From positions 1 through 45,022 of the forward strand of contig CACNCX010000003.1 of NCBI GenBank assembly GCA_902619045.1: DNA of 45,022 nucleotides, written 5' to 3'. Positions within the stretch are counted from its first letter, which is position 1, and each line of letters starts with the position of its first letter. The DNA comes from an uncultured Alphaproteobacteria bacterium. GTDB taxonomy: Bacteria; Pseudomonadota; Alphaproteobacteria; HIMB59; GCA-002718135. Shown here piece after piece: positions 1-45,022 of the stretch. Made by a program: the position numbers and the translations under genes. Under the pieces are notes generated by a model, which saw only the letters and a program-made list of their open reading frames with translations, ran no database searches and had not been told where the DNA came from.

Positions 1-671
1 ATTTCACTGATTTTATTAATTAAGTAAGCTAGATCTTTTGATTTTCCATCTGAACCCATACCATGATAGGCATTAACATTTTGACCTAGCAAAATTACTT
101 CTTTAATCCCATTGGATATATATTTTTTCGTTTCTTCTAGTATATCATCAACTGGTCTAGAAAATTCAGGTCCTCTTGTGTAGGGAACTACACAAAAAGA
201 ACAAAACTTATCACAACCTTCTTGAATTGATATAAATTCAGATGATAAATTAGAAGAATTGAAAATTAAGTTTTTAAATTTTTCATTTTGCAAAAACTCA
301 CTATTTTCTATTTCATCTACTTTATCAATCATATCAGGTAATTTGTGGTAAGATTGAGGTCCTACAACATAATCAACTGATGGAGATCTTTTTTTTATTT
401 CAAGACCTTCAGCTTGAGCTACACAACCGGCAACTACTAATTTCATATTTTGTTTTTTATCTTTAATTTTTTTTACTCTGCCAATATCAGAATAAACTTT
501 TTCAACTGCCTTTTCCCTAATATGACAAGTGTTCAAAACTGTTAAATCTGCTTTAGAAATATCTTTTGTTATTTTATATCCTTTATTCGAAAATAAATCT
601 TTAATACGGTTACTGTCATATACATTCATCTGACAGCCATATGATTTAATATATATGTATTTATCACTCAT
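1..671 (-). CDS. miaB: tRNA-2-methylthio-N6-dimethylallyladenosine synthase MiaB (5' part; runs off the window edge)
   Basis: Not in the ORF track. Manual translation from the ATG at 671 gives MSDKYIYIKSYGCQMNVYDS, then NTCHIREKA, VAGCVAQAEG and the radical-SAM motif QEGCDKFCSFCVVPYTRG. The start overlaps the rimI stop (ATGAGTGA). Confidence 0.95.
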   Translation of the reverse strand, partial: MSDKYIYIKSYGCQMNVYDSNRIKDLFSNKGYKITKDISKADLTVLNTCHIREKAVEKVYSDIGRVKKIKDKKQNMKLVVAGCVAQAEGLEIKKRSPSVDYVVGPQSYHKLPDMIDKVDEIENSEFLQNEKFKNLIFNSSNLSSEFISIQEGCDKFCSFCVVPYTRGPEFSRPVDDILEETKKYISNGIKEVILLGQNVNAYHGMGSDGKSKDLAYLINKISE

Positions 672-1143
672 GATTAATTTTTTTTATGAAGCATTTAGCA
701 TGAATATTTTTGTTATTATATCTATAATAGTTATGTCTAAAATTTAAAAAAACAAAGTTGTTTTTTTGATAAAAATTTATTGCTTCTACATTATCTTCAG
801 CAACTTCAATGAAAATCTTTGAAAAATTAACATTATTTGTTTCAATATAATTTAACAATTTAGTTGCAATTTTTTTTCTTCTTAGGTTCTTTGATACAAA
901 TAAAATATGCAGTTCCAAATCAAATGCACTATCGTTTTTAATAATATCACCAATTAACACCCCTACCAAGTTATCAGCCTCATAGTAACCAATGGAGTAA
1001 TTATTATTTTTACTAAATTGGTTTTCAATATTTTTTAAATTCCAGCCTATCTTTTTGAAATAATTAAATTCATTACTATTATCATCTATAAACTTAATCA
1101 TTGATGATAATTGTTCTTTTTTTATCAAGCTAATTCTATTCAA
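664..1143 (-). CDS. rimI: GNAT acetyltransferase, RimI-like
   Basis: Acetyl-CoA motif VSKNLRRKKIA, and EVAEDNVEAINFY...RHNYY. The tsaB-rimI-miaB order is typical of alphaproteobacteria. Confidence 0.75.
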   Translation of the reverse strand: MNRISLIKKEQLSSMIKFIDDNSNEFNYFKKIGWNLKNIENQFSKNNNYSIGYYEADNLVGVLIGDIIKNDSAFDLELHILFVSKNLRRKKIATKLLNYIETNNVNFSKIFIEVAEDNVEAINFYQKNNFVFLNFRHNYYRYNNKNIHAKCFIKKINHE

Positions 1144-1751
1144 TTTAGTAATTGATTATTGGATATATAAATTGGCTTAATAATAATATTTTTTTTAAAA
1201 GTTAAATTGTTATAATTATTGTAAAAATCCTCAAAAAAAGAAAACTTCATTTGTTCTATTTCATTATTTTCATTAATTTTACTATTATTAAAAAGAATTA
1301 AATCGATATGTTGCGGAATTGAATATTTATTATTTTCAATTTTATCGTACTTTATTTCGTTATCTTTAGTTTTATAACATAAAAATTTCTGCTTGTTAGA
1401 TGAGTTTACAAAAACTGCCAAATTTCTTCTAGAATATTTTATTGAATTAAATTTTAAGATATCCTCAATAGATAATGGGTAATAGGGAATGTCACGAGCA
1501 ATCATTAGACCAGACATAAATGCTGAACCAACTCTTAAACTTGTATAAGATCCAGGACCAATTGTCGTAGAAATTTTTGTAAGATTTTTTGTTAAATTTA
1601 ATCGTTTATCTATTTCTAAATAGGATTGTATTATATTATCACTTAACTTATCTGTTTCTGATTGAGTAATTTTCTGCTGTAATATTATTTTGTTGTCATC
1701 AAATACACAAAATTCTGGTATTGGTGATATAATATCTAAAAACAATAACAT
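1140..1751 (-). CDS. tsaB: tRNA threonylcarbamoyladenosine biosynthesis protein TsaB (divergent)
   Basis: GPGSYTSLRVG motif; lies upstream of rimI. Confidence 0.8.
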   Translation of the reverse strand: MLLFLDIISPIPEFCVFDDNKIILQQKITQSETDKLSDNIIQSYLEIDKRLNLTKNLTKISTTIGPGSYTSLRVGSAFMSGLMIARDIPYYPLSIEDILKFNSIKYSRRNLAVFVNSSNKQKFLCYKTKDNEIKYDKIENNKYSIPQHIDLILFNNSKINENNEIEQMKFSFFEDFYNNYNNLTFKKNIIIKPIYISNNQLLN

Positions 1752-2780
1752 ATGAAATTACATAACTACATTCTATTGCTATTTTTAAAAAGTATTTCTT
1801 TAACTTTTTTATTAGTAAGTGGAGCTTTTGCAAACGAAGTAAAAAACTCCGCAACTGTATTTATGTATCATAAATTTGGAGTTTCTAAATATCCCTCAAC
1901 AAGTGTAACTATTGATCAACTTAATAGTCATATTGAAGAATTAACAAAAGAAAAATATACGATTAAATCACTAGATTTTATTATTGATACGATTATTAAC
2001 GATGGTGATCTCCCAGCAAATACTATTGGTATAAGTGTAGATGATGCTGATAAATCTTTTTTAGAAGTTGGATGGCCTTTATTTAAAAAAAATAATATTC
2101 CTGTAACATTATTTGTAACAACGGGGACAATTTCAAATAATAAAAAATATATTAACTGGGATCAAATAAGAAAACTGAAAGAAGAAGGTGTAGTGATTGG
2201 TGCACACTCTCATACACATGCTCACATGCCAGATATAAGTATTGAAGAAGTAAGAGATGAAATAGAAACATCGAATAGAATCTTCTTAAAGGAGCTTGGG
2301 GAGATACCAACTTTATTTGCATTTCCTTATGGTGAGACAACAGATGAAATAATTGAATTAGTAAAAGAATTTAAATTTAAGGTTGCTTTTGGGCAGCATT
2401 CCGGAATAATTAATGAAACTTCTAACATGTATTATTTACCAAGATTTTCATTAAATGAAAGGTATGGTGAAATAGATAGAGTAAAATTTGCTGCTTCTTC
2501 TAAAGGATTAGGGGTTTATGACTTTATACCTCAAGATCCAACTATTAAACAAAACCCACCATTCATAGGTTTCTCACTTCTTGATGAAAAGAAAGCTCAA
2601 TCACTAGATTGTTTTATCTTTGATAGCAAAGGTCAGGTAGATAGAGAAATTTATAAATTTAACGAAAGAATTGAAATAAGACTTTCACGAGAATTGTCAC
2701 CTGGAAGATCTAGAATGAATTGTACTGTTAAAGATAGTGAAGGAAATTGGAGATGGTTTGGTCACCAATTTTATTTTTAA
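1752..2780 (+). CDS. Exported polysaccharide deacetylase (CE4/NodB domain)
   Basis: Signal-peptide-like N-terminus (..SGAFA|NE), MYHKF, SVDDA, HSHTH and FAFPYGE motifs. Confidence 0.85.
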   Translation: MKLHNYILLLFLKSISLTFLLVSGAFANEVKNSATVFMYHKFGVSKYPSTSVTIDQLNSHIEELTKEKYTIKSLDFIIDTIINDGDLPANTIGISVDDADKSFLEVGWPLFKKNNIPVTLFVTTGTISNNKKYINWDQIRKLKEEGVVIGAHSHTHAHMPDISIEEVRDEIETSNRIFLKELGEIPTLFAFPYGETTDEIIELVKEFKFKVAFGQHSGIINETSNMYYLPRFSLNERYGEIDRVKFAASSKGLGVYDFIPQDPTIKQNPPFIGFSLLDEKKAQSLDCFIFDSKGQVDREIYKFNERIEIRLSRELSPGRSRMNCTVKDSEGNWRWFGHQFYF

Positions 2781-3764
2781 TTAGTAAGAAATAGTTTTTT
2801 GATCAAAGATACCAAAGTTATTAGTTTTAATAACTTGTCTTATTGTATTAATATAATTTTCATCTTCTGCGTAAGTGCTTAATTTATTAACAAGTAAGTT
2901 AACATTGGAAAAATTATTTCGTTTTCTCATTATATTTCGGATATCACGAAAATCTTCATATGCGTAATGAGAGTTAATATTATTAAAATATGATTCTACA
3001 CTGTTGCTGTATGAACTGAATGCTTTAATTAAATGAGTATCACCATTTTCTCTTTCAAGTGGAATAACACCTTCCGCATCATCATATGTATATTCGCCAA
3101 AAAGTGCATTGTATTCTTTTGCAAATCTAGACTTACCCCATCCACTTTCTATTGCTGCTTGGGCTAATACTATTGAATTAGGTATTACATCGACGTTTGA
3201 AAGTATTTCGTCAACTAAATCTAATTTGTGCTTATTTTGATACTTAATATTGTACTTTTGAGCAATATCATTAAGTTTTCTTATTTCATTATTATTAAGA
3301 GTTCTAAAGGTTTCTAACTTACCTTTGAGCTCATTAACAAAACTTCTAATCATTAAAATATTTTGATTTTCATTAATAATTATTGGTAAAACAGTTTTTA
3401 CGAATTCTTTTTTATTTGAATCAAGGTAATCAAAGTCTTTATCAGATAATGTTAACTGCAAACTGGGATTGTTTTGCTCTTCAATCTTTGAAGTGATAAT
3501 AGGATTGATTGGCTTTATTCTTACTTTAACAATTAATTTTTCATTCACTATTTCTGCAATAGGAGGACCTTTAAGAGTAATTTCTTTTTCAGATAGTGTA
3601 ATTTCTTTTTGAGAATATAATTTGTTTATTTGATTTGCAGTTTGAATGTTATTCTTAGTATCGACTGCATTAATTTCTACATAACCAACAAAACCATTAC
3701 CTATAAAAATTAATCCAATAAGTAATAAGGGAAAGCAAAAAAAATTTAACAGTCTATCCATCAA
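2781..3764 (-). CDS. Bax-like glucosaminidase (GH73) domain protein with N-terminal membrane anchor
   Basis: LAQAAIESGWGKSRFA..NALFG, NINSHYAY and YAEDENY motifs. Confidence 0.8.
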   Translation of the reverse strand: MMDRLLNFFCFPLLLIGLIFIGNGFVGYVEINAVDTKNNIQTANQINKLYSQKEITLSEKEITLKGPPIAEIVNEKLIVKVRIKPINPIITSKIEEQNNPSLQLTLSDKDFDYLDSNKKEFVKTVLPIIINENQNILMIRSFVNELKGKLETFRTLNNNEIRKLNDIAQKYNIKYQNKHKLDLVDEILSNVDVIPNSIVLAQAAIESGWGKSRFAKEYNALFGEYTYDDAEGVIPLERENGDTHLIKAFSSYSNSVESYFNNINSHYAYEDFRDIRNIMRKRNNFSNVNLLVNKLSTYAEDENYINTIRQVIKTNNFGIFDQKTISY

Positions 3765-4317
3765 TAGGCCTTACTTCTTGGACTTCTGGAACATAGTGCT
3801 TTAACATATTTTCAATACCCATTTTTAAAGTAGCAGTTGAACTTGGACATCCGGAACATGCGCCTTGCATGTGGAGATATACGACACCATCCTTAAAACT
3901 ATCGTAAATAATATCACCACCATCCATTGCAACTGCAGGTCTTACTCGTGTATCCAATAATTCTTTAATTTGTTTTACAATATCGGTATCGTTTTCATCA
4001 ATCTCTAATGATTTATCCTCACCTTTTTTACTAATATTAATTGTTGCATCTCCAGAATTATAATGATCCATTATTGAGCCTAAGATCAATGGTTTCATAA
4101 CTTGCCAATCTAAAGATTGATTTTTAGTAATAGTAATAAAATCACTTCCAAAAAAAACTCCTTCAACTCCCTCGACTTCAAATAGGCGTTTTGCAAATGG
4201 TGAGTCAGCTGCTTCACCTATATTTTGAAAAAAAGCCGTTCCATCATCCATTACAACCTTTCCAGGTAGAAACTTTAATGTTTGTGGATTGGGTGTTTGT
4301 TCAGTTTGTATAAACAT
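3754..4317 (-). CDS. NifU/NfuA-family Fe-S cluster scaffold/carrier
   Basis: MFIQTEQTPNPQTLKF N-terminal domain and GACSGCPSS (CxxC). Start moved from 4323 to the family-typical MFIQ ATG at 4317. Confidence 0.9.
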   Translation of the reverse strand: MFIQTEQTPNPQTLKFLPGKVVMDDGTAFFQNIGEAADSPFAKRLFEVEGVEGVFFGSDFITITKNQSLDWQVMKPLILGSIMDHYNSGDATINISKKGEDKSLEIDENDTDIVKQIKELLDTRVRPAVAMDGGDIIYDSFKDGVVYLHMQGACSGCPSSTATLKMGIENMLKHYVPEVQEVRPIDG

Positions 4318-4390
4318 ATGCACTATATATAGTTATTAATATGTCTTTAGTATGAATATTCTAAAAAAAAATTTAAAATTTGGGGAATTA

Positions 4391-5398
4391 TTAGGATAAA
4401 AAACCAATAATTTCTTTAGTTTTTTGCAAAACAGGTTCTGCTACTGATATAGCGTTCTCTTTTCCCTGATTTAAAATAGAATCGATATAAGAAACATCAC
4501 TCATAAGTTTATTCATCTCACTCGTAATTGGCTCTAATTTAGATACGGATAAATCCGCAAGATCTTTTTTAAAGGAGGAAAATTCCTTACCAGCATAATC
4601 TTTAATAACACTCTCAATAGATGTGTCTTGCAAAGAAGCAAATATCGAAATTAGGTTTTCAGCTTCTGGTCTCTTTTCTAAACCAGTTTTATCTTGTGGT
4701 AATGGTTCAGGATCTGTTTTGGCCTTTTTAATCTTTTGCGTAATATTTTCTGCTGTATCAGTTAACATGATTCTTGAATAATCAGATGGATCTGATTTAC
4801 TCATTTTTTTTGACCCATCACGAAGACTCATAACTCTTGTAGCCTCTCCTAAAATTAATGGTTCAGGAATAGGAAAAAAATCTGTCTTAAAATCATTATT
4901 AAATTTTTGTGCGATATCTCTAGTGAGCTCCAAATGTTGTTTTTGATCATCGCCTACAGGAACGTGCGTTGCTAAATAAATTAATATATCTGCTGCCATT
5001 AGTGTTGGATAAGAAAATAAACCAACAGAAACGTTCTCACTATTCTTTCCAGCTTTATCTTTAAATTGCGTCATACGATTTAACCACCCCATCCTCGCAA
5101 CACAATTGAATAACCATCCAAGCTGTGCATGTTGAGGAACTTGTGATTGAACAAAAATATTATTTTGATTAGGATCAATACCAGAAGCAATAAAGGCAGC
5201 TGTTACTTCTCGTGTTTTATTTGCTAAAACTTTAGGATCTTGCCAAACGGTAATAGCATGTAAATCGACAACACAAAAAAAACATTCGTATTCTTTTTGA
5301 AGACTAACAAAATTTTTTATAGCACCAAGATAATTTCCTAAATGAAGATCACCAGATGGTTGGACACCGGAAAGTATTCTTTTTGTTGGTTTTTCCAT
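4391..5398 (-). CDS. trpS: Tryptophan--tRNA ligase
   Basis: [16 protein letters not shown] (HIGH-type), KMSKS and [12 protein letters not shown]. Confidence 0.97.
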
Positions 5399-5399
5399 A

Positions 5400-6947
5400 T
5401 TATTTTTTTAAATATTCTCTTAACTGATTTACCGATAGGACTTTTAACACAATTACTAATCCAAAATAAATAATTATAGATAAAAAGATCATCAGAAATA
5501 AAAGTGTTGAATTTAATAACACTGAATTACCACTTATATTTGCAAAGAATAGTCCATTTAATAGGTAGATTCCTGCAAATAATAGAAATGAACTTAGTAA
5601 AATTTTAATAGAATTCTTTACTAAAAGATCGTCAAATTTCATATGATTCCTAATAGCTAAAAAGAGGTACAGTAATAATGCATTTATCCATGCACTAATT
5701 GCTGTTGCAACAGCAATTCCCATTTCTCTCATTGATCCAATTAAAAGTAGCGATAACACAACATTACTAATCACACTGACAATAGATATATAGAGTGGTG
5801 TTTTAGTATCTTCTCTTGCAAAGTAACAGGAAACTAAAACTTTAATTATAATGTAAGCAGGTAGACCTATAGCAAAGTAACTTAATACTTTAGCAGTATA
5901 AAAAGTATCTTCTTTTACAAATGCACCTCGTTCAAATAAAATATGAATAATGGGTTCAGCTAAAATAAATAGTCCTAGGGCTGATGGTAAAGAAATTAAT
6001 AATGAAAATTCAATAGATCTATTTTGAATATTATTTGTTGTTTCTTGATCTGATTGTTTAATAGCCTTTGATAAACTTGGTAAAAGAACTATGCCAAGTG
6101 CTATTCCAAAGATGGCAAGTGGTAATTGGTTAAGACGATCCGCATAATAAATATGACTGATAGCACCCACTGGTAAAAAGGAGGCGATAATAGTGCCAAT
6201 AACAATGTTTAACTGAATAACACCTGAACCAACAACACCTGGTAAAAATAATTTGAAAAACTTTTTTAATTTTTCATTTAAAACTGGAAGGATAATACGT
6301 GGTCGATAAAAGTTTAAAACCGACCTGTATAAATATAGAAATTGTAACACTCCTCCTATTAATACACCATACGATAATGCGTGACCTGCAGTAGTTACAA
6401 ATGGTGTTAAAAAGAATAATGACAGAATAAAACTTATATTCAAAATGGCAGGAGCAAATGCACCAGCAGCGAAACGTTCATGAACATTATTAATTGAAGC
6501 AAAGTGAGCAGCTAAGGAAATAAAAATAATATAAGGGAAAATTATTTTTCCAAAATGCACAGCAAGTTCATAGGCTTCTTTATTATCGGTAAAACCTGGT
6601 GCTAAAACTTGAATGATATTATGCATTCCAAAGAAAAAAAGGATCGTTAAAACGACCGTAGCAAATAGTAACATGGAGGTTGTGTTTTCAACAAAATCAG
6701 AAGCTTCACGTTCATCTTTTGGATTGAGAACAACACCAGAGAAAACCGGGATTAATGCAGCACTGTATGCTCCTTCTGCTAGGACACGACGAAAGAAATT
6801 AGGAATACGAAATGCTACGAAGAATGCGTCAGCAATTACTGTCGATCCAAGATATCTTGCTATTAATATGTCACGAATAAAACCTAATACTCGACTTAAA
6901 AATGTATAGAAGCTGACAGTAAAGAATGATCTAAAAAGACTCTTCAT
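5400..6947 (-). CDS. murJ: Lipid II flippase MurJ (MviN)
   Basis: [34 protein letters not shown]; many TM segments. Confidence 0.96.
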
Positions 6948-7001
6948 ATGGTGGTTTTATAGTTTGGTAAGTGATTTGTATAAGTGAAATTTATGGCTTA
7001 A

Positions 7002-7685
7002 TTACGAGCCAAAACAATATCCTGCTGATCTCACGGTTCTTATAAAATCTTCTTTTACGTCATTATTTATGGCCTTTCGTAGTCTTCTTATATGAACATC
7101 AACTGTTCGAGGTTCTACATGGGCCTCATTTTTCCAAACATGATTAAGTAATTGTTCACGGCTAAAGACACGACCAATATTTTCCATAAAGAAAGCTAAT
7201 AAATTAAATTCTGTTGGACCAAGATGAAGAGTTTCTCCATCTCGTGATGCCGAGTGAGATACAAGATCAATTACTATTCCTTTATAAGTTAAAACTTCAT
7301 CTACAAACATTGGTCTAATTCGTCGAAGAACAGCTTTTACTCTTGCCACTAATTCGTTAACCGAAAAAGGTTTTGTTATGTAATCATCTGCTCCAGTTTC
7401 TAAGCCGCGAAGTTTATCTTCTTCTTCACCTTTTGCTGTTAACATTATGATAGGAATATTCTTATGTTCCTTATTTTTTCTAATTCTTCTACAAAGTTCA
7501 ATTCCTGATAGTTTAGGTAACATCCAATCAAGAATAATTATGTCAGGTGGTTTATATAATATTTTTTCTAAAGCAGTTTCACCGTCCGTTGCAGTATCTA
7601 TTTTATATCCTTCTTTGTTAAAATTAAATTTAAGAAGATCAAGTAATGCTTCTTCATCTTCGACGATAAGCATTTTTAGTTTCAT
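7002..7685 (-). CDS. phoB: Phosphate regulon response regulator PhoB
   Basis: Receiver (LDWMLP) plus winged helix (HLGPTEF, RTVDVHIRRLRK); directly after phoU. Confidence 0.95.
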   Translation of the reverse strand: MKLKMLIVEDEEALLDLLKFNFNKEGYKIDTATDGETALEKILYKPPDIIILDWMLPKLSGIELCRRIRKNKEHKNIPIIMLTAKGEEEDKLRGLETGADDYITKPFSVNELVARVKAVLRRIRPMFVDEVLTYKGIVIDLVSHSASRDGETLHLGPTEFNLLAFFMENIGRVFSREQLLNHVWKNEAHVEPRTVDVHIRRLRKAINNDVKEDFIRTVRSAGYCFGS

Positions 7686-7691
7686 GAATCT

Positions 7692-7725
7692 TTACTATTA
7701 AATTTTTGTTACAATTCTATTACAA
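7692..7725 (-). promoter_or_regulatory. Pho-box-type promoter of phoB (probably leaderless)
   Basis: Minus strand reads TTGTAAT-AGAA-TTGTAAC-N10-TAGTAA-N6-ATG. The 11-bp periodic heptamers resemble the PhoB half-site CTGTCAT. Confidence 0.7.
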
Positions 7726-7726
7726 T

Positions 7727-8437
7727 TTATTTTTTCTTTGGAAGAATTGCTTCCCAGGTTGGGTCTGGATTACCATCAAATAGGGGCTCACCAGAAACTG
7801 CATAATAAATATCTTCAGCTATATTTTGTACATAATCACCAATTCGCTCTAGGTCTTTAACCATATATAAAAGACTTGTACATGCTGTGATTCTTTTTGG
7901 TTCTTCCATCATGTAGGTTAATAGTTGTCTTAATATTCCAAGATATTCTTCATCAATTTGTCTATCCATTAACCAAACTTTTTTTGCGGCTTGATCTGAA
8001 AATTCTAAAAAAGCTTTTATTACTTCACTAATCATTATATTTACTTGTGCACCCATATTAATAATATCTCTCGAAGGTTTTTCTGGCAAAACTATTTCTG
8101 CTACTGCTACTCTTTTGGCAATATTTGTTGCATGATCTCCTATTCTTTCTAGATCTTTATTGATTTTAATTGCTGAAAAAATTGTTCGTAAGTCTGCAGC
8201 CATCGGTTGTCTTTTGCCAAGTATTTCAACTAAGCTTTGATCAAGAGTATTATATGCTTTATCAATTACATCATCGTTTTCTATAATTTTTTCTGCAAAT
8301 TCTGTATCTTTATCCTTTAAACATTGAAGTGAGTCTTTTAGTTGATTTTCAACTAAACTGCCCATATCAACAATATTATTTTTAATGTCTCTAATTTCTT
8401 CATCATATGATTTTACAATATGTCCTTCTTGTTTCAT
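7727..8437 (-). CDS. phoU: Phosphate signalling protein PhoU
   Basis: QPMAADLR, DLERIGDHATNIA and repeated DLERIGD. Confidence 0.95.
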   Translation of the reverse strand: MKQEGHIVKSYDEEIRDIKNNIVDMGSLVENQLKDSLQCLKDKDTEFAEKIIENDDVIDKAYNTLDQSLVEILGKRQPMAADLRTIFSAIKINKDLERIGDHATNIAKRVAVAEIVLPEKPSRDIINMGAQVNIMISEVIKAFLEFSDQAAKKVWLMDRQIDEEYLGILRQLLTYMMEEPKRITACTSLLYMVKDLERIGDYVQNIAEDIYYAVSGEPLFDGNPDPTWEAILPKKK

Positions 8438-9198
8438 TAACCAAATCTCCCTGTAATGTAATCCTGTGTTTTTGTATTATCAGGATTTGTAAAAATTTTG
8501 TTTGTCTCACCCGTTTCTATTAATTCTCCTAAATGGAAGAAACATGTTTTCTGCGAAACCCTGGCTGCCTGTTGCATAGAATGAGTTACTATAATAATTG
8601 TATAGTTTAATCTTAACTCATCAATTAATTCTTCTATAATAGCAGTTGCTATTGGATCTAAAGCAGAGCAAGGTTCATCCATTAGGATTATTTCAGGATT
8701 AACAGCAATTGCTCTTGCAATACATAATCGTTGTTGTTGACCGCCTGATAAACTTGTTCCAGGTTCATTTAATCGATCTTTTACTTCATCAAATAGACCT
8801 GCCTTTTTTAATGATGAATGTACAATTTCTTCTAATTCATTTTTTGAGTCAACTAAACCATGTATAGTTGGGCCATAAGCAACATTATCAAAAATAGATT
8901 TAGGAAAAGGATTTGGTTTTTGAAATACCATTCCAATTTTAGATCTTAGACTTACAACATCGGTTTTTTCACTAATAATTTCTTCGTTATCTACTTTTAT
9001 TGATCCCGATACTTTACATATTTCAATTAAATCATTCATTCTGTTTATACATCTTAAGAAAGTTGATTTACCACATCCTGAAGGACCGATTAATGCCGTA
9101 ACTTCTTTCTCCTTGATATCCATTGAGATTCCAAAAAGAGCTTGTTTGGATCCATAATATACATCTACACCATTTGCCAATATTTTAGAGTTACTCAT
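8437..9198 (-). CDS. pstB: Phosphate ABC transporter ATPase PstB
   Basis: [43 protein letters not shown]. Confidence 0.97.
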
Positions 9199-9201
9199 GT
9201 T

Positions 9202-10482
9202 TTACCACTTCCTTTCAAATCTATTTCTTAAGAACACTGCAATGGCATTCATCATAAACAAAAATATTAAAATTACCATTATTGCTGCGGCTGATTTTTC
9301 TTGAAAACCTCTTTCTGCACTTTCCACCCAAAGATATATTTGAACAGGTAGTGCTGCTGAAGGTTCTGTTAAACCAGTTGGAATATTAGGAATAAATGCA
9401 ATCATGCCAATCATTATTAGTGGTGCTGTTTCTCCTAATGCTTGTGCTAATCCAATAATAGTCCCTGTTAAAGTCCCTGGTAGTGCAAGGGGTACGACAT
9501 GATGAAATACCGCTTGTGTTTTTGTTGCTCCAACTGCAAGTGCTCCTTCTTTAATTGAAGGAGGAACAGCTTTCAATGAAGCTCGACAGGCAATGATAAT
9601 GGTTGGTAACGTCATTAAGGCTAATACGGACCCTCCAACTAACGGTGTACTCCTTGGAAGACCAAAAACATTAAGCAATACCCCCAACCCAAGTAGTCCA
9701 AAAACTATTGATGGGACTGCTGCTAGATTTGAAATATTTACTTCTATTAATTCAGTTATTCTATTTTTTGGAGCAAATTCCTCAAGATAAACAGACGCTC
9801 CTATAGCAATTGGAAAAGATAAAATAAAAACAGTAAAAAGAGTAAATAATGATCCCATAAATGAACCAGCTACACCAGCAATTTCAGGATGCCTTGAATC
9901 TGCTTTAGTAAAAAAGAAATTATTAAAAACTTGTTTAACTCTATTTTCTTCAACTAATTGATCAACATAACTTAATTGAATATCATTTAATTTTCTTCTA
10001 TCTTCTGGCACATCCCTTCTTGAATTACCTTTTAATAGTTGATCCACATCACTATGGGCGGTTACCCAAATTTGTTGCTTAGTATTAATAACTTCAGGAT
10101 TATCTAAGAAGTAGTCTTTAATTTCCTTATCTACATTTATAGAAAATAATTTTTTTACTAATTTAATATCTGATTTTGAGAGATCAGGGAAAAAATTTTC
10201 AATAGCCTGTTTTTTAACTCTAAAAAATTTTCCTTTTTCCATATCTTCATCTGAAGAGTCAGGTGTTAGTTTTAAAACCTCTTGATTATAATCAACTTCT
10301 AGGAGAACAATTGTTTTTTGAAAAGCAGTGTATCCTTTAGAAAATATTGTATACAAAAGAAAAACTAAAACTGCTAAAGATAAACACATAGCTGTAAAGC
10401 CGTAATACTTAAATCGCATATCTTCTAAGCTTCTCTTTTTTCTCAAAGAAACAATTTTTTCTTTAGCAATAGAATTATTCAT
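9202..10482 (-). CDS. pstA: Phosphate ABC transporter permease PstA (long alphaproteobacterial form)
   Basis: NLAAVPSIVFGLLG, QALGETAPL, C-terminal LRNRFERKW. Confidence 0.95.
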   Translation of the reverse strand: MNNSIAKEKIVSLRKKRSLEDMRFKYYGFTAMCLSLAVLVFLLYTIFSKGYTAFQKTIVLLEVDYNQEVLKLTPDSSDEDMEKGKFFRVKKQAIENFFPDLSKSDIKLVKKLFSINVDKEIKDYFLDNPEVINTKQQIWVTAHSDVDQLLKGNSRRDVPEDRRKLNDIQLSYVDQLVEENRVKQVFNNFFFTKADSRHPEIAGVAGSFMGSLFTLFTVFILSFPIAIGASVYLEEFAPKNRITELIEVNISNLAAVPSIVFGLLGLGVLLNVFGLPRSTPLVGGSVLALMTLPTIIIACRASLKAVPPSIKEGALAVGATKTQAVFHHVVPLALPGTLTGTIIGLAQALGETAPLIMIGMIAFIPNIPTGLTEPSAALPVQIYLWVESAERGFQEKSAAAIMVILIFLFMMNAIAVFLRNRFERKW

Positions 10483-11848
10483 AACGCTCCCTGTATCTCT
10501 TTACTATTTGTAGAGCTATAATGTTAAGAAATAATGTAATAACAAATAAAACTAATCCTAAAGCAAATGCTGATAATGTTCTTGGGTTATCAAATTCTTG
10601 ATCACCTATTAAGGCCACAACAATTTGAACTGTAACTGTTGTTACGTTTTCAAAAGGATTGCCCGTAAGATTGGGGGCTGTGCCTGCTGCAACTACAACA
10701 ATCATAGTCTCCCCTATCGCTCTGGATATTGCTAATAAAAATGCTCCTACAATTCCAGGTAAAGCTGCTGGTAAAATTACTTTTTTAATAGTTTCTGCTT
10801 TATTAGCGCCAATACCAAGAGATGCTTCCCTTAGATTTTGTGGGACAGAGTTTATTACATCATCAGATAAAGAAGAAATAAAAGGAATAATCATAACCCC
10901 CATTACCATGCCGGCTGCAAGAGCGCTTGTTGGTGAAGCATCAATTCCAATTGATTGTCCAAATGCTTTAACGAAAGGTGCAACACTAACAAAAGCAAAG
11001 AACCCGTAAACTATTGTTGGTATCCCTGCCAAAATTTCGAGAAGAGGTTTAACTATTTTTCTAACTCTTTGACTTGCGTATTCTGCTAAATAAATTGCTG
11101 TTAATAATCCAAGAGGTGCCGCTACACACATGGCTACTACCATTACTAAAAATGTTCCAGCAAATATTGGTACTGCACCAAAGGATCCCTCTGCAGCTGT
11201 TTGACCTTCTCTAATTGGAATAAAAGGATACCACTCAGTACTAAATAAAAATTCGAATATTGATACTTCTGCAAAAAAGCGAAGGCTTTCAAATATTAGT
11301 GAAAAAACTATTCCTATTGTAGTGAAAATAGCAACAGATGAACAAAATATAAGTATATATTGAATATATTTTTCAATTGTATGTTGAGCATGAAATTCTG
11401 GTTTTAATTTTTGTGAAGCGTATAAGGCTCCAAGTAACATTATAATGATTATTGAGGTATAAAAAGATATTTGACTTATTTGTCTTAAGGAAGAATAATG
11501 AGATGCAGCATTAATTATTTCTATAGATTTACCATCAGCAAAAGAGGGGTTATTAGCAACATTTCTAATCTCTGCTAACAATAATCCTTCGTTGTAAACT
11601 GCGCCCTCAATATATTCAAAGTTACTAATAACTATGTTTTGAATAATCTGTTCTTGAAAAATAGCCCATGAAAAATAAACAATTAGCGCAGGAAACAAAC
11701 ACCACATTAAAACGTATTGTGCGTAATAATTGGGAAGAGATTTGCTTTTCGTACCTTGTTTTTTAGAGTTTAATTTAATTCTTGATCTTCCGTATATAAA
11801 GGATGAGAAAATTCCGACTGCAATTAAAACTAAAGACCAAAAAAACAT
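10475..11848 (-). CDS. pstC: Phosphate ABC transporter permease PstC
   Basis: LAGIPTIVYGFF, SRAIGETMIV, YRERYE. Confidence 0.95.
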   Translation of the reverse strand: MFFWSLVLIAVGIFSSFIYGRSRIKLNSKKQGTKSKSLPNYYAQYVLMWCLFPALIVYFSWAIFQEQIIQNIVISNFEYIEGAVYNEGLLLAEIRNVANNPSFADGKSIEIINAASHYSSLRQISQISFYTSIIIIMLLGALYASQKLKPEFHAQHTIEKYIQYILIFCSSVAIFTTIGIVFSLIFESLRFFAEVSIFEFLFSTEWYPFIPIREGQTAAEGSFGAVPIFAGTFLVMVVAMCVAAPLGLLTAIYLAEYASQRVRKIVKPLLEILAGIPTIVYGFFAFVSVAPFVKAFGQSIGIDASPTSALAAGMVMGVMIIPFISSLSDDVINSVPQNLREASLGIGANKAETIKKVILPAALPGIVGAFLLAISRAIGETMIVVVAAGTAPNLTGNPFENVTTVTVQIVVALIGDQEFDNPRTLSAFALGLVLFVITLFLNIIALQIVKRYRERYE

Positions 11849-11863
11849 TTATAACTTAGTATT

Positions 11864-11889
11864 AAAAAAAAGGGGGCTTGTATGCCCCC
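11864..11889 (-). terminator. Intrinsic terminator/stabilising hairpin between pstS and pstC
   Basis: GGGGGC-6 nt-GCCCCC stem (11872-11889) followed by a T8 run on the minus strand. Confidence 0.75.
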
Positions 11890-11911
11890 ATTTTATAAAA
11901 ATTTAAGATTT

Positions 11912-12907
11912 TTATTTATAATTTGTTTGATTAGAAATAGCATCAAGAACAGCTGCTCTATCCGCAGGACTTAGTTGAACAAGTCCGGCATCTAGTAAGT
12001 AACCTTCTGTTGCTTCTTCACTTACAAACTCATTAACATAATCCATTAAACCTGGAATAACGCCAATGTGTGCTTTTTTAATGTAGAAGAATAAAGGTCT
12101 TGCTATTGGATATGAATAATCTTGGATACCTTCCATAGAGATTTCAACACCGTTAATCATTGATGCTTTAACTTTATCAGAGTTATTAGATACAAAACTA
12201 TAACCAAAGATACCGAATGCACCTTGTTCTTTAGTTATATGCTCAACATACAGTTCATCATTTTCACCACCTTCAATAACATGGCCATCTTCACGATACG
12301 CTTTACAATCTCCGTCAGCAACTAACATATCTTTAACACAACCCTTTTTCATTACAAGTGAGTCAAATGCATCTCTTGTTCCAGAAGTTGGAGGAGGTGC
12401 CATGATAGAAATTTCAACTTTTGGTAATCTTTTATCTATTTCATACCAAGTTGTTGGAGCATTTTCATTATCTCTAGCCATTGCCTGCCAGATTTCTTCT
12501 TTAGTTAAATCAATGCCACCTTTCATTGTAGCACCGTTAGTATATTTCCATTCATAATCTGCAGCGTATGCAAAAGCTATACCATCATTACCAACTCTAA
12601 CTTCGATGATATCGGTTACACCGCCATCTTGGCAAAGTTTGAATTCTTTATCTTTTTGTGCTCTTGAAGAGTTAGTGATATCTGGATGTTCAATTCCAAC
12701 ACCTGCACAAAATAATTTGTGTCCTCCACCAGAACCAGTTGATTCAATTACGGGTGCTTTCATTCCTTGAGATGCCATTTTTTCAGCAACTAAAGTTGCG
12801 AAAGGATAAACTGTAGAAGATCCTACAATTGAAATATAGTCTCTTGCTGAAACTGAAGTAGTTCCAAATAAAGCAAGGACAGCAATTAATTTGATTATAT
12901 TTTTCAT
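11912..12907 (-). CDS. pstS: Phosphate-binding periplasmic protein PstS
   Basis: IVGSSTVYPFA, ESTGSGGG, PPPTSGTRDAF, YPIARPLFFY. Start placed at ATG 12907 (MKNIIK signal peptide, GAGG SD 6 nt upstream) rather than 12919. Confidence 0.93.
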   Translation of the reverse strand: MKNIIKLIAVLALFGTTSVSARDYISIVGSSTVYPFATLVAEKMASQGMKAPVIESTGSGGGHKLFCAGVGIEHPDITNSSRAQKDKEFKLCQDGGVTDIIEVRVGNDGIAFAYAADYEWKYTNGATMKGGIDLTKEEIWQAMARDNENAPTTWYEIDKRLPKVEISIMAPPPTSGTRDAFDSLVMKKGCVKDMLVADGDCKAYREDGHVIEGGENDELYVEHITKEQGAFGIFGYSFVSNNSDKVKASMINGVEISMEGIQDYSYPIARPLFFYIKKAHIGVIPGLMDYVNEFVSEEATEGYLLDAGLVQLSPADRAAVLDAISNQTNYK

Positions 12908-12932
12908 ATTAAGCCTCATTTAAAATAAGGTT

Positions 12933-12966
12933 GTCCTACAGAATATATATTAAGGATTTATTACAG
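12933..12966 (-). promoter_or_regulatory. Pho-box-type promoter of pstS, overlapping the phoR stop
   Basis: Minus strand reads CTGTAAT-AAAT-CCTTAAT-N10-TAGGAC. Confidence 0.7.
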
Positions 12967-14002
12967 TTTGCTGAAATACTGGTAAAGAAATAGTAAATGT
13001 TGAACCCTTATCTACCTTGCTTTTTATCGATAATTTACCATTATGCCTATTAGTTATATGTTTAACAATAGATAAACCCAAACCCGTACCGCCTTGATTT
13101 CGAGATCTATTTTTATCTACTCTATAAAATCTTTCAGTAAGTCTAGTTAAATGCTCTTTCGATATGCCTTCTCCCTTATCTATAAAACTTATTTGGCAAA
13201 AGGCGGTATTGTCATCAATTACACTCTCAAGCTCAATTTCAATAGTAGAATTTTCTCTGCTATATTTAATTGCATTATCAGTTAGATTTAAAAAAACTTG
13301 GATCAAAGCATCTTTGTTTGCTGATATTGTAGACTTATCAAAATCATCCTTGATTTGAACTTCAATTTTTTTTGCCATTAACTTGTTTTGTAAATTATCT
13401 ACTACGCCTTCAATTAATTGCCTTATATTCGCTTCTTGAAATTCTATCGGCTTATCTTCAGTCTCATATTTACTTAGTAATAATAAATCTTCGACTAATC
13501 TAGTCATACGCCAAGCCTGATCTTCCATTGTGTCTAAAAATTTACCAACCGTTTTGTCATTGATCTTATCTTCATTGAGTGAATTTTTAATTGTTTCAAC
13601 ATAGCCTAGAATTGAGGAAAGAGGAGTTCTCAATTCATGGCTTACATTAGCCACAAAATCTGTTCGCATTTGTTCGTAGTTTTTAAGAAGACTTTGATCG
13701 TTTAGTGATATTAACAATTCTTCATAATCTTTTTCAACAAATATTAAGTCAGCAATAAAATACATATCACTAAAATTAGATGGGGTGAATTCAAACTTAA
13801 AATCTTCTTTCTCCCTAAAGGCTTTATCAACAAAAGTATTTAACTCTGTTGATCTAATAATATTATTAAGATCTCTTCCTTCATCAATAAATAAAAATTT
13901 TTGTTTAGCTGCATTATTGTAAAAAATTATTTCCTTATTTGTATCAATTGCAATAATAATCGAAGGTATCTTACTTAGACTTAGTCTTAGTTTTTTTTTC
14001 AT
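12950..14002 (-). CDS. phoR: Phosphate regulon sensor histidine kinase PhoR (PAS-HisKA-HATPase, no obvious TM segment)
   Basis: RTDFVANVSHELRTPL, NLTDNAIKY, RLTERFYRVDKNRSR..GGTGLGLSIVKH. Confidence 0.9.
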   Translation of the reverse strand: MKKKLRLSLSKIPSIIIAIDTNKEIIFYNNAAKQKFLFIDEGRDLNNIIRSTELNTFVDKAFREKEDFKFEFTPSNFSDMYFIADLIFVEKDYEELLISLNDQSLLKNYEQMRTDFVANVSHELRTPLSSILGYVETIKNSLNEDKINDKTVGKFLDTMEDQAWRMTRLVEDLLLLSKYETEDKPIEFQEANIRQLIEGVVDNLQNKLMAKKIEVQIKDDFDKSTISANKDALIQVFLNLTDNAIKYSRENSTIEIELESVIDDNTAFCQISFIDKGEGISKEHLTRLTERFYRVDKNRSRNQGGTGLGLSIVKHITNRHNGKLSIKSKVDKGSTFTISLPVFQQTVINP

Positions 14003-14471
14003 ATTTTTTTAATTTTGGCCAATCATTGTCACTTAAAATATAACCTACACAATTTCTAGAACCACACTTACAAATGTGATCCACAAAATCTGTATCAAAA
14101 GGATAACCATAGTTATAGAAAAGTTCGTCTCCTTTTTTTATTCGTTTAATAGAAGAAATCCAAATCTCATTATCTATTATGTCTACTTCACAATTCGGAT
14201 TACATGAGTGATTAATAAATTTTGCAAAATTATAATCGACATCACCGTCTATGTCGTATCGCTTGTTTAGTTCAAAAACATAGACCATGCCGTTATTTTT
14301 ATCTTTTTTTGCTTTGCGGATTTGTTTATCTGCTCTTTTGTCACCCTCTCTTTTAGTAACTTTATCACCAATATATTGGATTACTTTCTGGCCTTTTTTA
14401 ATATTAGTTTTTGCAAATAAGCCAGAACCGTGAAGAGGTGATTTTTTTTTAAACCAAATTTTCTGTGTCAT
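13971..14471 (-). CDS. Bacterial SET-domain protein-lysine methyltransferase with post-SET motif
   Basis: SPLHGSGLFA, KFINHSCNPNC, ELFYNY, post-SET CKCGSRNCVG. Start more plausibly at ATG 14471 (MTQKIW) than 14546. Confidence 0.85.
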   Translation of the reverse strand: MTQKIWFKKKSPLHGSGLFAKTNIKKGQKVIQYIGDKVTKREGDKRADKQIRKAKKDKNNGMVYVFELNKRYDIDGDVDYNFAKFINHSCNPNCEVDIIDNEIWISSIKRIKKGDELFYNYGYPFDTDFVDHICKCGSRNCVGYILSDNDWPKLKKYEKKTKTKSK

Positions 14472-14556
14472 ACTGTTATTTTTATACAATACACACATAT
14501 AATAAGAAATTGTATTATAAAATGATACATTTATGTATAAGACCAAAATTTAATTA

Positions 14557-15369
14557 ATGAAATTTGAAACAAATAAAAAATTTTACCGCACAATTTGGAT
14601 TTCGGATACCCATCTAGGAACTAGTGGCTGTAAAAGCAACATGCTTTTAGAATTCTTAGAAGAAACAGATTCAGAATATTTATTTTTAGTAGGCGACATT
14701 GTTGATGGATGGCGCATGCGTAAGAAAATGTATTGGTCACAAGAACATAATGACGTTGTTCAAAAAGTTTTAAAGAAAGCGAAAAACGGAACTAGGGTAG
14801 TGCTTATTCCAGGAAATCATGATGAGGTATTAAAAGATTTTACAAATTTTTCTTTTGGAGAAATTTCTATCAAAAATGAAGATACGCATCAATTAGCTGA
14901 TGGAAGGAAAGTACTGATTACACACGGAGATGAATTTGATGCTGTGATAATTAATGCGAGGTGGTTAGCCAAAGTGGGATCAGCACTTTATGAATATTTA
15001 CTAAAGTTAAATAATGTATTTAATTTTATTCGACGAAAGATGGGCTTGTCTTACTGGTCACTGTCTCAATATTTAAAAAAGAAAACAAAGCATGCAACTA
15101 ACTTTATTAGTAATTTTGAGTTTGCTGTATCTGATAGAGCTAGAAGAGAAAATGCCGATGTTGTTGTATGTGGGCATATACATAGACCAGAAATAAAAGA
15201 ATTAAATGGTGTTCTCTATTGTAATGATGGTGACTGGATTGAAAGTTGTACAGCACTTGTTGAAGATGAAATTGGCAATTTATCAATTCTTAATTGGCCC
15301 GAAGAAAGAGAAAAATTAAAATTAATTTCTTTAGAAGAAAGACGAAAAATAAAAGAGGATGCAGCCTAA
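14557..15369 (+). CDS. plcP: PlcP-type phospholipase C (LpxH-like metallophosphoesterase), copy 1
   Basis: WISDTHLG, LVGDIVDGW, PGNHDE, HGDEFD, CGHIH, NDGDWIESCTAL; next to a GT4 glycosyltransferase in a pho island. Confidence 0.8.
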   Translation: MKFETNKKFYRTIWISDTHLGTSGCKSNMLLEFLEETDSEYLFLVGDIVDGWRMRKKMYWSQEHNDVVQKVLKKAKNGTRVVLIPGNHDEVLKDFTNFSFGEISIKNEDTHQLADGRKVLITHGDEFDAVIINARWLAKVGSALYEYLLKLNNVFNFIRRKMGLSYWSLSQYLKKKTKHATNFISNFEFAVSDRARRENADVVVCGHIHRPEIKELNGVLYCNDGDWIESCTALVEDEIGNLSILNWPEEREKLKLISLEERRKIKEDAA

Positions 15370-16360
15370 AAAAATCGCGTTAATTAGTGATGCGTGGGTT
15401 CCTCAGGTAAATGGCGTAGTTACGACATTTCAAAGCGTTATACCTATTCTAGAAAAAAAAGGTTTTGAAATTAAAATATTACATCCTGAGATGTTTAATA
15501 ATTTTAGTTATCCTAGGTACAAAGAAATAAAAATTTCTTACAATACTAAAAAAGTTACTGAAAAATTTTTTAAAGAATTTAATCCAGATATTGTTCATAT
15601 AATGACTGAAGGTCCAGTAGGTTTTGCTGGTCGTAAGTACTGTCTTAAAAATAAACTACAATACACTTCTTCCTTTCACACCCGTTTTCCTGATTATATT
15701 AAACAAAGAGCTTTTATCCCAAAGAGATTTACATACTCCATATTAAGAAGACTACATAGTGATTCAGAAAGAGTTCTTGTTCCATCAGTTTCAATGCTAA
15801 ATGAGTTAAAAAAATATGATTTTAAAAATTTAGTAGTTTGGAATAGAGGTGTTGATACAGAATTATTTAATCCAAATAAAAGAGACACAAACAGTAAAGA
15901 TAGACAACTGACTTATGTTGGAAGAGTAGCAATTGAAAAAAATATTGAAGAATTTTTAAAACTTAAAGGAAATTATAATAAAATAGTTGTGGGGGATGGT
16001 CCTGAATTAGAAAAATATACTAATAAGTATCCTGAAGTAAATTTTGTTGGTTTAAAAACCGGAGAAGAATTAGCAAAGTATTATGCAAACGCAGATGTGT
16101 TTGTATTTCCTTCTAAAACAGACACTTTAGGAAATGTAATACTTGAAGCATTGGCTAGTGGAACACCAGTTGCTGCATATCCAGTAACTGGGCCTATAGA
16201 TGTATTAACAGATGAGAAGATTAACACTTTAGATAATGACTTATTACAATCAATTAAAAAAGCGCTTAAAGTAAAAAGGGTTGATTGTAGAAATTTTACA
16301 CTTAATTTAACATGGGATAAATGCGTGAAAGAATTTTTAGAATACATGGTAAACGTCTAG
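15359..16360 (+). CDS. GT4 glycosyltransferase (Agt-like glycolipid synthase), copy 1
   Basis: SDAWVPQVNGVV, TEGPVG, FHTRFPDY, FVFPSKTDTLGNVILEALASGTPV. The plcP-agt pairing is established in P-starvation lipid remodelling. Confidence 0.85.
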   Translation: MQPKKIALISDAWVPQVNGVVTTFQSVIPILEKKGFEIKILHPEMFNNFSYPRYKEIKISYNTKKVTEKFFKEFNPDIVHIMTEGPVGFAGRKYCLKNKLQYTSSFHTRFPDYIKQRAFIPKRFTYSILRRLHSDSERVLVPSVSMLNELKKYDFKNLVVWNRGVDTELFNPNKRDTNSKDRQLTYVGRVAIEKNIEEFLKLKGNYNKIVVGDGPELEKYTNKYPEVNFVGLKTGEELAKYYANADVFVFPSKTDTLGNVILEALASGTPVAAYPVTGPIDVLTDEKINTLDNDLLQSIKKALKVKRVDCRNFTLNLTWDKCVKEFLEYMVNV

Positions 16361-16380
16361 TTATTTAGGGTAATTTTGTA

Positions 16381-17037
16381 ATGACATATTCTTTAAGACA
16401 AAAAATACTAGCAGAATTTATTGGGACATATTTTCTTGTACTAACAGTTGTAGGTAGTGGAATTATGGGAGAGTTAATGTCAAATGACCTTGGTATAATA
16501 TTACTAGGAAACACAATTGCAACAGGTGCCATTTTATTTGTAATTATTTCTATGTTTATTAATATCTCAGGGGCATACTTTAATCCTGCTGTTGTATTAA
16601 GTGATATTATTCAAAAAAATATTCCTATTAATTATGGAATAATTTTTATTTTTACTCAGATTATTGCTGGTATATTTGGTTGTTTAACTGCAAATTGGTA
16701 TTTTGAATATCCCATAATTGAATGGTCACTCAATGAAAGAGTTGGTGTATTTAAATTCTTTTCAGAAATAATTGCAACTGTTGGATTATTATTAACTATT
16801 TTTATATTAAAAGAGGTAAACAAGGAAAGAATAGCTATTGGTGTCGCTCTATTTATTACTGCAGGATATTGGTTTACATCATCAACAAGTTTTGCAAATC
16901 CAGCAGTAACCATAGGAAGAATGTTTACAGATAGTTTTAGTGGAATAAGTCCATCAAGCGTTATAGGTTTTATTTTAGCTCAGATTATTGGGGCTCTTAT
17001 TGCTACAGTTACTGTTAGATTGTTTTTTAAAAATTAA
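16381..17037 (+). CDS. MIP/aquaporin-family channel (arsenite-efflux AqpS-like)
   Basis: AEFIGT, SGAYFNPAV, YWFTSSTSFANPAVT (two NPA boxes, ars-associated subfamily signature). Confidence 0.8.
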   Translation: MTYSLRQKILAEFIGTYFLVLTVVGSGIMGELMSNDLGIILLGNTIATGAILFVIISMFINISGAYFNPAVVLSDIIQKNIPINYGIIFIFTQIIAGIFGCLTANWYFEYPIIEWSLNERVGVFKFFSEIIATVGLLLTIFILKEVNKERIAIGVALFITAGYWFTSSTSFANPAVTIGRMFTDSFSGISPSSVIGFILAQIIGALIATVTVRLFFKN

Positions 17038-17939
17038 TTCAACATATCATGTAAATAACCTTCACGAATTCCATATCTTACAAAAATAATATTTTTAATA
17101 TTATAAAATGAAGCAAGGCTAAATAAAATATATGTAGATAATTTTAATTTATCTAATCGATTGGGTTGAACAACATTCAATTTTTTAATTTGTTTTTTAT
17201 CCATAGAGTATAATTTGTGATAGAATATTTCTAACTCTGAAAATGGTATCAGGTAGCCATGTAGTTTATTTTTCTTGATGCCATTTAGATGTAAATGTAG
17301 TTTTGCAAGATTGCGCCACATGCCTCCAATAACATAAATATTTCCGACGTTTTTAGAAAATTTAAGAGATTGGTTTTTAAATTTCGAAAATAAAAAATTA
17401 TCAAATTTAATTTTAGTAGTTTTGTACATATCAGATTCACTTCTTAAGATGCCAATTTTTAAACTTTTAGTCTCAAGTATGTTCTTATTTTTTATTGAAC
17501 TAAGTTCTAAACTTCCACCTCCCAAGTCTGCAACTAAACCGATTGGATTTTTTATTGAACTAATTACACCTAGGGATCCACATTTAGCCTCATTTTTTGG
17601 TGAGAGCACTTCTACTCTTACTGACTTTCTTTTCTTGAAAGGCTCAATAATTTCTTTTCCATTTATTGTTTCACGAATTGCGGCCGTTGCAATTATATGA
17701 ATATCTAAGGACTCATAATCTTTTGCAATCTTAATATATTCTTCTAAGCATTTTATAGCTTCTTTTATTTTTATCGATGGGAGTTTACCTGTGTTAATAC
17801 TTTCACCTAATTTTAAAAATTCTCTTTTTTGATAAAGTATTGGAAAAGGATAAATAGCTTGCTCATATATAACCAGTCTAAATGTATTAGAACCTAGATC
17901 AATCACTGTTATGGGATTTTTGTTTTTCATTTTAGCCAT
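17034..17939 (-). CDS. ppx: Ppx/GppA exopolyphosphatase (short form)
   Basis: VIDLGSNTFRLVIY, ATAAIRE, DLGGGSLEL, GIREG. Confidence 0.85.
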   Translation of the reverse strand: MAKMKNKNPITVIDLGSNTFRLVIYEQAIYPFPILYQKREFLKLGESINTGKLPSIKIKEAIKCLEEYIKIAKDYESLDIHIIATAAIRETINGKEIIEPFKKRKSVRVEVLSPKNEAKCGSLGVISSIKNPIGLVADLGGGSLELSSIKNKNILETKSLKIGILRSESDMYKTTKIKFDNFLFSKFKNQSLKFSKNVGNIYVIGGMWRNLAKLHLHLNGIKKNKLHGYLIPFSELEIFYHKLYSMDKKQIKKLNVVQPNRLDKLKLSTYILFSLASFYNIKNIIFVRYGIREGYLHDMLN

Positions 17940-17971
17940 GGAAATGTATATATCTAAAGTATTAAACTCGA

Positions 17972-18430
17972 ATGCTACAAGTTTATTTATTACGTCATGC
18001 CAAATCTAGTTGGGATAATTTAGAGCTTGATGACATTGATAGACCTCTCAATAAAAGAGGTATGAGAAATGCAAAACAATTTTCTAAAATATTAGATAAA
18101 AGAAAATTTCAAATTGGTCAGATAATATGTTCTCCTTCTAAAAGAACAACTAGCACATATAATATAATTTCTAACTCGTTTGATCGCTCAGTAAAATTTA
18201 CAATTGATAACGATATTTATGAATGTCCATCAAATATACTTGTAAGAAAAATTAAAAAATTAAAAAAAAATACTCTTATCATTGGACACAACCCTAGTTT
18301 GATAGAGTCAATTAATATTTTATGTAATTCAAATATTGAACATTTTCCAACCTGTGCTTTTGCTATAATATCCTTTAAAAATAGCTGGACTATTGATAAA
18401 ATTTTAAAACCAAAAAATAAAAATTATTAA
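17972..18430 (+). CDS. sixA: SixA-like histidine phosphatase
   Basis: LLRHAKSSW, DIDRPLNKRG, IGHNP. Confidence 0.8.
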   Translation: MLQVYLLRHAKSSWDNLELDDIDRPLNKRGMRNAKQFSKILDKRKFQIGQIICSPSKRTTSTYNIISNSFDRSVKFTIDNDIYECPSNILVRKIKKLKKNTLIIGHNPSLIESINILCNSNIEHFPTCAFAIISFKNSWTIDKILKPKNKNY

Positions 18431-18435
18431 AGAAA

Positions 18436-18469
18436 TATGAATTTTTTATGAACATGTTTTTTTTATACC
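18436..18469 (+). promoter_or_regulatory. Possible Pho-box-type promoter of ppk1
   Basis: TATGAAT-TTTT-TATGAAC-N10-TATACC; same spacing as the other boxes, but degenerate half-sites. Confidence 0.4.
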
Positions 18470-18490
18470 TAAAAAATATAAAAAAAAATT

Positions 18491-20590
18491 ATGTTAAAAA
18501 AAAATACCGCTTATAACTATGCAAACAGGGAATTGTCTTGGCTAAAATTCAATGAAAGAGTCTTAAGTCAGACATCTGATAGTAAAATTCCACTTTTAGA
18601 AAGGGTTAGATTTTTATCAATAGCATTCTCTAATTTAGATGAATTTTTTATGGTTAGAGTAGCAGGATTGAATGTTCAAAAATTTTCACGAAATAAAAGT
18701 TTTGATGGATTAACACCACAACAACAACTCAAGCTGATAGATAAAGAAACATCGAAGATGATTTCAAATATAAAATCAATATGGATAGATTTACTAAGAG
18801 AGCTTTCAGAAAACAAAATCCATATAGATGTAGAAAAAACACTGAAAACAAAAGATAAAACATTTATTAAAAATTATTTAGAAGAAAATAATTGGGGGGT
18901 TTTAACGCCAATTATTATTGATCCATCTCACCCATTTCCTTTTATACCAAATAAAGAAACAACCTTAGTATGTCGTTTAATGAATAATAAAAAAACTTTT
19001 TATGGAATACTAAGAGTGCCAGAGGGATTAGAAAAATTTATTAAATTACCTGGTAAAAAAACACGTTTTGTATCTATGGAGACAGCCCTACTTATTTCTT
19101 TAAAAGAAATTTTCCAGTGTGATAGGGTTTTGGATAAAGGTGTTTTTAGACCAATTAGGAATAGTGAATTAGAATTAGGGGGTGAAGGAGAAGATTTATT
19201 TTTAGTATTTCAAAAAGCTATTTTTGAGAGAAGAAGACAAGAGGTAATAAGAATTGATTTTGATGAAAGTATATCTAGTCACTTAATTAAATTCATAAAT
19301 AAAAAACTTAACTATAAGGATGTAAATACATATAAACTGCCAATACCCGTTAATCTTTCGAGTATAGAGTCAATTTTTTTGAAAGATTTTAAAAAATTAT
19401 TTTTTCCAAAATTTAAGGTACGATTTCCTGAAAGAATTAAAGATTTTAAAAATGATTATTTTAAAGCTATAGCAAATAAAGATATTGTTATTCATCACCC
19501 TTTTGAATCTTTTGAAGTAGTGACGCAGTTTATTGATCAAGCTGCAGATGATCCAAAAGTCTTATCAATAAAACATACTTTATATCGAACTACTGATGAC
19601 TCACCAATAGAAGCAAGTTTAGTTAGAGCAGCACAAAAAGGAAAATTAGTAACTGTCATTATAGAGTTGCAAGCACGTTTTGATGAAGAGCGTAACTTAA
19701 AATGGGCAAAAGAATTAGAATTAGCTGGAGCGCAAGTTGTTTTTGGCAATATTGATATGAAAACTCATGCAAAAATTACACTTGTAACAAGGAAGCAAAT
19801 GAATTCTGTTGTAAATTACGCACATTATGGAACAGGTAATTATCACCCGAGAAATGCAAGAGTTTATATGGATTTATCTTACTTCACCTGTGACAAAACA
19901 TTAACAAATGATGCTGCAAAAATGTTTAATTATTTAACTAGTTATTCTGAACCAACAACAATAAAAAAAATAGTATATTCTCCAATAACTGCAAGAAACA
20001 AATTAAATGAACTAATTAGAAATGAAATTACAAATGCTGGAAAAAATAAACCATCTGGAATAGTATGTAAGTGTAATGCTCTTGTTGATAAACAAATTAT
20101 TGATGAATTTTATAAAGCATCTCAAAAAAATGTAAAAATTGAATTGTTGATAAGAGGAATTTGCTCTCTAATACCTGGTAAAGAAAATCTATCAGAAAAT
20201 ATAGTTGTTAAAAGCATAATTGGTCGTTTTTTAGAACATACGAGAATATATTGTTTTTATAATGGTCATAAATTCCCTCATAGAAAAAATATCTTGTTTA
20301 TTTCTTCTGCCGATTTAATGCAAAGAAATCTAGATAGGCGGGTTGAAACATTTATTCCTATTGAAAATGAAACTGTACATGAACAAATATTAAATCAGAT
20401 CTTAATTGCCAGTATGACAGATAATACAAATTCTTGGCAAATGTTAAGTAATGGCAATTATCAGAAAAAAGAAATATCAAGCAAAGAGAAAAAATTTTCC
20501 TCTCACAATTTTTTTATCAAAAATCCAAGCTTGTCTGGGAGGGGTTCAGCAAAACTCAAATCTAGAGCTAAGTCTAATTTAAAAATTTGA
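18491..20590 (+). CDS. ppk1: Polyphosphate kinase 1
   Basis: NRELSWLKFNERVL, SNLDEFFMVRVAGL, ELQARFDEERN, KTHAK, GTGNY, GRFLEH, SADLMQRNLDRRVE. Confidence 0.96.
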   Translation: MLKKNTAYNYANRELSWLKFNERVLSQTSDSKIPLLERVRFLSIAFSNLDEFFMVRVAGLNVQKFSRNKSFDGLTPQQQLKLIDKETSKMISNIKSIWIDLLRELSENKIHIDVEKTLKTKDKTFIKNYLEENNWGVLTPIIIDPSHPFPFIPNKETTLVCRLMNNKKTFYGILRVPEGLEKFIKLPGKKTRFVSMETALLISLKEIFQCDRVLDKGVFRPIRNSELELGGEGEDLFLVFQKAIFERRRQEVIRIDFDESISSHLIKFINKKLNYKDVNTYKLPIPVNLSSIESIFLKDFKKLFFPKFKVRFPERIKDFKNDYFKAIANKDIVIHHPFESFEVVTQFIDQAADDPKVLSIKHTLYRTTDDSPIEASLVRAAQKGKLVTVIIELQARFDEERNLKWAKELELAGAQVVFGNIDMKTHAKITLVTRKQMNSVVNYAHYGTGNYHPRNARVYMDLSYFTCDKTLTNDAAKMFNYLTSYSEPTTIKKIVYSPITARNKLNELIRNEITNAGKNKPSGIVCKCNALVDKQIIDEFYKASQKNVKIELLIRGICSLIPGKENLSENIVVKSIIGRFLEHTRIYCFYNGHKFPHRKNILFISSADLMQRNLDRRVETFIPIENETVHEQILNQILIASMTDNTNSWQMLSNGNYQKKEISSKEKKFSSHNFFIKNPSLSGRGSAKLKSRAKSNLKI

Positions 20591-20593
20591 AAA

Positions 20594-20655
20594 TAGAATT
20601 TAATCCCACTCACAATAATTGGACATAAGCAGGAAGAAATAATACTGCGAGTGGT
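20594..20655 (-). ncRNA. Candidate PhoB-dependent small RNA, copy 1
   Basis: ACCACUCGCAGUAUUAUUUCUUCCUGCUUAUGUCCAAUUAUUGUGAGUGG hairpin. Upstream is ATTTAAT-N4-TATTAAC-N4-CTGTAAA-N10-TAATTA-N6 leading to the first base. The U-tract is weaker than in copy 2. Confidence 0.45.
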
Positions 20656-20796
20656 AAGATGTAATTAAATTTTATTTTTTACAGACGTGTTAATAGAATA
20701 TTAAATTTTTATAAATTAAACTAATTTTTTAATTTATTGGTTTTCAAATAAATTTTTTAGTTCCTTCAATTTTTGAAAATTGAATCTCTTACTTCT
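20600..20796. repeat. Direct repeat, copy 1 (partner 23610-23807)
   Basis: Aligns at offset 3010 with about 26 substitutions and one indel over ~196 bp (~86% identity, counted by hand). Confidence 0.93.
20734..20796 (-). pseudogene. Frameshifted 3' remnant of arsC
   Basis: Reads EVRDSIF, then a 1-nt deletion, then KLKELKNLFENQ*, matching the C-terminus REVRDSIFDKLKELKNLFEN* of arsC at 23747-24166. Confidence 0.85.
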
Positions 20797-20816
20797 TAGT
20801 AACTATAATTTTAAAA

Positions 20817-21812
20817 TTAATTTTTTGCATTTACAACATTTGATAGAAATTGATTTGCACATTTATCCCAAGTAAATTGCATTGCAAATTTTCTACAATC
20901 TTTTCTATCAATCTTTAAGGCTTTATTAAGTGAGTTTTCAATATTATTATCAAGGCTATCAATTAATGAGTTTTTTAAAATATCTTTAGGACCTGTTACT
21001 GGGTAAGCAGCCACTGGTGTGCCAGAGGCTAAAGACTCTAAAATTACATTTCCAAATGTATCTGTTTTGGATGGGAATACCAATGCTTCAGCATTTGCAT
21101 AATAGTTTGCTAGATCTAGACCTTTTTTCATCCCAACGAAAGACACATATGGATATTTATTTTGTAATCGTTGCTTTTCTGGACCATCTCCAACAACAAT
21201 TTTATGCATCTTAGTTCTTATTTCTAAAAACGCTTCGATGTTTTTTTCTAATGAAACCCTACCAATGTAAACAATATACTTTTTCATTCCCTTTTTTCTT
21301 TTTAAAGGATTAAATAATTCAGTATTAACTCCCCTTGACCAAATTTTAAGATTTTGAAATTGATATTTAGTTAATTCGTTACGCATAGATATTGTTGGGA
21401 CCAATACATTACATGCATTTTTATGAAAATTTTTTAAAAAAGAGTACCCAATTATTTTTGGTATCATTATTCTTTGCTCTATATATTCTGGAAATCTCGT
21501 ATGAAAAGAGGTTGTATATCTCAACTTATTATTCTCACAGAATTTTTTCCCCGCAATTCCAACTGGTCCTTCAGTGGCAATATGTATAACATCTGGATCA
21601 TAATCACCAAAAAATTTTTCTGTTATTTTTTTTGTATTAATTGCTATTTTTATTTCCTTATACCAAGGATAACTAAAATTAGTAAACATCATTGGGTGGA
21701 GTACTTCAATTTGATACTTTTGTTTTAAAAATGGATTAATATGTTGGTATGTATTTACCACACCATTAACTTGGGGAAGCCAAGCATCGGTAATGATCGC
21801 TAATTTTTTCAC
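20817..21812 (-). CDS. GT4 glycosyltransferase (Agt-like), copy 2
   Basis: TDAWLPQVNGVV, TEGPVG, FHTRFPEY, FPSKTDTFGNVILESLASGTPV; paralogue of 15359-16360. Confidence 0.85.
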   Translation of the reverse strand: MKKLAIITDAWLPQVNGVVNTYQHINPFLKQKYQIEVLHPMMFTNFSYPWYKEIKIAINTKKITEKFFGDYDPDVIHIATEGPVGIAGKKFCENNKLRYTTSFHTRFPEYIEQRIMIPKIIGYSFLKNFHKNACNVLVPTISMRNELTKYQFQNLKIWSRGVNTELFNPLKRKKGMKKYIVYIGRVSLEKNIEAFLEIRTKMHKIVVGDGPEKQRLQNKYPYVSFVGMKKGLDLANYYANAEALVFPSKTDTFGNVILESLASGTPVAAYPVTGPKDILKNSLIDSLDNNIENSLNKALKIDRKDCRKFAMQFTWDKCANQFLSNVVNAKN

Positions 21813-22615
21813 ACTAATACACTTTCTGCTAGTTTGTTATGTTTATGTTGAAAAATTTTTTCTCTTTCAATTGACCAGTCAATAAGGGATAATTGTCCCT
21901 CATTATTTTCCACTAGCGCAGAACAACTCTCAACCCAATCACCATCATTGCAATATAAAACTCCATTTAATTTTTTTATAATGGGCTTATGAATATGGCC
22001 GCACACAACAACATCAGCATTTGCTCTTTTAGCACTATCAGATACGGCAAACTCAAAGTTAGAAATAAAATTCGTGGCTCTTTTTGTTTGATGTTTGAGA
22101 AATTGAGATAATGACCAATAAGATAGACCTAGTTTTCTTCTGACAAAATTTAGATAGTTATTCAACTTTAATATAAATTCGTATAGAGATGACCCAATAC
22201 TTGCCAGCCATTTAGCGTTTAATATAACTGCATCAAATTCATCACCATGTAAAACAAGGGCATTTCTTCCATCAGCTAATTTGTGTGTAAACTTATTTTT
22301 TATTGATATATTCCCTAGTGAAAAACTTGTGTAACTTTTCACAAGTTCGTCATGATTACCTGGGATAAATATTACTTTTGTACCTTTTCTTGCTTTACGC
22401 AAAATCTTCTGGATAATGTCATTATGAGTTTGATGCCAATAAATTTTTTTTTTCATTCTCCATGCATCAATAATATCGCCAACTAAAAATAAATATTTTG
22501 AATCTGTTGATCTCAAAAATTCAAGAAGCATTTCACTCTTGCTATTTTCTGTTCCTAGATGAAGATCAGATATCCATATAGTTCTATAATATGAAACTGA
22601 TTGCTGATCTTTCAT
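21809..22615 (-). CDS. plcP: PlcP-type phospholipase C, copy 2
   Basis: WISDLHLG, PGNHDE, HGDEFDAV, CGHIH, NDGDWVESCSAL; paralogue of 14557-15369. Confidence 0.8.
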   Translation of the reverse strand: MKDQQSVSYYRTIWISDLHLGTENSKSEMLLEFLRSTDSKYLFLVGDIIDAWRMKKKIYWHQTHNDIIQKILRKARKGTKVIFIPGNHDELVKSYTSFSLGNISIKNKFTHKLADGRNALVLHGDEFDAVILNAKWLASIGSSLYEFILKLNNYLNFVRRKLGLSYWSLSQFLKHQTKRATNFISNFEFAVSDSAKRANADVVVCGHIHKPIIKKLNGVLYCNDGDWVESCSALVENNEGQLSLIDWSIEREKIFQHKHNKLAESVLV

Positions 22616-22626
22616 TTTATTAATAA

Positions 22627-22660
22627 ATAATAGAAAGAATTTGTTAAAATTTTATTTCAA
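22627..22660 (-). promoter_or_regulatory. Pho-box-type promoter of plcP copy 2
   Basis: Minus strand reads TTGAAAT-AAAA-TTTTAAC-N10-TATTAT. Confidence 0.55.
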
Positions 22661-22692
22661 TTACATTAACTAAATTTTTTTTTACAGAAGTA

Positions 22693-23535
22693 TTAATTAA
22701 ATATTGAGTTTTTATTACTTGGATCTAATCTATAAGTGCTATTCCTTAAAAATTTTGTAATCTCTATAAGATTGCCAATTTCTTTTATGGTTTCAAAGGG
22801 TATTCTTTGTCCAATATGAACATCAATTTTTTTTCCCATTCTTCTTTTAAGTTCATATATCATTAAAGAATATCGAAAGACTTGCCCAATTTTATCAGCA
22901 ACATGAAAAAGTTCGCTATTTTGTCCTTCAAAAAAAATTGGGAGGACAGGTGATTGAGTTTTCATTATTATTTTTGAAGTAAATTGTTTCCATTCACGAT
23001 CTATTGCTTTGATTCCTTTTTTTAATTTTGGTTTCGTTGAAACTGATCCTGATGGAAAAATGATTAGTGCCCCATTATTTCTTAAGTGTTCTTCGCATTC
23101 TTTACGTGCAGCGATATTATTTATTAAAGCATTTCTATTTTTTGAAAAATCAAGAGGAATAATTTTATTCTTAATAAGATCTGCTCCTTGTAAAACTTTA
23201 TGCGTAATAATTTTGTAATCTTGTCTAATTTTACTAATTAAAGAGCATATTGTAAGACCATCAGCTATTCCAAATGCATGGTTAGCGATTACTACAAGTT
23301 TGCCATTTTTAGGAATATTACTTTTAGAATGATAATGTGTCTGAACACGGAGACCTAATCTTTCAATTGCATCATGCCAAAAATTCTCTGGAGGTAAATT
23401 TTCTCTTAAATAATCCTCATACAACTTACGTAACTTAATTTTACCCGTTCCCAATTCGGTTAATTGAATAATAATCTTTCCAACAGGATTAACTTCGGAG
23501 TTAGAAAAGGTAAGCGCTGGTTTATTAATTTTCAT
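22693..23535 (-). CDS. Lysophospholipid/glycerolipid acyltransferase (PlsC superfamily)
   Basis: HxxxxD motif ANHAFGIADG, IIFPSGSVS and VLPIFFEGQNS. Confidence 0.8.
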   Translation of the reverse strand: MKINKPALTFSNSEVNPVGKIIIQLTELGTGKIKLRKLYEDYLRENLPPENFWHDAIERLGLRVQTHYHSKSNIPKNGKLVVIANHAFGIADGLTICSLISKIRQDYKIITHKVLQGADLIKNKIIPLDFSKNRNALINNIAARKECEEHLRNNGALIIFPSGSVSTKPKLKKGIKAIDREWKQFTSKIIMKTQSPVLPIFFEGQNSELFHVADKIGQVFRYSLMIYELKRRMGKKIDVHIGQRIPFETIKEIGNLIEITKFLRNSTYRLDPSNKNSIFN

Positions 23536-23550
23536 AAAATTTACTTTAAA

Positions 23551-23584
23551 TTCTTAATTTTATAATGTTAAACAATTGTTAAAG
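23551..23584 (-). promoter_or_regulatory. Pho-box-type promoter of the acyltransferase
   Basis: Minus strand reads CTTTAAC-AATT-GTTTAAC-N10-TAAGAA. Confidence 0.55.
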
Positions 23585-23603
23585 TACTCGAAAAAGGAGA
23601 AAT

Positions 23604-23665
23604 AAAAAATTAATCCCACTCACAATTATTGGTAATTAGCAGGAGGAAATAATACTGTGAGTGGT
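23604..23665 (-). ncRNA. Candidate PhoB-dependent small RNA, copy 2
   Basis: ACCACUCACAGUAUUAUUUCCUCCUGCUAAUUACCAAUAAUUGUGAGUGGGAUUAAUUUUUU: 9+6 bp stem, CCUCCU in the loop, U-tract. Upstream is ATTTAAT-N4-CATTAAT-N4-CTGTAAA-N10-TAAATG-N6. Confidence 0.55.
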
Positions 23666-23807
23666 AAGAAGCATTTAAATTTTATTGTTTACAGATAGAT
23701 TAATGGAATATTAAATTTTTATAAATTTAATTAATTTTTAACTTCATTAATTCTCAAATAAATTTTTTAGTTCTTTCAATTTATCAAAAATTGAATCTCT
23801 TACTTCT
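23610..23807. repeat. Direct repeat, copy 2 (includes the 3' end of intact arsC)
   Basis: Partner of 20600-20796. Confidence 0.93.
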
Positions 23808-24166
23808 CTAAATTTATCTAATTGGTTTGAACTAAAATGATCTGATGCCGGATCATCAAATGGTATTGAAAATATCTGAGCTTTGGAATTTAAAACTGGA
23901 CATACCTCTTCTTTACAAAGCGTAAAAACGGTATTTAATTCATCTCTAAATTTGTTGTCTAAACTTTCAAAATCTTTTGAATAATGTTTTGATATATCAA
24001 TATCGATTTCACCCATAACCTCGATAGCATTAGGATTAACTTCTTTGGGCACTGATCCTGCACTTTGAATAATGCAGTTAGGATATAATTTTTTTGCAAT
24101 TCCTTCAGCCATTTGACTTCTTGCTGAATTAGCAACACACATAAAAAGAATATTTTTATTTTTCAT
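23747..24166 (-). CDS. arsC: Arsenate reductase ArsC (LMW-PTP/thioredoxin type)
   Basis: LFMCVANSARSQMAEG P-loop, TLCKEEVCP and FDDPA. Confidence 0.88.
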   Translation of the reverse strand: MKNKNILFMCVANSARSQMAEGIAKKLYPNCIIQSAGSVPKEVNPNAIEVMGEIDIDISKHYSKDFESLDNKFRDELNTVFTLCKEEVCPVLNSKAQIFSIPFDDPASDHFSSNQLDKFREVRDSIFDKLKELKNLFEN

Positions 24167-24390
24167 GTTAGCAAATAAATATATCCAAAAATAAATAGTG
24201 GGAGTTGTAAACCAAAGTTTGTGAGCAGAGCTCTATCTTTTGTCATATAACCAACAATTGACCAACCAACAGCACCTGTACCGTGAATAATTATGTTAAT
24301 TGGATACGCATTTAAATTGGTTAATAATATTCCTGATAAAATTAACGCGGTGCTAAACCACTTAATTCTATTAATTGATAAATCTGTCAT
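24163..24390 (-). CDS. Small membrane protein (DUF6552-like)
   Basis: 75 aa, hydrophobic, KW..T..L...N.YP.N pattern. It has an AGGAG SD, and its stop overlaps the arsC start (ATGA). Confidence 0.65.
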   Translation of the reverse strand: MTDLSINRIKWFSTALILSGILLTNLNAYPINIIIHGTGAVGWSIVGYMTKDRALLTNFGLQLPLFIFGYIYLLT

Positions 24391-24445
24391 ATCTTCTCCT
24401 AAATTCTATATATTGCGAATATTACACTTTACTTAAAGATAAAGA

Positions 24446-24474
24446 TATTAATCAAATTGTAACAAAAATTTAAC
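24446..24474 (+). promoter_or_regulatory. Pho-box-like repeats upstream of DUF47-pit
   Basis: TATTAAT-CAAA-TTGTAAC-AAAA-ATTTAAC. The TTGTAACAAAA unit is identical to the one upstream of phoB. Confidence 0.6.
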
Positions 24475-24513
24475 ATTTCTTTCTTTTTTTTTGAAAAGTT
24501 CTATAAGCACGCC

Positions 24514-25176
24514 ATGTTTGGATTAAAAAGTGCATCATTATTTGGTGATACCAAAAAGCTTGAAAGAGAAATTGATGAGTTTGTTGATATTGTCTCTGAA
24601 GTGGGCTTAGTATTTAAATCGATAGTTCCAACTTATCTCAATCATTCCGCCAATGGTAAATTTGAGGAAATGGTTGAAAAAGTTAAAGAAATGGAAAGTA
24701 AGGCCGACAAAATTACAAAAGATGTTGAGCATACTCTTTATGAAGAAACACTAATCCCAGATGCAAGAAGTGATGTGTTACGACTTCTAGAACACATCGA
24801 CGAATTAATTGGAATGTACCAAGGAAATTGCTATCACTTCTCTATTCAAAAACCTAATTTTCCAAAAGAATTTCATGAAGATCTTATTGAGTTAACAGAG
24901 ACTGTTGTAAATTGTGTTGAGTCACTTTGTTTGACTGTCCGATCATTTTTTAGAGATATTAAATCTGTTAGAGATAATGCTCATAAAGTAACTTTTTATG
25001 AAAAAGAATCTGATATAAAATTTAGTTCACTTGCAAGAAGAATTTTTGATTCTGAATTACCTCTAGATCAAAAAATGCATCTTCGATATTTTGTAGAAAA
25101 GATTGATCGTATTTGTGATCAAGCAGAAGACATAGCTGACGAGGTTCAAATTTACGCTATTAAACGTTCCGTTTAA
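24514..25176 (+). CDS. DUF47/PhoU-like phosphate transport regulator (pit accessory protein)
   Basis: ESKADKI, EKESD and ICDQAEDIAD repeats; immediately before pit. Confidence 0.85.
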   Translation: MFGLKSASLFGDTKKLEREIDEFVDIVSEVGLVFKSIVPTYLNHSANGKFEEMVEKVKEMESKADKITKDVEHTLYEETLIPDARSDVLRLLEHIDELIGMYQGNCYHFSIQKPNFPKEFHEDLIELTETVVNCVESLCLTVRSFFRDIKSVRDNAHKVTFYEKESDIKFSSLARRIFDSELPLDQKMHLRYFVEKIDRICDQAEDIADEVQIYAIKRSV

Positions 25177-25182
25177 TTTTCA

Positions 25183-26235
25183 ATGGAAATTACAATTCTA
25201 ATTTTTTTATTTGGTGGTCTTTTTTTAGGTTGGTCACTTGGTGCCAATGATGCAGCAAATGTTTTTGGAACTGCAGTTGGAACACGAATGGTTAGTTTCA
25301 CAAGTGCAGCAATAATTTGTAGTGTCTTTGTTATTCTAGGTGCAATTATTAGCGGAGCAGGTACAACAGAAACCTTAGGAAAGTTAGGTGCTATTAATGC
25401 ATTGCCTGGTGCTTTTGCAGCATGTGTGGCTGCAGGAATATCTGTTTATTTAATGACTAAAGTTGGCTTGCCTGTTTCAACAACGCAAGCAATTGTTGGA
25501 GCAATTGTTGGTTGGAATTTATACACGGGATCTTCAACTAATCTTCAAGTTTTAATTACTATTTTAGGAACATGGATACTCTGCCCTATCATTGCAGGAG
25601 TTATTGCAATGGGTTTATTTACTTTTACAAAAAGAGTTATACTCAATAGAAAATTACATATTCTCAGACTTGATGCCTATACAAGAACAGCTTTACTTTT
25701 AGCGGGTGCTTTTGGTGCTTATAGTTTAGGTGCAAACAATATTGCTAATGTAATGGGTGTCTTCGTACCTATATCACCGTTTACTGATGTTACTATTGGA
25801 AATTTATTCGTCTTTTCCTCAAAAGAACAACTATTTCTGCTGGGTGGTTTAGCCATAGCTGTTGGTGTTTTTACTTACTCGAAAAGAGTTATGTTTACCG
25901 TGGGTAATGATCTCTTAAAAATGACACCAGTGGCAGCATTTATTGTTGTTATATCGCATTCTATTGTTTTATTTTTATTTGCATCCCAGGGCATAAGTGC
26001 TTTTTTACAATCTATAAATCTTCCTTCTATACCTTTGGTACCAGTATCAAGTTCCCAAGCTGTTGTTGGTGGCGTAATTGGAATTGGTCTTTTAAAAGGA
26101 GGAAAAGAGGTTCAATGGTCAATTGCAGGAAGAATTTCTTTGGGTTGGATGACGCTACCTATAATTGCAGCTTTAATTTCTTTAATTGTTTTATTTATTC
26201 TAGAAAATATTTTTAATTTAACGGTCTCTTTTTAA
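25183..26235 (+). CDS. pit: Inorganic phosphate transporter, PiT family
   Basis: GANDAANVFGT, PVSTTQAIVG, GANNIAN, PVSSSQAVVG. Confidence 0.92.
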   Translation: MEITILIFLFGGLFLGWSLGANDAANVFGTAVGTRMVSFTSAAIICSVFVILGAIISGAGTTETLGKLGAINALPGAFAACVAAGISVYLMTKVGLPVSTTQAIVGAIVGWNLYTGSSTNLQVLITILGTWILCPIIAGVIAMGLFTFTKRVILNRKLHILRLDAYTRTALLLAGAFGAYSLGANNIANVMGVFVPISPFTDVTIGNLFVFSSKEQLFLLGGLAIAVGVFTYSKRVMFTVGNDLLKMTPVAAFIVVISHSIVLFLFASQGISAFLQSINLPSIPLVPVSSSQAVVGGVIGIGLLKGGKEVQWSIAGRISLGWMTLPIIAALISLIVLFILENIFNLTVSF

Positions 26236-26756
26236 TTAACTGCTCGATAAGAAAAAATAAAATCTTCCTGTATTTTAGATTCAATAGCTCCTTTTCTTCT
26301 TGATCGCACTAAATCAATAGCTTCTTGTTTTTCATAATTAAATTCAACAAGTAAAATAGCAGCTATAGTGCCAGCTCTTCCTTTTCCTCCACGACAATGT
26401 AAGACTATATTTTTACCATCTATCAATTCGTTCTTTAATAAAACTTTTGTTGTTTCCCATTTATATTTAAAATCTTTATCTGGTGCTCCCATGTCATAAA
26501 TGGGTAAATGGTACCAATGTAATTTATGTTCATAAATATTTTTGACAAACAAAGTTTTATCACACAATTTTTCAAATTCGCTATCTTCAACAAAAGAAGT
26601 AATAGAACTACAATTATTATTTTTAAATATTTCTAATTCGTTTGCTAAAATTGTTTCTTCAAATAAACCATTAGAGTTAAGACCTGGGAAAGAAGTTAAT
26701 ATAATTTTTCCTGCAAATGACTTAGAGTCAATAAAATCATAATTGCTAAATTGCAT
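26232..26756 (-). CDS. Cys-based dual-specificity/tyrosine phosphatase (CDKN3-like)
   Basis: HLPIYDMGAP and VLHCRGGKGRAGT (HCxxGxGR). Confidence 0.85.
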   Translation of the reverse strand: MQFSNYDFIDSKSFAGKIILTSFPGLNSNGLFEETILANELEIFKNNNCSSITSFVEDSEFEKLCDKTLFVKNIYEHKLHWYHLPIYDMGAPDKDFKYKWETTKVLLKNELIDGKNIVLHCRGGKGRAGTIAAILLVEFNYEKQEAIDLVRSRRKGAIESKIQEDFIFSYRAVN

Positions 26757-27332
26757 TTACGCTTGTTTAGCTAAAAAAGACTCTCTTGCTTCTTCTAAAT
26801 AGGGACGGAAATGTTCAACATCGGGAGTTTTTTTATCTAGAACTTTTGCTAAATCATCAAATCTCCTAAGCTCTATTGCTTCATCCATAAAAGGTTTGCT
26901 TATAAATGCATCTGCTTCTTCTTTTGTGAAAGGACCGCCTTGAACTTTTAATGAAAGTTTCGATGCTTCTGATAGGCTATCATAATAACCCTCTTCAACA
27001 CTTGATAAATATCTTTTTGAGTCAACATGTGCTCTAATTGGTAAAATAACATCCTCACCAAAATATTTTTTTAAAAAATCAGCACCTAAATTTTCATGAT
27101 GACCATCTTTGCCTTCATGAATGGGATCGCCGTCCTCATAGATAAGGTGGCCAACATCATGCAGTAATGCTGCAGCAATTGTTGGTCCTGGTAATTTATT
27201 TTTTTCAGCAAGTTCAGCGCATTGGAGTGCGTGCTCAAGCTGTGTCACATCCTCATTACCATATTGAATATCAGCACCTTTTGTTTTCAAAAGATCTAAG
27301 AGATAATCTACAATATTTTCTTTCATTCTCAT
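26757..27332 (-). CDS. phnZ: HD-domain phosphonate oxygenase PhnZ-like
   Basis: YGNEDVTQLEHALQ, LLHDVGH, HENLGA, HVDSKRYL, LSEASKLSLKVQGGP, LRRFDDLAK; divergent from phnW. Confidence 0.8.
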   Translation of the reverse strand: MRMKENIVDYLLDLLKTKGADIQYGNEDVTQLEHALQCAELAEKNKLPGPTIAAALLHDVGHLIYEDGDPIHEGKDGHHENLGADFLKKYFGEDVILPIRAHVDSKRYLSSVEEGYYDSLSEASKLSLKVQGGPFTKEEADAFISKPFMDEAIELRRFDDLAKVLDKKTPDVEHFRPYLEEARESFLAKQA

Positions 27333-27420
27333 TTATAATTAACTTATTAGAAAATAAATTCAATTCCAACTTTAATAAGATTGATCAAATTTATAATAAT
27401 ATTTATTAAGTAAATATTTA

Positions 27421-28518
27421 ATGGATAAAAAATTATTAACCCCTGGGCCTCTCACGACATCGATGTCAACAAAAGAGGCAATGCTTCATGATTGGGGTTC
27501 GAGAGATACAAAATTTATTGATCTCAATGCATCAATTAGAGATTCCCTTGTTAAATTAATAGACGGTGAAGATAAATATCAATGTGTTCCAATGCAGGGA
27601 AGTGGAACTTTTGCTGTAGAGTCGATGGTGAGCTCTCTTACTCAAAAAGATTCTAAAATTCTGATTCTGATCAATGGTGCTTACGGACAAAGAATGAAAA
27701 AAATGTGCACATATTTAGGGAGAGATTTTATTGAATATGAAGTTGCTGAACATGAAGTACATGACATCAATAAAATTGAAGAGTTAATTGATAACAACAA
27801 CTTAACACACGTCTTTGCTGTATATTGTGAAACAACATCGGGTATTTTAAATCCTATTGAAGACATTGCAAAATTGGTTGAAGGGAAAAATTTATCGTTA
27901 TTCATCGATGCAATGAGTGCCTTTGGTGCATTACCCTTAAGTTCTAAAACAATTACTTTTGATGCTGTAGCCGCTTCATCAAACAAATGCTTAGAAGGTG
28001 TGCCAGGTGTTGGTTTCATTCTTGTAAAAAATGAAGTTATTCAAAATGCAAAAGGCAATAGTCACTCACTAAGTCTAGACTTGTATGATCAATGGCAAGC
28101 AATGGAAAAAAATAAACAATGGCGATTTACACCTCCAACACACGTATTAGCTGCATTCAACCAAGCTATTGAAGAACATAAAGAACAAGGCGGTGTAGAA
28201 GGAAGAGGTAAAAGATATAAAAAAAATTGTGAAATTATTTGTAATGGAATGAAAGAGTTGGGATTTGAGCAACTACTTCCTGATAATTTACAAGCACCAA
28301 TTATTATTACTTTTAAACAACCTAATGATCCTAAATTTAACTTTGACCAATTTTATAATGCTCTTAGTGAAAAAGATTTTTTAATTTATCCAGGAAAACT
28401 AACAGTGGCAGAAACTTTTAGAATTGGGTGTATTGGTAATTTAAATGAACAAGACATGATGGATACAATAAAAGCTGTAAAAGAAGTTGTTACTGAGTTG
28501 GGACTAACATTAAACTAA
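27421..28518 (+). CDS. phnW: 2-aminoethylphosphonate--pyruvate transaminase
   Basis: LLTPGPLTTS, DWGSRD, QGSGTFAVE, CETTSGILNP, SSNKCLEGVPG, QWRFTPPTH, IYPGKLT. Confidence 0.95.
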   Translation: MDKKLLTPGPLTTSMSTKEAMLHDWGSRDTKFIDLNASIRDSLVKLIDGEDKYQCVPMQGSGTFAVESMVSSLTQKDSKILILINGAYGQRMKKMCTYLGRDFIEYEVAEHEVHDINKIEELIDNNNLTHVFAVYCETTSGILNPIEDIAKLVEGKNLSLFIDAMSAFGALPLSSKTITFDAVAASSNKCLEGVPGVGFILVKNEVIQNAKGNSHSLSLDLYDQWQAMEKNKQWRFTPPTHVLAAFNQAIEEHKEQGGVEGRGKRYKKNCEIICNGMKELGFEQLLPDNLQAPIIITFKQPNDPKFNFDQFYNALSEKDFLIYPGKLTVAETFRIGCIGNLNEQDMMDTIKAVKEVVTELGLTLN

Positions 28519-28525
28519 CAAAACA

Positions 28526-29158
28526 ATGACAAAAGAAATTGAAATACCTTTAGTTAAAGCAACAAATGAAAATCTTAAAGGATATGGGTATTTAATCGAT
28601 AGTTTTGAAAATAGTGATATTGAAATTGTTACTTGGCCAAAACAAGGATGGCGTGACATAGAAGAGGGAACTGGTAATGAAGGTGGAACTACCGAAGGTT
28701 CTTTTGATACCTGGTGGCAAGGTGACGTGCTTTATGGGCAAAATAATGCTGTTCAACATAAGAGCGATTATGAAGTAGATGGAAAATATATACTGGGTTA
28801 TGCCAATAATCCTGATCAAGAATTACAAAAAGATAAATATTCAGATCCAACAAAAATTTTTTTATGGCATGCAAATTATCATCCTGATGGAGGTCAGCTT
28901 TTCTTTCCTGAAGAAAATAAACCATTTATTTGTCCTTTAGCCTTACCTACAGACGACATTGAACCAGAACATTTTAAAGCATTTTATTGTGACGGATCAA
29001 AAGGTTTGTATATTCATCCAAATATTTGGCATGAAGGGGTGTTTCCAGTTACAGAAAAACAATCGTTTCAAGGAAAACAAGGTAAAGTACATGCAAGAGT
29101 TAGCATCGACTTAAAAGAGGAATTTAATAAGTATATTTATTTTAAAACTGCGATCTAA
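28526..29158 (+). CDS. Ureidoglycolate-lyase-like cupin protein
   Basis: ATNENLKGYG, NYHPDGGQLFFP and GLYIHPNIWHEG resemble the AllA-family H..G.Q.F.P / G....WH pattern. Confidence 0.6.
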   Translation: MTKEIEIPLVKATNENLKGYGYLIDSFENSDIEIVTWPKQGWRDIEEGTGNEGGTTEGSFDTWWQGDVLYGQNNAVQHKSDYEVDGKYILGYANNPDQELQKDKYSDPTKIFLWHANYHPDGGQLFFPEENKPFICPLALPTDDIEPEHFKAFYCDGSKGLYIHPNIWHEGVFPVTEKQSFQGKQGKVHARVSIDLKEEFNKYIYFKTAI

Positions 29159-29178
29159 TTATAAATTTATATTTAATA

Positions 29179-29967
29179 ATGAAAATTATTCACCTTTCAG
29201 ACCCTCATATTTATATTGATAAGATTCATGGCATAGATCCTGTCAGTAAATTTAAAAAAGCATTAACTCATATAAAAAATAATCATGGTGATGCAGATTT
29301 ATTTGCCATCACAGGTGATATTACAGACTTAGGTGATAAAGATTCTTATCAGTTATTTTTAAAAATAATTGATGAAGCAGGTCTGCCGAAGAATTTAAAT
29401 CCTCAACTAATTATAGGTAATCATGATAACAGAGATGAATTTAAAATAAACTTTCCTAATATTGAAACCGATCCAAATGGATTTATTCAATACTTTAAGG
29501 ATATAGATAATAAACGTTTAATTTTTATAGATACTAATCTGATTAACACTCACCAAGGACATTATTGTGAAGAGAGGCAAGAATGGTTAAATAATATTTT
29601 AAGTAAGACTAATACGGATACGTACATCTTTATGCATCATAATCCACTGGCATTAGTAAAAGAGGAAAGTGATGGAATAGGATTACAACAAAAAAAAGAG
29701 TTTCAACAAATTTTAACTAAAAATAATAATATAATAAAACATATTTTTTTTGGTCATCAACACATTACAAGTTCTGGCTCTTATTGTGGTATTACTTTTT
29801 CCTCCCCAAGAAGTACTTGGTCTCCTCTAATACCTAACTTTTCAAATGAATATCGTTTAGGAACGGCTAATACAGATACAAATTATAATGTTGCAATAAT
29901 TCGATCTGACGCCTTAATTATTCATACAGAGGATTTTTTAAAAACAGAAGTTAATTGGTTTAAATAA
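29179..29967 (+). CDS. Metallophosphoesterase/phosphodiesterase (CpdA/GpdQ-like)
   Basis: HLSDPH, TGDITD, IGNHDNR, FMHHNP, FFGHQH. Confidence 0.85.
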   Translation: MKIIHLSDPHIYIDKIHGIDPVSKFKKALTHIKNNHGDADLFAITGDITDLGDKDSYQLFLKIIDEAGLPKNLNPQLIIGNHDNRDEFKINFPNIETDPNGFIQYFKDIDNKRLIFIDTNLINTHQGHYCEERQEWLNNILSKTNTDTYIFMHHNPLALVKEESDGIGLQQKKEFQQILTKNNNIIKHIFFGHQHITSSGSYCGITFSSPRSTWSPLIPNFSNEYRLGTANTDTNYNVAIIRSDALIIHTEDFLKTEVNWFK

Positions 29968-29971
29968 AAAA

Positions 29972-31078
29972 TTATTTTTTTTCGATTACAAATATTTCAT
30001 TGTTAAAATAAAGACCTTTATTTTTAGCAACAATGTTTTGAACAATTTTTTCATAGTTTTTAGTTTTTTCTACTTTCATTACTTTGTCGTCATCCATTTG
30101 ATTGACATATATGGAGGCATTCCAAGCAGAAAAAACTAATGATGTCGCTATACCTCCGCTGATTTCTGTTGGTAGAGCTCTCAATTTACATTTAATAATT
30201 CTTTTTTCTCCAAAAGATAATCTTCTTAATAAATCTTTATCTAAATTTTTCTTAAGATAAGAAATGATACTATTTCCAAGAGAAGGAAATGGGTCCTCTT
30301 TTGGCCAAATTTTACGAATTATTTCATTAGCAGGATCTTTTCCTGAAGCATGAATAGTTAATAATTTCCCTTTTGATTTTAACGCTCTAATCATTGGTTC
30401 GATGACATATTTTGATTTCTTTTCTGCTGTGATTCTTGAACGATAAGGCTGTGAAGCAATAATAAGATCAAATTTATTATCTGATTTTTTTTTGGTAGGT
30501 ATTAATTCATTTACATTAAATTCTTGATCTTCGCGGTAGATAACCATGACTGAAGGCTCTTTATAAGTATGGTTACCTGACTTTTTATTAATTTCTATAT
30601 TCCATTTTTTTTCTAAAAATTCATTTTGTTTTCTTAATTGTTGGGCAAATTCAAGAGAGGTATCTCCTTTTAATTTAATAATATTCCAATTAATTTTTTT
30701 CTGTTTAACTTCATTTTTTGATTTTAGGTTTGCAGCTTCAGCGTAGTGTAGATTTGAAATGACAAAAACCGTATTCTTATGTTCAACAAACCTATCGGGT
30801 AATTTTTCTAAACCTAATCTTACATCTTCTATGCTTATTTCTTTTGTGCAAACTAATAAAGGTACGTTAGGCTTAGCCTCGTGGCACTGACGCATAACAT
30901 TCATAAGTAAGGAACCATCACCCATACCAGCATCAAATATTTTTATACCAGGTTTTTGAGGTTTAATTTTATTTACGTGAGGGCGTATCGCATCAGCAAT
31001 TTGATTTTTTTCATTTGTTGTTGTGACAAATAATAAGTATTTTTGTCTGTTATCATAAAACCTGAAATTTTTTTTCAT
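29972..31078 (-). CDS. Uncharacterised protein with a SAM-methyltransferase-like motif I
   Basis: 368-aa ORF with IFDAGMGDG and FDLIIASQPY; function unknown. Confidence 0.7.
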   Translation of the reverse strand: MKKNFRFYDNRQKYLLFVTTTNEKNQIADAIRPHVNKIKPQKPGIKIFDAGMGDGSLLMNVMRQCHEAKPNVPLLVCTKEISIEDVRLGLEKLPDRFVEHKNTVFVISNLHYAEAANLKSKNEVKQKKINWNIIKLKGDTSLEFAQQLRKQNEFLEKKWNIEINKKSGNHTYKEPSVMVIYREDQEFNVNELIPTKKKSDNKFDLIIASQPYRSRITAEKKSKYVIEPMIRALKSKGKLLTIHASGKDPANEIIRKIWPKEDPFPSLGNSIISYLKKNLDKDLLRRLSFGEKRIIKCKLRALPTEISGGIATSLVFSAWNASIYVNQMDDDKVMKVEKTKNYEKIVQNIVAKNKGLYFNNEIFVIEKK

Positions 31079-31080
31079 TA

Positions 31081-32193
31081 CTAATAAAGTCCCATTGATT
31101 TAGCAGAAGAGATGAAGGCTTCTTTATTGCCAATAAAGTTTTTACCTCGTTCCCCTAAAAACGCATCATCTACTATATTATTCCATTCTTGAATAGGAAC
31201 TTTTATTTCATTTAAGTTAAGAGGAACCTCTAAAGAACGCATAAATTCACTCAGATGATTTGCGGCATTCTCTAGGTTATCGTTAAAAATTAGTTTTAGT
31301 CTTTCTTCAGCTACACTATCAATGCCAACCATACTTTTAGTAATCATGGGTAATGTAAATGAGCAAGCAATACCATGTTGAATGCCGTAATTGAGCGTCA
31401 CAGGGTATGATAGATTGTGCGCAATAGCAGTTTTTGTATTGGAAAACGCTAAGCCAGCATGAACGCATGCCAGTGCAATGTTTGAACGTAATTCAACGCT
31501 TCTTAAATCTTTAGCGAGAAGTGGTAAATTTTCTAATACTAATTTTGATGCTTGTATTGCATGAGAAGCAGAAATTGGGTTTGCATTAATATTCCAAATA
31601 CTTTCCATTGAATGAGAGAGAGCATCTAAACCTGTTGAAATGGTCAAGCCTAAAGGCTTATCAACCATAATTGATGGATCGATAATTGCTTTTTCTGCAT
31701 AAAGAGATTTATGCGCCAAAGATAATTTATTGTTTTTTTCTTTATCCCAAATTGTGGCCCAACACGTAAGCTCACTTGATGTTCCTGAAGTTGTAGGTAT
31801 TGCAATAATCTTGATTGGATTTTTGACTCTTGGACTTTTCTTATTGCGAACGAAATCTGTTAGATATTCTTGTTTATCTTTAAAAGCAGCAATTGCTTTA
31901 GCTGTGTCTGTAACAGAGCCACCACCTATAGCTAAAATATAATCTACCGATTCATTGATTGAAGAAAATTTTTTTTGTAGCTCTAAAATATCCTTATAAT
32001 CTGGATTAGGCTGAACATCCGTCATAATGGATAGTGGTGGATTTGAAGAAGATTTTAATTCATCGCTATATTTTTTAAAAATTTCTTCTGGATGAGTGAT
32101 TATGATGTAGTTCTTATTTTTAAGAGCATCATGTACTTCTGTAAATCTATTTTCTCCAAAGATAATTTCAACAGGATTAAAATAATTCCACAT
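31081..32193 (-). CDS. Phosphonate-associated iron-containing alcohol dehydrogenase (PsrA-like)
   Basis: MWNYFNPVEIIFG, GGGSVTDTAK, IPTTSGTSSE, GLDALSHSMES, FSNTKTAIAHNLSY, HGIACSF. Confidence 0.85.
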   Translation of the reverse strand: MWNYFNPVEIIFGENRFTEVHDALKNKNYIIITHPEEIFKKYSDELKSSSNPPLSIMTDVQPNPDYKDILELQKKFSSINESVDYILAIGGGSVTDTAKAIAAFKDKQEYLTDFVRNKKSPRVKNPIKIIAIPTTSGTSSELTCWATIWDKEKNNKLSLAHKSLYAEKAIIDPSIMVDKPLGLTISTGLDALSHSMESIWNINANPISASHAIQASKLVLENLPLLAKDLRSVELRSNIALACVHAGLAFSNTKTAIAHNLSYPVTLNYGIQHGIACSFTLPMITKSMVGIDSVAEERLKLIFNDNLENAANHLSEFMRSLEVPLNLNEIKVPIQEWNNIVDDAFLGERGKNFIGNKEAFISSAKSMGLY

Positions 32194-32197
32194 TACA

Positions 32198-33277
32198 TTA
32201 AATTGATTTTGCCGCTTTAGTTAAAATTGTCATTTTCTCAATTGCTTGTTCTCGAGTAAAGAAACCTAAACCACAATCTGGTGCAGCTATTAAGCGGTGT
32301 TCATCAATATGTTCAAGTGAATCTTTGATACGAACTCTTACTTCTTCAACAGATTCCATTCTGCTTTTTGCAATATCAATAAATCCAAAAATTACTTTTG
32401 TTTTAGTAAATTTTTCTAAAAGATTTAAATCATTATGCCTATGTGAGTCTTCTAAAGATACTTCATCAATAGTTGAATCATCTACAAGTGATGCAATTCT
32501 ATCATAAGCATCTAAATCAGCCTTTTTATAACCTTCTGAATCTAATGAATTAGGATAACCACAACAAATATGGCAAACACGTTGCACTTCTTTAGGTATA
32601 CCATGCATCATTCTTTCTAAATTTTCCATACCATATGAATGAGCTTCATCGGGCTTTCTAGCAAATACTGGTTCATCAATTTGAATATACTGACAACCTG
32701 CATCCACAAGTGCCTTAATTTCTTTATTGAGAGCTAATGCTAAATCAAAACCAAGTTTTTTCATGTCATCATAGTAATTGTTGGCAATTGAATCTGTAAT
32801 TGTCATTGGTCCAGGTAGCGTAATTTTAACTGGGTTTTTTGTAAATTGTTGTGCACTCTTCCAGTCTAAATGCATACGTATTTCTTTACTTGAAATCGGT
32901 GCAACAATAGTTGGAAGGTCAGCTTCGAACGCACCTTGTCTTACTGACTTATGTGTAACTTCCTTAAAACTTACTCCATTTAAAAATCGGCATTGATATA
33001 ATACGTAACTCTCGCGTCTGACTTCTCCATCTGTTGGAACATCAATACCCGCATTTACTTGATCAGTTATAACTTCTTTAATTGCTGCTAAAAATAATTT
33101 TTCAGCATCTGCACCTGCAGACTCTAATGCTTTTTCATATGCGCCAGGTGACCAATTTGATAATAATCCTTTTGACGCTTTTCTCTCTTCTTCTGATTTT
33201 GTCCCTAAAAACCAATCTTGAATAGGTGTTTGTTTCGGTTTTGGATAAGCACCTATTGTAGTTGTTTTAAGAGGCAT
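32198..33277 (-). CDS. Core (single-barrel) cobalamin-independent methionine synthase family protein
   Basis: TTTIGAYPKP, TDGEVRR, TLPGPMT, IQIDEP; Zn ligands HICCG and APDCGLG. It lacks the N-terminal MetE half. Confidence 0.85.
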   Translation of the reverse strand: MPLKTTTIGAYPKPKQTPIQDWFLGTKSEEERKASKGLLSNWSPGAYEKALESAGADAEKLFLAAIKEVITDQVNAGIDVPTDGEVRRESYVLYQCRFLNGVSFKEVTHKSVRQGAFEADLPTIVAPISSKEIRMHLDWKSAQQFTKNPVKITLPGPMTITDSIANNYYDDMKKLGFDLALALNKEIKALVDAGCQYIQIDEPVFARKPDEAHSYGMENLERMMHGIPKEVQRVCHICCGYPNSLDSEGYKKADLDAYDRIASLVDDSTIDEVSLEDSHRHNDLNLLEKFTKTKVIFGFIDIAKSRMESVEEVRVRIKDSLEHIDEHRLIAAPDCGLGFFTREQAIEKMTILTKAAKSI

Positions 33278-33301
33278 CTATTTTTACTCCCATTTAAATT
33301 T

Positions 33302-33334
33302 AAAATAAAACAGCGGCTTTTATAAAGCCGCTGT
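33302..33334 (-). terminator. Intrinsic terminator after the ABC substrate-binding gene
   Basis: Perfect 11-bp stem ACAGCGGCTTT-TAT-AAAGCCGCTGT (33310-33334), followed by TTTATTTT on the minus strand. Confidence 0.85.
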
Positions 33335-33364
33335 AATAAAAAGTTAATAATAAATAATCTCAAA

Positions 33365-34618
33365 TTACATAAGATCGTTTATTTCTTCCATCATTTCTTC
33401 TTGGAGATCACCCATATCATCAGCGTCGCCTGTAGCAATTTCTTCTGTGTAATCATAGATTACCTGTGTAACAGCTAATCCATTTTCTCCAGGATATGCA
33501 AACCAATCTGCAAGAAGTGGAAGTTGTTCAACTGCAGTAAGTTTATTAGGGTTTTTACTATAGAAATCACCTAATAATTCATTCGCTGCTTTGTTTGGTG
33601 GAACATATCCAGTTGTTTCAGCAACTAATGCAGCACCGATACCTGATGTAATGAACTTTAAGAAAGTCCATGCAGCATCAACTCTTGCTGGATCATCAGA
33701 TGTAGACACTAACATTGCAGCGTTTCCACCTGCTGGTAATCTTGCTGGTGTTCCATTGTTAACTCCAGCCATTCCAGGGAATGGTGCAGTTTTTAAAACA
33801 AAGTCTGCCTTTGCAGCATTAACTGAACCCAAGCTTGAAGTAGACCAGAACATCATACCAATAGTACCTGCGTTAAACGCAGCTTGACCATCAGCAATTG
33901 AATAGTTTGGCATATTACATCCGCTCATGATTGCTTTCATTTGCTCTAACGTTGCAAGTCCTGCATCACCACCCATATTTACAGCTCCATCTTTAACCAT
34001 TGGAACATTCTGAGTGTGCATTAATGCTTGGTGGAACCAGTTACCTGTGATGTTCCAACCAAAGTATAGAGTTCCTTTACCTGCTGCTTCCAATTTATTA
34101 CATGCTGCAATAACTTCGTCCCAGTTAGTTGGAATACTATTTACACCTGCTTCAGCTAATAAATCCATGTTATAATATCCAACTGGCGTTGATACAGAAA
34201 ATGGTAATCCATAAACTTCACCACCAAATGTTGAAAGACTTAACATAGCAGAATGGTAACCATCTTTTTCAAAAGCAGCTTCTTTTGCAATAAATGGCTC
34301 TAAAGACTTAGCAATACCTTTGTCAACTAGAGGTGCTTGTCTGTTAAGACCTTGCATTGTTACATCTGGTAAATTACCTGAAGTAGACTCTCTGAAGATT
34401 GTTGCAGTTGCATCCTCATAGTTTTCATAAGTTGCTCTAAATTTAACTTGAATATCTGGATGTGCTTTTTCAAACTCTGGCATAATAGCTTGAAAAGTTA
34501 CATCGAATAATCCTGAATAAGGATAAGCTACTTCTATTTCAATAGACTTAGCTGAATTAACAGAACCATAAAAACCAAAAGCTAATACGGCAGCCAATCC
34601 TGTAATTAATTTTTTCAT
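33365..34618 (-). CDS. ABC transporter substrate-binding protein (UgpB-like, family 1)
   Basis: Signal peptide, LPDV, YGLPFSVSTPVGYYNMDL, PTNWDE, TTGYVP; GGAGG SD. Confidence 0.85.
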   Translation of the reverse strand: MKKLITGLAAVLAFGFYGSVNSAKSIEIEVAYPYSGLFDVTFQAIMPEFEKAHPDIQVKFRATYENYEDATATIFRESTSGNLPDVTMQGLNRQAPLVDKGIAKSLEPFIAKEAAFEKDGYHSAMLSLSTFGGEVYGLPFSVSTPVGYYNMDLLAEAGVNSIPTNWDEVIAACNKLEAAGKGTLYFGWNITGNWFHQALMHTQNVPMVKDGAVNMGGDAGLATLEQMKAIMSGCNMPNYSIADGQAAFNAGTIGMMFWSTSSLGSVNAAKADFVLKTAPFPGMAGVNNGTPARLPAGGNAAMLVSTSDDPARVDAAWTFLKFITSGIGAALVAETTGYVPPNKAANELLGDFYSKNPNKLTAVEQLPLLADWFAYPGENGLAVTQVIYDYTEEIATGDADDMGDLQEEMMEEINDLM

Positions 34619-34654
34619 TTAATCCCTCCGATTCAAATATAATAATTAATCTAA

Positions 34655-34699
34655 CACGTAGCCTCAAAGGGTTACAATTTTATTACGAAAATATTACTA
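34655..34699 (-). promoter_or_regulatory. Triple Pho-box promoter of the substrate-binding gene
   Basis: Minus strand reads TAGTAAT-ATTT-TCGTAAT-AAAA-TTGTAAC-N10-TACGTG. Confidence 0.72.
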
Positions 34700-34755
34700 A
34701 AAAATAAGCTTATTTTTCCACAGCATTAAGAAAAATTAGAGAAAAACTGGTTTAT

Positions 34756-36198
34756 TTACCAAGGTAGCGAAAAGGTTTTTACATTAGTAAAACTTTTCAT
34801 TGCTTCAATAACACCCTCTTTGTAACCAAGACCTGAATCTTTAATTCCTCCAAAAGGAGACATTTCAATTCTATAGCCTGGAACTTCCCAAATATTTACA
34901 GTGCCAACATTTAAGCCTTGAATATATTTTTTTGCTCGCATGAAGTTATTTGTACATACACCAGATGATAATCCGAATGCAGTTGAATTAGATATTTTCA
35001 TTACAGCTTCATCGTCATTAGGCACACGAATGATTGGTATAACTGGACCAAATGTTTCTTCTAAAACTAATTCACTTTTAGGATCAACATGATCTACAAC
35101 TATTGGAGGTAACAAAGCACCCTTTCTTCCAGGGTGATATAAAATTTTTGCACCGTCTTCTTCTGCCATTGAAACTCTTTTATCAAAAAGTTCTGCAGCT
35201 TGAGCATTAACAACTGTACCTAAGTCTGTTTCCATATTCATAGGATCACCAAATTTAATTTTCTTAGCACGCTCAAGAGCCATTTCAACAAATTGATCTG
35301 CAATAGATTCTTGAACCAGTATTCTTTTAACAGCTGTACAACGTTGACCAGAATTTTTCGTTGCTCCCGTAACAGCTAGCTCAACAGCTTTTTTAAGATC
35401 ATCACCATCTAAGTCATTTAAAACAATTAATGGATCATTACCACCTAACTCAAGAACAGTTCTTTTGTATCCAGCTTGTTCGGCAATTAATTTTCCTACA
35501 CCTACACTACCTGTAAAAGTAATGAGATCAATATTTGGATTCTTGATCATTTCTGATCCGATATCTTGAGGCCATCCAGTTACAACTGAAAACATTTCTG
35601 GTGGCAGACCTGCTTCATATAAAACATCAGCGAGTACCATTGCTGTTAAAGGTGTTAATTCTGTCTGCTTACATACTGTACAATTATTAGTTGCAATTGA
35701 AGGAGCAATTTTATGCGCTACCATATTCAAAGGGTGATTAAATGGAGTGATTGCTGAAATTGCCGTTAAAGGTTCTCTTATGGTAAATATTTTTCTCGCT
35801 TTTCCATGCGGAGTTAAATCACAAGAAAATATTTCTCCATCATCAAGAATACAAAGTTGAGCCGTTAAAGAAAAGACATCAAAAGCTCTTCCTACTTCGT
35901 ATAGAGAATCTTGTTTTGAAATACCAAGTTCTAAAGTAATAATATCAGAAATTTCTTCTTTTCTTTTAACAAGTACTTCTGCAGCAGTTTGAAGAATTTT
36001 TTGTCTCTCGTATCTTGTAAGTTTAGGTTGGTAATTTGCAGCAATATCTAAAGCCTTTCTTGCATGCTCTGCAGTACCGGCTGGAACCGTTCCGATTACT
36101 TCACCTGTAAAAGGGTACTCAACATTTATTGTTTTATCTGAAGTAACTTTTTCTCCAGCAATACGCATTGCTTCATTAATCATTTTTTTGTGCATCAT
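34756..36198 (-). CDS. phnY: Phosphonoacetaldehyde dehydrogenase
   Basis: ALDH motifs ([31 protein letters not shown]) plus [14 protein letters not shown] and [14 protein letters not shown]; coupled to phnA. Confidence 0.92.
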
Positions 36199-37436
36199 AG
36201 GGCTCCATTTATTGCATAATAAAATGCATCATAGTTATATAATTGTTTGCTAGTATCTAAGTTTTGTAATTTTAAATTTGATATGAATGGAACCTCTCTT
36301 TCATGGAGTCCTCCATGAGAACGTAAAGGTTCATTTAATCCAGAAAGATTGTGTTTATCTTCCGATGAACCAATAGTCATAAATTCTGAAGACATACATA
36401 TAATATCCCCCATTCTATCAGGAGGTAAATTATAAGTAGAGCATCCTTCATCTTTTGTTAAAACAACTTCTATATCTTTTATTTCTTTAATAGCATTTAC
36501 AACTGAATCTACCCTGCTCTTGTCTTCTAAATAAATTGTTGCAAAAGAACCAAGTGAACCATGATGAACGACATATGGATCTGTAATTGGTAGGATGACT
36601 TTAGCCATGTTTGGTTCAAATTTTTTATCTAAATAATCTTGTAAAAATATTGCATTAGGTGAACCATCTTCTTTTGATTTTGGTTTCATTCCGTGATCTG
36701 CTGTGATGATTATAGAAACATTCTCCTTATTTAAAAGACCAATATATTTATCAAACATTGCATAAAATTTATTTGCTGTTTCATTTCCCGGAGCATATTT
36801 GTGTTGAATATAATCTGTAGTCGATAAATACATGATATTTGGTTTGAACTCTTCAAGAAGCTTTACACCTGCAGCCATTACAAATTCAGAAAGTCCTTCA
36901 GAATATACTTCTGGCACTGGCATCCCCAACCAATCGTTTACATTATCTATACCATTGAGATCTTTTGCTGCTTGATCAGATTTTTCAGCAGAAAAACAAA
37001 TAGCTCTCTCATCATCAAAACTTAATCCGTTTCCTAAAAGTGTTCTCAACTTGTCTTTTGCAGTAACAAGAGCAATTTTAGAACCAGAATTGTAAAATTT
37101 TTCAAAAATAGTTGGTGCTCGCATATATTTTGGATCATTCATCATTACTTCTTCACCAGTCTCAGGTGTATAAAAGAAGTTTCCGCATATACCGTGTACA
37201 GAACTTGGTTGGCCTGTTACAATCGAAATGTTATTTGGATTTGTAAAACTTGGAATAGCGCTGTGAACAAGTAGGTTTTCACCACTTGCAATTAATTTAT
37301 CAAGATTTGGTGTAAGATTAGATTTTGATGCTTCTTCGAGATACTCTTTTTGACTACCATCAAGGCATATAACAATAGCAGTTTTTGAGAAAGAGCTTGG
37401 ATATTCTCTTTTATTAATTTCTAAATTATCGGACAC
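36195..37436 (-). CDS. phnA: Phosphonoacetate hydrolase
   Basis: [54 protein letters not shown]; GTG start. Confidence 0.95.
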
Positions 37437-37460
37437 AAATTCAACTAATATATATTATTA

Positions 37461-37494
37461 AAAATACAAATTTATAGTTATCTGGTAGTTAAAC
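37461..37494 (-). promoter_or_regulatory. Possible Pho-box-type promoter of phnA-phnY
   Basis: Minus strand reads GTTTAAC-TACC-AGATAAC-N10-TATTTT; degenerate. Confidence 0.35.
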
Positions 37495-37514
37495 TCAATC
37501 ATAATTTGAATATT

Positions 37515-37558
37515 TGTTAATAAAATTGAAATAAAACTGAAATAAATAGATTTAAAAT
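37515..37558 (+). promoter_or_regulatory. Triple 11-bp repeat (Pho-box-like) upstream of the ABC ATPase operon
   Basis: TGTTAAT-AAAA-TTGAAAT-AAAA-CTGAAAT-N9-TAAAAT. Confidence 0.55.
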
Positions 37559-37612
37559 ATTCTCAAATTTAATAAAATTTTGTAGATTAAAGTTAAGATA
37601 CAGGGGGAATGA

Positions 37613-38746
37613 GTGGGAACAATATCGCTTAAAAATATTTCAAAGTCATTTGGGTCTACACAAGTACTTAATAATTTGAATGTTGATATAAACGATGGAG
37701 AATTCTTAACATTAGTTGGTCCATCTGGTTGTGGTAAATCTACATTACTTAGAATAATTGCAGGATTGGAACAGCAGACTTCAGGCGATGTATTAATTGA
37801 TAATAAAAATGTAAATAGAGTTAGAGCCAGTGAAAGAGATTTGGCAATGGTATTCCAGTCATATGCTCTTTATCCTCATCTCACAGTAAGAAGGAATTTA
37901 GAAACCCCATTAAGACTAAGGGATTATAATGCATTTGAAAGACTGCCCTTAATTGGTAATTTTTCTCCAAGCAAAAAAGAGAAAACAGAATCTATAAATC
38001 AATTAGTAAATAAAACTTCTGAAACTCTAAAAATTTCAGAACTATTGGATAGAAAACCAGGACAATTGTCAGGTGGTCAAAGACAAAGAGTTGCTCTTGG
38101 TCGTGCTATGGTTAGAGAGCCTGTTGCCTTTTTAATGGATGAACCTCTTTCAAATTTAGATGCGGCTCTGAGAGTTCACATGCGATCTGAACTATCTGAA
38201 CTTCATAATTCACTTAAAACTACTTTTGTGTACGTAACACATGATCAAGCAGAAGCGTTAACTATGTCTTCTAGAATGGCTGTGATGATTGATGGAAATT
38301 TATTACAACTAGATACGCCTCAAGAAGTATATGACAATCCTTCCTCATTAAGTGTAGCTCAATTTGTTGGAAGTCCAAAAATAAATATATTTAAAGGAAC
38401 TGCGGACTCTGGTGGGACGGTTGGTTTTCTCAACGTTAACCTAAAAAGAAAAAGTTCTGAAAGTAATACAGACTTACATATTGGTATTCGACCAGAACAT
38501 TTAGAAATTACAAATGAAAATAATGAAAATACATTTAGTGGAACAGTTGCATATAGAGAAAATTTAGGTTCAGATATTTTCTTTCATGTAAATATTGAAG
38601 ACGGTTCAAATAAAATAATTGTAAGGGGCTTACCACAATTTACACACCAAATTTCAAACGGTTCTAGTGTGAATATTAAAAGAGTTTCAGATAAAGCATT
38701 ACTATTTAATCAAGCAGGAATGAGAGTTCAATTTACTAATGCATAA
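37613..38746 (+). CDS. ABC transporter ATP-binding protein (UgpC/MalK-like)
   Basis: [47 protein letters not shown]; GTG start after a GGGGG SD. Confidence 0.92.
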   Translation: MGTISLKNISKSFGSTQVLNNLNVDINDGEFLTLVGPSGCGKSTLLRIIAGLEQQTSGDVLIDNKNVNRVRASERDLAMVFQSYALYPHLTVRRNLETPLRLRDYNAFERLPLIGNFSPSKKEKTESINQLVNKTSETLKISELLDRKPGQLSGGQRQRVALGRAMVREPVAFLMDEPLSNLDAALRVHMRSELSELHNSLKTTFVYVTHDQAEALTMSSRMAVMIDGNLLQLDTPQEVYDNPSSLSVAQFVGSPKINIFKGTADSGGTVGFLNVNLKRKSSESNTDLHIGIRPEHLEITNENNENTFSGTVAYRENLGSDIFFHVNIEDGSNKIIVRGLPQFTHQISNGSSVNIKRVSDKALLFNQAGMRVQFTNA

Positions 38747-39695
38747 TTCAAAAGCTCACATATGGTTTATTGCACCAGCAATCATACTGATGATAATTAT
38801 TTTAATCTTTCCTCTTTTTCTTGCAGGAGGAATTTCTTTTACTGACTACAATTTAGGAAACAAAACATTCGAGTGGGTTGGACTAGAAAATTATGACAAA
38901 ATGTTCAATCGAAAAACATATGTCAAAATGATTTGGGCCACAGCGACGTATGTTATTGTTGTCGTTCCAATTTCTGTTGTACTTGGATTATGTGCTGCTA
39001 TGCTCTTAAACTCACTAAGGTTTGGCGCTGATATATATAAAACAATTTTTTTTCTTCCAGTTATGGCAACTCTTCTTGCAATGGCAATTGCATGGGAATT
39101 TACTCTTCATCCAACATTAGGAATTGTAAATAGTTTTTTAGCGAATGGATGTGGAGGAGTTAGGGAATTCATTCTTGGTTTTCATTGGTTGCCATGGGTA
39201 GACTCACAAGAAAGCTGGTACGCTATAGCATGTGCAAACAACATGGATTTTCCATATTGGTTAAAACAAAAAAATACTGCGATTTGGACAGTATGTTTCA
39301 TAGGAATTTGGCAGGCTTTTGGTTTTAATATGGTTTTATATTTAGCTGGCTTAACAAGTATACCAAGGGAGTTATACCAAGCTGCAGAAATGGACGGGGC
39401 TAAATCTACATGGGAGCAATTTAAACTTGTTACATGGCCAATGCTTGGTCCAACAACGTTGTTTGTTGTCACTATTACTACCATTAGAACATTTCAGGTA
39501 TTTGATACCATCGAAATACTTACTAAAGGTGGTCCATCAAAAACAACATATGTCATGATGTATGCAATTTTTGAAAAAGCTATTCAACAAAACTTAACAA
39601 GTATCGGTGCAGCAATCACTGTTGTCTTTATTGGATTTATTCTTGTGTTAACGTTTTTCCAAAGATATGTCATTGAGAAGAGGGTTCATTATTAA
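38739..39695 (+). CDS. ABC transporter permease (UgpA/MalF-like)
   Basis: GLENY, LAGLTSIPRELYQAAEMDGA (EAA motif), VTWPML. Confidence 0.9.
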   Translation: MHNSKAHIWFIAPAIILMIIILIFPLFLAGGISFTDYNLGNKTFEWVGLENYDKMFNRKTYVKMIWATATYVIVVVPISVVLGLCAAMLLNSLRFGADIYKTIFFLPVMATLLAMAIAWEFTLHPTLGIVNSFLANGCGGVREFILGFHWLPWVDSQESWYAIACANNMDFPYWLKQKNTAIWTVCFIGIWQAFGFNMVLYLAGLTSIPRELYQAAEMDGAKSTWEQFKLVTWPMLGPTTLFVVTITTIRTFQVFDTIEILTKGGPSKTTYVMMYAIFEKAIQQNLTSIGAAITVVFIGFILVLTFFQRYVIEKRVHY

Positions 39696-40588
39696 TGGAA
39701 GCTAAACAATATATTGGGGAAGGTTGGAAGCATGCAATCTTAATTATTGGTGCTATCGTAGTGATGCTTCCTTTTTATATGATGGTTTCTATGTCATTAA
39801 AATCTCAGCAAGAAATCCAATCAATTTCTGGTGGTCTTATTGGTGCGCAAGAAACTCAAACGTTTCCCGTATGTGTTAAAACTGGTTATTCAGAAGAAAC
39901 ATGTACAATGAAGCCATATCAATACAACTATTGGTTTGCATTTGAAAAAGCCCCTATTCCTAGATACTTAATGAATGGTGTCATTGTTACTTTATCAATC
40001 TTCATTATTCAGGTTTTAGTCGCCTTACCGTGCGCATATGCACTCGCCAAGTTACGGTTTTACGGACGAGAATTTGTTTTCTCGATGGTTTTATTTTGCT
40101 TGCTCATTCCAGTTCATGGAATTGCACTTCCATTATATGTTATGTTGGCCCAGGCAGGATTAGTTGACACCTATTCCGCCTTAATACTCCCCTGGACAAT
40201 ATCGGTGTTTGGAATCTTTTTAATGCGGCAATTCTTTATGACTGTGCCCGATGAATTAATTGATGCCGCCAGGATGGATGGTATGGGAGAGTACGCAATC
40301 GTATGGAAAGTAATGCTTCCAACTGCAATACCAGCGTTACTTGCTTTTGCAATATTCTCAGTTGTTGCACACTGGAATGATTATTTCTGGCCACGTATGG
40401 TAATAACAGGAAATAGAGATCTCTTTACTCCGCCGCTTGGTATAAGAGAATTCAGAGGTGGAATTGATAGTGACGAATTTGGTCCTATGATGGCTTCGAT
40501 AGTTACTGTAACTGTTCCTCTTATTGTTGCTTTTATAATCGCGCAAAAACGATTTATTGAAGGAATTACTTTGACAGGCATGAAGTAA
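39695..40588 (+). CDS. ABC transporter permease (UgpE/MalG-like)
   Basis: FLMRQFFMTVPDELIDAARMDG, WNDYFWP, QKRFIEGI. Confidence 0.9.
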   Translation: MEAKQYIGEGWKHAILIIGAIVVMLPFYMMVSMSLKSQQEIQSISGGLIGAQETQTFPVCVKTGYSEETCTMKPYQYNYWFAFEKAPIPRYLMNGVIVTLSIFIIQVLVALPCAYALAKLRFYGREFVFSMVLFCLLIPVHGIALPLYVMLAQAGLVDTYSALILPWTISVFGIFLMRQFFMTVPDELIDAARMDGMGEYAIVWKVMLPTAIPALLAFAIFSVVAHWNDYFWPRMVITGNRDLFTPPLGIREFRGGIDSDEFGPMMASIVTVTVPLIVAFIIAQKRFIEGITLTGMK

Positions 40589-40602
40589 ATTCTTATCTAC
40601 TG

Positions 40603-41451
40603 ATGGCATTGTCAGTAAATTTTATTTTTATCTTAATTCTTGTATCTGCTCTATGTCATGCAGTTTGGAGTGCTATAATAAAATCAAGTAAGAACCCTTT
40701 ATCGTTAATGGGTATAACATCTGTCTTAGAAGTTACTATTTTTTTACCTTTGACATTTACTGTTCCATTTCCAACTTTAGAGGTTTGGTATTTTTTAATT
40801 GCAACCGTCATCATTCATGTCATTTATAGATTAAATGTAATTTATTCTTATAGATACGGAGATCTTTCGTACATATATCCAATTTCTAGAGGAAGTTCAT
40901 GTTTGTTTGTAGCGATCATTAGTATTTTATTTTTAAGTTCTGATATTAGCGTTGCTGGTTTTGTAGGAATATTAATTGTTTGTATTGGATTATTTTTAAT
41001 TTCTTATTCTAAAAATTTATCTTTTAACTTCAGAGGTTTTGCTCTCGCAATATCAACGGCTATTCTAATTACTGCTTACACTTTAGTTGACGGGGTCGGG
41101 GTTAGACTTTCTGAAAATGGTTTTTCCTATATTTACTGGCTCTTCACACTTAATGGAATACCTTTACTAATTATTGGTTTGATCTCGAAAGATGGTTTAC
41201 GAAAAAAAGAAACGTACACTTTTAGATCGGGGATTGCTGCTGGTGTATTTGCAACAAGTAGTTATGCGATTGTTGTTTGGAGTATGCAATTTATAGAAAT
41301 AGCTTATGTCTCTAGTATTAGAGAAATAAGCATTGTGTTTGCTGCAATTATTGGAATGCTTTTCTTATTTGAGAAGAATGCAAAATCTCGAATAATACCT
41401 TCTATTTTAATAGTGAGTGGTATTTCGGTTGTTTATTTTCAAATTCTTTGA
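40603..41451 (+). CDS. EamA/DMT-family transporter
   Basis: SALCHAVWSAIIK, YRYGDLSYIYPISRG, YTLVDGVGVR, SIREISIVFA; ~10 TM segments. Confidence 0.85.
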   Translation: MALSVNFIFILILVSALCHAVWSAIIKSSKNPLSLMGITSVLEVTIFLPLTFTVPFPTLEVWYFLIATVIIHVIYRLNVIYSYRYGDLSYIYPISRGSSCLFVAIISILFLSSDISVAGFVGILIVCIGLFLISYSKNLSFNFRGFALAISTAILITAYTLVDGVGVRLSENGFSYIYWLFTLNGIPLLIIGLISKDGLRKKETYTFRSGIAAGVFATSSYAIVVWSMQFIEIAYVSSIREISIVFAAIIGMLFLFEKNAKSRIIPSILIVSGISVVYFQIL

Positions 41452-41495
41452 GGAAAAAATATAGACTTTTTGTACGAAAATTTTATATGACTTTT

Positions 41496-41657
41496 ATGAC
41501 TGAGGATATTGTGGAAGTGGATCCAAAAACCGAAACTATCTCTTGCGATGGTGGTGAAGATGGTTTAGGACATCCCGCAGTTTATTATACCTTCAATAAT
41601 GAGAACAAAATTGTTTGTGGTTATTGTGGTAAAATATTTATAAAAAAAGAAGAGTAG
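41496..41657 (+). CDS. zf-CHCC zinc-finger domain protein
   Basis: SCDGGEDGLGHPAVY...CGYCG. Start placed at ATG 41496 (MTEDIV) rather than the TTG at 41448. Confidence 0.8.
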   Translation: MTEDIVEVDPKTETISCDGGEDGLGHPAVYYTFNNENKIVCGYCGKIFIKKEE

Positions 41658-41659
41658 AA

Positions 41660-42013
41660 ATGTACAAAGAATCTTGGGGTTTAAAAAGAATATGTCCTAT
41701 GTGTAGTAAGCAATACTACGACTTAGGAAGAACCGAATTGGAATGTCCTGAGTGTGGTAAAGAAATTGAAGTTACTACAATGACTAGACCAAGACGTGGA
41801 AGAAAACCTGGAAGTACTAATGCTGCTCCTTTAACTAATCCTATTCCTCCAAAACCAAAAGAAAAAGATGATGAACTTGATATCGATAATTTGGATTTGG
41901 ATAACAACGAAGACAATCTTGAGGATGATACTGTTTTATTAGAAGATGAAACAGAAATTGATCCAATAGCCGAAGGTATTAAACCTAAAGAAGACGGCGA
42001 AGAAGAATACTAA
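41660..42013 (+). CDS. FYDLN-acid family protein (TIGR02300-like)
   Basis: WGLKRICPMCSKQYYDL..CPECG followed by an acidic tail. Confidence 0.8.
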   Translation: MYKESWGLKRICPMCSKQYYDLGRTELECPECGKEIEVTTMTRPRRGRKPGSTNAAPLTNPIPPKPKEKDDELDIDNLDLDNNEDNLEDDTVLLEDETEIDPIAEGIKPKEDGEEEY

Positions 42014-42035
42014 AATTTCAATAAAAATTTAGAAG

Positions 42036-43274
42036 ATGTTTAAGGTACTACAAAACACTTGGGCCCTTTTTTTTGGCTTTGCTTTAATTAGTCTTGGTCA
42101 CGGTTTGCAAGGAACACTAATCGGTGTTCGTTCTGTTTTAGAAGGTTTTAGTTTTTTTGCATCAGGACTTATTATAGCTGGTTATTACGTTGGATACTTA
42201 ACTGGCGCGTTAACAATTCCAAGTTTTTTACAACGTGTTGGTCACATAAGAGTTTTTGCTGCTTTAGCATCGCTTGCTTCTATCGCTATATTATTACACT
42301 CAGTATTTGTTCATCCCTATTCATGGATGTTTATACGAATATTAACTGGTTTAAGTCTTGCTGGAATTTATGTAATCATGGAGAGCTGGTTAAATGAAAA
42401 ATCAACTAATCAAACTCGTGGTCAATTACTTTCCGTTTACATGATTATTACTTTTGTATTTGTTGGAGCAGGACAATTTTTATTAAATTTAGGCGATCCA
42501 GCTAAAGTTGATTTATTTATTTTAGTATCAATCTTATTATCATTCGCACTTCTTCCTATTCTTTTATCTTCAACAGAACAACCTAATACAGAAAGTCCTA
42601 AATTTTTTTCTTTAAGAGAATTTTATACTGTTTCACCTTTAGGTTTTGTTGGCGCATTAGCTACTGGTTTATCGCATAGTGCGGTTTTTGGGTACGGTGC
42701 AATTTATGCATCATCTATTAATTTAAGCTTATTTGAAATTTCTCTGTATATGATGATTATAACGTCAGCTGGCGCCCTATCTCAATGGCCTATTGGGTAT
42801 TTGTCAGATAGAATTGATAGACGTATTATTCTTATTGGTGTTTCTTTTATGGCTTCAGGTTTGAGTTTATTTTTTGTTTTTGCAAACTTTATGCCACTAA
42901 CATTGTTCTTAATTTTTGCTGGTCTTTTTTCAGTTGCATGTTTACCAATGTATTCACTTACAGTTGCTCATACAAATGACTTTTTACAACCTAATGAGAT
43001 AGTATCAGCAAGTGCAACCTTTGGTATACTTATTGGTATTGGATCAATTATCGGACCTTTGTTTGTTTCTGGATTCATGGAAATTTTAGGAGCGGTAGGT
43101 TTTTACATCTATTTATTTTTAATACATGGACTGCTAGGACTGTTTGGTTTGTATAGAATGACACAAAGAACTAAACCACGTGATCTTGAATCACAATACA
43201 ATCCTTTACCACGAAATATTAGTCCTGCCGGTATGGAAATGAACCCCGTTACTGAGCCAACTGAGGACGAGTAA
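42036..43274 (+). CDS. MFS transporter (YcaD-like)
   Basis: RVGHIRVFA, ESWLNEKS..RGQLLSVY, QWPIGYLSDRIDRR; 12 TM segments. Confidence 0.85.
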   Translation: MFKVLQNTWALFFGFALISLGHGLQGTLIGVRSVLEGFSFFASGLIIAGYYVGYLTGALTIPSFLQRVGHIRVFAALASLASIAILLHSVFVHPYSWMFIRILTGLSLAGIYVIMESWLNEKSTNQTRGQLLSVYMIITFVFVGAGQFLLNLGDPAKVDLFILVSILLSFALLPILLSSTEQPNTESPKFFSLREFYTVSPLGFVGALATGLSHSAVFGYGAIYASSINLSLFEISLYMMIITSAGALSQWPIGYLSDRIDRRIILIGVSFMASGLSLFFVFANFMPLTLFLIFAGLFSVACLPMYSLTVAHTNDFLQPNEIVSASATFGILIGIGSIIGPLFVSGFMEILGAVGFYIYLFLIHGLLGLFGLYRMTQRTKPRDLESQYNPLPRNISPAGMEMNPVTEPTEDE

Positions 43275-43854
43275 GTCTTTTAAATATTCTATGAAGTAAT
43301 AAGAGGATAATTATTCCCATATAAATGACTGGTTCGGTTTTATCAGCGCGAACTAGAACATAAAAATGCATACTAGCCAGAATGGCTACTGGGTAAATTA
43401 AATAATGAATTTTCTTCCATAATTTAAAACCTAATCGTTTAATCATATTGTTTGTTGAAGTGCTAGCAAGTGGGATTAAAAAAAGAAAACTTATAAAACC
43501 AAAAGTTATAAATGGTCTTTTTATAATATCTTGTATGATAAATTGCATATCTAAAAAATGATCTAAAACTATGTAAGTGGAGAAATGCAAACAGACATAA
43601 TAGAAAGCAAAAAGTCCAATCATTCTTCGTAATACAACTATCGATTTTAAAGGTTTAATATTTGATAGAGTAGTAATCATAAGAGTTATTATTATTAATC
43701 TAAGTGCCATTAGACCTAACTCATCCATTAGTTTTTCAATTGGATTTACTCCAAGATTTCCAGTAACAAATTGGTACGCCCAGAGTAGACTAGGAAATAA
43801 AATTAAAATAAATAAGACAGGTTTACTGCGATTAAAATTTCTTGTTGAAAACAT
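43249..43854 (-). CDS. msrQ: Heme-binding membrane subunit MsrQ
   Basis: RRMIGLFAFYYVCLH, KRPFIT.G, PLASTS, WKKIHYLIY. Confidence 0.92.
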   Translation of the reverse strand: MFSTRNFNRSKPVLFILILFPSLLWAYQFVTGNLGVNPIEKLMDELGLMALRLIIITLMITTLSNIKPLKSIVVLRRMIGLFAFYYVCLHFSTYIVLDHFLDMQFIIQDIIKRPFITFGFISFLFLIPLASTSTNNMIKRLGFKLWKKIHYLIYPVAILASMHFYVLVRADKTEPVIYMGIIILLLLHRIFKRLTRPQLAQ

Positions 43855-43857
43855 TCA

Positions 43858-44775
43858 TTAATAAAATTTAGTCAAATCTAAATCTTTATAGAGATGTGCT
43901 ACTTCTTCTTCATAGCCATTAAACATAAGTGTTTCTCTTCTTTTAAACTCTCCAATTCGTCTCTCTGTTCCTTGACTCCATCTTGGATGATTAACATTAG
44001 GATTAACATTAGCATAAAAACCATATTCCCAAGGAGCTAAAGTTTCCCAAGATGTTTCAGGTTGAGTATCTAAAAATCTAATTTCCACAATTGATTTAAT
44101 TGATTTGAAACCATACTTCCATGGAACAACTAATCTTATGGGTGCGCCATTTTGATTAGGCATTTCATGACCATACAATCCAGTTGCTAATATTGTTAAA
44201 GGATTCATTGCTTCATCCATTCGAAGACCTTCTCTATATGGCCAAATAATTGTTCTCTTTTGCTGACCTGGCATTTCTTCAGGTCTGAAGACAGTTACAA
44301 ACTGAAGATACTTTGCTGAACTTAAAGGTTCGGCCATTTTTATAAGTTCAGATAACTGAAAACCTTGCCAAGGAATAACCATGGACCATGCTTCAACGCA
44401 TCTTAATCTATAAACCCTATCTTCTATTGTTACATTTGATAAAATTTTTTCTAAATCAAATGTTTGAGGCTTTTTCACAAGACCATCTATTTTTATTGTC
44501 CATGGCCTAGGTTTAAAATTTCCAGAATTTAAATGAGGATGTTTTTTATGAGTCCCAAACTCATAAAAATTATTGTAGGTTGTGATTTCTTCGTAAGAAT
44601 TAAGCTTATCGTTTTCATTTAGATTTTTAGTATAAATTGAAAGATCACTATCGTGGTTTGCAAATGCTGATGAGGTAACCGTTGCTACCATGGCGCTAGC
44701 TAAAGATCCCTTTATAAACTTACGTCTATTTAAATATGTCTTATAGGGTGTGATTTCAGATCCTAAAATTTTCAT
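43858..44775 (-). CDS. msrP: Periplasmic methionine-sulfoxide reductase MsrP (molybdoenzyme)
   Basis: Tat signal NRRKFIK, YNNFYEFG, RLRCVEAWSMVIPW, QNGAPIRLVVPWKYGFKSIKSI. Confidence 0.95.
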   Translation of the reverse strand: MKILGSEITPYKTYLNRRKFIKGSLASAMVATVTSSAFANHDSDLSIYTKNLNENDKLNSYEEITTYNNFYEFGTHKKHPHLNSGNFKPRPWTIKIDGLVKKPQTFDLEKILSNVTIEDRVYRLRCVEAWSMVIPWQGFQLSELIKMAEPLSSAKYLQFVTVFRPEEMPGQQKRTIIWPYREGLRMDEAMNPLTILATGLYGHEMPNQNGAPIRLVVPWKYGFKSIKSIVEIRFLDTQPETSWETLAPWEYGFYANVNPNVNHPRWSQGTERRIGEFKRRETLMFNGYEEEVAHLYKDLDLTKFY

Positions 44776-44826
44776 AATAATAATATATATCTTAAATATT
44801 AAAATTGAAGATTTGCTTCAATAATC

Positions 44827-45022
44827 TTAGCTTTTAAAATGGGAGTTATATTTATTTAGTATTTTTTCTGGCCATGTACTTTTGATAAATTCAAGAATAG
44901 ACCAAACATCGTCATCTGATAACGCATCATTACCAAGCATTTTACCTTCATAATCAGGATTTGATTTTTTAAAACCATATTTAATGACATGAAATAATTG
45001 TGCAGGAGAGTGGTGCCAAGTA
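44827..45022 (-). CDS. c-type cytochrome, C-terminal part (runs off the window edge)
   Basis: Manual translation: TWHHSPAQLFHVIKYG...GKMLGNDALSDDDVWSILEFIKSTWP...*. This matches the TWHH..L...I..G..M....L......I..YIKS.W pattern of small cytochromes c; the CxxCH is outside the window. Confidence 0.65.
   Translation of the reverse strand, partial: TWHHSPAQLFHVIKYGFKKSNPDYEGKMLGNDALSDDDVWSILEFIKSTWPEKILNKYNSHFKS

Follow-up and report, generated by a model that had tools for sequence, protein, structure and literature searches.

A conserved arsC-sense RNA hairpin with an anti-Shine-Dalgarno-type loop, carried in the repeats that flank a lipid cassette in a HIMB59 phosphate island

The window, as the whole 45,022-nt stretch of analysed DNA is called here, comes from an uncultured alphaproteobacterium of the HIMB59 lineage. 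Behind an arsC-like gene it carries a conserved RNA hairpin with a long, pyrimidine-rich loop of the anti-Shine-Dalgarno (anti-SD) type. We give about even weight to the reading that this is the 3'-end, terminator-type hairpin of the DUF6552-arsC operon, with an anti-SD loop that is itself selected. The reading is drawn from the strand-specific structure, the selected loop, the fixed place behind arsC and the terminator-like appearance of the hairpin in a divergent genome (G006). A second copy of the hairpin belongs to a direct repeat, the two arms of which enclose an inserted lipid cassette.

The window is a phosphate island that holds phoR-pstSCAB-phoU-phoB, ppx, a SixA-like phosphatase gene, ppk1 and phoU-div/pho4, and the element was correctly placed by the original prediction inside a phosphate-stress island. 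The operon carrying the hairpin at its 3' end consists of a DUF6552 gene (24390-24163) and a gene for an ArsC-like low-molecular-weight phosphatase (24166-23747), both on the minus strand, while ppk1 (18491..20590, plus strand) is convergent with the element. Flexible phosphate islands of HIMB59 have been described in a study whose main text lists SET, GlpF, Ppx, SixA, Ppk, a low-molecular-weight phosphatase, LpxH-like and RfaG-like proteins, PhoRB and Pst (PMC10734472). The gene set of the window is equal to this one, and fixed-position variation of such islands was ascribed there to homologous recombination. The same main text makes no mention of small RNAs, non-coding RNA or Pho boxes, has repeats only in its reference list and uses the term intergenic only for a spacer-length statistic. 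Searches of the literature on Pelagibacter and PhoB small RNAs and on Pho boxes likewise listed nothing on the element.

The upstream copy (copy 1) forms a stem-loop at 23616..23664 of the minus strand, 82 nt 3' of the arsC-like stop and on the arsC-sense strand. Its 11-bp stem (arms 23664-23654 and 23626-23616) closes a 27-nt loop (23653-23627) with CCUCCU at 23646-23641, and is followed by a U-rich tail (23598..23615, minus strand) in which a T6 run (23609-23604) begins 6 nt past the stem, after GATTAA. Before the hairpin lie three 11-bp-periodic heptamers that form a putative Pho box (23688..23716, minus strand; 23716-23710, 23705-23699 and 23694-23688), and candidate -10 elements at 23672..23684 of the same strand (TAAATG at 23677-23672 and an alternative TAAAAT at 23684-23679). 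It had been proposed that this arrangement marks a PhoB-activated small RNA (sRNA), and each of its parts was found where predicted: read on the minus strand, the heptamers are followed by 10 nt, TAAATG, 6 nt, the A at 23665, the hairpin and the T-run. The second copy, with hairpin arms at 20654-20644 and 20616-20606 and CUUCCU in its loop (minus strand), keeps the same spacing at an offset of 3010 nt, with no indel across 20594-20706. Its single outer-stem change was confirmed as a G-U pair on the minus strand only. The differences between the copies had been said to fall mostly between the heptamers and in the 3' half of the loop; they also affect heptamer 2 and the -10 element that had been proposed.

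The surroundings of the two copies had been exchanged in the earlier description, which placed only the convergent end of ppk1 downstream of copy 1. It is copy 2 that abuts ppk1, with 15 nt between the end of its hairpin and the ppk1 stop (20590). Copy 1 is followed by an acyltransferase gene (280 aa, start 23535) that begins 69 nt after its T-run, and the argument that a 5' leader was unlikely with nothing downstream rested on the wrong copy.

The extent given to the element had also been too short, and the structure that encloses it had been missed. Each copy corresponds to one arm of a ~217-nt direct repeat that reaches into arsC and brackets a three-gene cassette, the arms lying 3010 nt apart with 83% identity (199 nt ungapped). 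Each arm comprises the 3' ~60 nt of the arsC-like gene and the whole arsC/ppk1 intergenic region. The upstream arm (23591..23807, minus strand) runs from the last ~60 nt of the arsC-like gene through the 82-nt spacer and the hairpin into the tail; the downstream arm (20581..20796, minus strand) contains a dead arsC 3' fragment, which sits right after the stop of a glycosyltransferase gene, followed by the spacer, the copy 2 hairpin and the tail. The cassette between the arms (20817..23535, minus strand) encodes an OlsF/GlsA-like acyltransferase (23535-22693), a PlcP/LpxH-like metallophosphoesterase (22615-21809) and a GT4 glycosyltransferase (21812-20817), all on the minus strand and all with NCBIfam scores below the curated cut-off, which makes each name a statement of likeness. 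A second, paralogous PlcP-like/GT4 pair was observed at 14557-16360 (plus strand), beside SET-domain and aquaporin-type genes; its proteins are 70% and 61% identical to those of the cassette, and it also occurs in genomes with the empty site.

Related loci were mapped in 19 of the 20 single-copy genomes and in 20 of the 26 two-copy genomes described below, giving 39 loci. Seventeen are empty sites, which consist of arsC, the element and convergent ppk1 and which lack the cassette; two hold the acyltransferase gene only, and 20 carry the full cassette like the window. One element was found in each acyltransferase-only locus and two in the full-cassette loci. Single-copy elements are mosaics of the two arms, in that their arsC end and spacer resemble upstream copies (91-93%), and their box, hairpin and tail resemble downstream copies (91-97%). 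This is the pattern expected of one crossover between homologous segments, and either a circular donor that integrated or a deletion between the two repeats could have produced it. The repeat architecture and the mosaics together mark the two-copy state as a recombination footprint, and the view of two sRNA copies arisen by gene duplication gives way to that of repeat arms around a lipid cassette. Comparison of the loci shows the repeats to be the footprint of cassette gain or loss by homologous recombination. Earlier work on the islands, as presented in its main text, inferred homologous recombination only from missing hallmarks of mobile elements (PMC10734472). The repeats provide a sequence-level footprint of a sub-cassette for phosphorus-free lipids entering or leaving a flexible phosphate island, with empty, partial and full states all sampled, and are a modest but concrete addition to the picture of island variation.

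The fold of the hairpin was evaluated on both strands. In the arsC sense, copy 1 folded at -15.1 kcal/mol (z -3.3) and copy 2 at -16.7 kcal/mol (z -4.0), and shuffled sequences folded as well in 3 of 200 and 1 of 200 cases, respectively. Over all sequence types the arsC-sense energies ranged from -15.1 to -17.1 kcal/mol (z -3.3 to -4.3), against -10.3 to -15.4 kcal/mol (z -1.65 to -3.3) in the ppk1 sense. Of the four types for which both strands were folded, three gave a weaker structure in the ppk1 sense, among them G006 (-10.3 against -17.0 kcal/mol; z -1.8 against -4.3) and the single-copy type (-12.4 against -17.1 kcal/mol; z -1.65 against -3.65), while the two strands of copy 1 were equal. 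Among 20 distinct variants of the main genus, 3 of the 12 stem pairs vary, all on one side only and all remaining G-U or U-G, and none changes on both sides. These wobble pairs fit the arsC-sense strand alone and become A-C mismatches on the plus strand. The stem is also the best-preserved part of the repeat: identity between the copy types is 93-96% in the stems and 74-88% in every other segment, the tails of the upstream and downstream types sharing 74%.

A more distant comparison was provided by G006, a divergent orthologous empty site at which ppk1 and arsC stand at 75% and 68% amino-acid identity, respectively. Its spacer cannot be aligned, and a hairpin occupies the equivalent place. The stem differs from that of the main type by two fully compensatory pair changes as well as by wobble-compatible single changes. 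Once G006 is included, 2 of the 12 pairs have changes on both sides and 4 on one side, and 95% of the cells in the alignment pair; none of 500 shuffles reached the observed covariation, a result carried by this one divergent sequence. The strand-specific wobbles and the compensatory changes bear out the predicted conserved minus-strand RNA hairpin, and establish its structure, strand and conservation at the level of sequence comparison. The G006 loop retains UUCCUCCU despite the diverged spacer, which points to a conserved single-stranded seed. The pyrimidine-rich anti-SD loop that had been proposed is thereby seen to persist across an otherwise diverged spacer, and the loop itself is probably under selection. 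The two loops had been suggested to serve different targets; the C-to-U variant that separates CCUCCU from CUUCCU would still pair with G.

To describe the distribution of the element, two covariance models (R1 and R2) were run on 111 genomes of the family and 147 genomes of the order. The element was present in 46 of the 111 family genomes, of which 26 carry it twice and 20 once (by covariance model, one antisense match being discounted), and additionally in G006. The genomes that bear it are the same set as those that bear ppk1, which was found in 47 of 110 genomes; ppk1 was not found in five element-free genomes that are 89-92% complete. A copy of the element overlaps the 3' end of arsC in all 39 mapped loci and in the window, and a copy abuts the ppk1 stop in every locus with ppk1 as the following gene. 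No other site was detected in the genome of the window or in the 111 family and 147 order genomes, and six weak covariance-model matches (E 0.002-0.05) keep the stem in no case. In the sister family, the gene next to ppk1 is co-directional and the hairpin is absent. A pattern scan of metagenomes for the loop and the 3' arm returned at least 117 stretches; R2 matched 0 of the 80 loci listed at E up to 0.01, so the scan matches are regarded as chance, with no new variants among those listed. A weak DNA match of contig C9 to the promoter part lies inside an open reading frame (ORF) and is likewise attributed to chance.

Parts of the stretch are present, as assembled contigs, in 18 RNA runs, four of which were compared with the stretch; such contigs show neither ends nor strands nor levels. 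The arsC gene and the cassette genes are covered by contigs from RNA libraries, and one contig carries the join of the empty site. An RNA contig of 813 nt spans 23639-22851 and thus takes in the loop, the T-run and the acyltransferase gene. A non-genomic T-run of 24 nt is attached to the 22851 end, next to a stretch that is A-rich in the minus-sense RNA, which fits oligo-dT priming on minus-sense RNA. As this contig crosses the T-run of copy 1, termination at copy 1 would be partial at best.

Rho-independent terminators are among the structures closest to the element, which departs from them in several respects. Situated behind a stop codon, its stem of 11-12 bp with 5 G-C pairs has a folding energy of -15 to -17 kcal/mol, and like bidirectional terminators it sets a GC-rich stem in AT-rich DNA between two stops, at a fixed position where arsC and ppk1 end. 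The G006 stem has an A10 run on one side and a U8 run on the other, the latter directly after the stem in the arsC sense. However, its 27-nt loop is longer than the 3-8 nt customary in terminators and has a conserved sequence, only one strand folds strongly, and most variants have a poor or displaced U-run, which is interrupted in the single-copy and downstream types and displaced 6 nt from the stem in the upstream type. Among 76 strong intergenic hairpins in the genome, 60 have loops below 15 nt. A simple consensus terminator scan did not call the element hairpin, which is atypical as a terminator in its loop length and poor U-run.

Under the favoured 3'-end reading, the hairpin would end or stabilise arsC-sense RNAs as a 3'-end structure, and the downstream copy would have the equivalent role for transcripts of the cassette. 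The stem would at the same time present the selected anti-SD loop as a single strand, and the loop could pair with ribosome-binding sites, either within the 3' untranslated region (UTR) or as a released short RNA. Both termination and anti-SD action are what the features of the hairpin suggest. The spacer of ~155 nt argues for a function, since it has been kept in a clade whose median intergenic spacer is 2-3 bp according to the main text of the island study (PMC10734472). In a clade with such spacers and very few regulators, a non-coding stretch of this length with a selected loop is a good place to seek RNA-level control of the phosphate response.

Related RNAs are known from other bacteria. 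The icaR 3' UTR of Staphylococcus carries an anti-SD motif, and AbcR and CcsR/cuckoo are alphaproteobacterial sRNAs with CU-rich loops. In Bacillus, PhoS is a phosphate-induced sRNA located in the phoPR 3' UTR (PMC11522486). The element resembles the PhoS and icaR type in lying behind a phosphate-stress gene as a terminator-type hairpin with an exposed anti-SD-type loop; it differs in that the duplex with the start of its own operon, at the DUF6552 gene, is unremarkable at -13.3 kcal/mol. Pairing of the loop with this start was considered and rejected, as the energy falls to -6.8 kcal/mol in G006 and is not conserved. What the element shares with AbcR and CcsR/cuckoo is an alphaproteobacterial host and a stable hairpin with a CCUCCU-type loop, but it is a single hairpin instead of a tandem and occupies one locus. 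The suggested Rfam comparison with AbcR, cuckoo/CcsR and other families gave no match at gathering score anywhere in the window, and at E up to 10 the best score was 16.7 bits, for an unrelated family on the other strand. The hairpin element is an undescribed member among the 3'-UTR and terminator-type RNAs that are known elsewhere.

A free-standing small RNA is possible, and is the strongest competitor of the 3'-end reading, although we consider it only about half as probable. It would be an independent PhoB-activated transcript of ~62 nt that starts near 23665 (20655 for copy 2), ends at the U-run and acts in trans through its anti-SD loop. A seed sequence would be consistent with the selection on the loop, and in the empty-site genomes only the convergent end of ppk1 lies downstream. 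A weak hint comes from the RNA contig, which stops 26 nt inside the predicted start, and from the lower depths of contigs at the arsC 3' end. The target side offers less: a duplex scan of 931 start regions, based on crude gene starts, returned generic GGAGG sites only, of the kind found at genes with a strong SD, and no gene of the phosphate island stood out among them. A search for Hfq in five genomes, of which three are at least 90% complete, was negative, with control genomes matching as expected, and this also separates the element from AbcR and CcsR/cuckoo.

The case for an sRNA promoter depends on the heptamers. A candidate motif, TGTAAC-N5-TTTAAY, occurs as identical or near-identical 17-mers before phoB, before phoU-div/pho4 and, on another contig, before a UgpB-like binding-protein gene; the corresponding arrays (7697-7724, minus strand, and 24447-24474, plus strand, in the window; 19698-19725, plus strand, on contig C12 of genome G000) represent a candidate Pho box of the clade. 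The array at phoB ends only 12 nt before the annotated ATG, and the start codon or the promoter layout is unclear there. Searched as three hexamers with up to 2 mismatches, the motif gave 16 intergenic sites in the genome, 8 of them in the window, which include both copies of the element (2 mismatches each) and others located before phoB, phoU-div/pho4, the PlcP-like gene and a binding-protein gene. The last two sites lie at 22643-22670 (minus strand), before the cassette PlcP-like gene, and at 34671-34698 (minus strand), before a solute-binding-protein gene (33365-34618). The intergenic count was 15 against 5.9 +/- 2.1 in shuffles, for a motif that was partly defined from the island sites in a genome of 71% A+T, which weakens the support that the heptamers lend to an sRNA. 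The heptamer box resembles the phosphate-gene motif in sequence and matches it moderately.

Conservation of the box is divided. All main-genus variants retain the box with its spacing, in agreement with an sRNA promoter, whereas the G006 spacer has the hairpin and lacks the box. Upstream and downstream copy types share 79% identity in the box, compared with 88% in the dead arsC fragment. What had been predicted as a Pho box amounts to a 2-mismatch match to a locally derived motif; it is missing from G006 and shows no preferential conservation. The proposed -10 element occurs as TAAATG, TAATTA and TAAATA, all without the usual final T. The 10-nt spacing between box and TAAATG is present; TAAAAT, the better -10 candidate, is only 3 nt from the box and forms a block that is invariant in 34 of 34 distinct aligned sequences.

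A composite view receives slightly less of our confidence than the free-standing sRNA and appears rather unlikely. It holds that the element is an Hfq-independent anti-SD sRNA of phosphorus starvation, made from its own PhoB promoter or from the arsC 3' UTR, and that the ~217-nt unit serves additionally as a homology arm of the cassette. If this were true, the streamlined clade would gain its first described riboregulator, and carriers of the cassette would express two seed variants, CCUCCU and CUUCCU.

The position of copy 1 before the cassette makes a 5' leader or attenuator of the acyltransferase-PlcP-GT4 operon conceivable, in which the copy 1 hairpin and its U-run would tune read-through; we judge this improbable. 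Pho boxes have been reported upstream of plcP, and lipid remodelling by PlcP and Agt is known (PMC4796936), and the 813-nt RNA contig joins 23639 to the acyltransferase coding region. Against a leader, the hairpin is older than the cassette, with nothing downstream of it at the empty sites and in G006. The cassette has a Pho-box-like repeat of its own, TTTAAC-N5-TTTAAC (23583-23567, minus strand), which is followed after 4 nt by TAAAAT (23562-23557); this box lies downstream of the hairpin and is a better one than the heptamers. The acyltransferase gene keeps this layout of box and TAAAAT at locus L061, where an operon for an ABC transporter places the hairpin 4.4 kb away. The loop, moreover, has no complement in the acyltransferase start region (-2.5 kcal/mol).

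Least probable of all is a role in the ppk1 sense or at the DNA level, as a ppk1 terminator, a tiny ORF behind AGGAGG or a site of recombination or protein binding: the hairpin does lie just past the ppk1 stop, G006 has a U10 run after the hairpin on the plus strand too, and the cassette and ABC-operon insertions are all directly 3' of the hairpin, but the wobbles become mismatches on that strand, the fold is weak there in three of four types (z -1.65 to -1.93; copy 1, -3.3), copy 2 has no plus-strand GTG start and the ORF length varies, no integrase or transposase was found within the inserts, and the repeat boundaries are consistent with plain homology arms. Small ORFs through the hairpin were rejected on either strand, as their start codons are not kept between the copy types.

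Further variation was seen within the island. An ORF of 476 aa lies between the acyltransferase and PlcP-like genes in 4 of the 20 full-cassette loci, and a fifth (L061) holds a similar ORF of 470 aa and, between the hairpin and the acyltransferase gene, the four-gene ABC operon. This operon is UgpBAEC-like and follows the hairpin directly on the opposite strand; the two inserts span 6177-10318 and 11525-12937 of L061. The copies of the 470-476-aa ORF in L061 and L057 (8368-9798) gave no Pfam match, and that of L061 no NCBIfam match. The phoU-div/pho4 pair is absent from L057 (at ~11585-11627), L059, L060 and L061, where the DUF6552 gene adjoins a tyrosine-phosphatase-like gene, which constitutes another presence/absence polymorphism within the island. 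The two acyltransferase-only loci, L038 (genome G106) and L039 (genome G041), are near-identical and come from different genera; the ppk1 match of G106 is broken by stop codons, and a recent transfer, a pseudogene or a problem of binning or assembly could account for this. Two contigs from the RNA runs (X3 and X4) carry a near-identical ppk1 followed, past the stop (window 20591), by a different sequence with a short-loop GC hairpin, which indicates that another version of the island closes ppk1 with an ordinary terminator and not with this element.

What the first reader, a model, noticed from the sequence alone, without database searches (positions are those of the whole stretch)
26757..40588. 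Extended phosphonate cluster suggesting uptake and hydrolysis of phosphonate esters (phosphonolipid head groups)
Established: PhnW-PhnY-PhnA converts 2-aminoethylphosphonate to acetate and Pi. Seen: the only ABC transporter in the cluster is Ugp/Mal-type rather than PhnCDE or PhnSTUV-type. A CpdA/GpdQ-like phosphodiesterase with no signal peptide is co-oriented and closely spaced with phnW (phnW-cupin-PDE, gaps 7 and 20 nt). Ugp and GpdQ normally handle glycerophosphodiesters. Inference: glyceryl-aminoethylphosphonate or similar phosphonate monoesters are imported, cleaved in the cytoplasm and fed to PhnWYA. I do not know of this route being characterised.
Basis: inference. Interest (0 to 1): 0.7.

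Follow-up and report, generated by a model that had tools for sequence, protein, structure and literature searches.

The report
Ugp-like importer inside SAR11 phosphonate cluster
A marine SAR11-type bacterium carries phosphonate-degrading genes wrapped around an unusual sugar-type uptake system whose relatives always travel with a cytoplasmic phosphodiesterase, hinting at a still unknown organic phosphorus nutrient, possibly ester-bound phosphonates.

Summary
All named genes are at the stated coordinates, the gaps are 7 and 20 nt, the importer is a CUT1/UgpB-branch ABC system, and the phosphodiesterase (PDE) is GpdQ/Rv0805-like with no leader peptide.

The core conserved across 77 SAR11-type loci is phnA-phnY-SBP-metE-like-Fe-ADH plus ATPase and two permeases. 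That is the PhpC/PhnY/PhnA route published in 2026 for 2-hydroxyethylphosphonate. PhnW-cupin, PhnZ and the PDE are accessory genes at a variable junction. One subclade (18 of 18 loci) lacks all of them.

Outside SAR11, the same binding-protein family sits in a self-contained LysR + ABC + PDE cassette in 14 of 16 loci. None of the 16 has phn genes nearby. All 9 cassette genomes in the sample also carry C-P lyase, against 50 of 391 others.

The binding protein keeps UgpB's four phosphate ligands but has lost its glycerol ligands. This argues for an organophosph(on)ate ligand and against glyceryl esters specifically.

Best reading: the importer feeds two-carbon phosphonates to PhpC/PhnW-PhnY-PhnA, and the PDE opens ester-bound forms. 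The ligand is unproven. This is a new variant of known kinds.

The parts
26232..26756 (-). Dual-specificity/PTP-like phosphatase. It abuts the PhnZ-like gene on the same strand and is an accessory gene.
   Evidence: Pfam PTP-SAK 48.7 bits and DSPc. Present with PhnZ in most window-type loci.
26757..27332 (-). PhnZ-like HD-domain phosphonate oxygenase. Accessory gene.
   Evidence: TIGR03276 scores 202.4 bits, just under the cut-off of 214.6. It also matches TmpB and PhnZ1 models. None of the 19 proteins scanned is a TauD/PhnY*-type dioxygenase. Not found within 10 kb in 18 of 18 group B loci.
27421..28518 (+). PhnW, the 2-aminoethylphosphonate:pyruvate transaminase. Accessory AEP entry module.
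   Evidence: NF010006 scores 511.5 bits (cut-off 296) and TIGR02326 scores 459.5 (cut-off 400.8). No true PhnW in 0 of 5 group B genomes.
28526..29158 (+). Ureidoglycolate-lyase-family cupin of unknown role. It always travels with phnW.
   Evidence: PF04115 scores 39.9 bits. Matches PDB ureidoglycolate hydrolases at E 2.5e-6. Atlas clusters support the same family. Co-occurs with PhnW across loci.
29179..29967 (+). Cytoplasmic class-III-type metallophosphodiesterase (GpdQ/Rv0805/SpdA-like).
   Evidence: Pfam Metallophos 63.3 bits. NCBIfam SpdA scores 175 bits, below the cut-off of 400. Best PDB relatives are 2zo9/2dxl and Rv0805, with all metal motifs aligned and no leader. Present beside the methyltransferase gene in 46 of 48 group A loci with enough flank. 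Its position in the PDE tree is shown.
29972..31078 (-). Class I SAM-dependent methyltransferase-fold protein, small-molecule type. No Pfam family.
   Evidence: No Pfam or NCBIfam hit. AlphaFold model has pLDDT 91.7. Best Foldseek matches are histamine N-methyltransferase at E 3e-11. The family has 773 representatives.
31081..32193 (-). PhpC-type iron-containing alcohol dehydrogenase. Inferred to be a 2-hydroxyethylphosphonate dehydrogenase that makes phosphonoacetaldehyde.
   Evidence: PF00465 and PF25137. TIGR03405 'Phn_Fe-ADH' scores 363 bits, below the cut-off of 423.7. Conserved next to PhnY-PhnA in both SAR11 subclades. The enzyme class was characterised by Piazza et al. 2026.
32198..33277 (-). 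Short MetE-like (cobalamin-independent methionine synthase family) zinc alkyltransferase. A conserved core member of unknown substrate.
   Evidence: PF01717 scores 121 bits. Best PDB match is 3rpd at E 9e-44, with the HxC, E and C motifs aligned. Present at 71-100% identity in all SAR11 loci that reach it. Homologs lie beside TmpA/TmpB and betaine-aldehyde dehydrogenase.
33310..33334 (-). Terminator-like hairpin just downstream of the SBP gene.
   Evidence: 11-bp stem with 6 G-C pairs and a T-rich tail. Metatranscriptome contig depth drops here in 3 of 4 runs (contigs only).
33365..34618 (-). Periplasmic substrate-binding protein of the UgpB branch of CUT1. The ligand is inferred to be an organophosph(on)ate.
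   Evidence: PF13416 and PF01547. Sec-type leader MKKLITGLAAVLAFGFYGSVNSA. A family profile hits UgpB structures first, 9lff at E 1e-32. Y67, S143, S259 and Y338 align with the UgpB phosphate ligands. G90 and T384 replace Glu88 and Arg393.
34756..36198 (-). PhnY, phosphonoacetaldehyde dehydrogenase.
   Evidence: TIGR03250 scores 797 bits (cut-off 636).
36195..37436 (-). PhnA, phosphonoacetate hydrolase.
   Evidence: TIGR02335 scores 467 bits (cut-off 408).
37613..38746 (+). ABC ATPase, UgpC/MalK type with a TOBE domain.
   Evidence: NF008653 UgpC scores 386.8 bits, below the cut-off of 432. PF00005 and PF08402.
38739..39695 (+). ABC permease, UgpA-like.
   Evidence: PF00528. NF007852 scores 103.5 bits, below cut-off.
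39695..40588 (+). ABC permease, UgpE-like.
   Evidence: PF00528. NF008210 scores 128 bits, below cut-off.
40603..41451 (+). EamA/DMT permease of the 'phosphonate utilisation associated' type. Accessory gene, not found in group B loci.
   Evidence: TIGR03340 scores 144.9 bits, below the cut-off of 288. No hit in L056-L081.

Best explanation
The region is one cargo module of a SAR11-type phosphate-starvation island.

Core. Two divergent units form the conserved core: phnA-phnY-SBP-metE-like-phpC(-methyltransferase) and ATPase-permease-permease. A UgpB-branch ABC importer brings an organophosph(on)ate into the cell. Two-carbon phosphonates are then converted to phosphonoacetaldehyde. The conserved entry is 2-hydroxyethylphosphonate through the PhpC-type Fe-ADH. 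In this genome AEP can also enter through PhnW. PhnY oxidises phosphonoacetaldehyde to phosphonoacetate, and PhnA splits that into acetate and phosphate.

Role of the PDE. The GpdQ-like PDE is the ancestral cytoplasmic partner of this importer family, much as UgpQ is of Ugp. In this genome it most likely hydrolyses ester-bound forms of the imported compound, either phosphonate monoesters or phosphodiesters. Free forms would bypass it.

Shown: gene identities, synteny, the ABC-PDE pairing in relatives, conservation of the phosphate-binding residues, and coverage by metatranscriptome contigs.

Inferred: the ligand, the PDE substrate, and the direction of the Fe-ADH reaction.
For: 1. The core is conserved in all 77 SAR11-type loci wherever the contig reaches. 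SBP identity is 87-100%, PhnY 80-100%, PhnA 69-100%, MetE-like 68-100% and Fe-ADH 57-99%.
2. PhpC-type ADH with PhnY-PhnA and without PhnW is the published signature of HEP-specific clusters (Piazza 2026; sections 2.1, 2.2, 3 and Table S1 read). Group B shows exactly this: 18 of 18 loci, and 0 of 5 genomes with PhnW above cut-off.
3. No PhnD was found in 5 of 5 genomes. The SBP is not a pfam13343 protein. The CUT1 system is therefore the only ABC importer placed with the pathway.
4. The SBP family is invariant in 20 of 20 members at the positions aligned with UgpB Tyr64, Ser143, Ser266 and Tyr342 (phosphate ligands), Gly303 and Trp188. UgpB proteins are its top PDB hits.
5. ABC-PDE operons occur in 14 of 16 non-SAR11 loci, including mobile cassettes on Phaeobacter plasmids.
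6. Phaeobacter MED193 has the same gene order, annotated 'sugar ABC' plus 'predicted phosphodiesterase', and it is induced by P starvation (Westermann 2023, Table 1 read). Orthology was not tested.
7. PDE alleles co-vary with neighbouring CUT1 importers in 9 of 9 cases.
8. PhnJ is present in 9 of 9 cassette genomes against 50 of 391 others. The PhoX control is 7 of 9 against 122 of 391.
9. The window's first 24 kb holds phoBR, pstSCAB, phoU, ppk and ppx.
10. Metatranscriptome contigs from 4 runs of 4 studies cover the cluster.
Against: - No ligand or enzyme activity has been measured.
- The PDE is absent from group B (0 of 18 loci). Those genomes have only a 36% paralog, in 3 of 5 genomes, sitting in a ribose/sugar operon. 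An ester-only ligand therefore cannot be general.
- Outside SAR11, 0 of 16 cassettes lie near phn genes.
- The PhnJ association is not corrected for kinship, and PhoX is also enriched.
- The Fe-ADH scores below the TIGR03405 cut-off (363 against 423.7).
- The SBP gene appears to have its own promoter-like and terminator-like sites. Its position therefore does not prove co-transcription with phnY.
- The roles of the MetE-like and methyltransferase-fold genes do not fit the scheme.
- In the window the PDE is co-oriented with phnW-cupin and is not part of the ABC operon.
Confidence: 0.45

Rival explanations
1. Free-phosphonate importer. The ABC system takes up only free HEP, AEP or HAEP-type phosphonates. 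The PDE is an unrelated phosphate-island accessory, for example for nucleotide or lipid-derived diesters, that happens to sit at the variable junction.
For: - Group B keeps the ABC system with PhpC-PhnY-PhnA and has no PDE in 18 of 18 loci.
- L047 and L048 have PhnW-cupin without a PDE.
- The group B PDE paralog lies in a ribose-type operon.
- The best NCBIfam model for the PDE is a 2',3'-cyclic-nucleotide diesterase.
Against: - The SBP family is operonic with a PDE in 14 of 16 non-SAR11 loci, with no phosphonate enzyme beside it. A free phosphonate would leave that PDE without a job.
- The mapped pocket residues are invariant across all contexts.
- The SAR11 PDE clade groups, weakly, with the PDEs of the closest cassettes.
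Confidence: 0.25
2. Generic phosphodiester cassette, co-located only. ABC plus PDE scavenges an ordinary phosphodiester, such as 2',3'-cyclic nucleotides, dinucleotides or lipid head-group diesters. It sits in the island only because everything there is Pho-regulated. Phosphonates would enter through EamA, MFS or another system.
For: - 0 of 16 cassettes outside SAR11 lie near phn genes.
- A Thermus dinucleotide-binding protein belongs to the same UgpB branch (paper section read; PDB hits 7c0f and related entries).
- The PDE resembles SpdA.
- The SBP gene has its own promoter-like and terminator-like signals.
- An EamA permease of a 'phosphonate-associated' family is present.
Against: - The SBP and ABC genes are interleaved with phnA-phnY and phpC in all 77 SAR11-type loci, including group B where EamA, PDE and PhnW are missing.
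- No PhnD was found in 5 of 5 genomes.
- PhnJ is present in 9 of 9 cassette genomes against 13% of the others, a stronger enrichment than the PhoX control.
Confidence: 0.17
3. Glyceryl-AEP or similar glycerol esters from phosphonolipids are imported, cleaved by the PDE and fed to PhnW-PhnY-PhnA as an obligate route.
For: - phnW-cupin-PDE are co-oriented with gaps of 7 and 20 nt in this window.
- One metatranscriptome contig bridges them at 28468-29927.
- The importer is UgpB-like and the PDE is GpdQ-like.
Against: - The glycerol-hydroxyl ligands of UgpB (Glu88, Arg393) and the second clamp Trp are replaced in 20 of 20 family members.
- PhnW and the PDE occur independently of each other. L030, L034 and L040 have a PDE without PhnW. 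L047 and L048 have PhnW without a PDE.
- In the L003-type loci a second ABC system separates the PDE from cupin-phnW.
- The conserved entry enzyme is PhpC, not PhnW.
Confidence: 0.08

Closest known systems
PhpC-PhnY-PhnA clusters for 2-hydroxyethylphosphonate catabolism (Piazza et al., Protein Sci 2026, PMC13576164)
   Same: An Fe-ADH (pf00465) sits next to PhnY and PhnA. In one SAR11 subclade there is no PhnW. This matches the published pattern for HEP-specific clusters.
   Different: - No Pelagibacterales appear in the paper's Table S1.
- The paper does not discuss transporters or esterases; a text search found 1 mention of 'transporter' and none of 'phosphodiesterase'.
- The window's enzyme scores below the TIGR03405 cut-off.
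- The SAR11 cluster adds a CUT1 importer, a MetE-like gene and a methyltransferase-fold gene.
PhnW-PhnY-PhnA AEP pathway with the AepXVW, AepP, AepSTU, PhnSTUV or PhnCDE importers (Murphy et al. 2021, PMC8316502)
   Same: PhnW, PhnY and PhnA all score above curated cut-offs. The cluster sits among phosphate-acquisition genes.
   Different: The importer is a CUT1/UgpB-branch system. It is not pfam13343 (the family of AepX, AepS and PhnS), not PhnD and not GlpT-like AepP.
E. coli ugpBAEC-ugpQ, a Ugp importer with a cytoplasmic glycerophosphodiesterase (recalled from general knowledge)
   Same: The architecture in the relatives is the same: SBP, two permeases, an ATPase and a cytoplasmic diesterase in one operon. 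The SBP comes from the same CUT1 branch and keeps the same phosphate ligands.
   Different: The diesterase is a metallophosphoesterase, not a GDPD-family enzyme. The glycerol-binding residues of UgpB are lost. UgpB, UgpA, UgpE and UgpC all score below their NCBIfam cut-offs.
GpdQ of Enterobacter aerogenes and Rv0805 (class III metallophosphodiesterases)
   Same: These are the best solved relatives, at E 6e-13 and 9e-13. All metal-binding motifs align.
   Different: The sequence match to solved structures is weak (52 bits). The PDE is below the SpdA and CpdA cut-offs. GpdQ's known activity on phosphonate monoesters is recalled, not tested here.
Phaeobacter sp. MED193 loci MED193_11288-11308, 'predicted phosphodiesterase' plus 'sugar ABC transporter' (Westermann et al. 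2023, PMC10132767, Table 1)
   Same: The gene order matches that of the cassette. Phaeobacter plasmids carry SBP orthologs at 62-65% identity in a LysR-ABC-metallophosphoesterase cassette. The MED193 proteins are induced under P starvation.
   Different: Orthology of the MED193 genes themselves was not tested. The paper assigns no substrate. The supplementary tables were not read.

Membership tests
PhnW-PhnY-PhnA hydrolytic AEP pathway | PhnW, PhnY and PhnA equivalogs above curated cut-offs, clustered together | tested here: met
   Scores against cut-offs are 511.5/296, 797.4/635.65 and 467.4/407.55 bits. All three lie within 10 kb.
PhpC-type HEP dehydrogenase cluster | pf00465 Fe-ADH associated with PhnY-PhnA or PhnX, often without PhnW | tested here: met
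   PF00465 scores 125 bits. The gene is adjacent to the core in all loci that reach it. Group B has no PhnW.
PhpC-type HEP dehydrogenase cluster | Score above the curated TIGR03405 cut-off, and HEP-oxidising activity | tested here: inconclusive
   The score is 363.3 bits against a cut-off of 423.7. Activity cannot be tested with these tools.
UgpB (sn-glycerol-3-phosphate binding protein) | Four phosphate-coordinating residues (Tyr64, Ser143, Ser266, Tyr342 in MED193 numbering) | tested here: met
   They align with Y67, S143, S259 and Y338, which are invariant in 20 of 20 family members. The +20 offset between PDB chain and paper numbering is inferred, because 9 of 9 named residue types match at that offset.
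UgpB (sn-glycerol-3-phosphate binding protein) | Glycerol-hydroxyl ligands Glu88 and Arg393, and the Trp188/Trp191 clamp | tested here: not met
   Glu88 is replaced by Gly90 and Arg393 by Thr384, both invariant in the family. Trp188 is kept. Trp191 falls in a deletion, and the family motif is GWNITGNW. The NCBIfam UgpB score is 65 bits against a cut-off of 411.
Known phosphonate binding proteins (PhnD; PhnS/AepX/AepS) | PhnD family TIGR01098, or pfam13343 membership | tested here: not met
   The SBP hits only PF13416 and PF01547. TIGR01098 is found in 0 of 5 genomes. AepX and AepS are pfam13343 and share that family with PhnS.
Class III metallophosphodiesterase (GpdQ/CpdA/Rv0805/SpdA) | Metallophos fold with the complete set of metal-binding motifs | tested here: met
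   PF00149 scores 63 bits. The motifs DxH, GD, GNHD, HH and GHxH align with 2zo9.
Class III metallophosphodiesterase (GpdQ/CpdA/Rv0805/SpdA) | Equivalog-level identity to SpdA or CpdA | tested here: not met
   SpdA scores 175 bits against a cut-off of 400. CpdA scores 63 against 225.
PhnY*/PhnZ oxidative pathway | HD oxygenase PhnZ together with a 2-oxoglutarate dioxygenase PhnY* | tested here: inconclusive
   The PhnZ-like protein scores 202.4 bits against a cut-off of 214.6. None of the 19 proteins scanned is TauD-type. The rest of the 54%-complete genome was not searched.
   Only indirect evidence exists: ABC-PDE operons (14 of 16 loci) and co-occurrence with PhnJ (9 of 9 genomes).

The most novel reading that the evidence does not exclude
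The LysR-ABC-metallophosphoesterase cassette, and its SAR11 version fused to PhpC-PhnY-PhnA, is a dedicated system for taking up phosphonate monoesters and removing the ester. Candidate substrates are HEP or methylphosphonate esters shed from marine dissolved organic matter or phosphonoglycans. If so, it would be the missing link between ester-bound marine phosphonates and C-P bond cleavage, which is done by C-P lyase in roseobacters and rhizobia and by PhnA in SAR11.
Probability: 0.3. Interest if true: 0.85.

Novelty: new variant of a known kind. Interest (0 to 1): 0.62.

Why it matters
Papers I read (passages) state that HEP and methylphosphonate occur in marine high-molecular-weight organic matter as esters on polysaccharides. 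How cells take up and release such ester-bound phosphonates is not covered in the phosphonate-catabolism papers I read or searched.

SAR11-type cells are very abundant. Here their phosphonate genes are built around an importer type that none of the transporter papers I read lists. That importer belongs to a widespread family with several notable properties:
- It always comes with a cytoplasmic phosphodiesterase in the non-SAR11 relatives.
- A gene set of the same order and annotation is induced by P starvation in Phaeobacter MED193; orthology was not tested.
- In the sample searched it occurs only in genomes that can cleave C-P bonds.

Identifying its ligand would name a new bioavailable fraction of marine organic phosphorus. 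It would also correct current annotation, which calls these genes sugar transporters. The tests needed are simple: one binding protein, one esterase and a ligand panel.

Tried and rejected
- A literature search for GpdQ together with operon and transporter terms found 0 papers. The GpdQ operon context is therefore recalled only.
- A search for phosphonolipid head-group catabolism listed 12 papers. No title described such a route. I read passages of only one of them.
- AepX identity for the SBP was rejected because the Pfam family differs.
- PbfF was considered for the dehydrogenase and rejected. PbfF is pfam02826, not an Fe-ADH.
- 'PsrA', the NCBIfam name for TIGR03405, traces to an uncharacterised Burkholderia homolog and says nothing about function here.
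- L104/L123, where an aminotransferase and a Zn-ADH follow the SBP, was checked as a possible second link to HEP. The Zn-ADH scores 122 bits against a cut-off of 328 for the phosphonate-associated ADH model, so no link is shown.
- Flanks of the non-SAR11 cassettes hold mixed regulators (LysR, GntR, LuxR-type two-component) and unrelated genes. No recurrent catabolic partner was found.
- The PDE tree gives only weak support (80/65) for a common origin of the SAR11 PDEs and the cassette PDEs. SAR11 rows have deviant composition and the outgroup branch is very long.
- Metatranscriptome contig depth over the SBP gene is 10-100 times that of its neighbours in 3 of 4 runs. The tool warns that contig depth cannot rank genes, so I treat this as a hint only.
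- The promoter scan found fewer sites than in shuffled sequence (52 against a mean of 66). Single promoter calls are therefore weak.
- Not used: a structure prediction for the SBP or PDE, and complex prediction.

Full report
**What is in the window**

The window is one whole contig (C3) of a 0.97-Mb assembly that is 54% complete. GC content is about 31%.

Its first 24 kb is a phosphate-starvation island. It holds phoB, phoU, pstBACS, phoR, two PlcP-like metallophosphoesterase plus glycosyltransferase pairs, ppx, ppk, and a PhoU_div/PHO4 pair.

The finding's region follows directly:
- On the minus strand: a DSP phosphatase and a PhnZ-like HD oxygenase.
- On the plus strand: PhnW, a ureidoglycolate-lyase-family cupin, and a metallophosphodiesterase (PDE).
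- Converging on these from the minus strand: PhnA, PhnY, a periplasmic binding protein (SBP), a short MetE-like protein, an Fe-dependent alcohol dehydrogenase, and a protein with no Pfam family.
- Diverging from phnA on the plus strand: an ABC ATPase, two permeases and an EamA permease.

- PhnW, PhnY and PhnA pass their curated cut-offs.
- The gaps phnW-cupin and cupin-PDE are 7 and 20 nt.
- The best solved relatives of the PDE are entries 2zo9/2dxl/3d03 and Rv0805. All metal motifs align, and the first motif begins at residue 2, so there is no leader peptide. That these entries are GpdQ is my recollection.
- The SBP has a typical Sec leader.
- The ABC system is CUT1-type.
- It is not one of the known phosphonate importers:
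  - AepX and AepS are pfam13343, the family AepX shares with PhnS, and AepP is GlpT-like (Murphy 2021, passages).
  - The SBP hits only PF13416 and PF01547.
  - No PhnD was found in 5 of 5 genomes.

**What is conserved among SAR11-type relatives**

A scan of one genome per species found 471 loci encoding a relative of the SBP. The best 80 were kept.

Seventy-seven of these are low-GC loci with SBP identity of 87-100%. Their records are labelled uncultured Alphaproteobacteria, and one is labelled Pelagibacteraceae. I call them SAR11-type by inference.

In every one whose contig reaches far enough, the SBP is flanked by PhnY-PhnA on one side and by MetE-like and Fe-ADH on the other, with ATPase-permease-permease diverging from phnA.

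| Group | SBP identity | Loci | Loci with at least 8 kb of flank on the Fe-ADH side |
|---|---|---|---|
| A | at least 93% | 55 | 48 |
| B | 87-88% | 22 | 18 |

In group A, 46 of those 48 loci have a PDE next to the methyltransferase-fold gene. In group B, 0 of those 18 have a PDE, PhnW, cupin or PhnZ.

In 5 group B genomes of 1.2-1.4 Mb:
- No PhnW reaches the cut-off; the best score is 103 bits against 401.
- The only PDE relative is a 36% paralog, found in 3 of 5 genomes. It lies at the end of a ribose-type sugar operon.

Within group A, the PDE and PhnW also occur independently:
- L030, L034 and L040 have a PDE but no PhnW.
- L047 and L048 have PhnW-cupin but no PDE.
- In six loci a second CUT1 importer is inserted between the PDE and cupin-phnW.

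So the phnW-cupin-PDE string seen in this window is one of several arrangements at a variable junction. It is not a conserved operon.

**What the core means**

The Fe-ADH belongs to the PhpC type: PF00465, with TIGR03405 at 363 bits against a cut-off of 423.7.

A 2026 paper shows that PhpC-type enzymes oxidise 2-hydroxyethylphosphonate (HEP) to phosphonoacetaldehyde. It also shows that PhpC with PhnY-PhnA, often without PhnW, marks HEP-specific clusters (Piazza et al.; sections 2.1, 2.2, 3 and Table S1 read).
- Group B fits that pattern exactly.
- Pelagibacterales are not in that paper's table, and the paper says nothing about transporters or esterases.
- An earlier survey noted phnAWYZ reads mapping to Pelagibacterales, and phpC inside some AEP operons (Lockwood 2022, passages).

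The conserved substrate is therefore more likely HEP than AEP. AEP use (PhnW) and HAEP use (PhnZ) are add-ons in this genome.

**The importer's relatives**

Outside SAR11 I examined 16 loci with SBP identity of 41-68%:
- L078-L080.
- Eleven loci from an even sample of 400 alphaproteobacterial genomes, of which 11 had a hit at E no greater than 1e-80.
- Two Phaeobacter plasmids, out of 17 Phaeobacter plasmid hits.

In 14 of the 16, the order is ATPase-permease-permease-SBP-PDE. Two of these carry a second PDE. A divergent LysR gene (5 loci) or another regulator often sits upstream.

The two exceptions:
- L103 has two ABC copies, no PDE, and a sulfatase nearby.
- L104/L123 has an aminotransferase and a Zn-ADH after the SBP.

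None of the 16 has PhnA, PhnY, PhnW, PhpC or the MetE-like gene within about 10 kb.

On the Phaeobacter plasmids the six genes sit among plasmid and mobile genes, so they form a self-contained cassette.

In Phaeobacter sp. MED193, a 'predicted phosphodiesterase', a 'sugar ABC' SBP and an ATPase carry locus tags in exactly this order, and they are induced by P starvation. The SBP is also induced in a phoB mutant (Westermann 2023, Table 1). I did not test whether these are the orthologs.

**Do the PDE and the importer belong together in SAR11?**

- The four SAR11 island PDE alleles form one clade (support 95/99). That clade is weakly sister (80/65) to the PDEs of the cassettes with the most similar SBPs.
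- The 70% allele always lies beside an extra UgpB-like SBP and two permeases (6 of 6).
- The 62% allele always lies beside another CUT1 system (3 of 3).
- The 35 window-type alleles have no extra importer.

This co-variation suggests that each PDE is matched to an importer. The window's PDE would then be matched to the core system.

**What the binding protein can bind**

A profile of 20 family members finds UgpB structures first in the PDB:

| PDB entry | E-value | Protein |
|---|---|---|
| 9lff | 1e-32 | 'sn-glycerol-3-phosphate-binding protein'; identified below as Phaeobacter MED193 UgpB |
| 4aq4 | 2e-29 | UgpB (E. coli, by recollection) |
| 6r1b | 5e-24 | UgpB (M. tuberculosis, by recollection) |

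A 2025 paper gives the ligand contacts of Phaeobacter MED193 UgpB (sections read):
- Phosphate is held by Tyr64, Ser143, Ser266 and Tyr342.
- The glycerol hydroxyls are held by Gly303, Glu88 and Arg393.
- Trp188 and Trp191 form a clamp.
- The two Tyr and two Ser are strictly conserved in phosphate-ligand binders of this branch, but not in glucose binders.

With an offset of +20, all nine named residue types match chain 9lff_A. I therefore take 9lff to be that protein.

| UgpB residue | Role | Equivalent in the window's SBP family |
|---|---|---|
| Tyr64, Ser143, Ser266, Tyr342 | phosphate | Y67, S143, S259, Y338, invariant in 20 of 20 |
| Gly303 | glycerol hydroxyl | G298, invariant |
| Trp188 | clamp | W188, invariant |
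| Glu88 | glycerol hydroxyl | Gly90, invariant |
| Arg393 | glycerol hydroxyl | Thr384, invariant |
| Trp191 | clamp | deleted; family motif is GWNITGNW |

The ligand therefore very likely carries a phosph(on)ate group. It is not G3P, and it is probably not held through a glycerol moiety.

**Genome-wide co-occurrence**

| Marker | Cassette genomes (n = 9) | Other genomes (n = 391) | One-sided Fisher p |
|---|---|---|---|
| PhnJ (C-P lyase) | 9 | 50 | 1.9e-8 |
| PhoX (control, unrelated to phosphonates) | 7 | 122 | 0.006 |

The counts come, and the tests.
- The nine genomes fall into seven families, and the test is not corrected for kinship.
- Part of the signal is a general phosphorus-scavenger lifestyle.
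- PhnA and PhnX each pass the cut-off in only 2 of the 11 SBP-bearing genomes.

The pattern is what one would expect if the PDE releases a free phosphonate that a C-P pathway elsewhere then handles. It does not prove this.

**Expression**

Contigs from four seawater metatranscriptomes of four studies cover the whole cluster. Individual contigs bridge these junctions:
- phnW/cupin/PDE (28468-29927).
- cupin/PDE/methyltransferase (29009-30061).
- methyltransferase/Fe-ADH/MetE-like (30704-32530).
- MetE-like/SBP (32532-34009).
- phnY/phnA (35575-37370).

Contigs cannot prove single transcripts, and DNA carry-over cannot be excluded.

The SBP gene has a promoter-like site upstream and an 11-bp terminator-like hairpin downstream. 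Its contig depth is far above that of its neighbours in 3 of 4 runs. It is probably a strongly expressed unit of its own, as is common for binding proteins.

**The unexplained core genes**

- The 368-aa protein folds with pLDDT 91.7 as a class I SAM methyltransferase. Its closest match is histamine N-methyltransferase.
- The MetE-like protein keeps the zinc-ligand motifs.
- The assembly has a second MetE-like paralog at 50% identity on contig C2.
- MetE-like homologs at 46-48% identity lie beside TmpA/TmpB and carnitine dehydrogenase (L122), and beside betaine-aldehyde dehydrogenase (L121). That hints at methyl transfer from quaternary amines.
- Neither gene fits the simple HEP scheme, and I leave them open.

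**Verdict**

- The importer-PDE pairing is real and ancient, and the ligand is an organophosph(on)ate.
- The conserved pathway is PhpC-PhnY-PhnA (HEP).
- PhnW and the PDE are optional.
- Glycerol esters are unlikely.
- Outside SAR11 the cassette is not physically linked to phn genes.

My best reading (0.45) is a Ugp/UgpQ-like logic applied to two-carbon phosphonates. Free forms go straight to PhpC or PhnW, and ester-bound forms need the PDE.

Rival readings:
- A free-phosphonate importer with an unrelated PDE (0.25).
- A generic phosphodiester cassette that is merely co-located (0.17).

In the papers I searched and read, I found no description of this importer family's ligand or of its link to phosphonate clusters. 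Supplementary tables of Westermann 2023 and the SI of the 2025 PNAS paper were not read and may bear on this.

Noticed in passing
window 33310-33334 (-) and 34639-34667 (-): The SBP gene has a strong terminator-like hairpin just downstream and a promoter-like site upstream. Metatranscriptome contig depth over the SBP is 10-100 times that of neighbouring genes in 3 of 4 runs.
   Followed up: partly
window 32198-33277 (-); L121 9081-10544; L122 9018-10187: MetE-like homologs at 46-48% identity lie beside TmpA/TmpB plus carnitine dehydrogenase (L122) and beside betaine-aldehyde dehydrogenase (L121). This suggests a family of homocysteine methyltransferases that use quaternary-amine methyl donors. 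The assembly has a second paralog at 50% identity on contig C2.
   Followed up: partly
window 29972-31078 (-): A protein with no Pfam family folds confidently (pLDDT 91.7) as a class I SAM methyltransferase. Its closest match is histamine N-methyltransferase. In group B a 33% homolog sits beside an M24/creatinase-like gene on the other side of the ABC genes.
   Followed up: partly
L003 14652-18599; L030 14650-20293: Divergent PDE alleles (70% and 62% identity) sit between 98%-identical flanks. Each is paired with its own extra CUT1 importer, in 9 of 9 cases. This looks like cassette swapping at one junction.
   Followed up: yes
window 14557-16360 (+) and 20817-22615 (-): Two copies of a PlcP-like metallophosphoesterase plus glycosyltransferase pair. 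These are the kind of genes used for phosphorus-free lipid remodelling (that role is recalled). They lie in the same island together with ppk, ppx and an aquaporin-like gene.
   Followed up: no
G209 (same-genus genome): A 96%-complete genome of the same genus has PhnJ (C-P lyase) but no hit to the SBP at E no greater than 1e-80. The genus therefore seems to carry alternative phosphonate modules.
   Followed up: no
L104/L123 555-4438: In one alphaproteobacterial contig, the SBP (62% identity) is followed by a GABA-type aminotransferase (above the TIGR00700 cut-off) and a class-III-like Zn-ADH instead of a PDE.
   Followed up: partly
L079 9501-13203: Just beyond the cassette PDE lie an animal-haem-peroxidase-family gene and a patatin/NTE-like phospholipase with a cyclic-nucleotide-binding domain.
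   Followed up: no
window 27079-29708: In run X1, a metatranscriptome contig joins 27079 to 29708 with 35 other letters in between (depth 3). This is possibly a strain variant that lacks phnW-cupin (table 5c).
   Followed up: no
L077 16778-19997: One SAR11-type locus carries an extra SBP with pfam13343 (63.7 bits) and an ATPase next to PhnZ and a second EamA gene. This is a candidate AepX/PhnS-like AEP importer that is absent from the window.
   Followed up: no
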